Origin: Leucoraja erinacea
Lineage: Eukaryota
Length of the DNA stretch: 64,000 bases
Reading direction: 5' to 3'
Assembly: GCF_028641065.1 (NCBI RefSeq)
Contig: NC_073400.1
Span: 29,450,001-29,514,000 of the forward strand
Positions within the stretch are counted from its first letter, which is position 1, and every line of letters starts with the position of its first letter. Positions 1 through 64,000 of this stretch are shown here, in pieces. The position numbers and the translations under genes were made by a program. The notes under the pieces were generated by a model. The model was not told the DNA's origin, did no database searches, and was given only the letters and a program-made list of their open reading frames with translations.

Positions 1-625
1 TTCTACTGCAGTTGTACAGGGTCTTGGTGAGACCACACCTGGAGTATTGCGTACAGTTTTGGTCTCCTAATCTGAGGAAAGACATTCTTGCCATAGAGGG
101 AGCACAGAGAAGGTTCACCAGACTAATTCCTGGGATGTCAGGGCTTTCAAATGAAGAAAGACTGGATAGACTCGGTTTGTACTCGCTAGAATTTAGAAGT
201 TTGAGGGGGGATCTTATAGAAACGTACACAATTCTTAAGGGGTTGGATAGGCTAGATGCAGGAAGATTGTTCCCGATGTTGGGGAAGTCCAGAACAAGGG
301 GTCACAGTTTAAAGATAAGGGGGAAATCTTTTAGGACTGAGATGAGGAAAACCTTTTTCACACAGAGTGTGGTGAATCTCTGGAATTCTCTGCCGCAGAA
401 GGTAGTTGAGGCCAGTTCATTGGCTATATTTAAGAGGGAGTTAGATGTGGCCCTTGTGGCTAAAGGGACCAAGGGGTATGGAGAGAAGGCAGGTACAGGA
501 TACTGAGTTGGATGATCAGCCATGATCATATTGAATGGCGGTGCAGGCTCGAAGGTCCGAATGGCCTACTGCACCTATTTTCTTTGTTTCTATGGCCTAA
601 TTCTGCTCCTATAATTTATGAACAT
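1..625 (+). mobile_element. CR1-clade (HER1-like) LINE 3' fragment
   Basis: ORF 12-506 LVRPHLEYCVQFWSP...RGDLIETY...RTRGHSLK is the typical CR1 ORF2 C-terminus, followed by the 3' tail. Confidence 0.9.
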
Positions 626-643
626 GATGACAGTAAACCCTAC

Positions 644-734
644 CTTAGAGTCTCTTGTGAACACCGCGGTTGAGATACTCCAGATCACAAGCAGGAGAAA
701 GAACATCCAGCGCCCCACTTTCCATGAGATGTAA
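644..734 (-). CDS. Gene A TM exon (SYISWKVGRWMFFLLLVIWSISTAVFTRDSK), charged activating-type
   Basis: gcccag/gtaggg, 91 nt, phase 2 to 0; clear paralogue of the 91-nt exon at 44006-44096. Confidence 0.8.
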
Positions 735-3700
735 CTGGGCAAAGGTCAAGAAATACAGAGTCAATGGGAGGAAACGAGGCGGTTTATCTTTAAAGCATTT
801 ACCTGTTATCTGCTTCATAATCTTGGTGAAGTGGAGCGGGGCGAAGCGGTAGCGTCAGTGGAGACCATCTTTGTAAAAGAACGGGTGTTGGACTGGGGGG
901 GGGGGGGGGGGGGGGGGACAACATATGATCACCAATTGTTGACATCATTGCTGGGGCATGGCTACAAGACTGGGAATGAGAGACTACGCGGTTAAATGGA
1001 TTCAGAGAAGACAGATAAATAAGTCATGAGCTGGGACAGTGAATACAAAACAGATGGACACAAAATGTTGGAGAAACAGCGGGAGTGGCAGCATCTCTCT
1101 AGAGAGAAGGAATGCGTGAAGTTCCAGGTCGAGACCCTTCCTAAGACCGAGAATCACGGGAGAGGGAAACTGTGGATGTGGAAGGATACAAAGAACAGTG
1201 TGATACCCTGGAAGAAATAAAATGCAGCTGCAAGATTATAATAAAATCCATTTGGATAGACAGGAATAATAAAAACGGATCAATTCCAATAATGGAAGGG
1301 AGATGAGGCAATAAAAATGGAAACAGATGAGGCCAATTAATAAAATAAATTTAAAAATGATTATGCTTAATGACACACCCTGGATACTTCGTGGATCAAC
1401 GCGGTAGGTGTGTGGATGGAGGAATTGTGTTCGAAAAATCGGTTAAAGATTCGCTCATAACGGCGTGGCTTTCATGAACATTTGCTAACGCAAGTATAAC
1501 ACAAGAGTGTGATAGAAAGTCAGATATATTTCAAATGTGATAAGATAAATAACAACGTGTTATCACTTTCATGGCTATATTATGATTGAATATTTAATGG
1601 TTTCAAGTATCAACGAGTAAGAGAGAGTCAGTTAACTCATTTTGCTGTATTCGGTCTGATTCAAGACTATTTTCTCAAATTCTGCGCCAGCGATTTTCTG
1701 GTGTATGGCCCCACCAATGACAAGGTGTTACCACAAGTGATATCAAGGGGAGTGTGGTGTAGCCCATCATTCATAATGCATTTCCCTATCAGCATCACCC
1801 AAGAGCAAGTCACACCAAAGCCAAACTGGAAGACTAGGGTTTGGGAACTATATTAATCTCACAGCATGGGATGAGGTGAGTGATGGAGCAGTCATGTTGA
1901 ATACTGCAGGGAGCGCTCTCTGAAAAGCATCAAATGGAGGAACTTGTTCTTATCATCCAAGCATGTACACAACACAATGAGATGTAAACCAGTGCGATTC
2001 CCCTTCTGATGAGTTAACTAATAACTGGTTTGCAAGACACACTATGGAAACAGGCCATTTGGCCCTTCGGGTCTGTGCTGACCATCAACCGCATTTACAC
2101 AAATCCTGTGAGAAGAAGTTTGGTCTTTAGTTGTGGGAGTCAGTAGGTTTATAATAGACATGGGTCGATAGTCTATCTCCTGTGATGGAGACGGTATGAT
2201 CGAGAAAGGGGAGGAGGGGGTTGAAGATGGTCCAAGTGCGTTTGAGTGCCAGGTGGAGTGCAGGAGACCATTCCCTCTGCAACCCTGTGGAATGTCCCAA
2301 TTCTACTCCTATCCCTTATGACCTTATGACCTATACCTCCCTAGTTATCTCTCCCTTTCCCATCCAAACCACCCTCTCCCCAATTCCTTCCCCATTCAAC
2401 TGCAGGAAATGCAACATCTGTCCCTATAACTCCGCCCTCGACTCGGTCCAAGGAACTCAACAGTCATTTGAGATTCGGCTGAGTTAGCGTGAACCGCCTC
2501 GAACCTCATTTATTGTATCAGGTGTGGACTCTTATACATCAGCAAGACAAAACGTTGACTGGACGATCGTTTCACTGAACACATATGCTCAGTCCGCCTG
2601 GGGCTATTTGATCTCCCAGTTGCTAAACTATTTACCCCCCCCCCCCCCCCTCCCATTCCTACACTGACTGTTCTATTCTGGGCTTTCTCCATTGCCAGAG
2701 TGAGGCCAAATGGAAATTGGAGGAACAGCGCCACACATTTCGCTTGGGCATTTACAGCCAAGCGGTATAAATATTGATTTCTATAACTTCAAATAACCCT
2801 TGCACCCCCTTGCTCTCCGTCCCTCCCCCATCCTAGTCATTGTACCAATTTCACTGTTGTCTTGTAGTGTCTCATTGTCCGTACAACTCGTTTTCAGCTA
2901 GCCCACAGCTAACTATGGATCGTTTCATTCATCATCGTTACTTTTGTTGCATATCTTTCATTCAATGTTTTATATCTTTCTATATCACCGTCGATATCGC
3001 TCTCGTTTCCCTTTCCCCTGACTCACACTCTGAAGAAGGGTCTCAACCTAAAACGTCACCTATACCTTTTCTCCAGAGACGCTGTCTGACCCGACGAGTT
3101 ACTCCAGTTGTTTGTATCTATATTCAGTTTAAACCAGCATCTGCAGTTCCTTCCCACACAATGAAAGGCAAAATATGCAGAACACACATAGACGGCACCT
3201 AAGTTCGGGGTCTTGGCATTGTGAGGCTGTGGTTCCATTGGCTGTGTCTGGGCATTCAGATCAATAATCTCTCGGGCCTTTAATGCCAGTGAACGGAAGA
3301 CACAACTTTCTCCCAATTGAAGTAATCCCAATCAAAACACCAGTAATTAGTACATGGCACCTTTCATTGGAATCAGAGTAGTTTACCTTGATGAAGCATT
3401 GGATCCTTTCGAAGTTTCACAAGAATATTCAAGTCCTGTTAGAACAAGGAAATAAAAATCAGTTTCACTGATTTTCACTTGCTGTTGAACAAGAGAGCAT
3501 GCTTGTCCGATGTAAGGAGTTTATAGATTTAATAGACAGGGCAATGTTTCTCCAGTGTAATTTGTAGAAAATGGGAGATGCTTGCACAACTCAGGTAGAA
3601 CTCAGGTCGCCGACATTAGGGCGGCACAGCGGTAAGAGTTGCTGCCTTGCAGCGCCAGAGACCCGGGTTCAATCCTGACTACGGGCACAATCTGCACTGA

Positions 3701-6700
3701 CTTCGTATGTTCTCCCTGTGACCGCGTGGGTTTTATTCAAATGCTCCGGTTTTCTCCCACATTCTAAAGTCGTGCAGGTTTTGAGGTTAATTGCCTTCTG
3801 TAAATTGTCCCTAGTGAGTAGGATGGAATTGGTGCACCGGTTAAAGGCAGTTGCTTCCACCTGGATTTCTAAACCCAACTAAAGGAGGTGATTTCATGCG
3901 AGGGATATTGCCTGGGATGAAACATTACAGTTCGAAGGAGAAGGCTGGATAGATGGGGATTTTAATCCATATAGGAAAAGAAGGGGGAACCTATTACTGA
4001 TGTCACTGTAAAAATATTTTCAAGCTGTGTAAACATAAGAGGCAGTTCTAGCCGGGAAGCTGGTCTACACCAGCAATGGGAAATCCGTGGCTGGAGCCCA
4101 GCAACCAAGTATTGACAAATGGACCATAATATTATCATTTTAATCTTGATAAGTTAATTAAAGAACGTGCATGGATTTCAGGGTGTCGGGGGTTATGGGG
4201 AGAAGGCAAGAGAATGGGGTGAAGAGGGGAAGATACATCAGCCATGATTGAATGGTCTATTTCTGCTTCTATCACATGTGATTTTATGAACCACCCCACC
4301 CCCACTTCCCCTTCTTCTCCTCATCCCCTCCACTACTTACCAGTGCCGTCGATTTTCACTAGGAAACTGCAGGACACGTCATTGCTGGAGATGGACACGT
4401 TGACCATTTCACTGGATTTTGATCCTTTATTATTTGAGGCTGTGCAATAATATTGATGGTGCTGGTGTTTGAAGGATTGACAATGTAGATCCAGGGCATT
4501 GTTGTCTGAGATCTTTGAATCCCCAGATGGGGTCTTTTCATACCAGGTGTGGTTAATGGGAAGCGATCCCCGGACCGACTCACAGGACACTGTCACCGAG
4601 CCCCCGAGACAAGAGACATTGTCTGGTGACAGACACCCAAGCACAGGAACAGACACGGGTTCTGTGGGAAAGGAGCAAACAGTCAGACACTGAGTGAACA
4701 TCTGAAAATCAAACACTCGCCAATATCCACCATCTCTGTATCTTAGCCAGAGCCGCCAGGTTGGAATCTGACCCATCCATCTACATAGGGTCATAGAGGC
4801 ATGCAGTGTAAGAGCAGGCCTTTCGGTCTAATTTGCCCCCGCTGACCAACATGCCCATCCACACTAGTTCCACCTGCCCTTGCTTAGCCCATAAGCTTCC
4901 AAACGGAAGAGACCGTGCATTTACTCGATCTATTCGTCGTATGATTTTGTAGCTGCCATAAGATCATCCCTCATCTTCCTGCTCTCCCAGAAATAATGTC
5001 CTAGTCTGCTCAATCCCTCCATGGAGTTCAGACACTCAAGTCATGGCAGCATCCTTGTAAATCTTCTCTGCACCCAATCTTACTTGATAGCATCTTTCCT
5101 ATAACATGGTGATGAATACTGACCACAGAGCGGACATATCATCAGACAATCTTCGATTCTCTTTTACATTTCAGGAATTGCCAGCAGGAAAAAGGGAGCA
5201 TTGTTTATATAACTGTCGGACCCATCCCATCTACATAGATTCGTAGAGTCATACAGTAGAAACAGGCCCTTCGGCCTAACTTGCCCGCGCTGACCAACAC
5301 GCCCAATCTACACTAGTTCCACCTGTCCTTTCTTGGCCCTTAACCCTCTAAACATATCCTATTCGTGTAACTGTCCAATATTTTCTGAAATGTTACGTTA
5401 GTACCTGCCATAACTACTTCCGTCGGCATTTCGTTTCATGGACCTACCAATCTTTGTGTAAACACGTTACTCGCCAGGTTCCTGTTAAATCATTCCCCCC
5501 TGATATTAAAACTATGTCCTCTGGTTCCCGATTGCCCTACTCTGGGCAAAAGACTGTGTATTTACTCGATCTATTCCTCGCGTGATGTTTGTGATTTTTT
5601 AAAAAATTTAATAAATATTTTTATTAGAATCAATGTTCAGTAGTATATACCGTGTTTTACATATTACATTTAGTGTGCAACTTCTTGTTTTAAATTTATT
5701 AGTACACAGCAGCACCATCTCTCTTTGTTTTACAATTCCAGCATCTGCAGTTAATATTCTTTTAATCCGAGCCTCTGCTTTTAATCTGAACATTCAAACA
5801 CCTCATTAGTGCAACAGTATCACCATCAACAACTTTTTAATTTCCTTGCACAGAATAGTTGATAGTGATAATGTTGCACAAATGAGGTGTGTGATTGGCG
5901 GTATTGTAGAATTGTGTGTAGGGAGCGAATGGGAAAGTGGAATAATATAGAACTAGTGTGACCAGTGATCGCTAGTTGGTGAGGACTCGGTGGGTCGAAG
6001 GATCCGTTTCCATGTTACATTTGTAAACTACAACTAAATATCCGGGTGAACATGTTTCTGTAAACTCTACAAACCTTTCACATCTTTTATTTTATAAATC
6101 GGCGACCAGAACTGTACACCAGACTCCCACCTAACAAATATTTTGTCCGTTGCCAAGGTGGAGACATAAAGTCACCCATTGAGAAACCTACCTTCAGAAA
6201 CTTGGAGATGTACTTTAAATGTTGGTTCGCCAGGTGTAGTAATTCCACAGCTGTACCATCCTGTATCTCCAGAGTTAAGATCCTCCACAGTCACAGTAAA
6301 TATTCCTCGTGCCGGGTTATCTGACATTGACACTCTTCCACTCTGTCCATGTTCCCCATTTGTTTCCACTGCATGTGTACACTGGCGACTTGTCCCGTTG
6401 CACCAGAATTTTGTGTGTGAGCGGTACACTGCTGCATAATGACAATCGATTGTGATCGCTCGTCCCACAACCCCGTGTACTTCGCTCTCTACCCGCAGTG
6501 CACCTGAAACGGAAGGAATCATCTTTCATAAATTGAAGAGAAAAATTAGCCTTTCACAAACATATACATTATAGTATGCTTCAATGTGTACAGGGGAGTC
6601 CGCGCAATGATTTTCTTAACTCTGTTGAATTCCACCTAGATTGCGATGAGAGACATATACTGTACACCGACCCTCACCATCTGCACAGGTCGTTCCAAAG

Positions 6701-8599
6701 TGCTTCCCAGCCAATGTGGGTGTGAATGGTGAAGAATGATGCATTGAACACTGAGCCTGTTGCAATTGGAAGGCGCTGTCTAGGGAGTCTTGGTGAGTTG
6801 CTGCAGTGCATGGTGCAGATGGTCTAAACTGCTGCTGCTCTGCATCAGTGGGGGAGGTTGAGGATGGGGTGTCTATCAAGCGCGATTTTGGATCATGACA
6901 GACCAAGCACAAGTGTTCAGTGGAATTGTAGCCGCGGCCAGTGCTTCTTAAACTAGTGAATGGTTCACCCAAGGGTGAATGAAATTATTTTGGGGTGAAT
7001 TAGTTAATTTATGTGTTTTTTTGCTCATGTGACATAATTAATTATATATAAAATTATGCAAAAGGGAAAATAAGATGATAATAACCAAAAAAACATAAGA
7101 ACATTTAGTTGAGGGGGAATTACATCTTGTAATAAAGACTCAAGGGTGAATGACACTGAAAGATTTTAAGAAGAACTGCCATTCTATAAACTTGGTCACT
7201 CTGATTTAGACTCTATTCTGGACTTCCAATCTGAACGTCTCCACACCTACTGGGAAGTTCTTTTCAAAATTCTCTTTAACAAAATTAAGGGTTATACTTG
7301 ATGGAGTGACGGCCAAGTAGATTCCACTTTAATTTTGTGAGATTACTGGAATTTGACACAAATTACCAGTTAAAATCATGAAGATAATCATGAAATTGTA
7401 CACCCTTGATTAGAAATGATGGCGGATCCAAACAGAATGAATTTGGTGCGTTCTCCGACTCAAAGTGTGTGTGAGACCTTAAGTGGCAGCCAGAAATAAT
7501 ATTTTTAAGTTGGAAGGGCGAAATTTGATGGAATGCACTAAACACGTTGTGATAAGTGCACGCTTGTCTCTCCTTTGCTGAAATTGTTCAACACATCCCA
7601 GGTGGAAGCAACGGGCTATTATTTGCCAGTCCCCCAAACAAACTCTCGCATTTACACCAGGAGCAGCAATGATGCCGTCTGCAAATAACAAGAAATCCAT
7701 GACCATCACCACAAGGCGAATAGCAGCAGGTTCAGGGACACGAGAAGAACACTCACCTGCATTGTTCATTTCTGTCACATAACTGCACGTTCCTGCTCCT
7801 TTGAAGACTTTCACGTTGAGACTTTCACTGGATTTTGTCCCATGATTATTTGAGGCTGTGCAGTAATATTGACGGTGTTGCCCTCCGAGGATTTCACAAC
7901 TCAGATCCAGTTGATTGCCATACACGGTAGTTGAAACCCAATGCTCGTTCTTCTCAAACCATGTGTAACGGATGGGAAGGGATCCACGGACAGACTCACA
8001 CGACACTGACACTGAGCCTCCGAGACGTGAGGCATTTGCTGCTGATAGATATCTGAGCACAGGAGCAGACACGGGTTCTGTGGGAATGGAGGAAACATCC
8101 AGTCACCTGTATGAACAGTTAAAAACCTTGCTAAATCTCAACAACCCTTTATCTCAGCCCGAACCGTCCGGTTGATATCTCACCGGCTCATCTACATCTC
8201 TGTGAGTGTGCGAAGCCCAGAAACCGAAGAAGGTTAGAGTTATAGAGAACCGAAAGATGCCCATCACAACAGCTCATTCATGCCGACCAACATGTCTTTC
8301 TAGGCCATAGCCATATGTCCACGTTTCTCCCTTATCATTCGCAATGATCCCAATCTACGCAAATATCAAAGAAATATTTTAAATGCTGTTATTCTAACTG
8401 CCTCAACAACTTCCTCTGGCCGCAGGTTCCATATAAATATCACCCAATGTGTGGACAATGTTGTCCATCAGAACAGAAGTTGGGATGTTATGTTTCAGTT
8501 GTACATATGTTGTTGATGTCGAACTTGGGCGAATTGTGTTCAGCTTCAGCCACTCACCTGTACAAAAACATGCCATTACAGTAAGTGACAGCTACTACT

Positions 8600-8653
<54 letters not shown>

Positions 8654-11600
8654 ACCCCCTCCACTCTTTAAATAGTTCCCATTGCGTCCGTCCTCCACTT
8701 TTTGATTCCACACATCGTGGGAAAATGAACATGCTTCTCGTGATTGATACATTTCTATAAGTTCCTCGCTCAATCATTTCCACACCAAGGAATGAAGTCT
8801 GAGTTTGTCCAATCGCTCCCTGCGTCAATCACGTCCTGTCCAGGCAGTTCGGACCAGGGGGCTAACCTGCCCCGGGTGGACTGAACGCAGTCTGTTGAGC
8901 TCTGGGGACTGATTCCCTGTTTATTATTCTCCGTGTATTCAGACCGTGAGCAACACTTGTTTCTCACTGATCTCTCGGATTATTAGTTTGAGTCGGAATG
9001 CAAACCTCTGACAGGGTGACATTTCATACAGTTCAGAGGCAGGGAAATGTGCTGAGCATCCCACTTGAAGTGGGTGGCCGCTCAGTGGGACAGAGCCTGC
9101 ACTGGGTGAGAGCAACATGAGTGGGGTTTCCCGACCCCCGCCCGCTCCCCGCAGGTCTCTGCACTGCCGCGGAGCCTCGGGATATCGGTGCTGCCCTGAC
9201 CCTTCCCGGAGAAAACATGGACCAGGCATTTCAGTGGAGACGTCAAGTCCATCGCTACGAAACGTACCGTCAGATACTTGGAGATGTACGGAAAACATTG
9301 GATGGTCGGCAGACGTTCTAATTCCACAGATGTATCTTCCTGTATCTCCAGAGTGAAGATCCTCCACAGTCACAGTAAATATTCTTAGTGCCGGTATATC
9401 TGTGATGGACACTCTTCCACTCCGTCCGTGTTGCCCATTTGTTTCCACCATATCTGTACATTGGCGACCCCACCCACGGCACCAGTATTTTGTGTGTGAG
9501 CGGTACTCTGTTGCATAGTGACAATCGATTGTGATCGCTCTTCCCACATCTCCTGTTACATTCTTCTTCCCCCAAACTGCAACTGAAATGGAGGGGAAAA
9601 ACTTTTAGATGGAGAGCAAATGAACTGTTTAATGGAAATAGATACATTTCGAAGATCACATGAAAGAAAACATAAACGTTCCATGATGTGTCATATTGCT
9701 TCACGCCCAATGTCTCCGGTCTGAAGTGCAGGCAGTGCTGTTATTGTACCAGTTGTGTCAGTGTTCTGTCCCCGGGGTCAGTACAATTTGGATTCACTTC
9801 CCACTCCAGATCCCAGAGCAGAAACTGGGCTGGAATCGCAATTCGGTACTGAGGGAGCGCGGCAGTGTTGCAGGAGCTGCCTTTCAACAATCCCTGGCGG
9901 TGCCCGGCCTCTCACCCCACAGAAAGACCCACTTTGCTATTGAATTGGCGGTGCCGCCGGCTGCGCTGCCAACATTCTTCTCTCAACCGACACTGGGCCG
10001 GACCCGTGTTTAGATATTCACCGCCTTTACAACGCCCTGACTGAGGACAGTGGACGGACGGGTTACAATAAAGCGGATCAAAAGATAAGGAGCAGGATGT
10101 TTGAAGGGTATAAATAAATATTTTTAAACCGAGAAGATAGAGGTACCTGAATTGCCTCAATGGACGAGGTGCTGGTAAGTGGGATGAGTATTGATAGTAC
10201 TGAATGGTCAACATTAACACAGTGACCCAAATGCGATACCAACGTCTAGGAGTTAACTGTGGCCACATTTACTGATAATTTCTGATCGCTTCACATATTT
10301 GAGTGTCGGTCATGTGGAGATGATGGAAAGTGAAAATGCTTGGACTGATGTCACTGCAAACCTAGTTTAAAGCTGTGTAAACATAAGAGGCAGTTCTAGC
10401 CCGGAAGCTGGTCTACACCAGCACTGGGAAATCTATTTATGGAGCCCAGCAACCAAGTATTGACAAATGGGCCATAATTCCATCATTTTAATCTTGATAA
10501 CGTAATTAAATAACGTGCATGGATTTCAGGGTGTCGGGGGTTATGGGGAGAAGGCAGGAGAATGGGGTGAAGAGGGGAAGATACACCAGCCATGATTGAA
10601 TGGTCTATTTCTGCCGCTATCCTATGAACCACCCCGCCCCCACTTCCCCTTCTTCTCCCCATTCCCTCCACTACTTACCAGTGCCGTTGATTTTCACCAG
10701 GACACTGCAGGGCACGTCACTGCTGAAGATGGACATGTTGACCATTTCACTGGATTTTGATCCATGTTGATTTGAGGCTGTGCAATAATATTGATGGTGC
10801 TGGTGTTTGAAGGATTGACAATGTAGATCCAGGGCATTGTTGTCTGAGATCTTTGAATCCCCAGATGGGGTCTTTTCATACCAGCTGTAGTTAATGGGAA
10901 GGGATCCCCGGACCGACTCACAGGACACTGTCACTGAGCCCCCGAGACAAGAGACATTGGCTGGTGACAGAAACCCAAGCACAGGAACAGACACGGGTTC
11001 TGTGGGAAAGGAGCAAACAGTCAGACACTGAGTGAACATCTGAAAATCAAACACTCGCCAATATCCACCATCTCTGTATCTTCGCCACAGCTGCCTGGTT
11101 GGAATCTAACCCATCCATCTACTTAGAGGCATATAGTGTAGAAGCAGGCCAACATGTCCATCCACACTAGTTCCACCTGCCCTTGCTTAGCCCATAAGCT
11201 TCCAAACGGAAGAGACTGTGCATTTACTCGATCTATTCGTCGCGTGATTTTGTAGCTACCGTAAGATCATCCCTCATCCTCCTGCTCTCCCAGAAATAAA
11301 GTCCTAGTCTGCTCAATCCCTCCCTGGAGTTCAGGCACTCAAGTCATGCTTCAGGCTCTCAACCGACACTGGGCCGGACCCGTGTTTAGACATTCACCGC
11401 CTTTACAACGCCCTGACTGAGGACAGAGGACGGACGGGTTACAATAAAGCGGATCAAAAGATAAGAGACCATAGGTGCAGGAGTAGGCCATTCGGCCCCT
11501 CGAACCAGCACCGACATTCACTATGATCATGGCTGATCATCCACAATCAGTACCCCGTTCCTAAATTACCATATACCCCCTAGTGCCGCTATCATTTGGA

Positions 11601-14600
11601 GTTGCATCTAACTCTCCCTACCTGACGTTTAGGGCCGAGACCCATGCTCAGACCCGAAACTTCACCCATTCCTTCTCTCCAGAGATGCTGCCTGTCCCGC
11701 TGAGTTACTCCAGCTTTTTTTTGTCTATCTTTAATTGACTTTTATTTCCTTTTCTCAACAGAATCTGAATCTATTCGCGAGTCGTTGACAACTGTAGCGT
11801 TCAGTTCAAATACAAAAGTAACACCCGAAAACAGTCATCAGGAAACCACTGCGCCCAGTTTCTCTCACGGGTGTAATGTTCTGTTGCTCAAGTTTTGATT
11901 GGCCTTACTTTTCCATATGAGAGTTGGAGACACATGGAACTGTAGATACATACATAGATACATAGATGCGTAGACAATAGGTGCAGGATTATGCCATTCA
12001 GCACTTCCAGCCAGCACCGCCATTCTATGTGATCATGGCTGATCATCCACAATCAGTACCCCGTTCCTGCCTTTCCCCATATCCCTTGATTCCGCCAGCC
12101 TAAATAGCTCTATCTAACTCAAACGTATGCACCCAGTGAATCGGCTTCCACTGCCGTCTGAGGCAGAAAATTCCACAGATTCACAACTCTCTGGTTGAAA
12201 AAGTTTTTCCTCATCTCCGTTCTAAATGGCCTATCCATTATTCTTAAACTGTGGCCCCCTGGTTCTGGACTCGCCAATATCGGAAACATGTTAGGTACAC
12301 AAAAATGCTGGGGAAACTCAACGGGTGCAGCAGCATCTATGGAGCGAAGGAAATAGGCGATATTTCGGGCCGAAACCCTTCTTCAGACTGTTTCCTGCCT
12401 CTAGCGTGTCAAATCCCTTAATAATCTTATATGTTTATATCCCTCAATAGCAAGAAGGTCCTTCCTCAAATTTGGAGTTCAAAACTGCACCCAATATTCC
12501 AGGTGTGGTCTCACTAGGGCCATGTACAACAGCAGAAGGACTACATTTCTCCTGTGCTCAAATCCTCTTGTTATTAAGGTCAACATGCCGCTAGCTTTCT
12601 TCACTGCCTGCTGCACCTGCATGCTTTATTTCAGTGAGTGATGAACAAGGACCACCCAGATCTAGTTGTACTTCTCCTTTCCCCAACCTGACACCATCCA
12701 GAAAATAATCTGCCTTCCTGCTTTTGCTACTAAAGTGGATAACCTCACATTTATCCACATTAAACTTAATCTGCCACGCATCTTCCCACTAACACAACCA
12801 CTCACCCACTCACCACTCGCTCACTCACCACCCACCTCCAGGTCCCTTATCGGAGAGCGTTACGAGCGTGAAATCGCACACCGGCGAGATTCGGAAGCAA
12901 TTTCTTCACAGCTGTTATCAGGCATCTGAATCATCCTACCACATCCAGAGATCGGTCCTGAACTCCCATCTACCTCTTTGACGACCCTCGGACTACCCTT
13001 GATCGGAATTTGCTGGCCTTACCTTACACTAAACGGTATTTCCTTTTCATGTATCTATGTGCTGTAAGAGGATAGATTGTAATCCTGTATTGTCTTTCTG
13101 CTGGAGACGTCAAGTCAATCGCTGCGAAACGTACCGTCAGATACTTCGAGATAAACGTTAAATATTGGATGGTCGGCAGATGTTGTAATTCCACATCTGT
13201 ACCATCCTGTATCTCCATCCTGAAGATCGTCCACAGTCACAGTAAATGTTCCTCGTGCCGGGTTATCTGTGATTGACACTCTTCCACTCCGTCCGTGTTG
13301 CCCATTTGTTTCCACCAACACTGTACATTGGAGACTCCTCCCACGGCACCAGTATTTTGTGTGTGAGCGGTTCTCTGCTGCATAGTGACAATCGATTGTG
13401 ATCGCTCTTCCCACAACTCCTCTTACCTCCCTCTTTGCCCACACTGCACCTGAAACTGAGCGGAGAAAATTTCAGATCGAGAGAAAATTAACTGTTTAAT
13501 TGAAATACACACATATTGAAGATTACATGAAAGAAAACTTAAATCGTTCCATGATGTGTCATATTGCTTCACAGCCAATGTCTCCGGTCTGAAGTGCAGA
13601 CAGTGCTGTTATTGTCCCAGTTGTGTCAGTGTTCTGTTCCCGGTCAGTACAATTAGGGTTCACTTCCCACTCCAGATTCCTGAAAAGAAACTGGGCTGGG
13701 ATCGCAGTGCGGTACTGAGGGAGCGCGGCTGTGTTGCAGGAGCTGCCTTTCAACAATCCCAGGCGGTGCCCGGCATCTCACCCCACAGAAATACCCCACT
13801 TTGCTATTTTATTGGCGATGTCGCCGGCTACGCTGCCAACATTCATCTCTCAACCGACACTGGGCCGGATCCGTGTTTTTTTAAATTATCAAATTATTTA
13901 TTCAATTATTAAAAATAATATTTACACTACAATAAAACAAGAACCGAACACCATAATACAAGACAAATAAATATTCTAAATAAACGACTATACTTGTCAA
14001 GGATGAATTCAACCACAGGCGGTGCCCAGATGTCCCGGGAATCCCCCAGGTGCCCGTGGACAGCGCCTAGTCATTCTCTAGTACCAAGCGGACGCGGAAA
14101 GCCGACCCGTGTTTAGACATTCACCGCCGCCAATGCCTTTACAACGCCCTGACAGAGGACGAGTTACAAAAAAGCGGGTCCATTACCGGAGAGCGTTATT
14201 GGCGTGACAACGCAAACGGCCAGATTCGGGGAAAGTTTCTTCACAGCTGTTATCAGACATCGGAATCATCCTCCCATAACCAGAGAGCAGTGCTGAACTA
14301 TCTACCTCTTTGGTGACCATCGGACTACCCTTGATCGGACTTTGCTGGCCTTACCTTACACTAAACGCTATTTCCCATTAATGTACCTATGCACTGTAAG
14401 GGGATCGACTGTAATCATGTATCTGGCAGGTTAGCATGCAACAAAAAGCTTTTCTCTGTAACTCTGTACACGTGACAATAAACTGAACTTGAATTTCAGC
14501 ACGACTGGGCCGCGGATCCGAGAGCGGATGGAGAGAGAGTTGGGGGTGGGTGGATAGAGCGAGGACAGTGGTTCAGTCTCAGACTCCGGGGAATTGTTGG

Positions 14601-15057
14601 GTTTACGACAGAGTTGAGATGGACAAATGCAGGGAATATTTGAACTGACACAATGAGACCACAATCCTGACTTCCACCTCTGTTGTAAACACATTTTGTT
14701 AGTGTAGAATTAACTTCCTGGTGATGGAAAAACATCTGTCCTTCGGTCCAGGTGTCTTGGAGTATCTGCTCCAAATACATTCGCTATTTTATGCCTATAA
14801 ACTACCATCAGGATGCAATTAGACCACGTGTTAACGGTGGTTAAACTACGAACATAGTCTAGATATTCAAATGCGATTTCAGATCCATCACCACAATGCA
14901 CTGATTTCCATCTTCCCCATTACACGTCTACACACACTTAACCATCTCTGCTGTGGAAAGGGTGCACGGGACCCCAACTAACATTGATCATTGGAATATC
15001 AAGATCTGACTTTCACTCACAGGGTAGCGAGGCGATGAGAAGAATGGGAATCCACAT
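644..15057 (-). CDS. Gene A: MDIR/CD300-pIgR-like receptor with 6 Ig domains (V-C2)x3 and an activating-type TM. Exons 15021-15057, 13135-13449, 10679-10999, 9268-9582, 7757-8077, 6192-6503, 4341-4661, 3387-3435, 644-734; last exon not found in window
   Basis: All exons have AG/GT boundaries and compatible phases (seven phase-1 junctions, then 2, then 0), giving 694 open codons. Signal peptide MWIPILLIASLP; V domains IDCHY...WC...C...DTGxYxC; TM contains K and R. Confidence 0.85.
2270..3160 (+). mobile_element. Penelope-like element fragment (decayed GIY-YIG end plus terminal repeat)
   Basis: LLYISKTKR*LDDRFTEH near 2530-2590; degenerate hammerhead-like motif at about 3029-3057. Confidence 0.6.
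3387..3435 (-). CDS. Gene A stalk exon (GLEYSCETSKGSNASS)
   Basis: ctaacag/gtaaac, phase 1 to 2; YxC motif shared with the stalk exons of genes B, C and D. Confidence 0.75.
3619..3835 (+). mobile_element. tRNA-derived SINE (HE1/V-SINE-like)
   Basis: GGGCGGCAC... A box and GGTTCAATCC B box followed by the core recurring across the window. Confidence 0.75.
4341..4661 (-). CDS. Gene A Ig C2-type exon 3 (membrane-proximal)
   Basis: cccacag/gtaagt, 321 nt, open. Confidence 0.92.
6192..6503 (-). CDS. Gene A Ig V domain exon 3
   Basis: tttcag/gtaggt, 312 nt, open V domain. Confidence 0.92.
7757..8077 (-). CDS. Gene A Ig C2-type exon 2
   Basis: cccacag/gtgagt, 321 nt; EPVSAPVL..VSCES..W..YYCTASN. 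Confidence 0.92.
9268..9582 (-). CDS. Gene A Ig V domain exon 2
   Basis: tttcag/gtacgt, 315 nt, open V domain. Confidence 0.92.
10679..10999 (-). CDS. Gene A Ig C2-type exon 1 (apparently inserted copy)
   Basis: cccacag acceptor, gtaagt donor, 321 nt; EPVSVPVL..VSCESVRGSLPINYSW..YYCTASN. Confidence 0.9.
11960..12790 (-). mobile_element. CR1/HER1-like LINE 3' fragment with a nested short repeat
   Basis: Reverse-complement similarity to 1-600. Confidence 0.75.
13135..13449 (-). CDS. Gene A Ig V domain exon 1
   Basis: tttcag acceptor, gtacgt donor, 315 nt; AITIDCHY..KYWCRGRSLQC..DTGWYRC. Confidence 0.92.
13879..14103 (-). mobile_element. Short 3' fragment of a non-LTR retroelement (Tx1/L1-like) with a target-site duplication
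   Basis: GAYCCGTGTTT at 13868-13878 and 14104-14114; T-rich end; the empty site is visible in paralogous introns (about 10001-10011 and 59835-59845). Confidence 0.65.
15021..15057 (-). CDS. Gene A leader exon (MWIPILLIASLP)
   Basis: 37 nt from ATG to a GTGAGT donor; same size and motif as four other leaders in the window. Confidence 0.85.
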
Positions 15058-15160
15058 TGTTTTATCCGCAGTGACGAGACCAGCACTTGTCTGTCTGTCG
15101 CTCAGGTCTGAGGTCTCAGATACAATCGCATCTCTCAAATAGCAATGACTAAGAAGGGAA

Positions 15161-15184
15161 CAGGAAGTCAGATCGTGAACCACA
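15161..15184 (-). promoter_or_regulatory. Gene A proximal promoter ETS (CAGGAAGT) and RUNX (TGTGGTT) sites
   Basis: About 105-125 nt upstream of the ATG; retained in gene E at 58734-58757. Confidence 0.45.
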
Positions 15185-16569
15185 GCGAGCCAGTAGCAGC
15201 TCGACACGATGTAGTGTGAAAGGCTCAGGGTTATATTTAACAAATGGTTGGGTCAGATGATCACAGAGTCATACAGCAGGAAACAGGCCCTTCGACCCAA
15301 CGCGTTAGACCAATATGCTCATCTAAGTTGGTCAAATTTGCCCACGCTCGATCCATATCTCCCCAAACCTTCCCTATCCACGGACCTGTCCAATTGCCCG
15401 TTGCATATTGTTATTGCGGCTGCTTCAACCACTTCGTCAAGTATGATGTATCCGTAAGGTTGGAGCGGCGGTTATCTCTGTACTCGGAGTCTGTTAACAC
15501 TGAACAGTGGTGGAAATATTGATAGACAAAAAAATGCAGGAGCAAGTCTGCGGGCCAGGCAGCACATCTGGAGAAAATGGATAGGTGACGTTTCGGGTCG
15601 GGACCTCTCATGTAAACTATGATACTTTGGATGAAATATGACATTTAGAAGAGTAGAAACGTCTAAGATGTGTACACTTGCGGATCATTCCCTCTTGATG
15701 ATTTTGTAAGTGGACCGGCAGATCAAAAATATAATAATTTGTTTTGACATATTGCTGTTAACAAGGGGCAAAACAGGAAGCTGGCGTTAGGAAGTAGGGG
15801 CTTTTCACCTGTAACCAGCTGAGGTTAATTGGAGTTTGTCCCTCTCCTCTCTGCTTGGACTCGTCAATTCAAACTTTGAAACACTAATGTCATGATATTC
15901 ACGTTTTGAAAATGACAATTAATGGTGTAGTGGACTGTGAATAAGTTTGTCTGGAATTACCACAGGATGGAGATCAGCTGGGAAAGCGGGATGTGGAATG
16001 TAACTGACATGTGGAATGTAACTCAAACAAGGGCAAAGTGATACACTTAGTGAAGTTAAAGCAAGGTAGAATATGCACGGTGAATAGAATTGTTAACTTA
16101 TCTTCTTTGCAATGCAGAGCTAATAAATAATCAGGGTTGTGTCGATGTACCTGTCATTACTGAGTGTGTTCACCTGCTTGCATCGATTAATTTCAATCTG
16201 TACGCAATTAATTGCATTATAATATATCTAATATCTGCTGCGGGCTATCGTTCTGGGTGTGTTACTTTCAGGGAACAGTGCAGTTTAGCACTGTCAGAAC
16301 AATTCCGTGTAAAGAAATGGCTGTTTGAACATAAAGTACATTCCTAGCCAGAACCCACCACTAAAAACAACATTCTTTTTCTCCACTGATACTGCCTATC
16401 CCGCGGAGTTGCTCCAGTATATTGTGTCTCTCTGTGGCATCTCAGACTGTTTATCTCTCAATATTTGTGAGGCACTTTGGAACGTCTTGCAGTAGGGAAA
16501 AGCTCAAATTCAAGTTAATTACTCCCATTAGACCATTAATAAGCTCGAGTGCTTAAGGATAAGCACAGC

Positions 16570-16867
16570 TTAAGGATAAGGGGGGAATCCTTTAAAACCG
16601 AGATAAGAAGAACTTTTTTTCACACAGAGAGTGGTGAATCTCTGGAACTCTCTGCCACAGAGGGTAGTTGAGGCCAGTTCATTGGCTATATTTAAGAGGG
16701 AGTTAGATGTGGCCCTTGTGGCTAAGGGGATCAGGGGGTATGGAGAGAAGGCAGGTACGGGATACTGAGTTGGATGATCAGCCATGATCATATTGAATGG
16801 CGGTGCAGGCTCGAAGGGCCGAATGGCCTACTCCTGCACCTAATTTCTATGTTTCTATGTTTCTATG
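16570..16867 (+). mobile_element. CR1/HER1-like LINE 3' end with (TTTCTATG)n tail
   Basis: Near-identical to 308-593. Confidence 0.85.
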
Positions 16868-18487
16868 AACAGGTTATGTGGCATTAGTGTGACCGCAAAA
16901 TCTACAAAAGTATCTCTGGCTATTCAGCACCCCTCCGATATCACTGATCTGGCGGTTTGTGAGTTCAAAGCTGGGCCCCTGCTCTCATTTTCTCGTCTCC
17001 CCGCTTACTATGTGAAGGACTTTATATCACATTCCTCTCTGTCAGTGGGGTATTTTACTTGATACAATCCTCTATTCTGTGCTAACGCGTGCCAGTGGTT
17101 ATGGACAGAAGGCGGGAGAATGGGGTTGAGAGGGAAAGATCAGTCATGATTGAATGGCGGAGATAACTTGATGGGCTGAATCGCCCAAATTCTGCTCCAA
17201 GATCTATGAACTTATGGACGTAGTTCATTGATGGGCGGAGTTACAGTCACAAGTCGGACTGAGAAATATAACACAGATTTGTAGTTTATAGTTCATCAAT
17301 GCAAACCGCAACAAACTGCACTCAACCGGTTTGTTCTAAATATAAATAGACTTTATATTATTTGAAGGGAAGGGCTAATATTCCCTAATATTCACGCGTT
17401 GTATATTAAAATGAGCGCTGTAATGGACTGTGCAAATGCTTGTCTAAAGATGCCACAGCATGTAGATCAAAGTGGGAAACAGGGTAGAGAAATTACATTT
17501 GTAATTTAAGTGGGATGTTTGTTATACTGATTGTATTGGGAAGGGTGATGGGTTGTATATATGACTAAGATATTCTGTACTGTACATATTGATGGTTACT
17601 GTATCGTGAGGGCTTTTTCACTTCACTTTGCAGATACAGATACTGTATAGTGAGGGTTTTTTCTTTTACATTTTTTTTCTCTCTCTTTTTGTGTGGCTTT
17701 GTAAATATTTGATTAGTGTATAAATGTAAATTCCGCGTCTCGTCGTTTACTGTGTAAAGAACATTTATCTTTGTCAGTGAAGGATTTTACCCGAAGCAAT
17801 CTTTGACTCTAACCGAACTTTATGGTCGTGACTCCATTATTGCAGGTCTACATGTTGCAAGCAACATCTTTCATAGTACTTTCATGGGCGGGGTTGCAGT
17901 CACAAGTTAGACTGAGGAAAGCAACATAATGTGTTTGTCGTTTCACACCCCGCCCTTTGCAAAGTCAAGTCAACCATTTTGTTCTGCACACGAATAGACT
18001 TTCCACTATTTATAGTCCTTCAACTCCTCTGTGGACAAATTGAATAACTCGTTGCAGCAATATTTTTTTAAAGTCTATATTACTGAACTCAAAGGACGTA
18101 GAACTAGCGTGAAATTGTTGATTGTTGGTTGATGTGGACTCGGTGGTCCAAATGTTCTATACCCTTGTTGTGTCTTTCAATCACTCAGCCAAAACAAAAC
18201 AAACATCAATTGCATATCGTACTTAAAATCCTCAGATATTAAATGTGCTCAGCGTGTCAGGCAGCATCTGTGGAGAGAAACATAATGTTAATATTCAGAA
18301 CAAGGTCGTGGCATCATATTGTTCTGACGGGATACCATAGTCTAAAATAGTAATTGATTGCCTTTGTTAAACGTCCTTAACGATTGTCAGCAGGATGAAT
18401 ATCCAGCAGTCTGAATGCAGAATGTTCTTCATCAATAAAGTTACAGTCAAAACAATACAAATGAGACAAACACTTCATTGACAACAG

Positions 18488-19652
18488 TTTATTAAGAAGC
18501 ATTGTAATACATTATTATTCATTGATCGTTATAAAAATAATTACAGTAATTTGAATGCATTGAACAGGGGTTAACAGAGTAAAAGGTTCTACAGCAGCTG
18601 GTAACCGTGCAATTGTTTAAACATAGCTCCAATGTAGCGAAATACAATTTGAGAGATGACACATTTAAAATCAGAGCGGGAAACGATAAGTATAGGGGAG
18701 GAGTTTTGGAAAAAGTTATGGTCTTGACGTTTGGCAATATACGTCCTCTGGTTCTTGATCCCCTTTAACTCTGAATAAAAGGATATGTTCATTTACTCTG
18801 TCAATGGTTAGAGTTTTAAAGCGCAGGGCAAAAAAAGTGGAAACCAAAGGTTCTGATTTGGACTTTCCGGCAGAATAGGTTGTGGGGAGGTTATTGGGAG
18901 ACTTCAAGGGGATGGAGACAGGCAAACAGAATGGGTGAAAAAGAATGTGGAAGATGTGAACTTATCCACGTTGGTGGCAAATATTGAAGGGTGGTGTATT
19001 TATTAGATGGTGATGGATTAAAGTATTGTTGTGTGGAAAGAGTTGGGTATTCTTTTGCACGAATCCTTGAATATTACCAGAAAGACAGTAAGAAATTAGA
19101 AAGACAAATGATCACCATTGCATGAAAATGTGTCTATTCATGTAAAGATGGCTTTCTATATTTAAATACGGTATTTACACTCACATCGTATGTAGAGTAT
19201 TGGTTAGCTAGCAGGGACCTGAACATAAACCGATGAAGGATATCTGAAACAGAAGCAAAAATATTGGAAGCAATTTTCTGTTTAGTTTAGTTTAGTTTGG
19301 TTCAAAGATCCAGCGCGGAAACAGGCCTTTCGGCCCACCAAGCCCGCTCCTACCAGCGATTCCCGTGCACCAGCACTATTTTGCACCCTAGGGACAATTT
19401 ACCATCTTTACCGAAGCTCATTAACCTACAAACCTATACGGTTACACAAAAAAGCTGGAGAAACTCAGCGGGTGCAGCAGCATCTATGGAGCGAAGGAAA
19501 TGGGCCTATACGGTTAGTTGAGTTAAGTTTGGAGATGCAGCGTGGTAACAGGCCCGCACCGGCTAGTGATCCCCGTACACTAGCACTATACTATACACAA
19601 AGGACAAGTTACAATATTTACCGAAGCTCATTTACCTGCAAACTTGTACTTC

Positions 19653-19716
<64 letters not shown>

Positions 19717-20947
19717 ATCGGAGATCCCAGAGAAAACCAATGGATGTCACGGGGAGAACGTACAGACTGTGTACAGACAGAACCCGTTGTCACGATTTAA
19801 CGCTGGTCTCTGGCGCTGTCAGGTAGCAGCTCTCCCGCTGCGCCACGGTGTAGCAAAGGGGATGACTTTAGTCACCCTGAGGTAGTATAAGATATCACGT
19901 TTGCAGCACACATTAATGCCTTATAGACTTTCAATTTTACTGTAACACTTTGCATCAGTTCCTAATATTATTAACCAGCTTAAGCAACCCAACAGATGTT
20001 TCCCCTCAATTTGAACCTTGGTTTAATTTCAGCAGTCTCTATGGCAACTCAACCGTCTCCTCCAGTTTTCGGTTCCCCTTTATCTACTTCCTTTGAACTG
20101 TGATGAAAATCCACGATTGCATCAGCTGTTCATGCCATCGCCAGCTGTTGAAGCAAGTGTGTCATCATGCCTGCCCATAACTGCAGAGCATAGTTTAAGA
20201 TTTAATGTCATCCCTGGTAATATAAGCCACATTGTCTCTCTTTCAATTCCTCTAATTAGGTCTAGGACAGATGATATTTGGGTAAGGTCTCTCAACTGCC
20301 AGGAGTGCTGCAGTCGTGAAGGGTGTTCCGGCCAGTTGCTGCAAGTTGTGCTGTCTCTACGGAGTTTGTACGTTCTACCTGTGACTGCGTGGGGGTTCTC
20401 CGGGAGCTCCGGTTTCCTTCCACACACCGTGGACATAGATTTTGATGGCTTCTGAAAAAAAATGTAAATTGTCCCGAGTTTGTAGGAAAGGGCTAGTGTA
20501 GGGGTTGATCGCTGGTAGGCGTGGACTCGCTGGGCCGAAGGGTCTGATTCCCCGCTGCATCTTTACATAGATAGAAACAAAATAAGTGCAGGAGTAGGCC
20601 ATTCGGCCCTTCGAGCCAGCACCGCCATTCAACATGATCATGGCTGATCTTCCAAAATCAGTACCCCGTTCCTCCTTTCTCCCAATATTCATTGATACCG
20701 TTAGCCCTAAGAGCTACATCTAACTCTCTCTTGAATATCTCTCTTGAATCTCTAAGTGAAATAAAGTCTACAGGGCGGAGCAAGAGGATATAAGCGCCGA
20801 ATCATCTTGTCGGTTGTGTGCGTTCTCTTGTGTGTTACTTCTGAGAAATGGTAACAGTGTCGAACATCGAATCAAACTTCCTTTATTGGTGAAAAATAAC
20901 AACCAGCAGCACTGTGCCTAAAATCATACCGCACAGTGCTTATAGTT
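18488..20947 (-). pseudogene. Degenerate TM and cytoplasmic exon relic (about 20878-20947, 20053-20097, 18716-18770)
   Basis: Acceptor followed by a frame-disrupted hydrophobic ALCGMILGTVLLVVIF; a 45-nt exon-like segment whose donor reads TTGAGT; terminal VKGDQEPEDVYCQTSRP*; AATAAA at 18488-18493. Confidence 0.4.
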
Positions 20948-21274
20948 CTGAGAAAATAAGACCAGAAGGATTAGAAGCGGGAGTAGATAGTTTGGCCCTT
21001 TGTACCTAATGAGCCACTCAATGGAATCATGGCTGATCTTTTATCCCAGCCTCACTATCCTGCACGACCCACTATCCTGCACTAACCTATAGTTTCAGTT
21101 TAAAACATATAGAAACAGGCCATTCAGACCAACGAGTCCAGGTCAGCTATTGAGCACAGGTTCGCATTTGTTCTGTTTTATTCCACTTTCTCACCTACTC
21201 CCTGTATATTAGTGGCATTTCATTTACAGAGGCCCATTAACCAACAAACCCACACGTCTTTTGGGAGGAGGCAG

Positions 21275-22087
21275 ACATACCCCCATCCACATAAACGGGA
21301 CTGAGGTGGAGCGCGTCTCCAACTACAAATTCCTCGGGATAGATATCTCAGAGGATCTGTCCTGATTCCTCAATGTCACCAAACTGATCAAAAAGGCACA
21401 GCAGTGCCTCTACTTTCTGAAGAGGCTTAAGAAAGACCTTTGCCCCCCCCCCCCCCCCCCCCCCCAACACCACCTCCCTTCCCCCCACCCCCCCCCCCCC
21501 CCCCAGTTCCTGTCCAACATCTGCCGCTGTACCATTGAAAGCATCCTGACCACCTGCTTCACGGTATGGTACAGCAGCTGCACAACAGCTGACAGGAAGG
21601 CACTGAAACGCGTGGTGGAAACCACTCATCACATCATCGGTGCCCCGCTCCCTGCCATGGATGCCCCTCCACCGCAAACGGTGTCTGAGACGGGCCGGGA
21701 AAATCATTAAGGACCCCTCTCACCCTAACCATGGACTATTTGCCCTCCTCCCATTAGGGAGGCGGTACGGGAGCCTCAGGTCTCGCACAAGCAGGCTGAG
21801 GAACAGCTTTTTCAATAACACCATTATACTGCTGAACTCAGAGTCCCCAACGCTAGGTATCTTTTATACTCTTTTATCTGTATATATTATATTTAATTCA
21901 TCCACATTGTACATATTGTTTTAACCAGTATTTTTACTACTTTGCACTCTGATTAGATGCTAAACTGCATTTCGTTTTACCTGTACTCGTATTTGTGCAA
22001 TGACAATAAAATTGAATCTAATCTAATCTAATCTAATCTAATCTAATCTAATCCAATCTAATCTAATCTAATCTAATCTAATCTAAT
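21275..22087 (+). mobile_element. Rex1/Babar-like LINE 3' fragment ending in (ATCTA)n
   Basis: INGTEVERVSNYKFLG..KKAQQCLYFLKRLKK; microsatellite tail at 22016-22087. Confidence 0.7.
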
Positions 22088-22611
22088 GCGGACGAAAACT
22101 GGAGGACCCAGTAATTAGATTACTGTCATTTGTGCAGAAGTCTGAATTGACAGGTTTCATACGTAAATGATAGAACAGATGGAAATGATAGGTACTACAG
22201 TGAAATACTTTCATCTGAGGATGAGATCAATACAGTAACCATAATGTAACATGTGGTCACATGGAGAACATGCAAACTCCACACAGACAGATTCGACAAA
22301 AGTGGTGAATACTGCCCATTCCGTCGATGGTTCTCACCTCCCCACCCTCGCAGGGATTTACAGGAATCGCTGCCTCAAAAGGACAGCCAGCATGATCAGA
22401 GGCCCACACAACCATGGCCACGAACCCATCTCAACCCTACCATCGGGAAGACGGTACAGGAACCTGAAAACTATAATGACTAGCTTTAGAGCAGCTTCCT
22501 CCCGACAGCCATCAGGTTAGTAAACACAATAACCTCCAAATAAACTCTGACCGACATAGACTAGGATGGGATTAATTTTGTCTTTTTGCAATATTATTGT
22601 GTGCTTATTTT

Positions 22612-22922
22612 NNNNNNNNNNNNNNNNNNNNNNNNNNNNNNNNNNNNNNNNNNNNNNNNNNNNNNNNNNNNNNNNNNNNNNNNNNNNNNNNNNNNNNNNN
22701 NNNNNNNNNNNNNNNNNNNNNNNNNNNNNNNNNNNNNNNNNNNNNNNNNNNNNNNNNNNNNNNNNNNNNNNNNNNNNNNNNNNNNNNNNNNNNNNNNNNN
22801 NNNNNNNNNNNNNNNNNNNNNNNNNNNNNNNNNNNNNNNNNNNNNNNNNNNNNNNNNNNNNNNNNNNNNNNNNNNNNNNNNNNNNNNNNNNNNNNNNNNN
22901 NNNNNNNNNNNNNNNNNNNNNN
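22612..22922. other. Assembly gap (N run)
   Basis: Ns. Confidence 1.
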
Positions 22923-23404
22923 ATATATGATATCGGATATATGATAATATTATAATATAATATATTAAATATCACACACATACTTACACATACACACTGA
23001 ACTTTTTATCGTTTAAATTATTTACATTGTCCTATGTTTATATATTCTGTTATGCTGCTGCAGGTAAGAATTTCATTGTTCTGTATGGGACATGTGACAA
23101 TAAAACACTTTTGATTTTGATCTCAGCTTTTTAGCCAGACCAATGAAAGGAATTAGGTTGGAATATGTGTGAGGATGGATATCGCCACTAGACAACTATC
23201 GTATGGATAGAAGACATTGAAAATAATGGCAATTGAATACATTAGCCAATGATGGGCTAATTGGGAAAGGGGATGCAACTTGAAAGAATAAATTTGTGAA
23301 AGCTTGCCAAATTTAGCATGTGCATAGATTATGCCGCAGGAGCTTGATAAAACAGAGGAGCGAAGACAAGGCCGCAAAGAATACAGTTCCAATAAATAGT
23401 TTCC

Positions 23405-23722
23405 CTAAGAAACAACGCTGGCATAAATTGGCTGTGCAGAATCTTGCAGGTTGCCAGGGGACCTGGCATTGCCCTTTCGGGTACGGCTTGGTAAGTTAAC
23501 ATTTGCATAGGTGACATTGTCCTCACTGGTGACAGAATGCTTTCCTTGTGAGATGACGTCGTCTTTGTTGGTAACGGACTGTCCCATCCTCGATCGCCTT
23601 TGAAACTGCACGGCTGCATACATGATCCCGCTGTCATTGTTGGCCAACTGGTCAGCTGCCTCGTCGTCTCGGGAATGCTGCAGATTCACACGAGCAGCTC
23701 TTTCTCGCCGTGTTGGTATTCC
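23405..23722 (-). CDS. Gene B terminal ITIM-bearing exon
   Basis: ctgttag acceptor, phase 0, open to TAG; two canonical I/VxYxxV motifs plus a terminal IYASV. Confidence 0.88.
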   Translation of the reverse strand, partial: GIPTRRERAARVNLQHSRDDEAADQLANNDSGIMYAAVQFQRRSRMGQSVTNKDDVISQGKHSVTSEDNVTYANVNLPSRTRKGNARSPGNLQDSAQPIYASVVS

Positions 23723-37500: not shown

Positions 37501-40075
37501 CAGAACTCGCCAAGCCGTTATTTCTAATTTATTTAATTTCTTAATTTTAGATCAATTCTGATGTCCTCCATTTATGTTGAATCAGATTTGGAGAAGTGTC
37601 CTGACGCGAAATGCCTGAGACGCTGAGTTCCTCAATTAACTTGTTTGGTGATGAATATTAAAGAAACTGCACTGCACTAAGTCACAACTCAGTTATTGTC
37701 CATGTCCTGGACTGATTGCATCCTTTCGCCTTGAATCAAATGGTACACAATACAATAATAAATCCCTATTGTCACCAAACCAGTATCTTCGAATCCAAAA
37801 CTGCATTTTTTTAATCTGCAAGTTTATGTCTTCCTTTCTTGAATTTACAATAAATATTTTCTACTTTATCAATTCCTATCCAACAACTTCCCTTTTTCAT
37901 GTTTTTGTGTGTTCCTCTCGGTGCACCTGCAACGTTCTGTAAGAAACAAGCAGCTAGGTTGATTCACTGGAAAACAGGACCTGGAATAATGATGGAACAG
38001 TGTATCTTTAAACGTACAGAAAGGTGCAACCTATACAGGTACAGTAATTTACCTCTTCTGATTATTACTGGGAATGATGATCTATCAATACCAAAAAAAA
38101 TAATTAAAAGCACTATTCCTGATCTCCAATTAGACCCTTTACGTCTCTTGGAGTATATGTTGCATTTGTATTATCTGATTGTTCGATATCATTGATATAA
38201 ATACAATGTACAGGCCTAGAGGTGAAACATTTGGACAATCATAGTAATTCCACAGATTAACTACCATCTGACTTAAGAAGTTCCTCCTCATCTCCTTTTT
38301 AAAAGAGCACCCTTTAATTCCTGAGGCTATGACCAATGGAAACATCCTTTCCACATCCACTCTATGCTTTTCATTATTCTTTAAGGTTCCCCCTCAACCT
38401 TCTAAACTCTAGCGAGCACAGGCCCAGTGCTGTCAAACGCAGTCAATAGAGAATGCATAAAGATATCAGAGTCCATTTAAGCACGAGAGTGCCAACATAA
38501 TGCTCACTGACAAGATTTATCTAATACTCAAAATTTGTCCCCCAGCCCTTACTTCTCAAGCCGAGCAAGCACTCTGTAAAGATTCATAGAATAGGAAATA
38601 GGCAGCAGGAAGGTTGATCATGAGACTAGGCCGAGCCTGCACAAAACATCTGGCCGGAAGAGTTTCACATTTCTGTTTCCTCAAACAAAATGATGTGTGG
38701 CTGATAGGAAACACATAAATACAGTAAAGAAATGTAAATGCGGTCAATAAATAGAGGAATTTATTTGACAGTCTACTCCAAAATATAATTACGAATTAAA
38801 ATCTTGGCAGCAATGGATAACACCAATCCAAGTGAGGGGCTTATAGTCAATGGTGAAATGAGGAACAACATGTTCTCAGAACAGAAATGTGGAACAAGAT
38901 TTGTGGAAGCTAGATTGTGAAACGACTGTGAGATCATTGACAGAGACTGACCCTCAGTTTGAATTTCACAATGTGTAATTGACAATTTAAAAAATATATG
39001 TTTTTCATATTTTGATGGGTGGCACAGTGGTACAACTAGCAGAGCTACAGGCTTACAGAGGAGAGAGACCCGAGTTCGAGCTGACCTCGGGTTCTGTCCG
39101 TGTGGAGTTTGCACGTTCTCTCTGTGACCACGTTGGTTTTGCCCGGGTCTTCCGGTTTCCTGCTACATCCAAAAGACTTGCGAGTTTGTAAACTAATTGC
39201 CCTCTGTAAATTGCCCAGAGTGTTAAGGAAGTGTGTAGACACTTGTGTTTGAACATGTGATGGATGGTCGGCGCGGACTGATTGGGCGGAAAAACTTGCT
39301 TCTATGCTAAATCTCTGAACGAATCATCCAATAATATAACATGATGCAATGCGTTAACGTGTTAACAGGTTTGGAGAATAGCAACACAGGGGATTCCTGC
39401 GAATTGTGTGGTGAGCCTGGAAAGATTGTTCTTAACCCACCCAAAAATGTTGGGTATCAAAGGAAACTTGTCATCAGCAGCACGAGGGATGTAGATTAGA
39501 GCCCTAGGTGAAGCAGGCAATCGCTTTCAATTACCCTAATTTCCTTAGACATTACCAATCCTGATGACACCTTAATCCTGCCTCGTTCATCTTCCTGTCG
39601 GTCAATTAAAGTTGGATTCCTTTTTGTTTGCTGAGCGCAACGGAGAGGACTTTACAGTCATAGAGTGATACAGTGTGGAAACAGGCCCTTCGGCCAACTT
39701 GCTCACACCGGCCAACATGCCCCAGCTACACTAGTCCCACCTGCCCGCGTTTGGCACATATCCCTCCAAACCTGTTCTCGCAATGTGCCAGTCCAACGGA
39801 TAGTCCCTGCCTCAACTACCTCCTCTGGCAGCTCGTTCCATGCACTCACTACCCTTTCTTTGAAAATGTTATGCCTCAGATTCCTAGTAAACCTTTCCCC
39901 CGTCGCATTAAACCTACTCAAATTTAATGTGTGATATTTCATCGGCCACTGTCACGTTTCCTGTTGCATTCTTCCACGTTTATATTGCATTAATATCTGT
40001 GGTCTTGGGAAATAATTTAGCTCTGAGGCCAAAAAGCTGAACAACAAGCTTTGGCCTGGTCGTTTGGATAAAACC

Positions 40076-43000
40076 ATGTGGATTCTGATACTTCTCATTA
40101 GCTACTTGCCCGGTGAGTAACGTTCAGAATTGGACATTCTGATAAATAGTATTAGTTTGCCTGTTTCCGCTGCAGAGATGGTTTAAAAATGTCTAGACAC
40201 GTAAAGCTGCAAATGTTCAGCATACATTGTAATAATATGACTAGTATTGGAACATAGTCACGTAAACTCCCTGTCTATAACATGGTACCACACAAATCAT
40301 CACCTATGTATCTGACTCATATTTCACTTGGGCGGCTTACAACACAACGGCATGATTATTCATTTCTCTAACTTCAAGTAACCCTTGCATTCCCTCTCTC
40401 TGTGTCAATCCCCACCTTAGTCCTCTTGTTAACTTCACCTCTTTCATTCATTCGGCATCACCTCATCCCCAACCAACAATAGACCATTGTGGACTCCACA
40501 TGATTAATTGATGCAGGCTCTGTGTTGCTCTGTACTTTCCCATGCCTTTATTTTGCCCCTCCCTGACTCACGGTCTGGTGAAGGGTCTCGACCCAAAATG
40601 TTTCCTATTCCAATTTCTCCAAAGATGCTGCCTGATCCGCTGAGTTACTCCAGCATTTTCTGTCTATCTCAGACCATGGTTGATTGTGAAATAAACAAAA
40701 TGGGAGTTTATTTTCTGAAAGTTCATCTAAGTAATATAATCAAAGTGTAGTGGCGCCCATTCCATTTGTAAACACTAACAGTTCTCTCGTTCTAATTTAA
40801 AGCAGTAGTGAAATAACATCGTCTCCAATTATACTACACCGATTGTTTAAAGTGAAATGTATGAAAAATGAAATGGCTCCGGAACATGGATGAAGAAACA
40901 CAATGAGGGGCTTGACTGCGATGACAGCAATCTCGACATTAGTAATATATATTTTTATTTTAGTCTAATCTTGTTGTAGTCCACGATAATTCTTCTGCTC
41001 CCGTTGTCAAATGGAACTTTTGCCAATGTCACTGATTGTCAAAGCCATCATTTATGGTCTTGAACTCAATGTCTTTCTGGGCCATTAGAGGCGGACAATT
41101 AGTCAAGTCAAGTCAAGTCAAGTCAAGATTATTTGTCACATACACATACGAGATGTGCAGTGAAATGGTCACATATATTGCTGGGTTTGGAAGGTGGCGT
41201 ATAAAGAGGAGAGAGGGGGGTGGGGAGGCTCCAGCAGGGGCAGGTAAGTGGCAGGTGCACCTGGAGAGGGTGAGGGATGATGGGTGGAAGGTGAGGAGGG
41301 GGCGGGGGGGATTTGATGCCAGTGTGCGGTATGGGGAAAAAGACAAGGGGATAAACGAGGTTCAAGTGAATTGGATGGAGATATCTGGTAGTGAGGAGAA
41401 TACAGGGCAACATTACCTCCGACACTGCCGCACTCCCTCTGTGGGCGGCACGGTGGCGCATGGGTAGAGTTGCGGCCTCACAGCACCAGAGACCTGGGTT
41501 CGATCCGGCCGACGAGCGCTGTCTGTGCGGAGTTTGTCGGTTCTCCCTGTGTGTGTGGGCTTTCTCCGGGTGCTCTCCGGTATCCTCCCGCACCCCCAAA
41601 GCGTGCAGATTTCTGTAAAAATGAATATTGTCCCCCGTGTGTGTCAGATAGTGCTAGTGTATGGGGTTCGCTAGTTGGCGTAGAGTAGGTGGAACGAAGG
41701 GCCTGTTTCCACGCTGTATCTCTAAAGTAAAGTCTAAAGTCAGTACATCAAGGCCATGCATGGTGAGGGAGAACGGATCGTGGGATTTCCGAGGAGGCTT
41801 TGGCTCCCCTCCACCCCACCCACCCCACCCCACCACACCCGCACCATTACCAGCCCCACACCACCCCACGCTCCAATCCCAACTCTCTTCCAGCTATCCG
41901 CACCCAACCCCAAATAGTCTGAAGAAAGGCCCTGGTCAGAAACGTCTCTTGCCCATTCCCTTCTCTGTCGAGTTACACCGGGACTTTGTGTTTGGCCCAC
42001 GTGTAAGTGAATGTCCAGATACTGGTTGGACCATTTGCACCTTCGTTGGTAGGGGAAGAGGGGGTGGGCCAACAATGTGTTCAGCAGATGTGTCCTCTAC
42101 ATTCTCCTCTCAGTTTCAGGACCTGGATAGGTGACATTTTGGATAGCGACGCTTCTTCAGACCCAATACGTCACTAATCCATGTTCTAAGGAGATGATGC
42201 CTGGCCCGCTGGATTTCTCCAGCAGTCTGTGACTTGTTTCGGATCGGGGCCCTTATTCAGACTGCAAATAACCCAATTGCCTGCAGCTCTATACCTATGC
42301 AATAATGGTGAGTTGCAATCAAATTGAACTGTGAAATGTAACTTGCAGTTGATGTTGCCTAGTTTGGAGAAGATGTCGAATAATGAATGCGAAGGAATAT
42401 ATTTGAAAGGACAGCGAGGATGCTCAGTATTTTCTGACAGTATTTGATATTTCGTGTCAGTACCGCAAGTCCAGAAAGCCAGAGGTGCGAGGGAAGAAAT
42501 CAGTAAGTCTGGACAAACGATCAGCTTTTTTGACGTAACTGAATTTAATCTCCTATCTCAACAGACCTTGAATATCCTTGTGAAACCATAACAACGGAAT
42601 GGACAACGGCGCCATCTGAGAATGCAAAAATAACATCGAACAGTAACCGATACAGGTCCTTTGAAAGGTACAATGTTCTCAATTGATCAGTGTTGCGTCT
42701 GTAAGAGACCTGCTTCGAAGAGTCTAGTTTAGTTTAGAAATACAGCATGAAACAGACCCACCGCACAATCGACTCGACGTCGACAAATAATCGTGACTCT
42801 GTCCTACATTCTAGGGACAATTTACAGAAGTCAATTAACATAGAAACTGGCCAGCGCGTTTTTTGGAGTGTAGGAGGAAGCCAAAGCACCCGGTGAAAAC
42901 CCACGCGGTCACAGAGAGAACGCACATACTACGGACAGAGAAAACCCATAGTCAGGATCGAACCCGGATCTCCGAGGCAGCAACTCTATCGCTGTCCACT

Positions 43001-44229
43001 GTGTCGTCCCTGAGTCGCAGAGAGAAACAATGCAGAAAAAATGCCCATTCGGCCCATCATACCAGTGCCGACTATCAACCACTCATTTACACTCATCCAT
43101 CTTTTATGGCTTTCATTATTTCCCCCACATAATGATCACCTCCCCCAAAACATACAAGTCGGGACAGAGCCCTCTAGTGGTGACTGTAAGGTCAGTCTTA
43201 CCCAGACACAACATATTTCCCCCTCCTTGTAGATAAAGGCGATCATTTAAGTCCAGTTATCCAATCAAATATATGTTTTCCCCCGAATGAGTCGGGGGGA
43301 CATCTTGACTGGTTTTGACCTAGTCATTTTGCCTTGCATAAAATGCACTTACAGGCTCGGAACAACCAGAGTCGATTGTGAGTTATTTAACCGTCAAACA
43401 CAAGAACATATGACATTTCGTATTCCTATTCTGAACCTATTGTAAGTATCTTATTGAATAAATAACCATCATAAGCATTAGCATTGCCCACTCTCGTAGT
43501 GCACTCCTCAAAAGTTCAATAATGTTTCTCAAGCAAGATTTTCTCTTTTAAAGTCCCCGTCTATTATTCATTATAATTCTTATTTTCTTCATATCATCCC
43601 GTTTTCTCAATCAGTCAGGATTCTATCCCTGAAGATCAATCGCAGGCCTAATTGCTGGATCATATCTGCTTCAGTAGATATGGGCAGTGGGAAGGAGAAG
43701 TGGAATAGCAACTCTTACTTGGGATATTGCAATTCGATTGGAAATTGGAAGAGCCAGCAGATAGTTGAGGGATATTGTGCAAATTCAGGCAACAAGGGCT
43801 AGCCCAGAATGTCAATTTGGTCCGTTTTACAAGGTGGGGCGCGGGGGAAGGGTAGGGGGGCAAGGCCACTTTTCCATGCTTTGACCCAATAATTCCAAGC
43901 TGCTCTGGTCAATGAAGATTACAGAGGAAGCAGGAGATAAATGTTGCAAAGACAAAGCAATTCCCTTTCCTCCCATTGACGTTATATATTGTCTTCTTTC
44001 CTCAGTTGCATGATATGGAAAGTGGGGCGATGGGTGCTCTTTGCCCTGCTGGTGGTGTGGACTATTTCAGTTACATGGTACACAAGAAAACCCCAGGTAG
44101 GTTTTAATGGGCATCGGTGGAATCGCTGAATGCTCCAAAATGCTTTCAAATATACAGGCCAGTCACGAATCACCCACGAATCCTATTGAAACCAAAACTC
44201 ATTTTCAAAATTTTCAGTTCCGTGAGTAA
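40076..44229 (+). pseudogene. Gene C: Ig-less activating-type receptor (pseudogene or mini-receptor). Exons 40076-40112 leader, 42565-42667 stalk, 44006-44096 TM, probable terminal exon 44218-44229
   Basis: Leader MWILILLISYLP with GTGAGT donor; stalk DLEYPCETITTEWTT...; TM CMIWKVGRWVLFALLVVWTISVTWYTRKPQ. No V or C2 exon found in between; an orphan V-type acceptor ctcagtttcag lies at 42109-42119. Confidence 0.75.
41443..41740 (+). mobile_element. tRNA-derived SINE (HE1-like)
   Basis: A/B boxes, core and tail. Confidence 0.75.
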
Positions 44230-44314
44230 TATTATAGAACCTTTGTTGGCAAAATGAATTGCAGAGCGCAATGCGGTTAATGTCAGAGTCCTTGAGCCAG
44301 TTTCATAATTCATT

Positions 44315-44750
44315 TACGTCCAACTCCCTCTTAAATATAGCCAATGAACTTGCCTCAACTACCTTCTGTGGCAGAGAATTCCATAGATTCACCACTCTCT
44401 GTGTGAAGAACAACATTCTCATCTCGATCCTAAAAACTTCCCCCTTATCCTCAAACTGTGACCCCTTGCTCTGGACTTCCCCAACATCGGGAACAATCTT
44501 CCTGCATTTAGCCTGTCCAACCTCTTAAGAATTTTGCAAGTTTCCATAAGATCCCTCCTCAATCTTCTAAATTCTAGCGAGTACAAGCCGAGTCTATCCA
44601 ATCTTTCTTCATATGAAAGTCCTGACATCCCAGTAATCAGTCTGGTGAACCTTCTCTGTACTCCCGCTATGGCAAGAATGTCTTTCCTCAGATTAGGAGA
44701 CCAAAACAGTACGCAATACTCCAGGTGTGGTCTCACCAAGGCCCTGTACA
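44315..44750 (-). mobile_element. CR1/HER1-like LINE fragment
   Basis: ALVRPHLEYCVLFWSPNLRKDIL...; near-identical to 12-440. Confidence 0.88.
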
Positions 44751-44958
44751 ACTCGTCCTTGATTATGCTGCTGGCCTTGCCAAAGCAACGTGAGGTACGA
44801 ATGGAGTGAAGGAAAGAAGGTTGGTTTGTGTGATTACCATCAATCAGCAAAATTAGTTTCAGTCTTATTTGTTAGAAATAATCAAGGGCATGTTGTGATG
44901 TAAGGTCTCAGACATCAGCTGGTCCTTTGTGCGTTTTTGACTAGACTGCCTGCTGCCT

Positions 44959-44970
44959 ACTTCCTCATTT
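44959..44970 (+). promoter_or_regulatory. PU.1-like ETS site (AAATGAGGAAGT on the minus strand) about 100 nt upstream of the gene D ATG
   Basis: Motif match; same position as GGAA sites of the other leaders. Confidence 0.4.
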
Positions 44971-45063
44971 CTATTCCATTTATAATGTAAGTGTTTTTGT
45001 TAACTTTGAGGACAAAGAGCTGAGGGACAAACAGGTGTTGCCCTGGTCTCTACGAATCAAGCA

Positions 45064-45100
45064 ATGTGGGTTCCGATTCTTCTAATTTGTTCCTTGCCGG
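45064..45100 (+). CDS. Gene D leader exon (MWVPILLICSLP)
   Basis: 37 nt, GTGAGT donor. Confidence 0.85.
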
Positions 45101-48100
45101 GTGAGTAACAAACACAGTGAGATACTTCGATATTCAATTTTCTTTTGCGCCGTTTCCGCGTCAGAGATGGTTTTAAAATGCTGGTGCTTTAGACTTTAGA
45201 GATACAGCGTGGAAACTGGCCCTTCGGCCCACCGCACGGACCAGTAATCACCCCGCACACTAGCACTATCCTACACTCTAGGAGCAATTTACTGTTAACA
45301 AGAGCCAATTAACCTACAATCCCGAAGGTCTTTGGACAGTGGGAGGGAATTGGAGCAGCCGTGTCACAGAGAGAACTTACAAACTTCGAATAGACAGCAG
45401 CCGCAGTCAGGATCGATCCTGAGTCTCTGGCGCTGTTATAAGGCACCAACTCCACCGCTGCGCCACTGTGCGCCCTAATTCCAAGGATAGAAATTAATAC
45501 CGATGATGGATTATTTTCCCACATGTTACTTGTTCGTTAACATTCGTTGTTTCCATAAACTAAGGCACTGTCTGATTCATCTCTCCCCCACTGCGGACAC
45601 TGGACTTTGCCTTTGGAACTGGTGCGCTACAATGCCAAGAGCTATAGCCTGCATTCTATTAATCCCCCCTCGCTTTGCCTATTGTACTTGAGTTTGTCTT
45701 GATTGTATTTATGTACAGTATTATCTGGTTAGATTGATAGCACGCAAAACAAAACTTTTCGCTGGATCTTCGTACACGTGGCACTAATACACATCAACCT
45801 ACTTCCCTTTTAACTGCGCCACGAATAAAGACAAATAGTCGCAAAATGATCTGTCTTAGTTTGATATGATAATGTAAAGATTACAAGTTATAGGAGTAGA
45901 ATTAGGCCATGCGGTCCATCGAGTCTACTCCGCCATTCAATCATGGCTGATCCCTGCCTCCATTTTTCCTGCCTTCTCCCCATAACCATTGACACCCGTT
46001 CTAATCAAGAACATTCAATTTCTGCCTTAAAAATATCCCCTGACTCGGCCTCCACAGCCCTCGGAGGCAATGTGTTCCACGGTTTAACTACCATCTGACC
46101 AAAGCAGTTCCTTCGCACCTCCTTTCTAAAAGAGCGCCATTTAAATCTGCCCTTATAACCTCTGGTCCTAGACTCTCCCACCAGTGGAAACATCCTTTCC
46201 ACATCCACTCTCTTCATGCCTTTCATTATTCTCTAAGTTTATTAACCGTGATTTAGCAGCAAAAAATATCTGAATGAATGGAAAATGTCCTCTTCCATAA
46301 AGGGTAATGTTTCTAATGCGCTCTGGCTATCGTTGAAGGAACAGTGGAATTAATATCCCAAATCGTTAAATTGAAGAGAGTGCAGGGACGATTCACAAGG
46401 ATGTTACCGGGACTGGAAGACGTGCGGTATAAGGAGAGGTTAGATAGGCTGGAGGCACTACAAACTGTCGGAATCTTGAGCAAATAAATACAACTAGACT
46501 AAGTGGGACCCGTTGGGTCCCATGTTCACACGGGAAGCTGGTCCTCAAAAGCAATATTCCACCTCACCACCAATTCCAATATTTCTGGCCAGTGGTGGGG
46601 GGTGGATGGGGAGGGGGTGCTTTCTGGAGAGCTAGTATGGGTTTTGTGGGTCGAAGGGACTGGTTTCCGTAGGGGCTAGTATGGACATTGTGGGCCGAAT
46701 AGATTGTTGGGCCGGCAGCTCAGTCACTCAGGCCTGGTGAGCTAGCAGCTCAGCTACTCAGGCCTGGTGGGCTGGCACCTCAGTCACTCAGGCCTGGTGG
46801 ACTGGCAGCTCAGACGCTCAGGCCTGGTGGGCTGGCAGCTCAGACGCTCAGGACTGGTGGGCTGGCAGCTCAGTTACACAGGCCTGGTGGCTGGCAGCTC
46901 CGAAACTGCCAGAAATTCTGCCCAAAACAGGCGGGAGAGTGTGAGAGAGAAGGGGGAGAGGGTGGAGAATCAATTTTAGAAATTTTTCATCTTTTTCTGC
47001 AGATCACAGCAGTGAAGGTGGAAATTCTATCGTGGCCTGGATCTCACAGGGAGCAAAGGAAGGGAGGGAGAAAAATACTGGGGTGAGGTTTAATGCTTGC
47101 AGGGGGAATGCTTACTGATGGTCCGAAGGGACTCCTGGGCTAGTACAGGCCTGATGAGTCAAAGGGACTATTTAGTATAATCTGAGTGAGATCTAAGTGA
47201 AAGGCACTTTTTCTGTAGTTTTCCTGGCCTCGCATGGGACAAAATGCTCCTCCTGGGCTAATACGGGCATTTTAGGCAAAAGCGATTGGTTTCTCGGCTA
47301 ATAGGGGCCGAAATTAATGGTTTCAGGCAGGCCAAACAACTAATTTTATTTCATTTCCAATTGCATTGCAGTTTCAAGCACATGGCAGGCCAAGCCAAAC
47401 AGCAGATTGCATTTTCACTTCATTTCCATTGCCATTGCACTTTCAAGCACAGGGCAGGCTCAAGCCAAACAGCTCATTGCATTTTCACTACATTTTCATT
47501 GCCATTGCAGTTTCAAGCAGGCCAAACAACTAATTTCATTTTCAATGAGGGCTCACAAATCATTTATTCAAGTACATTGCATACTCACGGTGTTCTGTAG
47601 TATCCCAGTTCAGGCAGAGAGTCGTGACCTCTCCCTCGCCATCTTGTAGACAGACTGAGCCACGCCCACAATTCTGGGTTTTATACTCCCTCCCCACTCC
47701 CATCGGAAGGGACGTGGTCTTCATTACGTGATTGACAGGAGAGAGAATCTCAAGATTTATAAAATACTAATAAGTCTTTATTTTTCATTGATGGGAAACA
47801 TCCTCGGGGCCTGCGCAGTGGAGGACTCTGAGTAAGATGGGCAAAAAATCACAGCCATATGTGGTAGCGTTTTTTCTAAAATCAAAGCAGAGTCCAAACA
47901 GGAAGTGATCAAGATGACACCTTTAATTACATAGATGCCAGAGGAATTCAGCTGGTCGGGTTTGCATTGTGTTTGCCTTTAAAATTACCCCTCAACCCCC
48001 CCAACCCCCATCCCTTCTTCAGTTTCAGGCGTGTTGTGGGGAGACGGGTTGTTGTCGGCAGCTGTGGGAAAAGCGATCACAACCGACTGCCATTATGATG

Positions 48101-51100
48101 AAAAATATGGATCAAACACGAAGTACTGGTGCCGAGGGAAGAGGCGCCAGTGTTCCCTTTTAGTGGAAACAGACGGGAAACACGGACGGAGTGGAAGAAT
48201 GTCAATCACAGATAACCCAGCACGAGGAATATTTACTGTGACTGTGGAGGATCTTATCTTTGAAGATAATGGTTGGTACAGCTGTGGAATTACAACACCT
48301 GGCGAGGATCAGATATTCAGCACAGAGCTACGTGTGTATCGCGGTACGTTTATCAGCCATGTACTTGACCACTCCACTGAAATGCCAGATCCATGTTTTC
48401 TCCGGGAAGGGTCAGGGCAGCACAGATATCCCGAGGCTCCGCAGCAGTGCAGAGACCTGCGGGGAAACCCCACTCATGTTGCTCTCACCCAGTGCGGGCT
48501 CTGTCCCACTGAGTGGCCACCCACTTCAAGTGGGATGCTCAGCACATTTCCCTGCCTCCGAACTGTATGAAATGTCACCCTGTCAGAGGTTTGCATTCCG
48601 ACTCAAACTAATAATCCGACAGATCAGTGAGAAACAAGTGTTGCTCACAGTCTAAATATCTGGAGAATCATAAACAGGGAATCAGTCCCTAGAGATCAAC
48701 AGACTGCGTTCAGTCCTCCCGGAGCAGGTCAGCCCGCTCCCCGCCCCCACCTCAGGGATCAGTCATTCCCTCCGCACACCGACGTCTCTTTCACTCTCTC
48801 CCTCTGCCCCATCAATGCGCCCCCACCCCCAGCAACCACTGCCCACCCACCGCCCGGCAACTAGCCAGCCTCTCCCTGATGGGAGCCAGATTGCAACCTT
48901 GATTTTCACAGTGAACCATCCTCAGCTTCATCGCTGCTCATCCGATCTAAAGCGCTGCTGTGCACTGCAAACGCTATACACATGGAGAGGTACATCAATT
49001 GGAATGTATTCGAGGGATATGGGCCAAATGTGGGCGGGGGGTCTAGTGTAGATGGGACATGTTGGTCGGCATGACCAGGCGGGGCCCAAAGGGTTACCAC
49101 AGTGTATGACTATAGCTCTAATAGCAGACTTGGTAGCTTGGGCAGTTGGGAGGAAGCAGTGAAACAGAGAGATTTTAACATTTGGAGAAAAAGCGCTGAA
49201 ACAAGCCTTTCGCCCCACCAGCGATCTCCGCACACGAGCACTATCCTACACACACTCGGGACAATTTACGGTTATACCAAACCAATAAGCTTGCAAACCC
49301 GTTCGGCTTTGGAGTGTGGGAGGAAACCAGAGCACCCGGAGCAAACTCGTACGGTCGCAGCGAGATCGTACAAACTCCGTACGGAGAGCACCCGTAGTCA
49401 GGATTGAGGATTAAAAGGCTGATGCTCTACCGACGGAGGTATTCAGACTCTTAATGGGTAGGGGTGGATGAGATTGTGAGATTCCAACGACGAAAGACAT
49501 GGACATCCGACAGTGTTTGACTTTTTCAGGTGTAGGAAGGAACTGCTGATGTTGGTTTACACCGATGATGGACACACACACGCTGCAGCAAGTTAGCGGT
49601 CAAGCAGCATCTCTGGAGAAAAATAATAGGTGACGTCCGGGTCGACTGAGATTCAGGGGAGAGGGGAACTAGAGACATGAAAATGTACAATGCATGAAAG
49701 GTGTGTTGAAAGAACAAATCAAAGTCAGCCAGATGAACATGGAAAGGCGGAGCCCACAATGATCCATTGTGGATTCAAACAGTTAAACTAAACAAGACGA
49801 CAAGGAAATCAATCGGACCGACTAGGGTGGAGGAGGGAGGGAGGGAGTTAGATGAAAAGCAATGGTTTCCTCAACATCTATAAATTAAAATCTATCTTTG
49901 AATTTCAGGTATTCACTCAGTGTTTGATTGTTTGCCCATTTCCCACAGAATTCGTGTCTGCTCCAGTGCTTAGGTTTGCATCGCCAGCAAATGTCTCCTG
50001 TGTCGGAGGCTCGGTGTCAGTGTCCTGCGAGTCTTACTCGGGAACCCGTCCCATAAACTACACCTGGTTTGAGAAGGCCCCGTCCACGGATTTAATGACC
50101 TCCAACACCAGTGTACTGGACATCCATTGCCAGTCCTTGCAATACGACCACCATCAATATTACTGCACAGCCGCAAATATTCAAGGGGAAACAACCGGTG
50201 AAGTGTTGGACGTGGAGACCATCTCCATGGGAGAAGATAACTGCAGTTATGTGATGCGACTCAGTAACTCTGGTAAGTGGTGGAGCGAGTGACCAGCTTA
50301 GTCTTGCCGAAGGGCAATTGGCTTAGTCTTGCCGAAGAGCAAGTGCCGCGTAATCGCCAACTCCTGCACCTATTGTCTATTGCCTATTGTCTATTGTCTA
50401 AAAGGCCGAGGCACACGTCAAGCATGTCCGTGACATTGACGTTACAGAGTGAAGGAAGGAACTGCAGATGCTGGGTTACACTGATAATAGACACAATATG
50501 CTGGAGTAACTCAGCGGCTCAGGCAAGGAATCTCTGGAGAAAATGACGTTTCCAGTTCCGACCCTTCTTCAGGCTGGGAAGCAGTTTATTTCAATGCAAC
50601 CATTTGTTTTGTGCAGTACTGTCGGAGGTTGCATTAGATGCAATATAGCTTGATTTGTTCATTAGGGAGCGCAGCTGGTAGCACGCAACATAAGCTTTTT
50701 CATTGCACCTCGGTACACGTGACAATGAACCAAACTAAACTAAGCGTCAAAGGTTACGGGGAGAGGGCAGGAGAATGGTGTTAGGGGAAAAATAATCAGC
50801 CATGGTCGAACGGCGGCGTAGATGCGATCGATTGAATGGCCTAAATCGACGCCTGTGTGTTATGGTCTTATCTCGCCGTGTACTCGACGCTTTGCTGGGT
50901 CCATGGCTCCAATGGGTGCTGGTTCTTCAGAAATGGGCCTCTCAATGTTGACAAAGAGCAGTCGCCTGGCTGGAATATCCTCTGAAATTGGATTTGGTGT
51001 CCAGCTAAGCTGAGCCCTTTAAATGCCCCCCATAGCAACCCTGATCCTCGGAGATGGGGAAGAACCAGGAATTCCACATGTGTGTTGGCGGTATCGTTCA

Positions 51101-54026
51101 TCAGTTGCAAAAGATCATGAACAGCTTAGTCCCAACAGCCATCATGCTATTAAACTCTACAGCCGTCAGTAAGCTCTGAACTACGTAGACTATTGTGGTT
51201 ATTAATGCACTATTTATGTTTGTTTTTCTTTATGTTCATTTGTGCGCGGTCTACGGTCTACATGCGGTCTCAATGTTTACATATTCTGTTCTGCTGCTGC
51301 TTAAGAATGTTATTGTCCGATGGGGGACAGATGACAGATGACAATAATACACCCTTGACTCTCTCGATGTCATACTGAGAACCGTCACCATCTCCATGCA
51401 AGAGCCCGTGTCAAACAACTGTGCTCTCCTGCTGGACTACCAATGAAAAATGGGAAACTTAATTTAATTTTCTCCTCTCGGCAGAGTATAAATATCATTG
51501 TGGGCGCCCGACCACGGAATCAGCATCGACACAATCTGTCAACACAGAAACAACATCGGACATTCCCCCAGAGGAAACGTTTCAACCCCGTACTACTGAA
51601 AGGTACAACCAAAATTATTGGTTTCCACGTTGGTACTATTTTTATGTGAGCGGAGATTGGGGTAAAATTCCCTCATTTACTCGCAAACACCAAAAGCATG
51701 TGGATAAAACGATTTTTACTCATACTGAATATTGGGAATTGAATATACACAATTCTCACCTGTAAGGCAAGTTTCTCACACTAACATGTTTAATGCCACG
51801 GGCATAGAAGTGGAAGGTTATGTAATTACTTGAGAACGTAGCTCGTGAAAGTGAACATGTTGGCTCCGAGATTAGAATCTCCTATCAAAGATGCTGCCTG
51901 CCGGATAAGAAATTTCAAACTACTCATCTCTGGATCAGCGTCTGAAGAAGGCTTTCGACCGGCCACATTGCCTATCAACACCCTCCAGAGATGCTGCCTG
52001 ACCCGCCGAGTTTCTCCAGCATTCTGTGTCTTTCTTTTGTAAACGATTATCTTTAGTTCCTTGGATCTCCGTAATATTTACAAAGTTGAAAGGGATAATC
52101 CCTGATGGATTTGGATAATGTTTACCCTTGAAGCATCATCACCATCGTGGGTCATTTTCACACTGTTTGCGGGACTTCTTTTTCCAAATAGATTTTCACT
52201 GTACCTCGGTACACGTGACAAAAATATACTAAACCAAAGTAAACCAAATTGCACTAAACCTGCTGTAACCAGGTCGGCGCCTATGTTTGAGTTTAGTTTA
52301 AGTTTGGTTTATTGTCACGTGTTTCGAGGTTCAGTGAAAAACTTTTGTTGTGCGCTAACCAGTCAGCGGGAAGACAATGCATGGTGACAATCGAGTCAGC
52401 CACAGTGTACGGATGCCCGATAAGGGGAATAACGCGAGTGCAGGGTAAAGCCAGTAAATTCCGATCAAAGATGGTCTGGGGGTCTCTAATTAGGTAGATA
52501 GTAGTTTAGTCTGAAGAAGAATCTCGACCCGAAACGTCGCCCATTCCTTCTTTCCATAGATGCTGTAGTTCAGGACTGCTCTCTTTCTCAAACTGCCCTT
52601 CATTTACCGCACTTAACACACATTCTGTGGTTCTTGGTTTCTTGGTTCTCCAAAATATTCCAAATGGAATTTAAATCTGGAGGTGGTGGAGGGAGGACTT
52701 AAGCCAGAAAGGGTAAAAATATGGAACGCTTCACGAATTTGCGTGTCATGCTTGCGCAGGGGCCATGCTAATCTTCTCTGCGGTAAAGTGGACCTGCTCA
52801 ATGCTAGACATTTTTTCTTTCAGCGATGAACCAGGGCTGACTTCCTATTCTCGGTACCACATACCCACCTACATCAGTGTGATGGCTGTCCTTCTTCCGT
52901 TGGCGTTTGTTGCTGGTCTGTTTTGGTACCTGAAACGTAAAAACAGGGGTATGTTTTTTGTTTTTCTTTCATAGTTTGATGATTACGTGAGAATTTGCAA
53001 CATAGTGTATTTTTTTTAAGTTCTAATGGACAGAGCTGCACATTTGAAGTGCTCTCGTCATAATGTAGGAAGCAAGGATGCTTTTATGAGTTAACAACCA
53101 TTTAAAAAAAAGTTTTAGTGTTGTAGTGTGGAACCATAACCTGCAGCCGAAATCAGCCCACGACGACCATCGATACTAATCGGTTCACGCTGACCATCGA
53201 TCAGCCGTTCCCACTACTTCCATGCTACTCCACTTTCTCTTCCACATCCTGCACAATTTCCCCACTTCCTCATAATTCGACAGAGCAGATTTTTGATCAG
53301 TGCGTGGAATCATGCTGCAGCAGCGGGTCTGGTGGTTACACAAGTCTGAATGCAACTCATGGGTATTTACTGTCCCTGACATGGTCCTTTCAACAGTTGT
53401 ATTTCCAATGTTATATTTTCCAGAATTCAAGTGGATCACATATTACAGAGATGGCAGTGGAGACAACCAGGTAAAGGTGTAACATGTTATTTCTTCAAAT
53501 GTTTCAATATATTCGTAAGTTCATAAATGTCTGGAGCAATATTTCGCCGTTTTGGTCCATCAAGTCTACTCTGTCATTCAATCACGGCTGATCGATCTTA
53601 CCCTCTCAACCCCATTCACCTCCCTTCGCCCCATAACCCCTGACACCCGTCCTCATCAAGCATCGATCAACCTCTACCCTAAAAATATCCATTGACTTGA
53701 TCTCCGTAGACTTCTGTGGCAATGAATTCCAGATATCGACATGATTTGTTTGCAGTGGGTTATACCAGCTCCATCACCACTCGTTGCACGCTAGATTGAA
53801 TCGTCTACACAAAGCGACTCCCATCTTACTTCTTTGAGCCCCATCAGCAAATTGTATACTGCACAAGTTAATGCCTATGAATTACTTGCATTCAGAGTAA
53901 TTATGAGTAAAGAATCGATCCATTGTTCTGTTTGATAATTGTTGCGTTAGAGTTTCATTCATTACAAAATAATTTGTATCTTTCTTTTAGGAAATTGTAG
54001 CTCTGGAAGGGATTGACGATATTTGA
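45064..54026 (+). CDS. Gene D: MDIR/CD300-like receptor with a short ITIM-less tail (333 aa). Exons 45064-45100, 48029-48343, 49949-50272, 51485-51602, 52824-52948, 53424-53470, 53991-54026
   Basis: Consistent phases and the same exon architecture as gene B; uncharged TM; early TGA at 54024-54026. Confidence 0.8.
46711..46900. repeat. 30-bp minisatellite, about 6.3 units (GCTGGCAGCTCAGTCACTCAGGCCTGGTGG)
   Basis: Directly visible periodicity inside the Helitron. Confidence 0.9.
47325..47545. repeat. Imperfect tandem repeat of about 55-60 bp, 3-4 units (GCCAAACA...TTGCAGTTTCAAGCA)
   Basis: Directly visible inside the Helitron. Confidence 0.7.
48029..48343 (+). CDS. Gene D Ig V exon
   Basis: tttcag/gtacgt, 315 nt, open. 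Confidence 0.92.
49949..50272 (+). CDS. Gene D Ig C2-type exon
   Basis: cccacag/gtaagt, 324 nt, open. Confidence 0.92.
51485..51602 (+). CDS. Gene D stalk exon (EYKYHCGRPTTESASTQSVNTETTS...)
   Basis: cggcag/gtacaa, 118 nt, Thr/Ser-rich. Confidence 0.8.
52715..52780 (-). pseudogene. RNU6: U6 snRNA 5'-truncated retrocopy (U6 nt about 42 to the 3' end)
   Basis: Reverse complement reads CAGAGAAGATTAGCATGGCCCCTGCGCAAGCATGACACGCAAATTCGTGAAGCGTTCCATATTTTT, one mismatch to vertebrate U6 as I recall it; GGTAAA on both flanks. Confidence 0.93.
52824..52948 (+). CDS. Gene D TM exon (...IPTYISVMAVLLPLAFVAGLFWYLKRKNR)
   Basis: tttcag/gtatgt; hydrophobic helix followed by a basic stretch. Confidence 0.88.
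53424..53470 (+). CDS. Gene D first cytoplasmic exon (EFKWITYYRDGSGDNQ)
   Basis: ttccag/gtaaag, 47 nt. Confidence 0.8.
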
Positions 54027-54874
54027 CATCTGCAAAGACCAACGCGCCAGCTCGCCACGTGGCTAGCAATGTACATACACTTTCCTATGCAACAGTGTAA
54101 TTTGAATGGAACTGGGTGGCAGGGCACTTGGTTACTAACAGCAAAATGTCACCCACAGCCGACAACTGTCAAACTAACCCCCCGCCCCGCCACCCAACCT
54201 CCCCTGCCAATAATTGCTATAGTGCAGTAGCTAATTACACATGGAATATAAGCTCCGTTGCTTTTTACTTCCCCCTTGCTTCAATGTTGCATTGACGTCC
54301 TTCTACCGTAGTCTAACCACATACTTTGTTTAACGTGTTTTGTTCCAAGGAGTTCTTTCCAATTCCACCCCCACCCCCACTAGTAGATTATTATTCGCAA
54401 ATTTAATTAATTGTCGTTAACCTTCTAGTTCTACATCTTTGCTGATGGCGAAAATCGTCAAGTTTCTCATTCTAAACGTTGCATTTGGAATCTTGGTGGG
54501 ATTGGGCAAGAACAGCCCAAGTGAGAGGTGTTTGGGGAAAGGTGAGGTGCGGAACCGAGTGCTCGTTCCCAGTTAGTCAGCTCTGATCTATTGCAAACGC
54601 ACGAGTAGACACTCTGATATTGAAAGAGGCAATGGCTAATGTAATGGTGGAATGACAACTGCAGGAATTTGAAGGGCTGAATAAAACATGTACGAGTATG
54701 GATAAAGATGGGATCATTGTTTATAAAGCTCAATAATGATTGTAGGTATATGAGTAAATACATCAAACGGTGTCTTATCATACCAGAACCCAACAACTGA
54801 AGATGAAAGTTACAAAATGAGCTCAGCATTTTGCGACTCAGTGCGTCAGGCGACAGTTCTGAAGAAAATGGATC

Positions 54875-54905
54875 GGTGATGTTTCGGCTCGGAAGCCTTC
54901 TTCAG
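54875..54905 (-). ncRNA. Minimal type I hammerhead ribozyme-like motif (Penelope-associated)
   Basis: CTGAAGA-A-GGCT-TCCG-AGCC-GAAAC-ATC: catalytic core boxes, 4-bp stem II, UNCG loop, NUH triplet. Confidence 0.5.
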
Positions 54906-54924
54906 CCTGATGGTTCAGCCTGAT

Positions 54925-54965
<41 letters not shown>

Positions 54966-56300
54966 CGAAAGCAAGTTTTTGTTTTGTTCTCCACAATCTG
55001 CCTGAAGAAGTCTCTCGACCCGAAACGTCACCTATCCATTACCCCAAGGGGCCTGATCCGTTCAGTTACACCACATATTAGAAACATAAATAGGTGCAGG
55101 AGGAAGCCATTCGGCCCTTCGAGCCAGCACCGCCATTCATTGCGATCATAGCTGATCGTCCCCATTCAATAACCCGTGCCTGCCTTCTCCCCATATCCCT
55201 TGATTCCACTAGCCCCATAGAGCTCTATCTAACTCATATATAACTAATATAGTGTAGATCGTTGGTATAAACCAGCATTTGCAGTTCATTTTTACTATAC
55301 TCGAAGAAGACCACGAGTTCAAGTGCTCAGAGAAGAACTCGCCAGGATCGAACCATGGCAAGACTCAGCAAGTGTGGGTGATATCGGTATCCATGAGTGC
55401 TTGGAAACTGTGAAATAAACAAATGCAGTCATGGTTTGGAAGTTGTGAAAGAAAACCAACGAGTTGTGCAATTAATACAATTGTCAGACTAAATAATTAA
55501 CTAATCTCGTTTGAAACTACACTTGGAAACTTATGTTTGAACTAATCGTGATTAATAAAGTATAGCCGATAGATAAAGTCATTGTCTTGTGTGCTTTGTC
55601 ATGTAAGGCCTTTGCTCGACAACATATTCTCACTGAAACATATGTGGCTGTGGGCCAACATTATGGAGGTTTAAACATTTATAAGGGGCATGGACAGGAT
55701 AGATGGAATCAATTTCATAGGGCAGAAGAGTCTTTAATCAGTGGGCAGATTTAAGGTCTGCCCACTACCTGATATCCCGGTCGCTAAACACTTTCCATTC
55801 CCACACTGACATTTCTGTCCTGGGCATCCTCCATTGTCAGAGTGAGTCCCAGCGCAAATTGGAGGAAGGGCACCTCATATTTCGCTTGCGCAGCTTACAC
55901 CCCAGCGGTGTGAACATTGACATCTCTAACTTCAAGTAACCCTCGCTTTCCCTCTCAACCCCCCCCCCCCCCCCCTCCCTGCTTCGCAGTTCTCCGATCA
56001 CTACGACAGGCTTCGACTACATTTGATCTCTAATTACTTTGTTGTTACCTTCTCCCAGCTACCAATCATCTATTCTACATTTCCCATTGATCTGCATTCC
56101 CTTTGTCCAGTTTTTGACCCGAAACTTCGCTCATTCCTTTCACCGAGCCCACGCCAACCAGCAATCAACCCTTTCACACTGGTTCTGTATCACCCCCACT
56201 TTCGCGTCTTTTGAGTACCATAATATTGATAAACATTTTAATGCTGTAACGAGTTATTCATTATGTCCACCGTACACACGTGTTAAATCACTATAAATAA

Positions 56301-56620
56301 TGGCCACGGTGGCGCAACGGCAGAGTTGCCGCCTTACAGCGTTTGCCGCACAGGAGACCCGGGTTCGATACCGACTGCGGGAGCTGTCTGTACGGAGTTT
56401 GTACGTTCTCCTCATGATCGCGTGAGTTTTCTCCGAGATCTTCGGGTTCGTCCCACACTCCATTGACGTGCAGGTATGTAGCTTGATTGGCTTGATATCA
56501 ATGTAAATTGTCCACAGTGTATATGGGGTAGTGTTAATGTGCGGCGATGGCTGGTCATTGTGGACTCAGTGGGCCGAAGGGCCTGTTTCCGCCCTGCATC
56601 TCCAAACTAAACTAAACTAA
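56301..56620 (+). mobile_element. tRNA-derived SINE (HE1-like) with (CTAAA)n tail
   Basis: A/B boxes and core; lies at the edge of the A/E homology. Confidence 0.75.
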
Positions 56621-58860
56621 ACTAGTGGAAAGTCTATTGTTGTGCAGAACAAAATGGTTGAGTTGCAGCTTGCAAAGGGCGGGGTGTGAAACTGCAAATA
56701 CCCTGTGTTGCTTTCCTCAGTCTGACTTGTGACTGTAACCCCGCCCATGAAAGAACTGTGAAGGATGTTATTTGGAAATAAGAAATGGTGACCTGCAATA
56801 ACGGAGTAACCGCCATAAAGTTCGGATAGACTCAAGAATTGCTTTGGGTAAAATATCCCACTGACAAAGATAAATATTCTCCACATAGTTAGCTGGGGAC
56901 AAGGAAATGAGACCAGAGTCTGAACTCACAAACCCCCAGGTCATGGATATTAGAGGGGTGTTGAATAGCCAGAGATACTTGCAGATTCTGTGGTCACATT
57001 GATGCTGCCTGGCCGGTTCAAATTGAGCTTGTTAATGGTCTAATGGGGGGATGATCTTGAATTGGAGCTTTTCCACACTGCAGGACATCCCACAGCGCCT
57101 CACGGATAGTGAGAGCTAAACGGTCTGAGATGCCACAGATAGACACAAAATATTGGAGCAACTCAGCGGGATGGGCAGCGTCACTGGAGGGAAAGAACGG
57201 GTGACATTTCGGATCGATGCCACGGTTGTTTTTTAGTGGTGGGTGCTGACTTGCAATGTACTTTAATCTAATATGTTCAAACAGCCATCTCTTCCTTCAC
57301 AATGAACTGTTCTGCAGTGCTGACACTTTGCTCGCGCTGCTGAAACAAGGGTATGCAGATTCGTATCTCTGAACCGCATGTCGCGTGCAGCTCGGTGTAA
57401 CACTGTTTGCTGAGCTGTGTTTGCAGAAGTCACGGGTCAAAGGCGAATGAAGACAGGATTAAATTGTTTTGCTGCATCGTAGGTTCCTCTCTACAGAGTT
57501 TTTAGTTGGGCAAGTAAACAGGAAAAAGATCCTTTACTGAGGGTCGCCAACGCTCAGCTAACATAAGTGGTGGACACATCAGTGTGTTACACCCATACCA
57601 CGTGATGCACAACATTGCCATTGATGTACACAACCCGAATAAACTGCACTGTTCCCCTGAAAGTGACACACCCAGAAAGATAGCCCGCAGCAGATATTAG
57701 GTCATATTATAATGCAACTAGTTGCCTACAGAATGAAATCGTTGCAAGCAGATGTACAAAGTCAGCCAATGGAATGTACATGAGCACAACTCTGATAATT
57801 TATTGGCTCTTGTGAAGAAGACAAGTTAACAATTCAATTCACCGTGCATATTCTACCTTGCCTTAACATCACTATGTGTATCACTTCGTTCTTGTTTGAG
57901 TTACATTACACATGTCAGTTACATTCCACATCCCGCTTTCCCAGCTGATCTCCATCCTGTGGTAATTCTAGACAAACTCCTTCACAGTCCACAACACCAT
58001 TAATTGTCATTTTCAAAACGTGAATATCATGACAATAGTGTTTCAAAGTTTGAATGAAAGAGTTGAAGCAATGAGAAGAGGCTCAAAATCGAATTAACCT
58101 CAGTTGATTTCAGGTGGAAAGTCCCTACTTCCTAACGCCATCTTCATGTTTTGCCCCTTGTCAACAGTAAAAGTTCCAATGATTATATTTTTGATCTGCC
58201 GGTCCACTTACAAAATCATCAAGAGGGAATAATCCGGAAGTGTACACATCTTAGAAGTTTCTACTCTTCTAAATATCATATTTCATCCAACGTATTATTG
58301 TTTACATGAGGGGTCCCGACCCGAAACGTCACCTATCCATTTTATCCAGAGGTGCTGCCTGGCCCGCAGAGATGCTCCTGCATTTTATTTTTCTGTCATT
58401 ATTTCCATCACTGTTCAGTGTTAACAGACTCTGAATACAGAGATAACCGCCGCTCCATCCATAGGGATACATCATACACTACTAAGTCGTTGAAGCAGCC
58501 GCAATAACAACATGTAATGGGCACTTGGGCAGGGTCATTGATAGGGAGGGTTTGGGGAGATATGGGTCGGACGTGGACAAATTTGACCAACTTAGATGAG
58601 CATATTGGATTAACGCGTTGGGGAGAAGGGCCCGGTTCCTGCTGTATGACTGTGTGATCATCTGACCCAACCATTTGCTAAAGATATCCCTGAGCCTTTC
58701 ACACTGCATCGTGTCGAGCTGCTACTGGCTCGCTGTGGTTCACGATGTGACTTCCTGTTCCCTTCTTCCTCATTGCTATTTGAGAGATGCGGATGTATCT
58801 GAGAGCTCAGAGCTGAGCGACAGACAGACAAGTGCTGGCCTTGTCACTATGGATAAAACA

Positions 58861-61800
58861 ATGTGGATTCCCATTCTTCTCATCTCCTCGCTGCCGGGTG
58901 AGTGAAAGCCAGATGTTGATATTCCAATGTTCAATGTTAGTTGGGGTCCCGTGCACCCTTTCCACAGCAGAGATGGTTATGTGTGTGTACACATGTAATG
59001 GGGGAAATGGAACTCAGTGCATTGTGGTGATGGATCTGAATTCACATTTGAATATCTAGACTTTGTTCGAGTATTGATGAAAGGCATAAAATAGCGAATA
59101 AATTTGGAGCAGATATTCCAAGACACCTGGACCGAAGAACAGAGGTTCCAACATCACCAGGAAGTTAATTCTACACTAACAAAATGTGTTTAAAACTGAG
59201 GTGGAAGTCACGATTGTGGACTCATTGTGTCAGTTCAAATGTCCCCTGCATTTGTCCAACTCAACTTTGTCTTAAACCCAACAATTCCCCGGAGTCTAAA
59301 ACTGAACCACGGTCCGCGCTCTATCCACCCACTCCCAACTCTCTCTCCATCCTCTCTCCCGTCTGCGGCACAGTCGTGCTGAAAGGTCCAAGGCGAGCCG
59401 GGGTCATCGGGAATAGAACATGGCCCAGATGACCAGCGGGTTCCAAATTCAGTTTAGTTTATTGTCACGTGTACCGAAGTAGAGTGTTTTAGTTGCGAGC
59501 TCCTCCGTCAGCAGAAAGACAATCCATGATTGTTATCGATCATCTTACAGTGCATAGATACAAGAAAAGGAAATAACGTTTAGTGTAAGGTAAAGCCAGC
59601 AAAGTCCGATCAAGGGTAGTCCGAGGGTCATCAGAGAGGTAGATGGGAGTTCAGCACCGCTCTCTGTTTGTGGTAGGATGATTGAGATGCCTGATAACAG
59701 CTGGGATGAAACTGTCCCTGAATCTGGCGGTGTGCGTGTTCACGCTAGTAACGCTCTCCAGTAAGGGACCCGCTTTATTGTAACCCGTCCGTCCTCTGTC
59801 CTCAGTCAGGGCGTTGTAAAGGCGGTGAATGTCTAAACACGGGTCCGGCCCAGTGTCGGTTGAGAGATGAATGTTGGCAGCGCAGCCGGCGGCACCGACA
59901 ATGAAATAGCAAAGTGGGGTCTTTCTGTGGGGTGAGAGGCCGGGCACCGCCTGGGATTGTTGAAAGGCAGCTCCTGCAACACTGCCGCGCTCCCTCAGTA
60001 CCGCACTGCGATCCCAGCCCAGTTTCTGCTCAGGGATCTGGAGTGGGAAGTGAACCCTAATTGTACTGACCCGGGGACAGAACACTGACACAACTGGCAC
60101 AATAACATCACTGCCTGCACTTCAGACCGGAGACATTGGCTGTGAAGCAATATGACACATTATGGAACGTTTTAAGTTTTCTTTCATGTAATCTTCAAAA
60201 TGTATCTATTTCCATTAAACAGTTCATTTGCTCTCCATCTGAAAGTTTCTCCCCTCAGTTTCAGGTGCAGTGCGGGGAAAGAGGGAGGTAAGAGGAGTTG
60301 TGGGAAGAGCGATCACAATCGATTGTCACTATGCAGCAGAGTACCGCTCATACACAAAATACTGGTGCCGTTGGTGGACTATCCAATGTACAGTTTTACT
60401 GGATACAAATGGACAACACGGACGGAGTGGAAGAGTGTCAATCACAGATAACCCGACACGAGAAATATTTACTGTGACTGTGGAGGATCTTCAGTCTGGG
60501 GATACAGGATGGTACAGCTGTGGAGTTTATAAATTTGGCTGGGATCCAATGTTTGACGTTCATCTGCAAGTATATGATGGTACGTTTCGCAGCGATTGGC
60601 TTGACGTCTCCACTGAAATGCCTGGTCCATGTTTTCTCCGGGAAGTGCCACTTTAAGTGGGATGCTCAGCACACTTCCCTGCCTCTGAACTGGAAAAAAA
60701 AATCTAATAATCCGACAGGTACAGATCAGTGAGAAACAGGTGTTGCTCGCGGTCTAAATACCCGGAGAATAATAAACAGGGAATCAGTCCCCAGAGCTCA
60801 ACAGACTGCGTTCAGTGCTCCCGGGGCAGCGCAGCCCGCTCCCCGCCCCCACCTCGGGGATCTGTCACTTTCTCCCCCACCGCGCGCGCTCTCTCTCTCT
60901 CTCCCTCTGCCCCGTCAACGCGCCCCCACCCCCTGCAGCCACTGTCCACCCACCGCCCGGCAGCCAGCCAGCCTCTCCACCCGGACATTTCCCTGGTGGT
61001 AAGGAGAATAATTCATCTTTCGCCCCATCACCCGTCGCACACAGTATATAATCCTCCAACATTTTCGCCACTTCCACCGGAATCCCACAACTAGCCACAT
61101 ATTTCCATCTCCACCGCTTTCTCATCTCCGAAGAGACCGTTCCCTCCGCAACTCCCTGGTCAACTCGTCCTTTCCCACCCAAACCACCCCGTCCCCAGGT
61201 ACCTACAACTGCAGCAGATGCAACACCTGGCCCTATACCTCCTCTGTTCACTCCTTCTAAGGACTCCAACAGTCTTTTCGGGTGAAGCAGCGGTTCACTT
61301 GAATCTTCTCTAAACTCTTCTACTATATCCGCTGTTCCATGTGTGAACAAGATGGGAGACCAAGCGCAGACTCGGCGATCGTTTCGCTGAACAACTGCGC
61401 TCAGTCTGCCTCGGCCTACGCTAATTCCCGTTTGCTAAACACTAACTCCCCCTCCCATTCCCAAACTTACCTTTCTGTCCTGGACCTCCTCCACTGTCAG
61501 AGTGAGGCCAAACGCAAATTGGAGGAACAGCGCCTCATATTTCGCTTGGGCAGCTTACAACCCAGCGGTTTAAATATTGACTTCTCAAACTTCAAGTAAC
61601 CGTTGTTGTACCCCTGTCTCAATCCCGCCCTAGTTCTCCATTTAGATTCACTGTCCTCTTCATTATATTTTACAGATTGTATGCCTCGTTGTCACCTTCC
61701 CTTCGTCTGACAATGATCCATTCTGCATTTCCGTTTAACATTGTCAACTTTTAGCACTTTTTTTCCCTCCTTATTCTTCCATTACTCTTCTGTCACCTAG

Positions 61801-63945
61801 ACCTGACTCTCAGGCTGCAGAAGGCTCTCGACCCGATTCTTCACCCATTCCTTCTCTCGAGAGATGCTGCCTGCCCTGCATAGTTACGATAGCATTTTGT
61901 GTCTATCTTAAAGGGATCGTAATTAATTTTCGCCTGCATTGAACAGGGTTATTCGCACGCTGGTCTTCATCAGTGAGAACATTCAGAACATAATTTGAGA
62001 TAATATGCTTCAGACGTGCAGATGTTGAGTCAACATATTGGGAATTGTGTTCAGCTTTAGTCCCTCAGCTCCTAGAAAAGTGCCGTTGAGGTGGACAGCG
62101 TGCAGAAAGGTTTTAGGGCGACGCTGCCTGGACAGGATGGGATTGACGCAGGGAGCGATTGGACAAACTCAGACTTCATTCCTTGGTGTGGAAATGATTG
62201 AGCGAGGAACTTATAGAAATGTATCAATCACGAGAAGCATGTTCATTTTCCCACGATGTGTGGGATGAGGAAGTGGAGGACAGGGGTAATGGGGACTATT
62301 TAAAGAGGGGAGAATAGTAAGGTGTCACTTACTGTAATGGCATGTTTTGTACAGATGAGTGGCCGAAGCTGAACACAATTCGCCCAAGTTCGACCTCAAC
62401 AACATATGTACAACTGAAACATAACATCCCAACTTCTGTTCTGAGGGACAACATTGTCCACACATTGGGTGATATTTATATGGAACCTGCTGCCAGAGGA
62501 GGTTGTTGAGGCAGTTAGAATAATAGCAGTTAAGATGCATTTTGGACAGTTGCGTAGATTTGGGATCATTGCGAGTGATAAGGGAGAAACATGGACACAA
62601 GGAAATGGCCCAGAAAGACATGTTGGTCGGCATGAATGAGCTGTTGTGATGGGCATCTTTCGGTTCTCTATAACTCTAACCTTCTTCGGTTTCTGGGCTT
62701 CACACACTCACAGAGATGTGGATGAGCCGGTGAGATGTGAACCGGACGGTTCGGGCTGAGATAAAGGGCTGCTGAGATTTAGCACGTGTTTGGTTTTGAA
62801 CTGTTCATACAGGTGACTGAATGTTTGCTCCATTCCCACAGAACCCGTGTCTGCTCCTGTGCTCAGATATCTGTCACCAGCAAATGCCTCACGTCTCGGA
62901 GGCTCAGTGTCAGTGTCCTGTGCGTCTGCCAGTGGATCCCTTCCCATCCATTACACATGGTGTGAGAAGAACGAGCATCGGTGGTCAACGATCTTGTCTG
63001 GCAATCAACTGGATCTGAGTTGTGAAATCCTCGCCGGCCAACATCGTCAATATTACTGCACAGCCTCAAATAATCTTGGGACAAAACCGAGTGAAATACT
63101 CAACGTGAAAGTCTTCAAAGGAGAAGGAATGTGCAGTTATGTGACAGAAATGAACAATGCAGGTGAGTGTTAACTCATTCACCCTTGGGTGAACCATTCA
63201 CCAGTTTAAGAAGCACTGGCCTAGGCCACAGTTTCGCTGAACACTTGTGCTTGGTCTGTCGTGACCCAGAATCGCGCTTGAAAGACACCCCATTCTCAAC
63301 CTCCCCTGCTGATGCAGAGCAGCAGCAGTTTACACCATCTGCACGATGCACTGCAGCAACTCACCAAGACTCCCTAGACAGCGCCTTCCAATTGCAACAG
63401 GCTCCGTGTTCAATGCATTATTTTTCACCATTCACACCCACATTGGCTGGGAAGCGCTTTTGGAACGACCTGTACAGGTGGTGAGGGATAGTGTACAGTA
63501 TCTGTCTCTCATCGCAATCTAGGTGGAATTCAACACAGCTAAGAAAATGATTGGGCGGAGTCCCTTGTATACTAGAATGTGTATGTTTGTGAAAGGCTAA
63601 TTTTGCTCTTCAATTTATCAAAGATGCTTCCTTTAGTTTCAGGTGCACTATGGGCTGAGAGCGAAGTAAGAGGGGTTCTGGGAAGAGCGATCACAATCGA
63701 TTGTCACTATGCAGCAGTGTACCGCTCACACACAAAATACTGGTGCCGTGGGACAAGTCGCCAGTGTACACATGTGGGTGAAACAAATGGGAAGAGCGGA
63801 AGAGCGTCATTCACAGATAACCCGGCACGAGGAATATTTACTGTGACTGTGGAGGATCTTCACTCTGCTGATACAGGATGGTACAGTTGTGGAATTACTG
63901 CACCTGGCGAACCAACATTTAAAGTATATCTCCAAATATCTGAAG
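58861..63945 (+). CDS. Gene E (5' part): inverted paralogue of gene A. Exons 58861-58897, 60265-60579, 62842-63162, 63643-63945; continues beyond the window
   Basis: Leader MWIPILLISSLP (an in-frame upstream ATG lies at 58849); V, C2 and V exons with canonical splice sites. Confidence 0.88.
60265..60579 (+). CDS. Gene E Ig V exon 1
   Basis: tttcag/gtacgt, 315 nt. Confidence 0.92.
60985..61910 (+). mobile_element. Penelope-like element fragment in a gene E intron
   Basis: GETKRRLGDRFAEQLRSV (GIY-YIG-like) at about 61354-61407; RKLEEQRLIFRLGSLQPSGLNIDF C-terminus; absent from the paralogous gene A intron. Confidence 0.7.
62842..63162 (+). CDS. Gene E Ig C2-type exon
   Basis: cccacag/gtgagt, 321 nt; paralogue of 7757-8077. 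Confidence 0.92.
63643..63945 (+). CDS. Gene E Ig V exon 2
   Basis: tttcag/gtaggt, 303 nt (9 nt shorter than its paralogue 6192-6503, frame preserved). Confidence 0.9.
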
Positions 63946-64000
63946 GTAGGTTTCTCAATGAGTGACTTTATGTCTCCACTTTGGCAACTCATAAAACATT

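What the first reader, a model, noticed from the sequence alone, without database searches (positions are those of the whole stretch)
644..63945. Paired activating/inhibitory receptor cluster built from interchangeable V-C2 modules
Seen: five related genes share one exon kit (37-nt leader, about 315-nt V, about 321-nt C2, YxC stalk, TM) and carry different signalling ends. A and C have a charged WKVGRW TM, B has an uncharged TM plus ITIMs, and D has an uncharged TM plus a decayed tail. Ectodomains range from 0 to 6 Ig domains, and all Ig exons are phase 1-1 and so freely shufflable. Known: the V domains have the CD300/pIgR/TREM-type second disulfide, and skate MDIRs are a described family of this kind; an Arg near the outer end of a TM is how LILRA, OSCAR and GPVI pair with FcR-gamma. 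Inference: this is a rapidly remodelling paired-receptor locus of chondrichthyan leukocytes. The strictly alternating (V-C2)x3 activating form may be undescribed.
Basis: partly seen in the sequence, partly recalled or inferred. Interest (0 to 1): 0.8.

Follow-up and report, generated by a model that had tools for sequence, protein, structure and literature searches.

The report
Little skate MDIR immune-receptor gene cluster
This stretch of little-skate DNA holds five neighbouring genes of a shark-and-ray immune-receptor family that was first described in 2006 (MDIR); they are built from mix-and-match antibody-like exons with switch-on-type or switch-off-type signalling ends, so the finding is real and tidy but not new.

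Summary
The window contains 13 intact Ig exons (7 V-set, 6 C2-like), all AG/GT-bounded and phase 1-1. It also has five near-identical 37-nt leader exons, four YxC stalk exons and four TM exons, which together make five genes (A-E). Both N gaps lie outside coding exons.

RefSeq proteins map onto the window at 100% identity, so it comes from Leucoraja erinacea. The family is the known MDIR family of skates.
- Gene B is the MDIR2 orthologue (75.6% identity). It is already in RefSeq with exactly the seven exons I derived, including two canonical ITIMs.
- Genes A and E match MDIR3/MDIR5 domain for domain (76-85%). The TM exon of A is 90% identical to the WKVGRW TM of MDIR5.
- Gene D has a premature stop before an out-of-frame ITIM.
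- Gene C has no Ig exons.

The V domains are of CD300/pIgR type.

RNA reads gave only trace coverage, so splicing of gene A, adaptor pairing and leukocyte expression remain inferred. RefSeq's models for A and for D+E look like chimeras. Unchecked first-reader notes place further clusters of this kind on the adjoining windows.

The parts
15021..15057 (-). Gene A leader exon (37 nt, MWIPILLIASLP, donor GTGAGT)
   Evidence: identical to the N-terminus of RefSeq P0170
13135..13449 (-). Gene A V1 exon (distal-V subtype; 315 nt, or 321 nt from the upstream tandem AG)
   Evidence: 100% identical to P0170 residues 14-119
10679..10999 (-). Gene A C2 exon 1 (C2a subtype, 321 nt)
   Evidence: 85% identical to MDIR3 d5 and MDIR5 d4; closest solved structure is FCRL5
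9268..9582 (-). Gene A V2 exon (distal-V subtype, 315 nt)
7757..8077 (-). Gene A C2 exon 2 (C2b subtype, 321 nt)
   Evidence: 80-83% identical to MDIR3 d3 and MDIR5 d2
6192..6503 (-). Gene A V3 exon (membrane-proximal V subtype, 312 nt)
   Evidence: 80-85% identical to MDIR3 d4 and MDIR5 d3
4341..4661 (-). Gene A C2 exon 3 (C2a subtype, 321 nt)
3387..3435 (-). Gene A stalk exon (49 nt, GLEYSCETSKGSNASS, phase 1 to 2)
   Evidence: same length and motif as the MDIR5 and MDIR3 stalks; not used in RefSeq model P0170
644..734 (-). Gene A TM exon (91 nt, YISWKVGRWMFFLLLVIWSISTAVFTRDSK, phase 2 to 0)
   Evidence: 90% identical to MDIR5 residues 456-486
34495..34531 (-). Gene B leader exon
31726..32046 (-). 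Gene B V exon (321 nt with the upstream acceptor, as in RefSeq)
29948..30256 (-). Gene B C2 exon (309 nt)
27979..28096 (-). Gene B stalk exon (118 nt, PVYSC...)
26777..26868 (-). Gene B TM exon (92 nt, uncharged TM, LILIIVLSGTGVLLIVVFAFLLLYLRNRHR)
25958..26004 (-). Gene B cytoplasmic exon 1 (47 nt, ESKCNTQRRDRANGTQ, phase 1 to 0)
23405..23722 (-). Gene B terminal exon with IMYAAV, VTYANV (ITIMs), PIYASV and the stop codon
40076..40112 (+). Gene C leader exon (MWILILLISYLP)
42565..42667 (+). Gene C stalk exon (103 nt, LEYPC...)
44006..44096 (+). Gene C TM exon (91 nt, CMIWKVGRWVLFALLVVWTISVTWYTRKPQ); no Ig exon or Ig relic between the leader and this exon
45064..45100 (+). Gene D leader exon (MWVPILLICSLP)
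   Evidence: N-terminus of RefSeq P0022
48029..48343 (+). Gene D V exon
49949..50272 (+). Gene D C2 exon (324 nt)
51485..51602 (+). Gene D stalk exon (118 nt, YKYHC...)
52824..52948 (+). Gene D TM exon (125 nt, uncharged TM; the acceptor homologous to that of A is lost and an upstream acceptor is used in RefSeq)
53424..53470 (+). Gene D cytoplasmic exon 1 (47 nt, EFKWITYYRDGSGDNQ)
53991..54110 (+). Gene D decayed terminal exon: reads EIVALEGIDDI then stops (53991-54026); an LSYATV ITIM relic lies downstream in another frame
58861..58897 (+). Gene E leader exon (MWIPILLISSLP)
60265..60579 (+). Gene E V1 exon
62842..63162 (+). Gene E C2 exon (C2b subtype)
63643..63945 (+). Gene E V2 exon (proximal-V subtype); the gene runs off the window

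Best explanation
The window is part of the MDIR (modular domain immune-type receptor) gene cluster of the little skate, Leucoraja erinacea. It holds five type-I receptor genes assembled from one set of exons: a 37-nt leader; CD300/pIgR-type V exons; FCRL-type C2 exons; a Cys-containing stalk; a TM exon; and cytoplasmic exons. All Ig exons are phase 1-1.

Gene B is the MDIR2 orthologue. It is an inhibitory receptor of the form V-C2, uncharged TM and two ITIMs, and would presumably recruit SHP-type phosphatases after tyrosine phosphorylation.

Genes A and E are MDIR5-like. They pair the same kinds of ectodomain modules with a short-tailed TM that has Lys and Arg at its outer end (WKVGRW). The likely working mode is pairing with an acidic ITAM adaptor of the FcR-gamma or DAP12 type. 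Gene A carries one extra V-C2 module, giving (V-C2)x3.

Gene D is a former inhibitory gene whose tail now stops before the ITIM. Gene C has lost all Ig exons and, in this window, has no terminal exon; it is probably a relic.

The locus diversifies by duplication, inversion and exchange of whole modules through recombination in introns, with fast amino-acid change in the distal V domains.

Shown here: the exon anatomy, the reading frames, family membership, and the identity of gene B with a RefSeq model. Inferred: the transcript structure of gene A, adaptor and phosphatase coupling, the ligand, and the expressing cell type.
For: Anatomy: searches give all exons, with consistent phases.

Species and annotation: RefSeq L. 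erinacea proteins map at 97-100%. P0249 (413 aa) equals gene B exon by exon. P0170 covers the gene A leader and its Ig exons, and P0022 covers D and E.

Family: B is 75.6% identical to MDIR2 over its full length. The A and E domains are 76-85% identical to the positionally equivalent domains of MDIR3 and MDIR5 and fall into four Ig subfamilies. The TM of A is 90% identical to the TM of MDIR5. The stalk-to-TM order matches the cDNA-derived MDIR5 and MDIR3 sequences.

Domain types: the closest solved structures for V are pIgR D1, CD300A/CD300LF, NKp44 and TREM2, with both extra cysteines aligned. The closest for C2 is FCRL5 (summed E 1.8e-46).

Conservation of the TM type: W.VGRW TMs with short RRDESEP-like tails occur in many rays and sharks.

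Module exchange and fast evolution: the internal duplications and the A/E inverted duplication are about 88-91% identical. Introns flanking the V exons are 93-97% identical while the exons themselves are 84-88%, and dN/dS of distal V pairs is about 1.0-1.4.

RNA: a few reads fall on the A exons only, all in the orientation expected for a minus-strand RNA.
Against: No exon-exon junction of gene A was seen; RNA depth on its exons was 0.1-1.5x in four runs of unknown tissue.

RefSeq model P0170 skips the stalk and TM of A and continues into four more Ig exons beyond the window.

No terminal RRDESEP-type exon for A or C lies in the window. A transposon fragment follows both TM exons.

The Lys and Arg of WKVGRW sit at the membrane boundary and could be simple stop-transfer residues. 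As I recall the abstract of the original MDIR paper, MDIR5 was listed as lacking typical activating or inhibitory motifs; I could not re-read the paper.

No adaptor, ligand or cell type has been tested.
Confidence: 0.85

Rival explanations
1. The RefSeq gene models are the true transcripts. On this view gene A is the front of a 10-Ig-domain, TM-less (secreted) 'Fc receptor-like 5' protein that runs on into the next gene's Ig exons, D and E form one transcript, and the stalk and TM exons of A are unused relics.
For: P0170 (1078 aa) joins A_C3 directly to further V-C2-V-C2 exons beyond the window. P0022 (884 aa) joins D to E. All Ig exons are phase 1-1, so such joins stay in frame.
Against: P0170 ends by reading into an intron (…NGTGK) and has no TM or tail. 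P0022 bridges D and E through non-conserved sequence and contains a second internal leader (…MDKTMWIPILLISSLP…). Both look like typical chimeric predictions in a tandem gene family. Each unit has its own intact leader exon. The stalk and TM of A keep their splice sites and frame and are 90% identical to the cDNA-derived MDIR5. Complete (V-C2)x3-stalk-TM proteins are predicted in other species.
Confidence: 0.1
2. Much of the window is a gene graveyard. Only gene B is a working receptor. On this view A (no terminal exon found, transposon after the TM), C (no Ig exons, no terminal exon), D (truncated tail) and possibly E (RefSeq reads its TM exon out of frame for lack of a stalk exon) are decaying duplicates.
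For: Terminal exons are missing for A and C and the same transposon follows both TM exons. D has a premature stop and an out-of-frame ITIM. In P0022 the E part ends in the frame-shifted TM reading VTSHGKWGAGC…, which is not a membrane span. RNA depth on gene A is only trace level.
Against: All 13 Ig exons, all leaders, all stalks and all TM exons are free of stops and keep canonical splice sites. An activating receptor needs only a few residues after its TM, and read-through after the TM exon of A would add 18 residues before a stop. The terminal exon of A may simply lie beyond the window edge. The truncated D would still be a membrane protein.
Confidence: 0.3
3. The WKVGRW TM does not make these receptors activating. 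On this view the basic residues are juxtamembrane anchors, and these forms are non-signalling or decoy receptors, or they signal in another way.
For: K and R sit within the first five residues of the hydrophobic stretch. As I recall (own knowledge, not re-read), the original description listed MDIR5 among the forms without typical motifs.
Against: The W.VGRW motif and the short acidic tail are conserved from rays to hexanchiform and orectolobiform sharks. Such conservation is unusual for a mere anchor. An Arg 3-5 residues into the TM is the known arrangement in FcR-gamma-coupled receptors such as GPVI, OSCAR and LILRA (established knowledge).
Confidence: 0.25

Closest known systems
MDIR2 of the clearnose skate (Rostroraja eglanteria; UniRef name 'Modular domain immune-type receptor 2', P0250)
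   Same: Gene B has the same architecture: leader, V, C2, stalk, uncharged TM, a 16-residue ESKCNT… exon, and a tail with IMYAAV and a second tyrosine motif. It is 75.6% identical over 413 aa.
   Different: It comes from a different species (an orthologue). The C-terminal SxYxxV-type motif reads PIYASV in both proteins.
MDIR5 and MDIR3 of the clearnose skate (P0204, P0184)
   Same: Genes A and E use the same four Ig subfamilies in the same relative order. They also share the 49-nt-type stalk (G.EYSC…) and, with MDIR5, the YISWKVGRW…LLLVIWSISTAVFTR.SK TM, which is 90% identical.
   Different: MDIR5 is V-C2b-V'-C2a (4 domains). Gene A has an extra N-terminal V-C2a module (6 domains). MDIR3 is V-V-C2-V-C2 with an ITIM tail. 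The terminal exon (KRDESEPRHSAHELQ in MDIR5) was not found for A inside the window.
Predicted (V-C2)x3 receptors of other elasmobranchs, for example Pristis pectinata P0189, Hypanus sabinus P0195 and Hemitrygon akajei P0191 (activating-type TM); and Rhinoraja longicauda P0021 and L. erinacea P0171 (ITIM tails)
   Same: They have the same strictly alternating six-domain ectodomain, with either TM type.
   Different: They are automatic predictions named 'polymeric immunoglobulin receptor-like' and are not studied proteins. They are paralogues or orthologues, not the same gene.
Mammalian CD300 (CMRF35) family
   Same: The V domain has the extra C-C' disulfide, and the solved CD300A and CD300LF structures match at E 1e-17 to 1e-20. 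Both families are paired activating and inhibitory gene families.
   Different: CD300 proteins have a single V domain and no C2 domains. Their activating members use a different TM.
Polymeric Ig receptor (pIgR)
   Same: The V exons give their best summed match to pIgR, and to D1 in particular, including the NR.HT.KYWCR loop region.
   Different: pIgR is a tandem of V-like domains without C2 domains, with a long sorting tail. It is a single-copy transport receptor, not a paired family.
FCRL5 and other Fc receptor-like proteins
   Same: The C2 exons align to six FCRL5 domains (PVS.PVL…GSLPI.Y…YYCTA.N). ITIM signalling occurs in both families.
   Different: The solved FCRL5 chain matched only the C2-type query and did not appear among the V-domain matches; from established knowledge, FCRLs are chains of C2/I-type domains without CD300-type V domains. 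The alternation of V and C2 is the MDIR hallmark.

Membership tests
MDIR (modular domain immune-type receptors, skate) | Sequence orthology or paralogy to the named MDIR proteins | tested here: met
   B versus MDIR2: 75.6% over the full length. A and E domains versus MDIR3 and MDIR5: 76-85% by position. TM of A versus MDIR5: 90%.
MDIR (modular domain immune-type receptors, skate) | Ectodomains built from a few Ig subfamilies in variable number and order (one to six domains, four subfamilies, as I recall the original abstract) | tested here: met
   Four clear subfamilies: distal V, proximal V, C2a and C2b. There are 0, 2, 2, 3 or more, and 6 Ig exons per gene.
MDIR (modular domain immune-type receptors, skate) | Domains resemble CD300/CMRF35, pIgR, TREM, NKp44 and FcR homologues | tested here: met
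   PDB sequence searches, (V; C2).
MDIR (modular domain immune-type receptors, skate) | Members with a charged TM, with ITIM tails, or with neither | tested here: met
   A and C: WKVGRW. B: two canonical ITIMs. D: neither.
MDIR (modular domain immune-type receptors, skate) | Transcribed in immune tissues | tested here: inconclusive
   Only trace reads on gene A exons in four RNA runs of unknown tissue, and no junctions.
Paired activating/inhibitory receptors (functional class, for example KIR, LILR, CD300) | Closely related ectodomains joined to opposite signalling modules within one cluster | tested here: met
   The same Ig subfamilies occur with the WKVGRW TM (A; E by RefSeq) and with ITIM tails (L. 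erinacea P0171 is 85-92% identical to A and E exons; B and the Amblyraja activating protein P0009 share a near-identical C2).
Paired activating/inhibitory receptors (functional class, for example KIR, LILR, CD300) | The activating form associates with an ITAM adaptor through a basic TM residue; the inhibitory form recruits SHP phosphatases | not testable with these tools
   Only the motifs are present. This needs co-expression and pull-down experiments.
CD300 family proper | Single V-type Ig domain ectodomain | tested here: not met
   Every Ig-bearing gene here alternates V with FCRL-type C2 exons.
pIgR | Tandem of four to five V-like domains without C2, and a single transport receptor gene | tested here: not met
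   The architecture is V-C2 alternation in a multigene cluster.

The most novel reading that the evidence does not exclude
MDIRs may be the Ig-binding (Fc or polymeric-Ig) receptors of sharks and rays. They alternate the two domain types that mammals use to bind immunoglobulin: the pIgR/Fc-alpha-mu-R/CD300-type V domain, including the pIgR D1-like NR.HTKYWCR loop, and the FCRL/FcR-type C2 domain. The paired activating and inhibitory forms would then tune leukocyte responses to IgM- or IgNAR-coated targets.
Probability: 0.1. Interest if true: 0.7.

Novelty: new member of a known kind. Interest (0 to 1): 0.25.

Why it matters
The family (MDIR) and its logic have been known since 2006, and the genes are already in RefSeq, so this is no discovery. 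What is useful is the exon-level map. It assigns little-skate genes to MDIR2-like and MDIR5-like types. It shows that RefSeq's 'Fc receptor-like 5' and LOC129708990 models are probably chimeras of neighbouring genes. It documents module gain, tail decay and an Ig-less copy side by side, which makes a compact example of how paired immune-receptor clusters evolve by shuffling phase-1 exons. It also makes explicit that MDIR ectodomains alternate CD300/pIgR-type with FCRL-type domains, which bears on the origin of vertebrate Ig receptors.

Tried and rejected
RNA evidence. The look-up of sequencing runs gave no indexed RNA holder, only raw RNA runs with the same species label. Read laying on 7700-13500 with four runs gave 0.1-1.5x on the Ig exons and no listed exon junctions. 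The heavy depth came only from transposon repeats.

Terminal exon of A and C. Motif searches and tblastn with homologue tails (PHSL, RRDESEP.HSAHELQ and others) found nothing on the correct strand. They found only an orphan exon on the minus strand at 45587-45534.

Intermediate cytoplasmic exon of B. The NNETQ motif scan and a splice-site filter both failed. It was then found by nucleotide similarity to the corresponding exon of D and confirmed by RefSeq P0249.

Ig relics in gene C. None were found by tblastn or blastn.

The original MDIR paper (PMC3701310) and a review (PMC2823954) are not held, so what I say of their text is from memory and is marked as such.

Joined models. I did not send any spliced model to a search tool; exons were searched one by one, and full-length comparisons used only proteins that the tools returned.

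Rejected readings. These are not CD300 proper or pIgR, because the architecture is not met. They are not a chance ORF pattern, given E-values down to 1e-85.

Full report
**1. What is in the sequence**

The window is 64 kb with two N runs, 22612-22922 and 30649-30995. tblastn with one V-exon and one C2-exon peptide from the window finds 13 Ig exons (E 1e-34 to 1e-85). Seven are V and six are C2.
- On the minus strand: V 32040, C2 30256, then V-C2-V-C2-V-C2 from 13449 down to 4341.
- On the plus strand: V 48029, C2 49949, V 60265, C2 62842, V 63643.

Pfam calls the V exons V-set (E 4e-10 to 5e-15) and the others Ig_2, Ig_3 or Ig_C17orf99. Exact bounds: every exon is AG/GT-bounded, 303-324 nt long, a multiple of three, phase 1-1 and free of stops. 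First V exons have a tandem acceptor 6 nt upstream; this acceptor adds the residues VSG, as seen in the cDNA-derived MDIRs.

A pattern scan for ATG+34 nt+GT finds five nearly identical hydrophobic leaders, MW[IV][PL]IL[LI][IV]x[SY]LP followed by GTGAGT. They define five genes:
- A, minus strand, leader at 15057
- B, minus strand, leader at 34531
- C, plus strand, leader at 40076
- D, plus strand, leader at 45064
- E, plus strand, leader at 58861

**2. Membrane and signalling ends**

Stalk exons with a YxC motif were found by similarity: A 3435-3387 (49 nt), B 28096-27979 (118 nt), C 42565-42667 (103 nt) and D 51485-51602 (118 nt). All shift the phase from 1 to 2, which is the phase the TM exons need.

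The TM exons of A (734-644) and C (44006-44096) encode WKVGRW followed by a hydrophobic stretch. The TM exons of B (26868-26777) and D (52824-52948) are uncharged.

B continues through a 47-nt exon (26004-25958, ESKCNTQRRDRANGTQ) into a terminal exon (23722-23405). That exon carries IMYAAV and VTYANV, which are canonical ITIMs, and PIYASV, which is non-canonical.

D has the homologous 47-nt exon (53424-53470). Its terminal exon reads EIVALEGIDDI and then stops, and an LSYATV relic lies further on in another frame.

The leader-to-TM interval of gene C holds no Ig exon or Ig relic.

No terminal exon of the kind seen in homologues (RRDESEP.HSAHELQ) is present for A or C. The same transposon fragment follows both TM exons (10-448 matches 44753-44316 at 91%).

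**3. The gaps**

Gap 30649-30995 lies in the V-to-C2 intron of B. RefSeq protein P0249 and the MDIR2 protein both go from V directly to C2, so no exon is missing there. Gap 22612-22922 lies about 480 nt past the stop codon of B. I did not fill either gap.

**4. Source and existing annotation**

Word searches and one full HMMER search returned RefSeq proteins of Leucoraja erinacea that map on the window at 97-100%.
- P0249 (LOC129708882, 413 aa) contains the peptides of my seven gene B exons in order, with no residue left over.
- P0170 ('Fc receptor-like protein 5', 1078 aa) begins with the leader of A and contains its six Ig exons (five map at 97-100%; the sixth, A_C1, is visible in the printed sequence). 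It then skips the stalk and TM of A, runs on through four more Ig domains from beyond the window, and ends inside an intron.
- P0022 (LOC129708990, 884 aa) is gene D fused to gene E through non-conserved sequence, with a second leader in its middle.

I read P0170 and P0022 as chimeric predictions, which are usual in tandem families. I could not prove this.

**5. Which family**

The searches returned proteins named 'Modular domain immune-type receptor' 2, 3 and 5 from the clearnose skate (P0250, P0184, P0204).
- Gene B is 75.6% identical to MDIR2 along its whole length.
- A pairwise matrix of all Ig domains shows four subfamilies, with positional orthology at about 72-85%. A_V1 and A_V2 group with MDIR3 d1/d2 and MDIR5 d1. 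A_V3 and E_V2 group with MDIR3 d4 and MDIR5 d3. A_C2 and E_C1 group with MDIR3 d3 and MDIR5 d2. A_C1 and A_C3 group with MDIR3 d5 and MDIR5 d4.
- The TM exon of A is 90% identical to the MDIR5 TM, and the 49-nt stalk matches those of MDIR5 and MDIR3.

So gene A is an MDIR5-type receptor with one more V-C2a module at its N-terminus. B is the MDIR2 orthologue. D is the most divergent member (50-60% to all others).

Against solved structures, the V domain is closest to pIgR D1, CD300A and CD300LF, NKp44 and TREM2, and both cysteines of the extra disulfide align. This agrees with what I recall of the 2006 description by Cannon et al. (Immunogenetics 58:362, cited in PMC3031540). I could not re-read that paper.

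**6. Is (V-C2)x3 new?**

No. I built HMMs from the window's V and C2 exons and scored the 260 or so proteins returned by the searches. Of the 113 with both domain types, 17 have exactly V-C-V-C-V-C.
- Some have ITIM tails, for example L. erinacea P0171 and Rhinoraja P0021.
- Others have a W.VGRW-type or closely related TM and a short tail: Pristis P0189, Hypanus P0195, Hemitrygon P0191 and P0210, and the sharks Heptranchias (P0202/P0203) and Chiloscyllium (P0207).

The family spans rays, sharks and a chimaera hit.

**7. How the locus changes**

Self-comparison shows that gene E with its upstream region (57640-64000, plus strand) is an inverted copy of gene A (16287-6137) at 87-92%, but without one V-C2 module. 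Inside A, the C1 block (10344-11348) copies the C3 block (3996-5045) at 89.6%, and the V1 block copies the V2 block at 89%.

Around the distal V exons the flanking introns are 93-97% identical while the exons are 84-88%. For example, A_V2 versus B_V is 84% in the exon and 95% over 293 nt of the downstream intron. dN/dS of distal V pairs is about 1.0-1.4, against about 0.5-0.7 for the proximal V and the C2b exons. Similarity also changes partner at exon borders: the upstream intron of A_V2 resembles those of E_V1 and A_V1, while its downstream intron resembles that of B_V. This is what module exchange by recombination in introns, together with fast change of the ligand-facing V domains, would produce. 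It is not a formal test of selection.

**8. Expression**

No indexed RNA run holds the stretch. Four raw RNA runs bearing the same species label were laid on 7700-13500. They gave 0.1-1.5x on V1, C1, V2 and C2, all with the first mate on the plus strand, as expected for a minus-strand RNA in a stranded library. Depth in non-repeat intron was zero, and no junction reached the listing threshold. This is compatible with low expression but does not test the gene model.

**9. Verdict**

However, the object is the known MDIR family in a species whose genome is already annotated, and the six-domain activating architecture is already predicted elsewhere.

The mechanism stands as follows. ITIM inhibition for B and adaptor-coupled activation for A and E rest on motifs and on analogy to KIR, LILR, CD300, GPVI and OSCAR (established knowledge). 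Nothing has been tested. C and D look like decaying copies.

First-reader notes from this scan (unchecked) place further genes of the cluster on both adjoining windows.

**10. Limits of this work**

Noticed in passing
window 45534-45587 (minus strand): An orphan exon on the minus strand looks like the terminal exon of an activating MDIR: acceptor CCGCAG, then WGRDESDSALVYGNNEC and a stop. It lies inside the first intron of gene D, which is on the plus strand, about 1.4 kb past the TM exon of gene C. It may be the terminal exon of C flipped by an inversion, or a fossil of a lost gene.
   Followed up: partly
window 8868-9267, 31324-31725, 48344-48875, 60580-60978: The intron just downstream of distal V exons is conserved among otherwise distant paralogues (A_V2 versus B_V: 95% over 293 nt, against 84% in the exon). 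It stays open in the exon's frame for about 100 codons (…LDVSTEMPGPCFLREGSGQHRYPEAP…). It could reflect recent gene conversion, a regulatory element or a fossil exon; I did not resolve which.
   Followed up: partly
window 13450-13878, 9583-10011, 59835-60264: About 430 nt upstream of distal V exons is also conserved at 89-93%. On the opposite strand it carries a repeated ORF (…STIRVHFPLQIPEQKLGWDRSAVLRERGSVAGAAFQQSQAVPG…). It may be an old repeat that travels with the V module.
   Followed up: no
window 12-594, 44316-44850, 24668-25482, 11386-12743, 16564-16860: Reverse-transcriptase and other transposon fragments occur here, and several copies are dispersed through the window. The pieces at 11580-12550 are covered at 100-1700x on both strands in all four RNA runs, so this repeat family is highly transcribed somewhere in the genome.
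   Followed up: no
window 644-15057 and 45064-64000: RefSeq models P0170 ('Fc receptor-like protein 5') and P0022 (LOC129708990) appear to be chimeras of neighbouring MDIR genes. P0170 skips the stalk and TM of A and ends inside an intron. P0022 contains two leaders and reads the TM exon of E out of frame (…VTSHGKWGAGCFFSCL).
   Followed up: partly
window 40076-44096: Gene C keeps an intact leader, stalk and WKVGRW TM exon in frame but has no Ig exon or Ig relic. If expressed, it would be a small membrane protein of about 75 residues consisting of a stalk and an adaptor-binding-type TM. This is a separate first-reader note.
   Followed up: partly
window 8599-8663, 19654-19715, 21443-21506, 33500-33560: Short G/C-rich triplet-like runs occur here; they read as poly-Pro or poly-Gly in ORF lists and match one another at 84-98%.
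   Followed up: no

What the first reader, a model, noticed from the sequence alone, without database searches (positions are those of the whole stretch)
9980..13135. Exon shuffling with visible junctions: gene A gained a V-C2 module in two steps
Seen: gene E reads L-V-C2b-V, whereas A reads L-V-C2a-V-C2b-V-C2a. Step 1: a copy of intron-1 sequence (12841-13102) is fused about 33 nt downstream of the V1 donor (TGTCTTTCTGCTG|GAGACGTC), the junction of a tandem V duplication. Step 2: a roughly 1.27-kb block (10090-11355) holding a C2a exon, homologous to 3996-5045, sits between two 110-bp direct repeats (9980-10089 and 11356-11465, 2 mismatches). Bases 10090-10343 do not match the local C2a flank, so the donor may be another paralogue. 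Inference: a template-switch or circular-intermediate insertion restored the V-C2 alternation, which hints at selection for that pairing.
Basis: partly seen in the sequence, partly recalled or inferred. Interest (0 to 1): 0.75.

Follow-up and report, generated by a model that had tools for sequence, protein, structure and literature searches.

The report
Skate immune receptor gained extra exon
A gene of a known skate immune-receptor family (MDIR) carries an extra immunoglobulin exon in a 1.27-kb block with both joins still readable, likely copied in from a sister gene during DNA break repair; it is a clear example of exon shuffling, an ordinary process in such gene clusters.

Summary
The 110-bp repeats (2 mismatches), the 1,266-bp C2a block and the join 33 nt past the V1 donor are all there, and short-read contigs of two samples each cross one block junction, so mis-assembly is unlikely. 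The gene is a skate MDIR (pIgR/CD300-like) receptor: leader, six phase-1 Ig exons, stalk and transmembrane exons; its exons match a little-skate RefSeq model at 100%. The block likely came from a paralogue: 10090-10343 is the normal 3' flank of other C2a copies, in collinear order, so no circular permutation. Step 1 is not a recent duplication inside gene A: V1 and V2 belong to separate lineages with separate thorny-skate counterparts, and V-V heads occur in three other skates, including clearnose-skate MDIR3. That removes the argument that selection restored V-C2 alternation. Best reading (0.6): an old V-V head, then a repair-copied insertion. Rival (0.2): deletion from a longer array. Splicing of the new exon is not shown. 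The scan has reported MDIR module swapping before on other skate DNA. Known family, known process; interest 0.3.

The parts
15021..15057 (-). Gene A leader exon (coding part, 37 nt, phase 1)
13135..13455 (-). V1 exon (Pfam V-set); alternative acceptor at 13449
13102..13103 (-). Junction J1: 33 nt of V-donor intron joined to intron-1 sequence, 2-nt overlap
12841..13103 (-). Intron-1-derived segment (dispersed-repeat fragment, 87% to E intron 1, 84% to A intron 1)
11452..12840 (.). 1,389-bp patchwork of repeat fragments absent from E; supplies the last 14 bp of both direct repeats
11356..11465 (.). Right 110-bp repeat (96 bp of V-upstream intron, identical to E, plus 14 bp of the patchwork)
11349..11355 (.). 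Junction J3: 7 inserted bases between C2a upstream intron and the right repeat
   Evidence: contig 11319-11385, 0 differences, run X6
11000..11348 (-). C2a upstream intron carried with the block
   Evidence: normal continuation past 11348 in X1, X2, X6
10679..10999 (-). Added C2a exon (stalk-adjacent type, five cysteines)
10344..10678 (-). C2a downstream intron, homologous to 3996-4340
10090..10343 (-). Segment X: further downstream intron of other C2a paralogues, not of the local C2a
9980..10089 (.). Left 110-bp repeat; junction J2 at its 10082-10089 end, where up to 8 bases are shared with X's own continuation (inferred from one contig of X2)
9268..9582 (-). V2 exon (Pfam V-set)
7757..8077 (-). 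C2b exon (internal type, four cysteines)
6192..6503 (-). V3 exon
4341..4661 (-). Terminal C2a exon
3387..3435 (-). Stalk exon (49 nt, phase 1 to 2, one cysteine)
644..734 (-). Transmembrane exon, MDIR5 type (90% over 31 residues), in frame with the stalk exon
58861..63945 (+). Gene E used for comparison: leader 58861, V 60259-60579, C2b 62842-63162, V 63637-63945; runs off the window

Best explanation
Gene A is a skate MDIR receptor gene with six in-frame Ig exons whose second domain, a C2a exon, sits in a 1,266-bp block that was likely copied from a paralogue into the intron of an older V-V head during repair of a DNA break. Step 1 (join J1 shown, age inferred): a V exon plus 33 nt of its intron was joined to intron-1 sequence upstream of another V, over a 2-nt overlap; this likely predates the little skate/thorny skate split and is an old duplication or an exchange between paralogues. 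Step 2 (joins shown, route inferred): synthesis left the intron 397 bp upstream of V2, picked up a C2a exon with both flanks from a sister gene, and rejoined, leaving 7 extra bases at one end, a short overlap at the other, and a 110-bp direct repeat. Two variants are about equally likely: one out-and-back template switch that duplicated the 110 bp, or one-sided homologous invasion of a donor that already had a C2a-to-V intron, so that the left repeat came with the donor. Because every Ig exon is phase 1-1, the added exon is predicted to splice in frame and give V-C2a-V-C2b-V-C2a-stalk-TM. No selection is needed to explain it.
For: Shown: repeats, block, filler and J1; open phase 1-1 exons; stalk and TM exons. 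A 67-bp contig of run X6 matches 11319-11385 with 0 differences (30 letters of intron, 7 of filler, 30 of repeat) and a contig of run X1 covers 10016-10115 with 1 difference (74 letters left and 26 right of 10089/10090; 60 and 40 at 10075/10076). X is natively attached to the C2a downstream intron: X6 contig 10289-10390 with a different letter at 10336, X2 contig 10306-10368. Past 11348, contigs of X1, X2 and X6 run on into the ordinary C2a upstream intron, so 11348 is a true breakpoint. The local C2a lacks X and differs by 6.4%; by residues the added exon is nearer P0034 d5 (7 of 106), P0035 d4 (8), P0019 d6 (9) than the local C2a (12). The pre-insertion state exists: V2's counterpart P0034 d2 follows a V directly, and V1-like domains (87-89%) are the first V of V-V heads in P0036, P0039, P0123; MDIR3 reads V-V-C2b-V-C2a.
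Against: The donor locus was not seen (no genome held). A clade of the added C2a with the local C2a and the next gene's C2a is not rejected (p-AU 0.355; with the local C2a alone 0.04), so the protein tree alone does not prove a distant donor. A deletion from a longer array gives the same sequence. The 7-nt filler has a 6-nt match 18 nt away, but 20% of random 7-mers do as well, so templating is not shown. Splicing is not shown: about 3 RNA reads lay on the exon at 97% likeness, under the listing threshold, partner exon unknown, paralogues not excluded. X6 or X1 may be the assembled individual. The thorny-skate V-V genes are RefSeq predictions and their introns were not seen. Gene conversion blurs all exon trees.
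Confidence: 0.6

Rival explanations
1. Deletion from a longer array. A four-exon unit (V-C2b-V-C2a) was first duplicated in tandem behind a V-V head, making J2; a later deletion from the edge of the right repeat to the C2a upstream intron (J3) removed V-C2b-V and left V1 next to C2a. The 110-bp repeats are then leftovers of the unit, and A lost three exons rather than gained one.
For: Same final sequence. Thorny-skate model P0001 has four such units that start with the second-V type. The X1 contig across J2 has mean depth 61 against 9-27 for pieces that look single-copy, a weak hint that J2 exists in more than one copy.
Against: Depth is no copy number; my bounds for junction words run from 19 to 60, which includes single copy. 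The terminal C2a of A lacks X, so a further exchange is needed. The deletion would have to start within 110 bp of the older junction in an intron of about 2.2 kb. RefSeq models here fuse neighbouring genes (P0005, P0021), so P0001 is weak evidence.
Confidence: 0.2
2. One reading: a recent tandem duplication of V inside gene A, then a circular-intermediate or template-switch insertion fixed by selection because it restored V-C2 pairing.
For: V-C and C-V neighbours make up 390 of 422 adjacent domain pairs in 144 homologues. The junction geometry fits duplication plus insertion.
Against: V1+V2 clade rejected; only 3 of 41 informative intron sites unite V1 and V2 against E; no permutation of the block; V-V neighbours in 23 and C-C in 8 of 144 homologues; alternation follows from duplicating V-C2 cassettes without selection (inference); the added exon shows pN 0.057, pS 0.041 against the local C2a on few sites, which says nothing on selection.
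Confidence: 0.07
3. The six-domain form is ancestral and E-type genes lost a V-C2 module.
For: Six or more alternating domains occur in many shark and ray models; P0001 also starts V-C2a-V-C2b-V-C2a.
Against: A's V1-C2a intron is a patchwork of intron-1 and C2a-intron pieces with abrupt joins, while E's intron 1 is uninterrupted. MDIR5 has E's four-domain order. P0001 d1 is only 70% like V1.
Confidence: 0.05
4. Mis-assembly or a haplotype artefact made the block.
For: The cluster is repetitive; no listed contig spans the whole stretch; no long reads were available.
Against: Short-read contigs of two samples hold J3 and J2; the block differs from the local copy by 6.4% and has 7 bases found in no donor context.
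Confidence: 0.03

Closest known systems
Modular domain immune-type receptors MDIR3 (P0043) and MDIR5 (P0037) of clearnose skate; family of Cannon et al. 2006, PMID 16738934 (not read; reference entry seen)
   Same: V2-C2b-V3-C2a is 80% identical over 424 residues to MDIR3; TM exon 90% like MDIR5; same V and C2 modules in varying order.
   Different: Head is V-C2a-V, not V-V (MDIR3) or V-C2b (MDIR5); MDIR3-like stalk joined to an MDIR5-like TM; intronic breakpoints are readable.
RefSeq little-skate model 'Fc receptor-like protein 5' (P0005, 1,078 aa)
   Same: Its first six domains match gene A's exons at 100%, so the exon is already annotated.
   Different: The model skips the stalk and TM exons found at 3435-3387 and 734-644 and adds four domains from beyond the window; likely a fusion of two genes.
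Thorny-skate V-V-C2b-V-C2a models P0034, P0036, P0039 and array model P0001
   Same: Hold the counterparts of V1, V2, C2b, V3; show the V-V state before the insertion.
   Different: No single model is orthologous domain by domain; P0034's first V is another lineage.
Primate KIR cluster fusion genes (PMC7516082, passages read)
   Same: Tandem Ig-receptor cluster in which deletions and recombination shuffle domains, with breakpoints in introns.
   Different: KIR breakpoints are described as lying in intragenic transposable elements; J1 and J3 here join unlike sequences with 2 nt of overlap or a 7-nt insert, and change domain number.
Template-switch (FoSTeS/MMBIR) and one-sided homologous invasion finished by end joining (recalled, no paper read)
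   Same: Copied segment from a nearby donor, short insert at one end, short overlap at the other, local duplication.
   Different: Inferred from end products only; the donor was not located.

Membership tests
MDIR family | Skate Ig-superfamily receptor built of V-type and C2-type modules | tested here: met
   3 of 3 V exons pass Pfam V-set; 3 of 3 C2 exons hit Ig models, 1 of 3 above a curated cut-off
MDIR family | High identity to named MDIR proteins | tested here: met
   80% over 424 aa to MDIR3; domains 75-86% to MDIR3 and MDIR5
MDIR family | V domains related to CD300/pIgR/TREM (PMC3031540 passage) | tested here: met
   Best solved-structure hits of V1 are pIgR and CD300 chains
MDIR family | Leader, stalk and transmembrane exons | tested here: met
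MDIR family | Signalling class of the tail (ITIM, charged TM or neither; recalled) | tested here: inconclusive
   TM is MDIR5-like; no cytoplasmic exon of A found in the window
MDIR family | Expressed as a spliced transcript | tested here: inconclusive
   About 3 reads on the added exon in one RNA run, 5% of it read; no joint listed
Symmetric-exon shuffling | Moved exon is phase-symmetric and lands in an intron of the same phase | tested here: met
   6 of 6 Ig exons phase 1-1 with lengths divisible by 3
Recent intragenic tandem V duplication | The two copies are each other's closest relatives | tested here: not met
   AU test and tree; intron distances
Circular-intermediate insertion | Inserted block is circularly permuted against its donor | tested here: not met
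   X adjoins the C2a downstream intron in other copies; 11348 continues into ordinary intron
Retrotransposed insertion with target-site duplication | Intron-less insert, poly(A) tail, short duplication | tested here: not met
   Block keeps both intron flanks, has no poly(A), repeat is 110 bp
Template-switch insertion | Microhomology or templated insert at both ends | tested here: inconclusive
   Up to 8 shared bases at J2 from one contig; filler match not above chance
Template-switch insertion | Both junctions arise together and occur in equal copy number | not testable with these tools
   No genome held; contig depth is no copy number

The most novel reading that the evidence does not exclude
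The C2a block is a young allele still segregating in little skates, so domain number in this receptor varies between individuals through break-repair copying from paralogues; and the added domain, a stalk-type C2 placed mid-chain, carries an orphan cysteine that links receptors into disulfide dimers, a new function gained by one shuffling event that can be tested allele against allele.
Probability: 0.15. Interest if true: 0.55.

Novelty: new member of a known kind. Interest (0 to 1): 0.3.

Why it matters
Exon shuffling is usually inferred from domain order long after the joins have decayed. Here three joins survive at base resolution in a family named for its modular build, so the route can be tested with long reads and population data. 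It also shows that the RefSeq model of this gene likely fuses two genes. It does not reveal a new family or mechanism, and gives no evidence of selection for V-C2 pairing.

Tried and rejected
Genome search for the source of X: no genome held. No RNA holder listed; not used as evidence. First read lay at 90% over 8900-15300 was swamped by repeats and listed no piece across a junction. X1 shows no cover of 11349-11377 and X2, X6 none across J2 (arithmetic): holes prove nothing and are not used as absence. Multi-copy J2 from depth: bounds 19-60 include single copy, kept only as a hint. Templated filler: not above chance. The repeat as a clock: rejected, the right copy has 0 of 96 differences from E where 5.5% is local (P 0.004). 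First intron distances were inflated by a misalignment and were redone. RefSeq arrays as proof of tandem units: weak, since P0005 and P0021 each run across a gene end. Trees used skate rows (plus two sawfish models) and left out other sharks and rays; one search used 45 V and 39 C2 rows. Literature: seven searches gave no paper on MDIR breakpoints; the founding paper is not held, so its text and supplements may already describe this domain order.
Full report
Identity. The window holds a cluster of immunoglobulin-superfamily genes among many repeat fragments. Gene A, on the minus strand, has a leader (15057-15021), six Ig exons, a stalk exon (3435-3387) and a transmembrane exon (734-644). All six Ig exons are open and phase 1-1. 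They match the little-skate RefSeq model P0005 at 100%, and exons of genes D and E match P0021 at 100%. V exons pass Pfam V-set and resemble pIgR and CD300 structures. V2 to the last C2a is 80% identical to clearnose-skate MDIR3 and the TM exon is 90% like MDIR5. A passage of PMC3031540 describes MDIRs of skate as similar to CD300, TREM, FCAR and pIgR. The founding paper (PMID 16738934) was seen only as a reference entry; that it reports one to six domains per receptor is my recall.

Observation. The repeats match at 108 of 110 bases, the block is 1,266 bp, and its C2a part differs from 3996-5045 at 64 of 1,005 columns; X (10090-10343) has no match in the window. J1 lies 33 nt after the V1 donor with a 2-nt overlap.

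Is it real? Of 24 runs listed I laid six: four at 90% over 8900-15300 and four at 97% over 9950-11450, two of them twice. In one search a contig of X6 matches 11319-11385 exactly (30 + 7 + 30 letters), and neighbouring contigs end at 11348 and start at 11356. A contig of X1, another sample with the same species label, covers 10016-10115 with one difference; it has 26 letters beyond 10089, short of the tool's 31, but 40 beyond 10075. Either run may be the assembled animal, and no piece spans the block, yet short-read contigs do not depend on the assembly's long-range joins. Mis-assembly is unlikely (0.03).

Step 1. A recent duplication inside A predicts that V1 and V2 are sisters. They are not. 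In a tree of 45 skate V domains V2 pairs with thorny-skate P0034 d2 (100/99) and V1 with P0005 d7 (99/88); holding V1 and V2 together is rejected (p-AU 4e-5). Upstream introns differ by 9.6% (V1 v V2), 6.2% (V1 v E) and 5.5% (V2 v E), and E is the odd one out at only 3 of 41 sites. V1-like domains are the first V of V-V heads in P0036, P0039 and P0123, and V2's counterpart is a second V. MDIR3 reads V-V-C2b-V-C2a. So the V-V state is likely old and shared; whether J1 is an ancient duplication or a join between paralogues cannot be told. Conversion among exons, noted in earlier scan findings on other skate DNA (not tested here beyond the star-like distances), weakens all these trees.

Step 2. 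X is the ordinary continuation of the C2a downstream intron in other copies: contigs cross 10343/10344 in X6 (10289-10390, another letter at 10336) and X2 (10306-10368), and depth over X is of the order of the exons', not of the repeats'. Beyond 11348 contigs of X1, X2 and X6 continue into normal C2a upstream intron. The block is thus collinear with a donor, which argues against a permuted circle, and the donor has X, which the local C2a lacks. By residues the added exon is nearer P0034 d5, P0035 d4 and P0019 d6 (7-9 differences) than the local C2a (12), but a clade with the local C2a and P0005 d10 is not rejected (p 0.355). One X2 contig matches from 10082 onward with 128 unlaid letters before it, which suggests up to 8 shared bases at J2 (inference). 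The filler's 6-nt match nearby is not above chance (20% of random 7-mers). Three routes give this sequence: an out-and-back template switch that duplicated 110 bp; one-sided invasion of a donor that already had a C2a-to-V intron, finished by end joining; or deletion of V-C2b-V from a longer array. The first two are insertions (0.6 together, about even). The deletion (0.2) needs a start within 110 bp of an older junction and a further exchange to explain the missing X at the terminal C2a. The X1 contig at J2 has depth 61 against 9-27 for single-looking pieces, but bounds for junction words are 19-60, so extra copies are only hinted. The repeat is a poor clock.

Function and selection. The exon is predicted to splice in frame. 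RNA evidence is thin: in X24 (5% read) depth on the exon is 1.3-2.8, all first mates on the + strand, and the edge bin equals two reads stopping at the donor 10679; no joint was listed and paralogues are not excluded. Among 144 homologues, mostly RefSeq predictions and not independent, adjacent pairs are V-C 264, C-V 126, V-V 24, C-C 8; 23 proteins have V-V. Alternation is common but not required. The added exon has a fifth cysteine (position 17) found in 71 of 79 C2 domains followed by a cysteine-bearing stalk, 50 of 134 followed by another Ig domain and 29 of 70 others; skate internal C2b domains lack it. If it normally bonds the stalk cysteine (inference, untested), it is unpaired in the new position. 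That is not what a simple restoration would predict.

Comparison and verdict. Domain shuffling by deletion and recombination is established for clusters such as primate KIR (PMC7516082, passages). Seven searches found no description of MDIR breakpoints; the founding paper could not be read. Earlier scan notes report MDIR arrays and module exchange in other skate DNA; none lay near this place or matched by sequence. Verdict: real, a new member of a known kind, with well-preserved junctions; interest 0.3.

Noticed in passing
window 3435-3387 and 734-644 (-): Gene A has its own stalk and TM exons, which RefSeq model P0005 skips before adding four domains from beyond the window; P0021 likewise runs from gene D through its TM into gene E. 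Both models likely fuse neighbouring genes.
   Followed up: partly
window 734-644 (-): If the 49-nt stalk exon is skipped, this TM exon is read in another frame that stops early; that frame matches the C-termini of P0021, P0044 and P0123, suggesting secreted forms or mis-modelled ends.
   Followed up: partly
window 40064-44110 (+): A leader exon and a TM-like exon with no Ig exon between them (no tblastn hit below E 0.69): likely a relic gene that lost its Ig exons.
   Followed up: partly
window 10999-10679 (-): The added C2a keeps the fifth cysteine typical of stalk-adjacent C2 domains and may have it unpaired.
   Followed up: partly
window 11356-11451 v 59771-59866: 96 bp identical between gene A and gene E although the adjacent intron differs by 5.5% and the distal part by 12.6%: possible recent conversion tract.
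   Followed up: partly
window 6137-8847 v 62124-64000: A and E are collinear from C2b to V3 except for about 770 extra bases in A (6982-7748); A also has about 130 bases after V2 (9073-9202) shared with genes B and D but not E.
   Followed up: no
window 34531-23396 (-): Gene B is a complete V-C2-stalk-TM-tail gene of MDIR2 type (tail 83% to MDIR2), matching RefSeq P0133.
   Followed up: partly
P0047 (another skate's RefSeq model): A model joins TRIM-type RING/B-box domains to C2b-V-C2a; likely a gene-model fusion, not checked.
   Followed up: no
window 22612-22922 and 30649-30995: Two assembly gaps (N runs) lie in the cluster, one inside gene B's V-C2 intron; none inside gene A.
   Followed up: no

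What the first reader, a model, noticed from the sequence alone, without database searches (positions are those of the whole stretch)
8870..9267. Intron downstream of V exons is more conserved than the V exons themselves, even between distant paralogues
Seen: a roughly 400-bp GC-rich tract after the V donor recurs in gene A (8870-9267), B (31330-31725), D (48344-48720) and, with deletions, E (60580-60820). By hand count A and B differ at about 10 of 270 nt, while their V domains differ at roughly 30 of 104 residues. I see little similarity in the other introns of A, B and D. Inference: V exon plus flank is exchanged between activating and inhibitory genes by gene conversion, with this tract as the homology anchor, as is known for mammalian paired receptors such as SIGLEC5/14. 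Alternatively it is a constrained enhancer.
Basis: partly seen in the sequence, partly recalled or inferred. Interest (0 to 1): 0.7.

Follow-up and report, generated by a model that had tools for sequence, protein, structure and literature searches.

The report
Intron copied between skate receptor genes
In a skate cluster of immune-receptor genes, a 400-base intron stretch is 93-95% identical between old gene copies whose flanking exons differ far more, likely because the copies overwrite each other's intron DNA while the predicted ligand-binding exon stays distinct, a pattern already described in cattle and primate gene families.

Summary
The window is a skate MDIR (CD300/pIgR-like) cluster; its exons match little-skate gene models at 100%. 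The first ~400 nt of the V-C2 intron are 93-95% identical among A, B and D. The core (+46 to +270) differs by only 3-5%, against synonymous divergence of 0.44-0.50 in C2 and 0.19-0.53 in V.

It is not a dispersed repeat. It does not look frozen either: core pieces in four more distant organisms differ by about 6%, like D's V orthologue (8%). A stingray homologue is about 0.3 diverged, and the core carries several deletions. The best reading is intergenic gene conversion of the intron.

D's V exon was not exchanged. The V end next to the tract is among the most divergent parts of the exon. V exons lacking the tract are just as homogenised. B and D both have uncharged transmembrane exons, so exchange is not limited to on/off pairs. 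The closest precedent is bovine CEACAM32, not SIGLEC5/14. A cis-element or soluble-isoform role is untested. Interest is modest.

The parts
8856..9267 (-). Shared intron tract, copy A (intron +1..+412); its 3' end is a deletion junction relative to E
8998..9222 (-). Core of the tract in A (+46..+270), 3-5% from B and D
9268..9582 (-). V exon A, second V of a six-Ig-domain gene; 100% to little-skate model P0034, 94% to Amblyraja P0040
7757..8077 (-). C2 exon after V A
8920..8925 (-). AATAAA at intron +343 in A (also in E; CATAAA in B and D), 14 nt after the stop (8939-8941) of a 109-codon read-through of the V frame; function untested
13135..13449 (-). V exon A2 (first V of the same gene; leader 15021-15057); its intron matches the tract for only 33 nt
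6192..6503 (-). V exon Z (third V of the same gene); lacks the tract
644..736 (-). MDIR5-type TM exon with Lys/Arg at its outer edge, predicted end of the A gene (in-phase stalk exon 3387-3435)
31217..31725 (-). Tract, copy B (6-nt insertion, 4-nt deletion)
31726..32040 (-). V exon B; the gene is MDIR2-like, with leader 34495-34531, C2 29948-30256, uncharged TM 26777-26868 and a tyrosine-motif tail 23408-23722
48029..48343 (+). V exon D, the most divergent V (dS 0.44-0.53 to A, A2, B, E); leader 45064-45100, C2 49949-50272, uncharged TM about 52824-52948, no tyrosine-motif tail exon found
48344..48875 (+). Tract, copy D (17-nt deletion after 48461; first 45 nt about 18% diverged)
60265..60579 (+). 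V exon E (leader 58861-58897); recent duplicate of the A module
60580..60978 (+). Tract, copy E, with 126-nt and 31-nt deletions
63643..63945 (+). V exon F (second V of the E gene); lacks the tract (only 54 nt of its intron are in the window)

Best explanation
The tract is the 5' part of the V-C2 intron of skate MDIR receptor genes, 93-95% identical between old paralogues, and it is likely kept alike by repeated gene conversion between copies while the V exon beside it escapes overwriting. Shown: the paralogues are old (C2 dS 0.44-0.50), the core differs by 3-5%, similarity decays away from the core, and the tract occurs only behind V exons in this window. Inferred: V exon plus about 520 nt of intron is the only long homology block left between these genes, so ectopic conversion is confined to it. 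Conversions in the intron are neutral and persist. Conversions into the V exon are likely removed by selection for distinct binding faces or, for D, blocked by 26-29% sequence difference; the data cannot separate these two barriers.
For: Core vs C2 synonymous sites p<=1e-9 for all 3 pairs. Regional histories disagree: in V, D-private sites dominate (59 vs 24 and 18); in the core they do not (3, 7, 3 for A, B, D; p=0.02). Gradient 3-5%, 8-12%, 17-25%. Not frozen across species: 6 listed core pieces from organisms G, I and K differ from the window consensus at 72/1149 sites (6.3%), and 2 pieces of D's V orthologue at 38/481 (7.9%), p=0.23. A high-depth contig in G (85 vs 16 for the D orthologue) is 11/185 off, while the matching contig in X1 equals the window consensus. 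The stingray model P0005 reads into the homologous intron at ML distance 0.27-0.33 for +45..+111 (95% lower bounds 0.14-0.18), where A, B and D differ at about 3/66. The core tolerates deletions: 126 and 31 nt in E, 17 nt in D, whole tract in A2 and Z, and two deletion types in organisms I, J and K. Contigs in 3 of 4 distant organisms bridge D's V into the tract, so the arrangement is not an assembly artefact. Precedent: PMC7042247 section 9.
Against: No direct orthologue-versus-paralogue tree of the tract could be built, because no genome is held. The cross-species pieces are the longest contigs (6 of 32 listed; 14,111 not shown), overlap, favour divergent copies, and include copy-private changes of 1.5-3%. 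Close organisms B, D and H show the core consensus almost unchanged (0-2 sites), as constraint would also predict, though organism B is only 4/184 off in D's C2. P0005 is one predicted model from a distant V subfamily and may be a relaxed copy. The V tree leaves D unplaced on a long branch, so D's age rests on dS alone. Selection against V overwriting is not shown: V dN/dS is 0.9-1.5 among A, A2, B, E and 0.6-0.7 to D. Why the peak sits at +46..+270 is unexplained.
Confidence: 0.7

Rival explanations
1. The core is a functional cis element under purifying selection: an intronic enhancer, or the 3' UTR/terminal exon of a soluble V-only isoform made by intronic polyadenylation. It may act together with conversion.
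For: The similarity peak is about 225 nt long, and the tract is mildly GC-rich. An in-frame stop at codon 7 of the intron is shared by B, A2, Z and F, and A and E carry AATAAA. The first ~165 nt are still recognisable in a stingray. The core consensus is nearly unchanged in 3 close organisms.
Against: Constraint alone needs a rate 6-10% of synonymous, yet the core drifts about 6% in organisms whose D V exon is 8% off, and about 0.3 in stingray. It is deleted repeatedly. No reading frame is kept: read-through is 6, 25, 75 or 109 codons. No Rfam match. Folding z is -1.0 and -1.5. A recalled NF-kB pattern matches in A and D, but the window has 10 hits vs 9.2 expected. B and D have CATAAA.
Confidence: 0.13
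2. One reading: V exon plus flank is exchanged as a unit between activating and inhibitory receptors, with the tract as the homology anchor.
For: A-B V dS 0.185 vs C2 dS 0.44 (p=0.02). B has tyrosine motifs and the A gene ends in a TM with Lys/Arg. A-E V synonymous difference exceeds their upstream-intron difference (11/76 vs 25/478, p=0.005), as input from other donors would give.
Against: D's V was not exchanged. The V 3' part is among the most divergent parts of the exon. Tract-less Z and A2 have V dS 0.15-0.17 to B. A run test on 132 polymorphic V sites found 1 of 10 pairs significant, A2-E, which are recent duplicates. B and D both have uncharged TMs.
Confidence: 0.08
3. One-off mosaic formation: D and B each gained the tract once, by a double unequal crossover, with no recurrent conversion.
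For: Star-like core differences (3, 7, 3 private sites) fit one homogenising episode of about the age of the A-E duplication (5-9%).
Against: The stepwise gradient suggests events of several ages. D orthologues in organisms I, J and K carry the family letters at +15, +19, +27, +28 and +44, where the window's D differs (read from the depth columns), which suggests lineage-specific boundaries. D's V-tract link is shared across species.
Confidence: 0.07
4. The tract is a young dispersed repeat inserted behind V exons.
For: High identity between copies, and at least 11 organisms hold 26-44% of its words.
Against: All 4 window copies start at the same donor, and there is no copy elsewhere in the window. 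Summed contig depth is about 50-270 over the tract vs 1e5-1e6 over repeats in X1, and 11-970 vs 1e4-1e5 in four other runs; depth is no copy number, so only the order of magnitude is used. A homologue sits at the same position in a stingray gene.
Confidence: 0.02

Closest known systems
Bovine CEACAM32 vs CEACAM1 (PMC7042247; passages and section 9 read)
   Same: [quoted passage not shown]
   Different: Here at least three old paralogues share the tract, the block is about 500 nt, upstream introns are unalignable, and the family is a cartilaginous-fish MDIR cluster.
Catarrhine L/M opsin genes (PMC3213168 abstract; PMC3924837 passages)
   Same: Introns closer than synonymous sites of exons between paralogues, explained by conversion plus selection on exons.
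   Different: Two genes homologous over their whole length with known selected residues; here homology is a short island and the selected residues are unknown.
SIGLEC11/16 (PMC5701461 passages), SIGLEC5/14 (PMC4042635, search listing only) and paired CEACAMs (PMC2832619 passages)
   Same: Conversion among Ig-superfamily receptors with different tails.
   Different: There the ligand-binding exon is what is kept alike (in most CEACAM pairs similarity barely extends into the introns); here the intron is alike and the V exon differs.
MDIR2, MDIR3, MDIR5 of Rostroraja eglanteria (P0089, P0046, P0065; Cannon et al. 2006 not held, recalled only)
   Same: Same V and C2 modules (V 67-85%, C2 54-86% for all but D); B matches MDIR2 in layout and tail; the A gene's TM is 90% to MDIR5.
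   Different: D is only 59-61% (V) and 49-53% (C2) to them. These are protein records and say nothing about the introns.

Membership tests
MDIR (CD300/pIgR-like) receptors | Modular V-set and C2-like Ig ectodomains homologous to MDIR2/3/5 | tested here: met
   Pfam V-set and Ig hits; identities; D is the most distant
MDIR (CD300/pIgR-like) receptors | MDIR-type TM and tail exons | tested here: met
   B tail and TM like MDIR2; 644-736 is 90% to the MDIR5 TM; D tail not found
MDIR (CD300/pIgR-like) receptors | Expressed, spliced transcripts | not testable with these tools
   No RNA run was offered; only NCBI models P0034, P0055, P0087
Intron-restricted conversion with exon escape (CEACAM32 / L-M opsin kind) | Intron divergence below synonymous divergence of the neighbouring exons | tested here: met
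Intron-restricted conversion with exon escape (CEACAM32 / L-M opsin kind) | Significant low-divergence tracts located in the intron | tested here: met
   Own permutation test, not GENECONV; 3 of 3 pairs by window, 2 of 3 by longest run; this test cannot tell conversion from constraint
Intron-restricted conversion with exon escape (CEACAM32 / L-M opsin kind) | Intron paralogues within a species closer than homologues across species | tested here: inconclusive
   Leaning yes: 3-5% within the window vs about 6% to distant organisms and about 0.3 to stingray; fragments only, no tree
Intron-restricted conversion with exon escape (CEACAM32 / L-M opsin kind) | Selection keeps the exon distinct | tested here: inconclusive
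   V dN/dS 0.6-1.5 in 10 pairs; a heterology barrier is not excluded
Paired-receptor conversion (SIGLEC5/14, SIGLEC11/16 kind) | Ligand-binding exon homogenised between the partners | tested here: not met
   V exons 72-88% identical; D not homogenised; A-B only partly
Paired-receptor conversion (SIGLEC5/14, SIGLEC11/16 kind) | Partners are one activating and one inhibitory receptor | tested here: inconclusive
   B predicted inhibitory; A gene has a TM with Lys/Arg, activating role predicted from recall; D uncharged with no tyrosine tail found
Paired-receptor conversion (SIGLEC5/14, SIGLEC11/16 kind) | Shared ligand and co-expression | not testable with these tools
   needs binding and expression data
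Dispersed repeat (SINE/MITE) | High copy number at unrelated positions | tested here: not met
   no whole-genome search possible
Constrained enhancer / conserved non-coding element | Rate far below neutral across species, intolerance of deletion | tested here: not met
   indirect and from fragments
Constrained enhancer / conserved non-coding element | Open chromatin or reporter activity | not testable with these tools
   no such data on hand

The most novel reading that the evidence does not exclude
The tract is a working module, either the terminal exon of a soluble V-only decoy isoform (conserved stop at intron codon 7, poly(A) signal at +343) or an immune enhancer. Gene conversion keeps it synchronised across many MDIR genes, so that receptors with diverging binding faces share one regulatory switch.
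Probability: 0.12. Interest if true: 0.55.

Novelty: new member of a known kind. Interest (0 to 1): 0.3.

Why it matters
It is a clear cartilaginous-fish example of an intron being homogenised beside a diverging Ig V exon. The contrast is strong: 3-5% in the core between exons at dS about 0.5. It warns that intron divergence next to MDIR V exons is not a neutral clock, so V-versus-intron tests of positive selection in this family can be inflated. It also points to D as a receptor whose binding domain may be protected from overwriting. The process itself is already described.

Tried and rejected
Whole-genome copy search: no genome held. Expression: no RNA holder listed, which is no evidence either way; all 8 runs laid were contigs. 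Coding tail: the 109-codon read-through of A found no homologue by itself (0 of 18 candidates). Among the best 150 of 2260 hits of the full read-through, only P0005 clearly extends into it (to residue 146). Blastx of 4 tract copies against 94 fetched proteins hit only P0005. Structured RNA: Rfam gave only an unrelated U6 copy; folding was unremarkable. NF-kB motif: chance level. Antisense orphan tail exon (lead e1-10275594): no tail-exon match in the tract. 'A is closer to D than to its duplicate E': only 12 vs 15 of 189 sites, 3 of them at E's deletion edge, so not used. GC-biased conversion: private changes 16 strong-to-weak vs 9 weak-to-strong, no support. V protein tree (45 rows): D unplaced. 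Literature: five searches for MDIR or CD300 in skate returned only PMC3031540 or nothing; two searches for the intron pattern returned nothing. Cannon et al. 2006 is not held, so absence from print is not established. No supplements were read.

Full report
Setting. The window holds seven V exons and six C2 exons. All 13 match three little-skate (Leucoraja erinacea) NCBI models at 100% (P0034, P0055, P0087). All but D are 67-85% (V) identical to MDIR2, 3 and 5 of the clearnose skate; D is 59-61%. No leader lies before V A, model P0034 chains the same six domains, and the TM at 644-736 is 90% identical to MDIR5's. B is MDIR2-like, with an uncharged TM and three tyrosine motifs. D has an uncharged TM, and I found no tyrosine-motif exon for it. 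E continues into V F and out of the window. That Lys/Arg at the outer TM edge means 'activating' is recalled, not tested.

Observation. The tract starts at the V donor in A, B, D and E. Tract identity is 93.3, 94.6 and 93.2% for A-B, A-D and B-D; V-exon identity is 83.8, 74.1 and 75.9%. V dS is 0.185, 0.53 and 0.44; C2 dS is 0.44, 0.49 and 0.50. The core (+46..+270) differs at 10/225, 6/208 and 10/208 sites, the next 125 nt at 8-12%, and the distal part of B, D and E at 17-25%. Core vs C2 synonymous sites gives p<=1e-9 for all three pairs. Upstream introns of A, B and D do not align beyond 33 nt. A and E share both flanks at 91-95%, so that pair needs no special explanation. A2 and Z keep only the first ~33 nt or less of the tract.

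Not a repeat. No copy lies elsewhere in the window. No genome was available, so I laid public contigs. In run X1, which holds D's own sequence without differences and may be the window's source, summed depth is about 50-270 over the tract and 1e5-1e6 over nearby repeats. Four other organisms show 11-970 against 1e4-1e5, with almost nothing beyond 48900. Depth is not copy number, but the contrast of about three orders of magnitude fits a family-restricted sequence.

Conversion or constraint. Constraint alone needs the core to evolve at 6-10% of the synonymous rate. Three results argue against that. First, in organisms G, I, J and K a likely D orthologue is present (V pieces 25/304 and 13/177 off), and in I, J and K one contig runs from the V into the tract. 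Six listed pieces over the first 300 intron nt (organisms G, I, K) differ from the window consensus at 72/1149 sites after removing D-private sites. That is indistinguishable from the V orthologue's 38/481 (p=0.23). I used 6 of the 32 listed pieces; they overlap, are the longest of about 14,000, and include copy-private changes. The cleanest is a high-depth contig in G that is 11/185 off, while its counterpart in X1 equals the consensus. Second, a Hypanus sabinus model (P0005) reads into the homologous intron. Its pseudo-translation gives a distance of 0.27-0.33 for +45..+111 (lower bounds 0.14-0.18), where A, B and D differ by about 3/66. It is a single model from a distant V subfamily. Third, the core is deleted repeatedly: 126 and 31 nt in E, 17 nt in D, an E-like deletion in organisms I and J, and another in J and K. 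On the other side, three close organisms show the consensus nearly unchanged, and no orthologue tree could be built.

What is exchanged. Site patterns disagree between regions: V groups A with B (59 D-private sites of 110), while the core and C2 are star-like. So D took up the intron without the V exon. A-B V exons look partly homogenised against their C2 exons (p=0.02). But tract-less Z and A2 are equally close to B (V dS 0.17 and 0.15), the V 3' part next to the tract is among the most divergent parts of the exon, and a run test found only A2-E significant of 10 pairs. The 'anchor' idea therefore has no support here. The simplest mechanism is that V plus about 520 nt is the last long homology block between old paralogues. 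Conversion is confined to it, persists in the intron, and is lost or blocked in the V exon. The last step is inferred.

Functional rivals. No frame is conserved: read-through lasts 6 codons in B, A2, Z and F, 25 in E, 75 in D and 109 in A. The tail has no protein homologue but P0005, no Rfam match and ordinary folding. A recalled NF-kB pattern occurs at chance frequency. The early stop and the AATAAA in A and E leave a soluble isoform open; no RNA data were available.

Comparison. [quoted passage not shown] So do L/M opsins (PMC3213168 abstract; PMC3924837 passages). In SIGLEC11/16 and most paired CEACAMs the binding exon itself is homogenised (PMC5701461 and PMC2832619 passages). I found no paper on conversion in MDIR genes in the held library, but the founding MDIR paper is not held, and PMC3031540 (passages) only names the family.

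Verdict. A real and strong signal, most likely ordinary intergenic conversion of an intron (0.7): a new member of a known kind, interest 0.3.

Noticed in passing
window 40076-44087 (+): A gene remnant with leader (40076-40112), stalk-like exon (about 42565-42670) and MDIR5-type TM (44004-44087), but no V or C2 exon between them.
   Followed up: partly
window 644-3435 (-): The A gene joins an MDIR3-type stalk exon to an MDIR5-type TM. The Amblyraja model P0040, which holds A's V orthologue (94%), joins the same stalk to an uncharged TM with tyrosine motifs: a possible tail swap between species.
   Followed up: partly
window 11762-11895 (+): An orphan stalk-like exon lies antisense inside the A2 V-C2 intron.
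   Followed up: no
window 4341-13449 (-): The six-domain gene looks like an internal duplication: C2 of A2 and of Z are 94.7% identical, and about 500 nt of first-intron sequence precede V A.
   Followed up: partly
window 48352-48389 (+): D differs from the family at 9 sites in the first 46 intron nt; likely D orthologues in organisms I, J and K have the family letters at five of them or more. Either a lineage-specific conversion boundary or a burst of change.
   Followed up: partly
window 52948-58860 (+): No tyrosine-motif tail exon found for D; NCBI model P0055 fuses D and E, and P0034 skips the TM at 644-736, both probably model errors.
   Followed up: partly
window 9268-9582, 13135-13449, 31726-32040, 60265-60579: Pairwise V dN/dS is 0.9-1.5, and A-E V synonymous difference exceeds their intron difference.
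   Followed up: partly
window 52715-52782 (-): U6 snRNA-like copy, 68 bits, in D's intron just before the TM exon.
   Followed up: no
window 8601-8659, 19655-19715, 21443-21504, 33547-33589, 54925-54963; gaps 22612-22922, 30649-30995: Long C or G runs and two N gaps; possible local assembly weakness, none inside the tract.
   Followed up: no

Follow-up and report, generated by a model that had tools for sequence, protein, structure and literature searches.

A probable decaying pseudogene of an activating-type immune receptor, without its Ig-domain exons, in the MDIR cluster of Leucoraja erinacea

The window analysed here is a 64-kb stretch of Leucoraja erinacea DNA (contig NC_073400.1, 29450001-29514000), and the gene cluster to which it belongs was mapped across the window and 350 kb flanks, all coordinates being relative to the window. 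The genes are of the type of the modular domain immune-type receptors (MDIR) of the clearnose skate, reportedly described by Cannon et al. in 2006. MDIRs are described as CD300/TREM/pIgR-like receptors, both activating and inhibitory (PMC3031540). The family extends from about -52 kb to +158 kb, with more distant relatives having V and transmembrane (TM) exons past +175 kb, and comprises 13 leader, 21 V, 17 C2 and 7 Arg-bearing TM exons. The V-set domain (PF07686) was scored by Pfam in the sister genes. A search with a C2 exon gave 68 proteins out of 321 candidates, all of them from sharks, rays, skates or a chimaera, under names such as pIgR-like, FcRL5-like, CMRF35-like and MDIR2. The cluster is rich in repeats, and it contains other dead pieces, namely a leader exon at -52 kb that has no ATG and, at +76 kb, a V exon with a frameshift.

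The gene of interest lies on the forward strand, head to head with a minus-strand neighbour at a distance of 5.5 kb. The product of this neighbour (leader at 34531; P0037) shares 76% identity with MDIR2 of the clearnose skate (P0053). At its 5' end, the closest paralog of the gene of interest is an intact Arg-TM gene 104 kb downstream, spanning +144 to +158 kb, and this intact gene in turn resembles the MDIR2-like neighbour in its V domain (87% identity, 92/106) and its C2 domain (91%).

The gene of interest has no exon for an Ig domain, and its remaining parts are as follows. The promoter and 5' UTR (39956..40075), aligned to 12 sister promoters, carry two TTCC motifs, which we take to be ETS-type, and are 72% identical to those of the paralog 104 kb downstream. 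Both the TTCC/GGAA motifs and a motif in intron 1 can be aligned with the sister genes, in agreement with the sequence-only reading, which had described them as kept. The leader (signal peptide) exon is at 40076..40112, in phase 1 and with its donor at 40113. It is followed by a stalk exon (42565..42667, phase 1 to 2), whose start resembles the stalks of V-C2 members and retains their Cys, and by a TM exon (44006..44096, phase 2 to 0) recognised by homology, with the N-terminal Arg of activating-type members. A putative last exon of three codons and a stop (44218..44229) was proposed in the sequence-only reading, and is not the tail exon of the family. The four pieces have GT/AG ends throughout, and joined together they give 80 codons with no internal stop, just as had been proposed. 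The introns concerned are all phase 1, so that an in-frame joint of the remaining leader and stalk is the default outcome. Pfam found no match for the stalk and TM frames. By descent the gene is an MDIR (CD300/pIgR-like), judging by its homologous leader, stalk start and TM and its position in the cluster, and homology bears out the activating label given to the TM.

What separates the leader from the stalk is the scar of a deletion. The segment 41872..42113 on the forward strand is the end of an intron, with the intact acceptor of the lost V exon; its counterpart in a sister gene, the intron leading to a V exon 90 kb downstream (equivalent to 132.2 kb in window coordinates), is 73-81% identical. 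The next nucleotides, 42114..42121, agree with the first 7-8 nt of family V exons (19 sister starts compared), and are all that is left of the V exon. From 42122 to 42240 there follows an interspersed repeat that lacks its first 55-60 nt, a 5' arm which is present in other copies. From the start of V the stalk is 451 nt away, compared with 3.1-3.7 kb in three sister genes. The junction is the signature of a deletion running from nucleotide 8 of the V exon into a repeat of a later intron. DNA profiles built from 19 sister V exons and 17 sister C2 exons were searched against 39000-44940: the V profile gave a single match, at 42099-42121 (E 0.055), and the C2 profile nothing at E <0.1. The C2 exon was probably lost too, given that the stalk resembles those of V-C2 members in its opening and in its Cys. 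Weak Ig-like matches on the minus strand at about 42354-42461 (best E 0.016, 70 queries) were rejected, being unsupported by the V and C2 profiles. The claims that the ectodomain is gone, and that a surviving V acceptor runs straight into a repeat, are thus both upheld.

An independent DNA run, X1, one of two listed and with an organism label that differs from that of the RNA runs, provides contigs that cross introns. One of these covers 41873-42523 ungapped, with 4 differences in 651 bases at a depth of 22, and spans the junction between V remnant and repeat; because it carries the same junction, the deletion is no assembly error. In the same contig at least 490 nt past 42523 do not fit the window, and therefore the window and X1 differ in structure near the stalk. 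Over six pieces, 57/3281 bases (1.7%) differ between X1 and the window, a divergence implying that X1 is not the assembled individual and that the deletion predates that split. Intron 1 has an 85% block in common with the closest 5' paralog at +144 kb, and the deletion is younger than the duplication that separates the two genes. Its age is thereby bracketed between about 1.7% and 15% pairwise divergence.

A second loss affects the 3' end. In each of the six other Arg-TM genes of the cluster, a short tail exon lies 0.4-3 kb past the TM exon in a common acceptor context, and in all six an AATAAA lies within 846 nt of the tail exon. In the gene of interest none of the six tail exons had a significant match in 44097-45060. 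Neither AATAAA nor ATTAAA is present in 44097-45063 or anywhere before the ATG of the next gene, although variant hexamers are; it should be added that 39% of random 846-nt windows contain neither signal. Where the sisters have their tail exon and polyA signal, there is an interspersed repeat (44316..44753). A possible decayed tail exon at 44179-44205 was rejected, with 88 of 500 shuffles scoring equally, and the best loose alignments obtained with the six queries were matched by 18 and 22 of 500 shuffles. The claim that all other exons are intact therefore holds for the leader, stalk and TM, which are in frame, and fails for the tail exon, which is gone. The last exon proposed in its place uses an unrelated acceptor 121 nt past the TM donor, and, having no match to the family tail exon, is a guess. 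A hint in its favour comes from a sawfish relative, which has both the family tail and an alternative last exon likewise starting Phe-Arg.

The surviving V acceptor offers a competing route for splicing. It has 15/17 pyrimidines, compared to 12/17 for the stalk acceptor. (An acceptor matrix made from 31 non-V family sites is biased towards the paralogs and scores all 18 V acceptors low, and so gives no ranking of V against stalk.) As the sequence-only reading had warned, use of this acceptor leads to a stop, whether the AG before 42114 or that before 42120 is taken; the in-frame stop is at 42128-42130, inside the fused repeat. A cryptic donor at 42308, which that reading did not mention, is identical to the donor of the leader in its six intron bases. 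With a small and paralog-biased matrix it scores 9.5, where 17 distinct family donors score 3.6-12.6 and the gene's own stalk donor 3.4. Acceptor and donor together define a predicted stop-bearing exon of 194 nt (42114..42307, forward strand), in which translation would end after 17 codons, some 370 nt ahead of the last junction. A stop well upstream of the last exon junction exposes a transcript to nonsense-mediated decay, and a transcript using the 194-nt exon is predicted to be such a target.

RNA reads were sampled from 3 of 12 runs, of which about 5, 6 and 25% was read (tissues not recorded). In all three of these shallow runs the depth is 0 over 43710-44110, which holds the TM exon. The leader and stalk bins of the gene are swamped by repeat reads, and junction reads for leader-stalk or stalk-TM were not seen among the 15 joints listed out of 4297; of the differences, 40 out of 1141 were listed, together with 8 pieces. 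For the next gene, 0, 4 and 6 reads cover position 48219, within its V exon; all of them come from one strand, some show no other difference, and the stalk bin of this gene has a mean depth of 0.3-1.1. In these three samples the gene of interest, which may not be silent, is expressed below this weakly expressed neighbour.

The sequence of the TM exon provides clues to its history. It has 22/30 residues identical to the best ray proteins, and 14-16/30 to its six own paralogs. The Arg, Trp, Phe and Leu columns, constant in 31/31 relatives, are retained, the constancy of Arg and Trp being in part a result of how the rows were selected. The retained core and the identity of up to 22/30 with ray proteins imply that the gene was under constraint for most of its history. 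On the other hand, five of its residues are found in 0/31 relatives, and three of these are in columns constant in 28-30/31. In X1, 4/91 bases of the exon differ, giving Cys to Tyr, Ala to Thr and two silent changes. The Cys ahead of the TM is private to the window, and X1 has the Tyr of the family. Against 6/411 in the flanks (Fisher p 0.09, one of the 10 differences not being displayed and counted as flank), this gives no sign of constraint on the exon.

There are no stops or frameshifts in the three exons of the window, nor in the X1 pieces that cover leader and TM. The weight of this observation depends on the age of the deletion. Neutral decay was modelled for a target of 243 nt with 36-44 disabling targets and an assumed indel rate. 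The chance of an intact frame is 0.64-0.70 at 1% divergence since the loss and 0.41-0.49 at 2%, falling to 0.11-0.16 at 5% and 0.01-0.03 at 10%. After a young loss an intact frame is thus likely by chance, and the open frame is uninformative unless the deletion is old.

Taking these observations together, we consider it probable that the gene is a copy of an activating-type MDIR that lacks V, C2 and tail exon and is decaying as an unprocessed pseudogene. The introns and the family promoter are retained, as in an unprocessed copy, and the V-C2 deletion and the loss of the tail remove what the family does. It is filed as a probable unprocessed pseudogene rather than an MDIR receptor because neither Ig domains nor a family tail could be found. 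On this account V and C2 would have been lost in one deletion and the tail exon in another. Any transcript would mostly run from the leader to the V acceptor and out via the donor at 42308; with its reading frame closed after 17 codons it would fall to nonsense-mediated decay. Alternatively it may read through into the next gene. That the frame has stayed open would reflect a young loss and a small target (243 nt). The copy may also be dispensable: the intact Arg-TM paralog 104 kb downstream (+144 to +158 kb) has V and C2 domains matching those of the inhibitory MDIR2-like gene and could act as its activating partner, in which case the Ig-less copy would be redundant. Most likely, the Ig-less copy has no role at the protein level. 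One result runs counter to decay: promoter plus leader show no difference in X1 (0/315). An intact frame would count against decay too if the deletion is as old as 5-10% divergence, where its chance is low (0.01-0.16).

The sequence-only reading had offered two interpretations, a recent deletion pseudogene and a working mini-receptor, giving the second as its headline. The first has become the better supported, while the zero TM depth in 3/3 shallow runs speaks against the second. For the second to be true, the V remnant would be skipped to make an 80-codon membrane peptide without Ig domains, and the TM Arg would pair with an ITAM adaptor of the FcR-gamma type, by analogy with other receptor families. 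Such a peptide might titrate the adaptor away from sister receptors or signal independently of ligand, possibly as a disulphide dimer via the orphan Cys of the stalk. The open frame with its canonical splice sites and the constant TM columns (with the reservation about Arg and Trp made above) are in its favour, as is the fact that the deletion is common to X1, where promoter and leader are invariant. We nevertheless regard it as unlikely. The V acceptor, with its good donor, is a rival to skipping; the tail exon and canonical polyA signal are gone; and the TM exon has no excess of silent changes (2 replacement, 2 silent). Signal cleavage follows a small-residue rule, and the small residues of the family's likely cleavage site sit in the V exon, so that skipping this exon would lose them, in line with a caveat raised from the sequence.

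Nor do relatives offer help. When 1.84 billion representatives were scanned in full with HMMER for the TM frame, 7 matched, every one of them of at least 275 aa and none short; the six examined, among them P0036, bear Ig domains, and the seventh, P0074, has 1569 aa (33%). As the representatives are clustered at 50% and gene callers neglect short spliced products, the scan has limited sensitivity for an 80-residue record. Word-based protein searches with the TM and stalk frames gave one candidate each and no match, the TM search missing even P0023 and P0025, with 14 consecutive residues in common, so that neither blank carries information on orthologs or on an 80-residue record. An ortholog in another skate was not identified by protein searches. 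The sawfish protein P0059 was rejected as an ortholog, its leader type being common outside skates and several ray proteins matching equally well or better. In the literature we found no report of an Ig-less MDIR, the gene list of the original MDIR study not being covered. The headline of a mini-receptor thus gains no positive support, and three further points tell against it, the lack of short relatives among the 7 matches, the predicted stop exon and the missing 3' end. We hold it improbable that an Ig-less form of an activating CD300/pIgR-like receptor has become genomically fixed here, shared by at least two skate lineages, with an 80-codon peptide that would tune signalling in the cluster by occupying or tonically engaging a putative FcR-gamma-type adaptor.

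A further possibility, to which we likewise give little credence, is that the coding part is dead while promoter and leader persist in a regulatory role. They could be an enhancer or shared element for the MDIR2-like gene, or a second first exon that is spliced (phase 1 to 1) to the V exon of the next gene, at 48020. It would account for the contrast in X1 between promoter plus leader (39820-40134), with 0/315 differences, and the TM exon with 4/91. From 57/3281 about 5 differences would be expected in the former, giving P 0.004 for a uniform rate and from one contig. The promoter of the expressed next gene is similar, with 1/379 differences in X1. The compatible phases, and the lack of a canonical polyA signal ahead of the next gene, are also consistent with a second first exon. 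However, the 0/315 comes from a single contig of a single run, and rates are uneven along the locus, as the low figure at the junction (4/651) shows. Moreover, no joint between the leader and 48020 is among the 15 of 4297 joints listed, and to reach the V exon of the next gene the leader would have to bypass three acceptors.

Finally, the idea that the animal does have V and C2 exons, which the assembly omitted, and for which the repeat-rich cluster and the unmatched sequence of at least 490 nt in X1 might be quoted, is very hard to sustain and is largely refuted for the V exon by the ungapped X1 contig across the junction, so that the deletion stands.

If a pseudogene, the copy adds to the cases in which a paired-receptor cluster has lost an activating gene, and its recognition aids the annotation of a little-studied skate MDIR locus. 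It also cautions that an open frame is only to be expected wherever the lost exons are phase-symmetric. If on the other hand a mini-receptor were made, it would mean that ligand-blind modulators of adaptors can arise from Ig receptors in one step.

It remains to compare the gene with known systems. With the skate MDIRs it shares cluster and exon plan, and its leader, stalk start and TM are homologous to those of ray and skate V-C2 members; it differs in having no V, C2 or family tail exon and in being putative in expression. Paired-receptor clusters such as the LILR/KIR complex commonly contain pseudogenes and fragments (PMC10206138). Like the Ig-less gene, these are incomplete copies whose remaining parts look intact and which sit among functional paralogs, both activating and inhibitory. 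In the examples given there, however, the fragments keep Ig domains and are without leader or TM, whereas the skate gene is missing its Ig exons and has the rest in frame.

Receptors with an Arg in the TM that bind FcR-gamma include LILRA2, PIR-A, NKp46, GPVI, OSCAR, Fc-alpha-R and the Xenopus TM1 class with its NxxR motif (PMC2413239). In these receptors, as in the Ig-less gene, the Arg sits at the TM's outer end and the tail is short. The closest 5' paralog has exactly NxxR and the Ig-less gene KxxR. In contrast to the Ig-less gene, those receptors have ligand-binding Ig domains, and the coupling of an MDIR to such an adaptor would be by analogy from other families only. The nearest precedent for a product without an Ig exon is a splice isoform of pre-TCR alpha, whose mRNA is demonstrated (PMC2193641). 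Here too a leader is joined to a connecting peptide and TM. As described there, the isoform arises by alternative splicing of an intact gene, whereas the skate case is a genomic deletion with a putative mRNA; a working mini-receptor would amount to a trick like that of pre-TCR-alpha-b, hard-wired by deletion in an innate paired-receptor family.

The contigs of X1, a sequencing run independent of the assembly, differ from the window at the Ig-less gene in places that include the following. One is a break at 42523, 42 nt 5' of the stalk exon, past which an X1 contig extends for at least 490 nt with sequence that does not fit the window; this extra sequence is either an insertion in X1 or an additional deletion in the window. 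Another is at 44008, just before the TM, where the window has a private Cys and X1 has the Tyr of the family.

The proposed last exon of the Ig-less gene (44218-44227) starts with Phe-Arg, as does the alternative last exon of the sawfish entries P0059/P0069. A donor-like hexamer (score 3.7) starts at its fifth base, and a hypothetical 4-nt exon at 44218 would be phase-compatible with the V exon of the next gene. This is probably due to chance.

The next gene downstream (45064-54030) is of V-C2 type with an uncharged TM, and is weakly expressed in two of the three RNA runs (sampled at about 5, 6 and 25% of reads). The database model P0020, of 884 residues, merges it with the gene after it, and several further database models among the C2-exon relatives also look fused.

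The cluster contains further broken pieces, these being a leader without ATG (L017, window-equivalent -52435), a V exon lacking C2 or TM ahead of the next leader (L020, -28239) and a frameshifted V exon (L024, 75638). Long V-C2 cassette duplications, inverted and direct and 87-92% identical, occupy 3996-16287 and 57025-64000 and make up multi-module genes on both strands. The main cluster is followed by a second group (L028-L039, window-equivalent 175000-260200) whose V exons are more distant, at 32-39% identity to those of the main group; its Arg-type TM exons lie at 182 kb and 260 kb.

The MDIR2-like inhibitory-type gene (34531-29958, minus strand) and the intact Arg-TM gene (L030-L032, window-equivalent 143992-158440) lie 110 kb apart, and are 87% identical in V and 91% in C2. 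This Ig-domain identity exceeds that expected from their tails and TMs, a pattern like that of gene-converted receptor pairs, and the two genes likely form a paired set.
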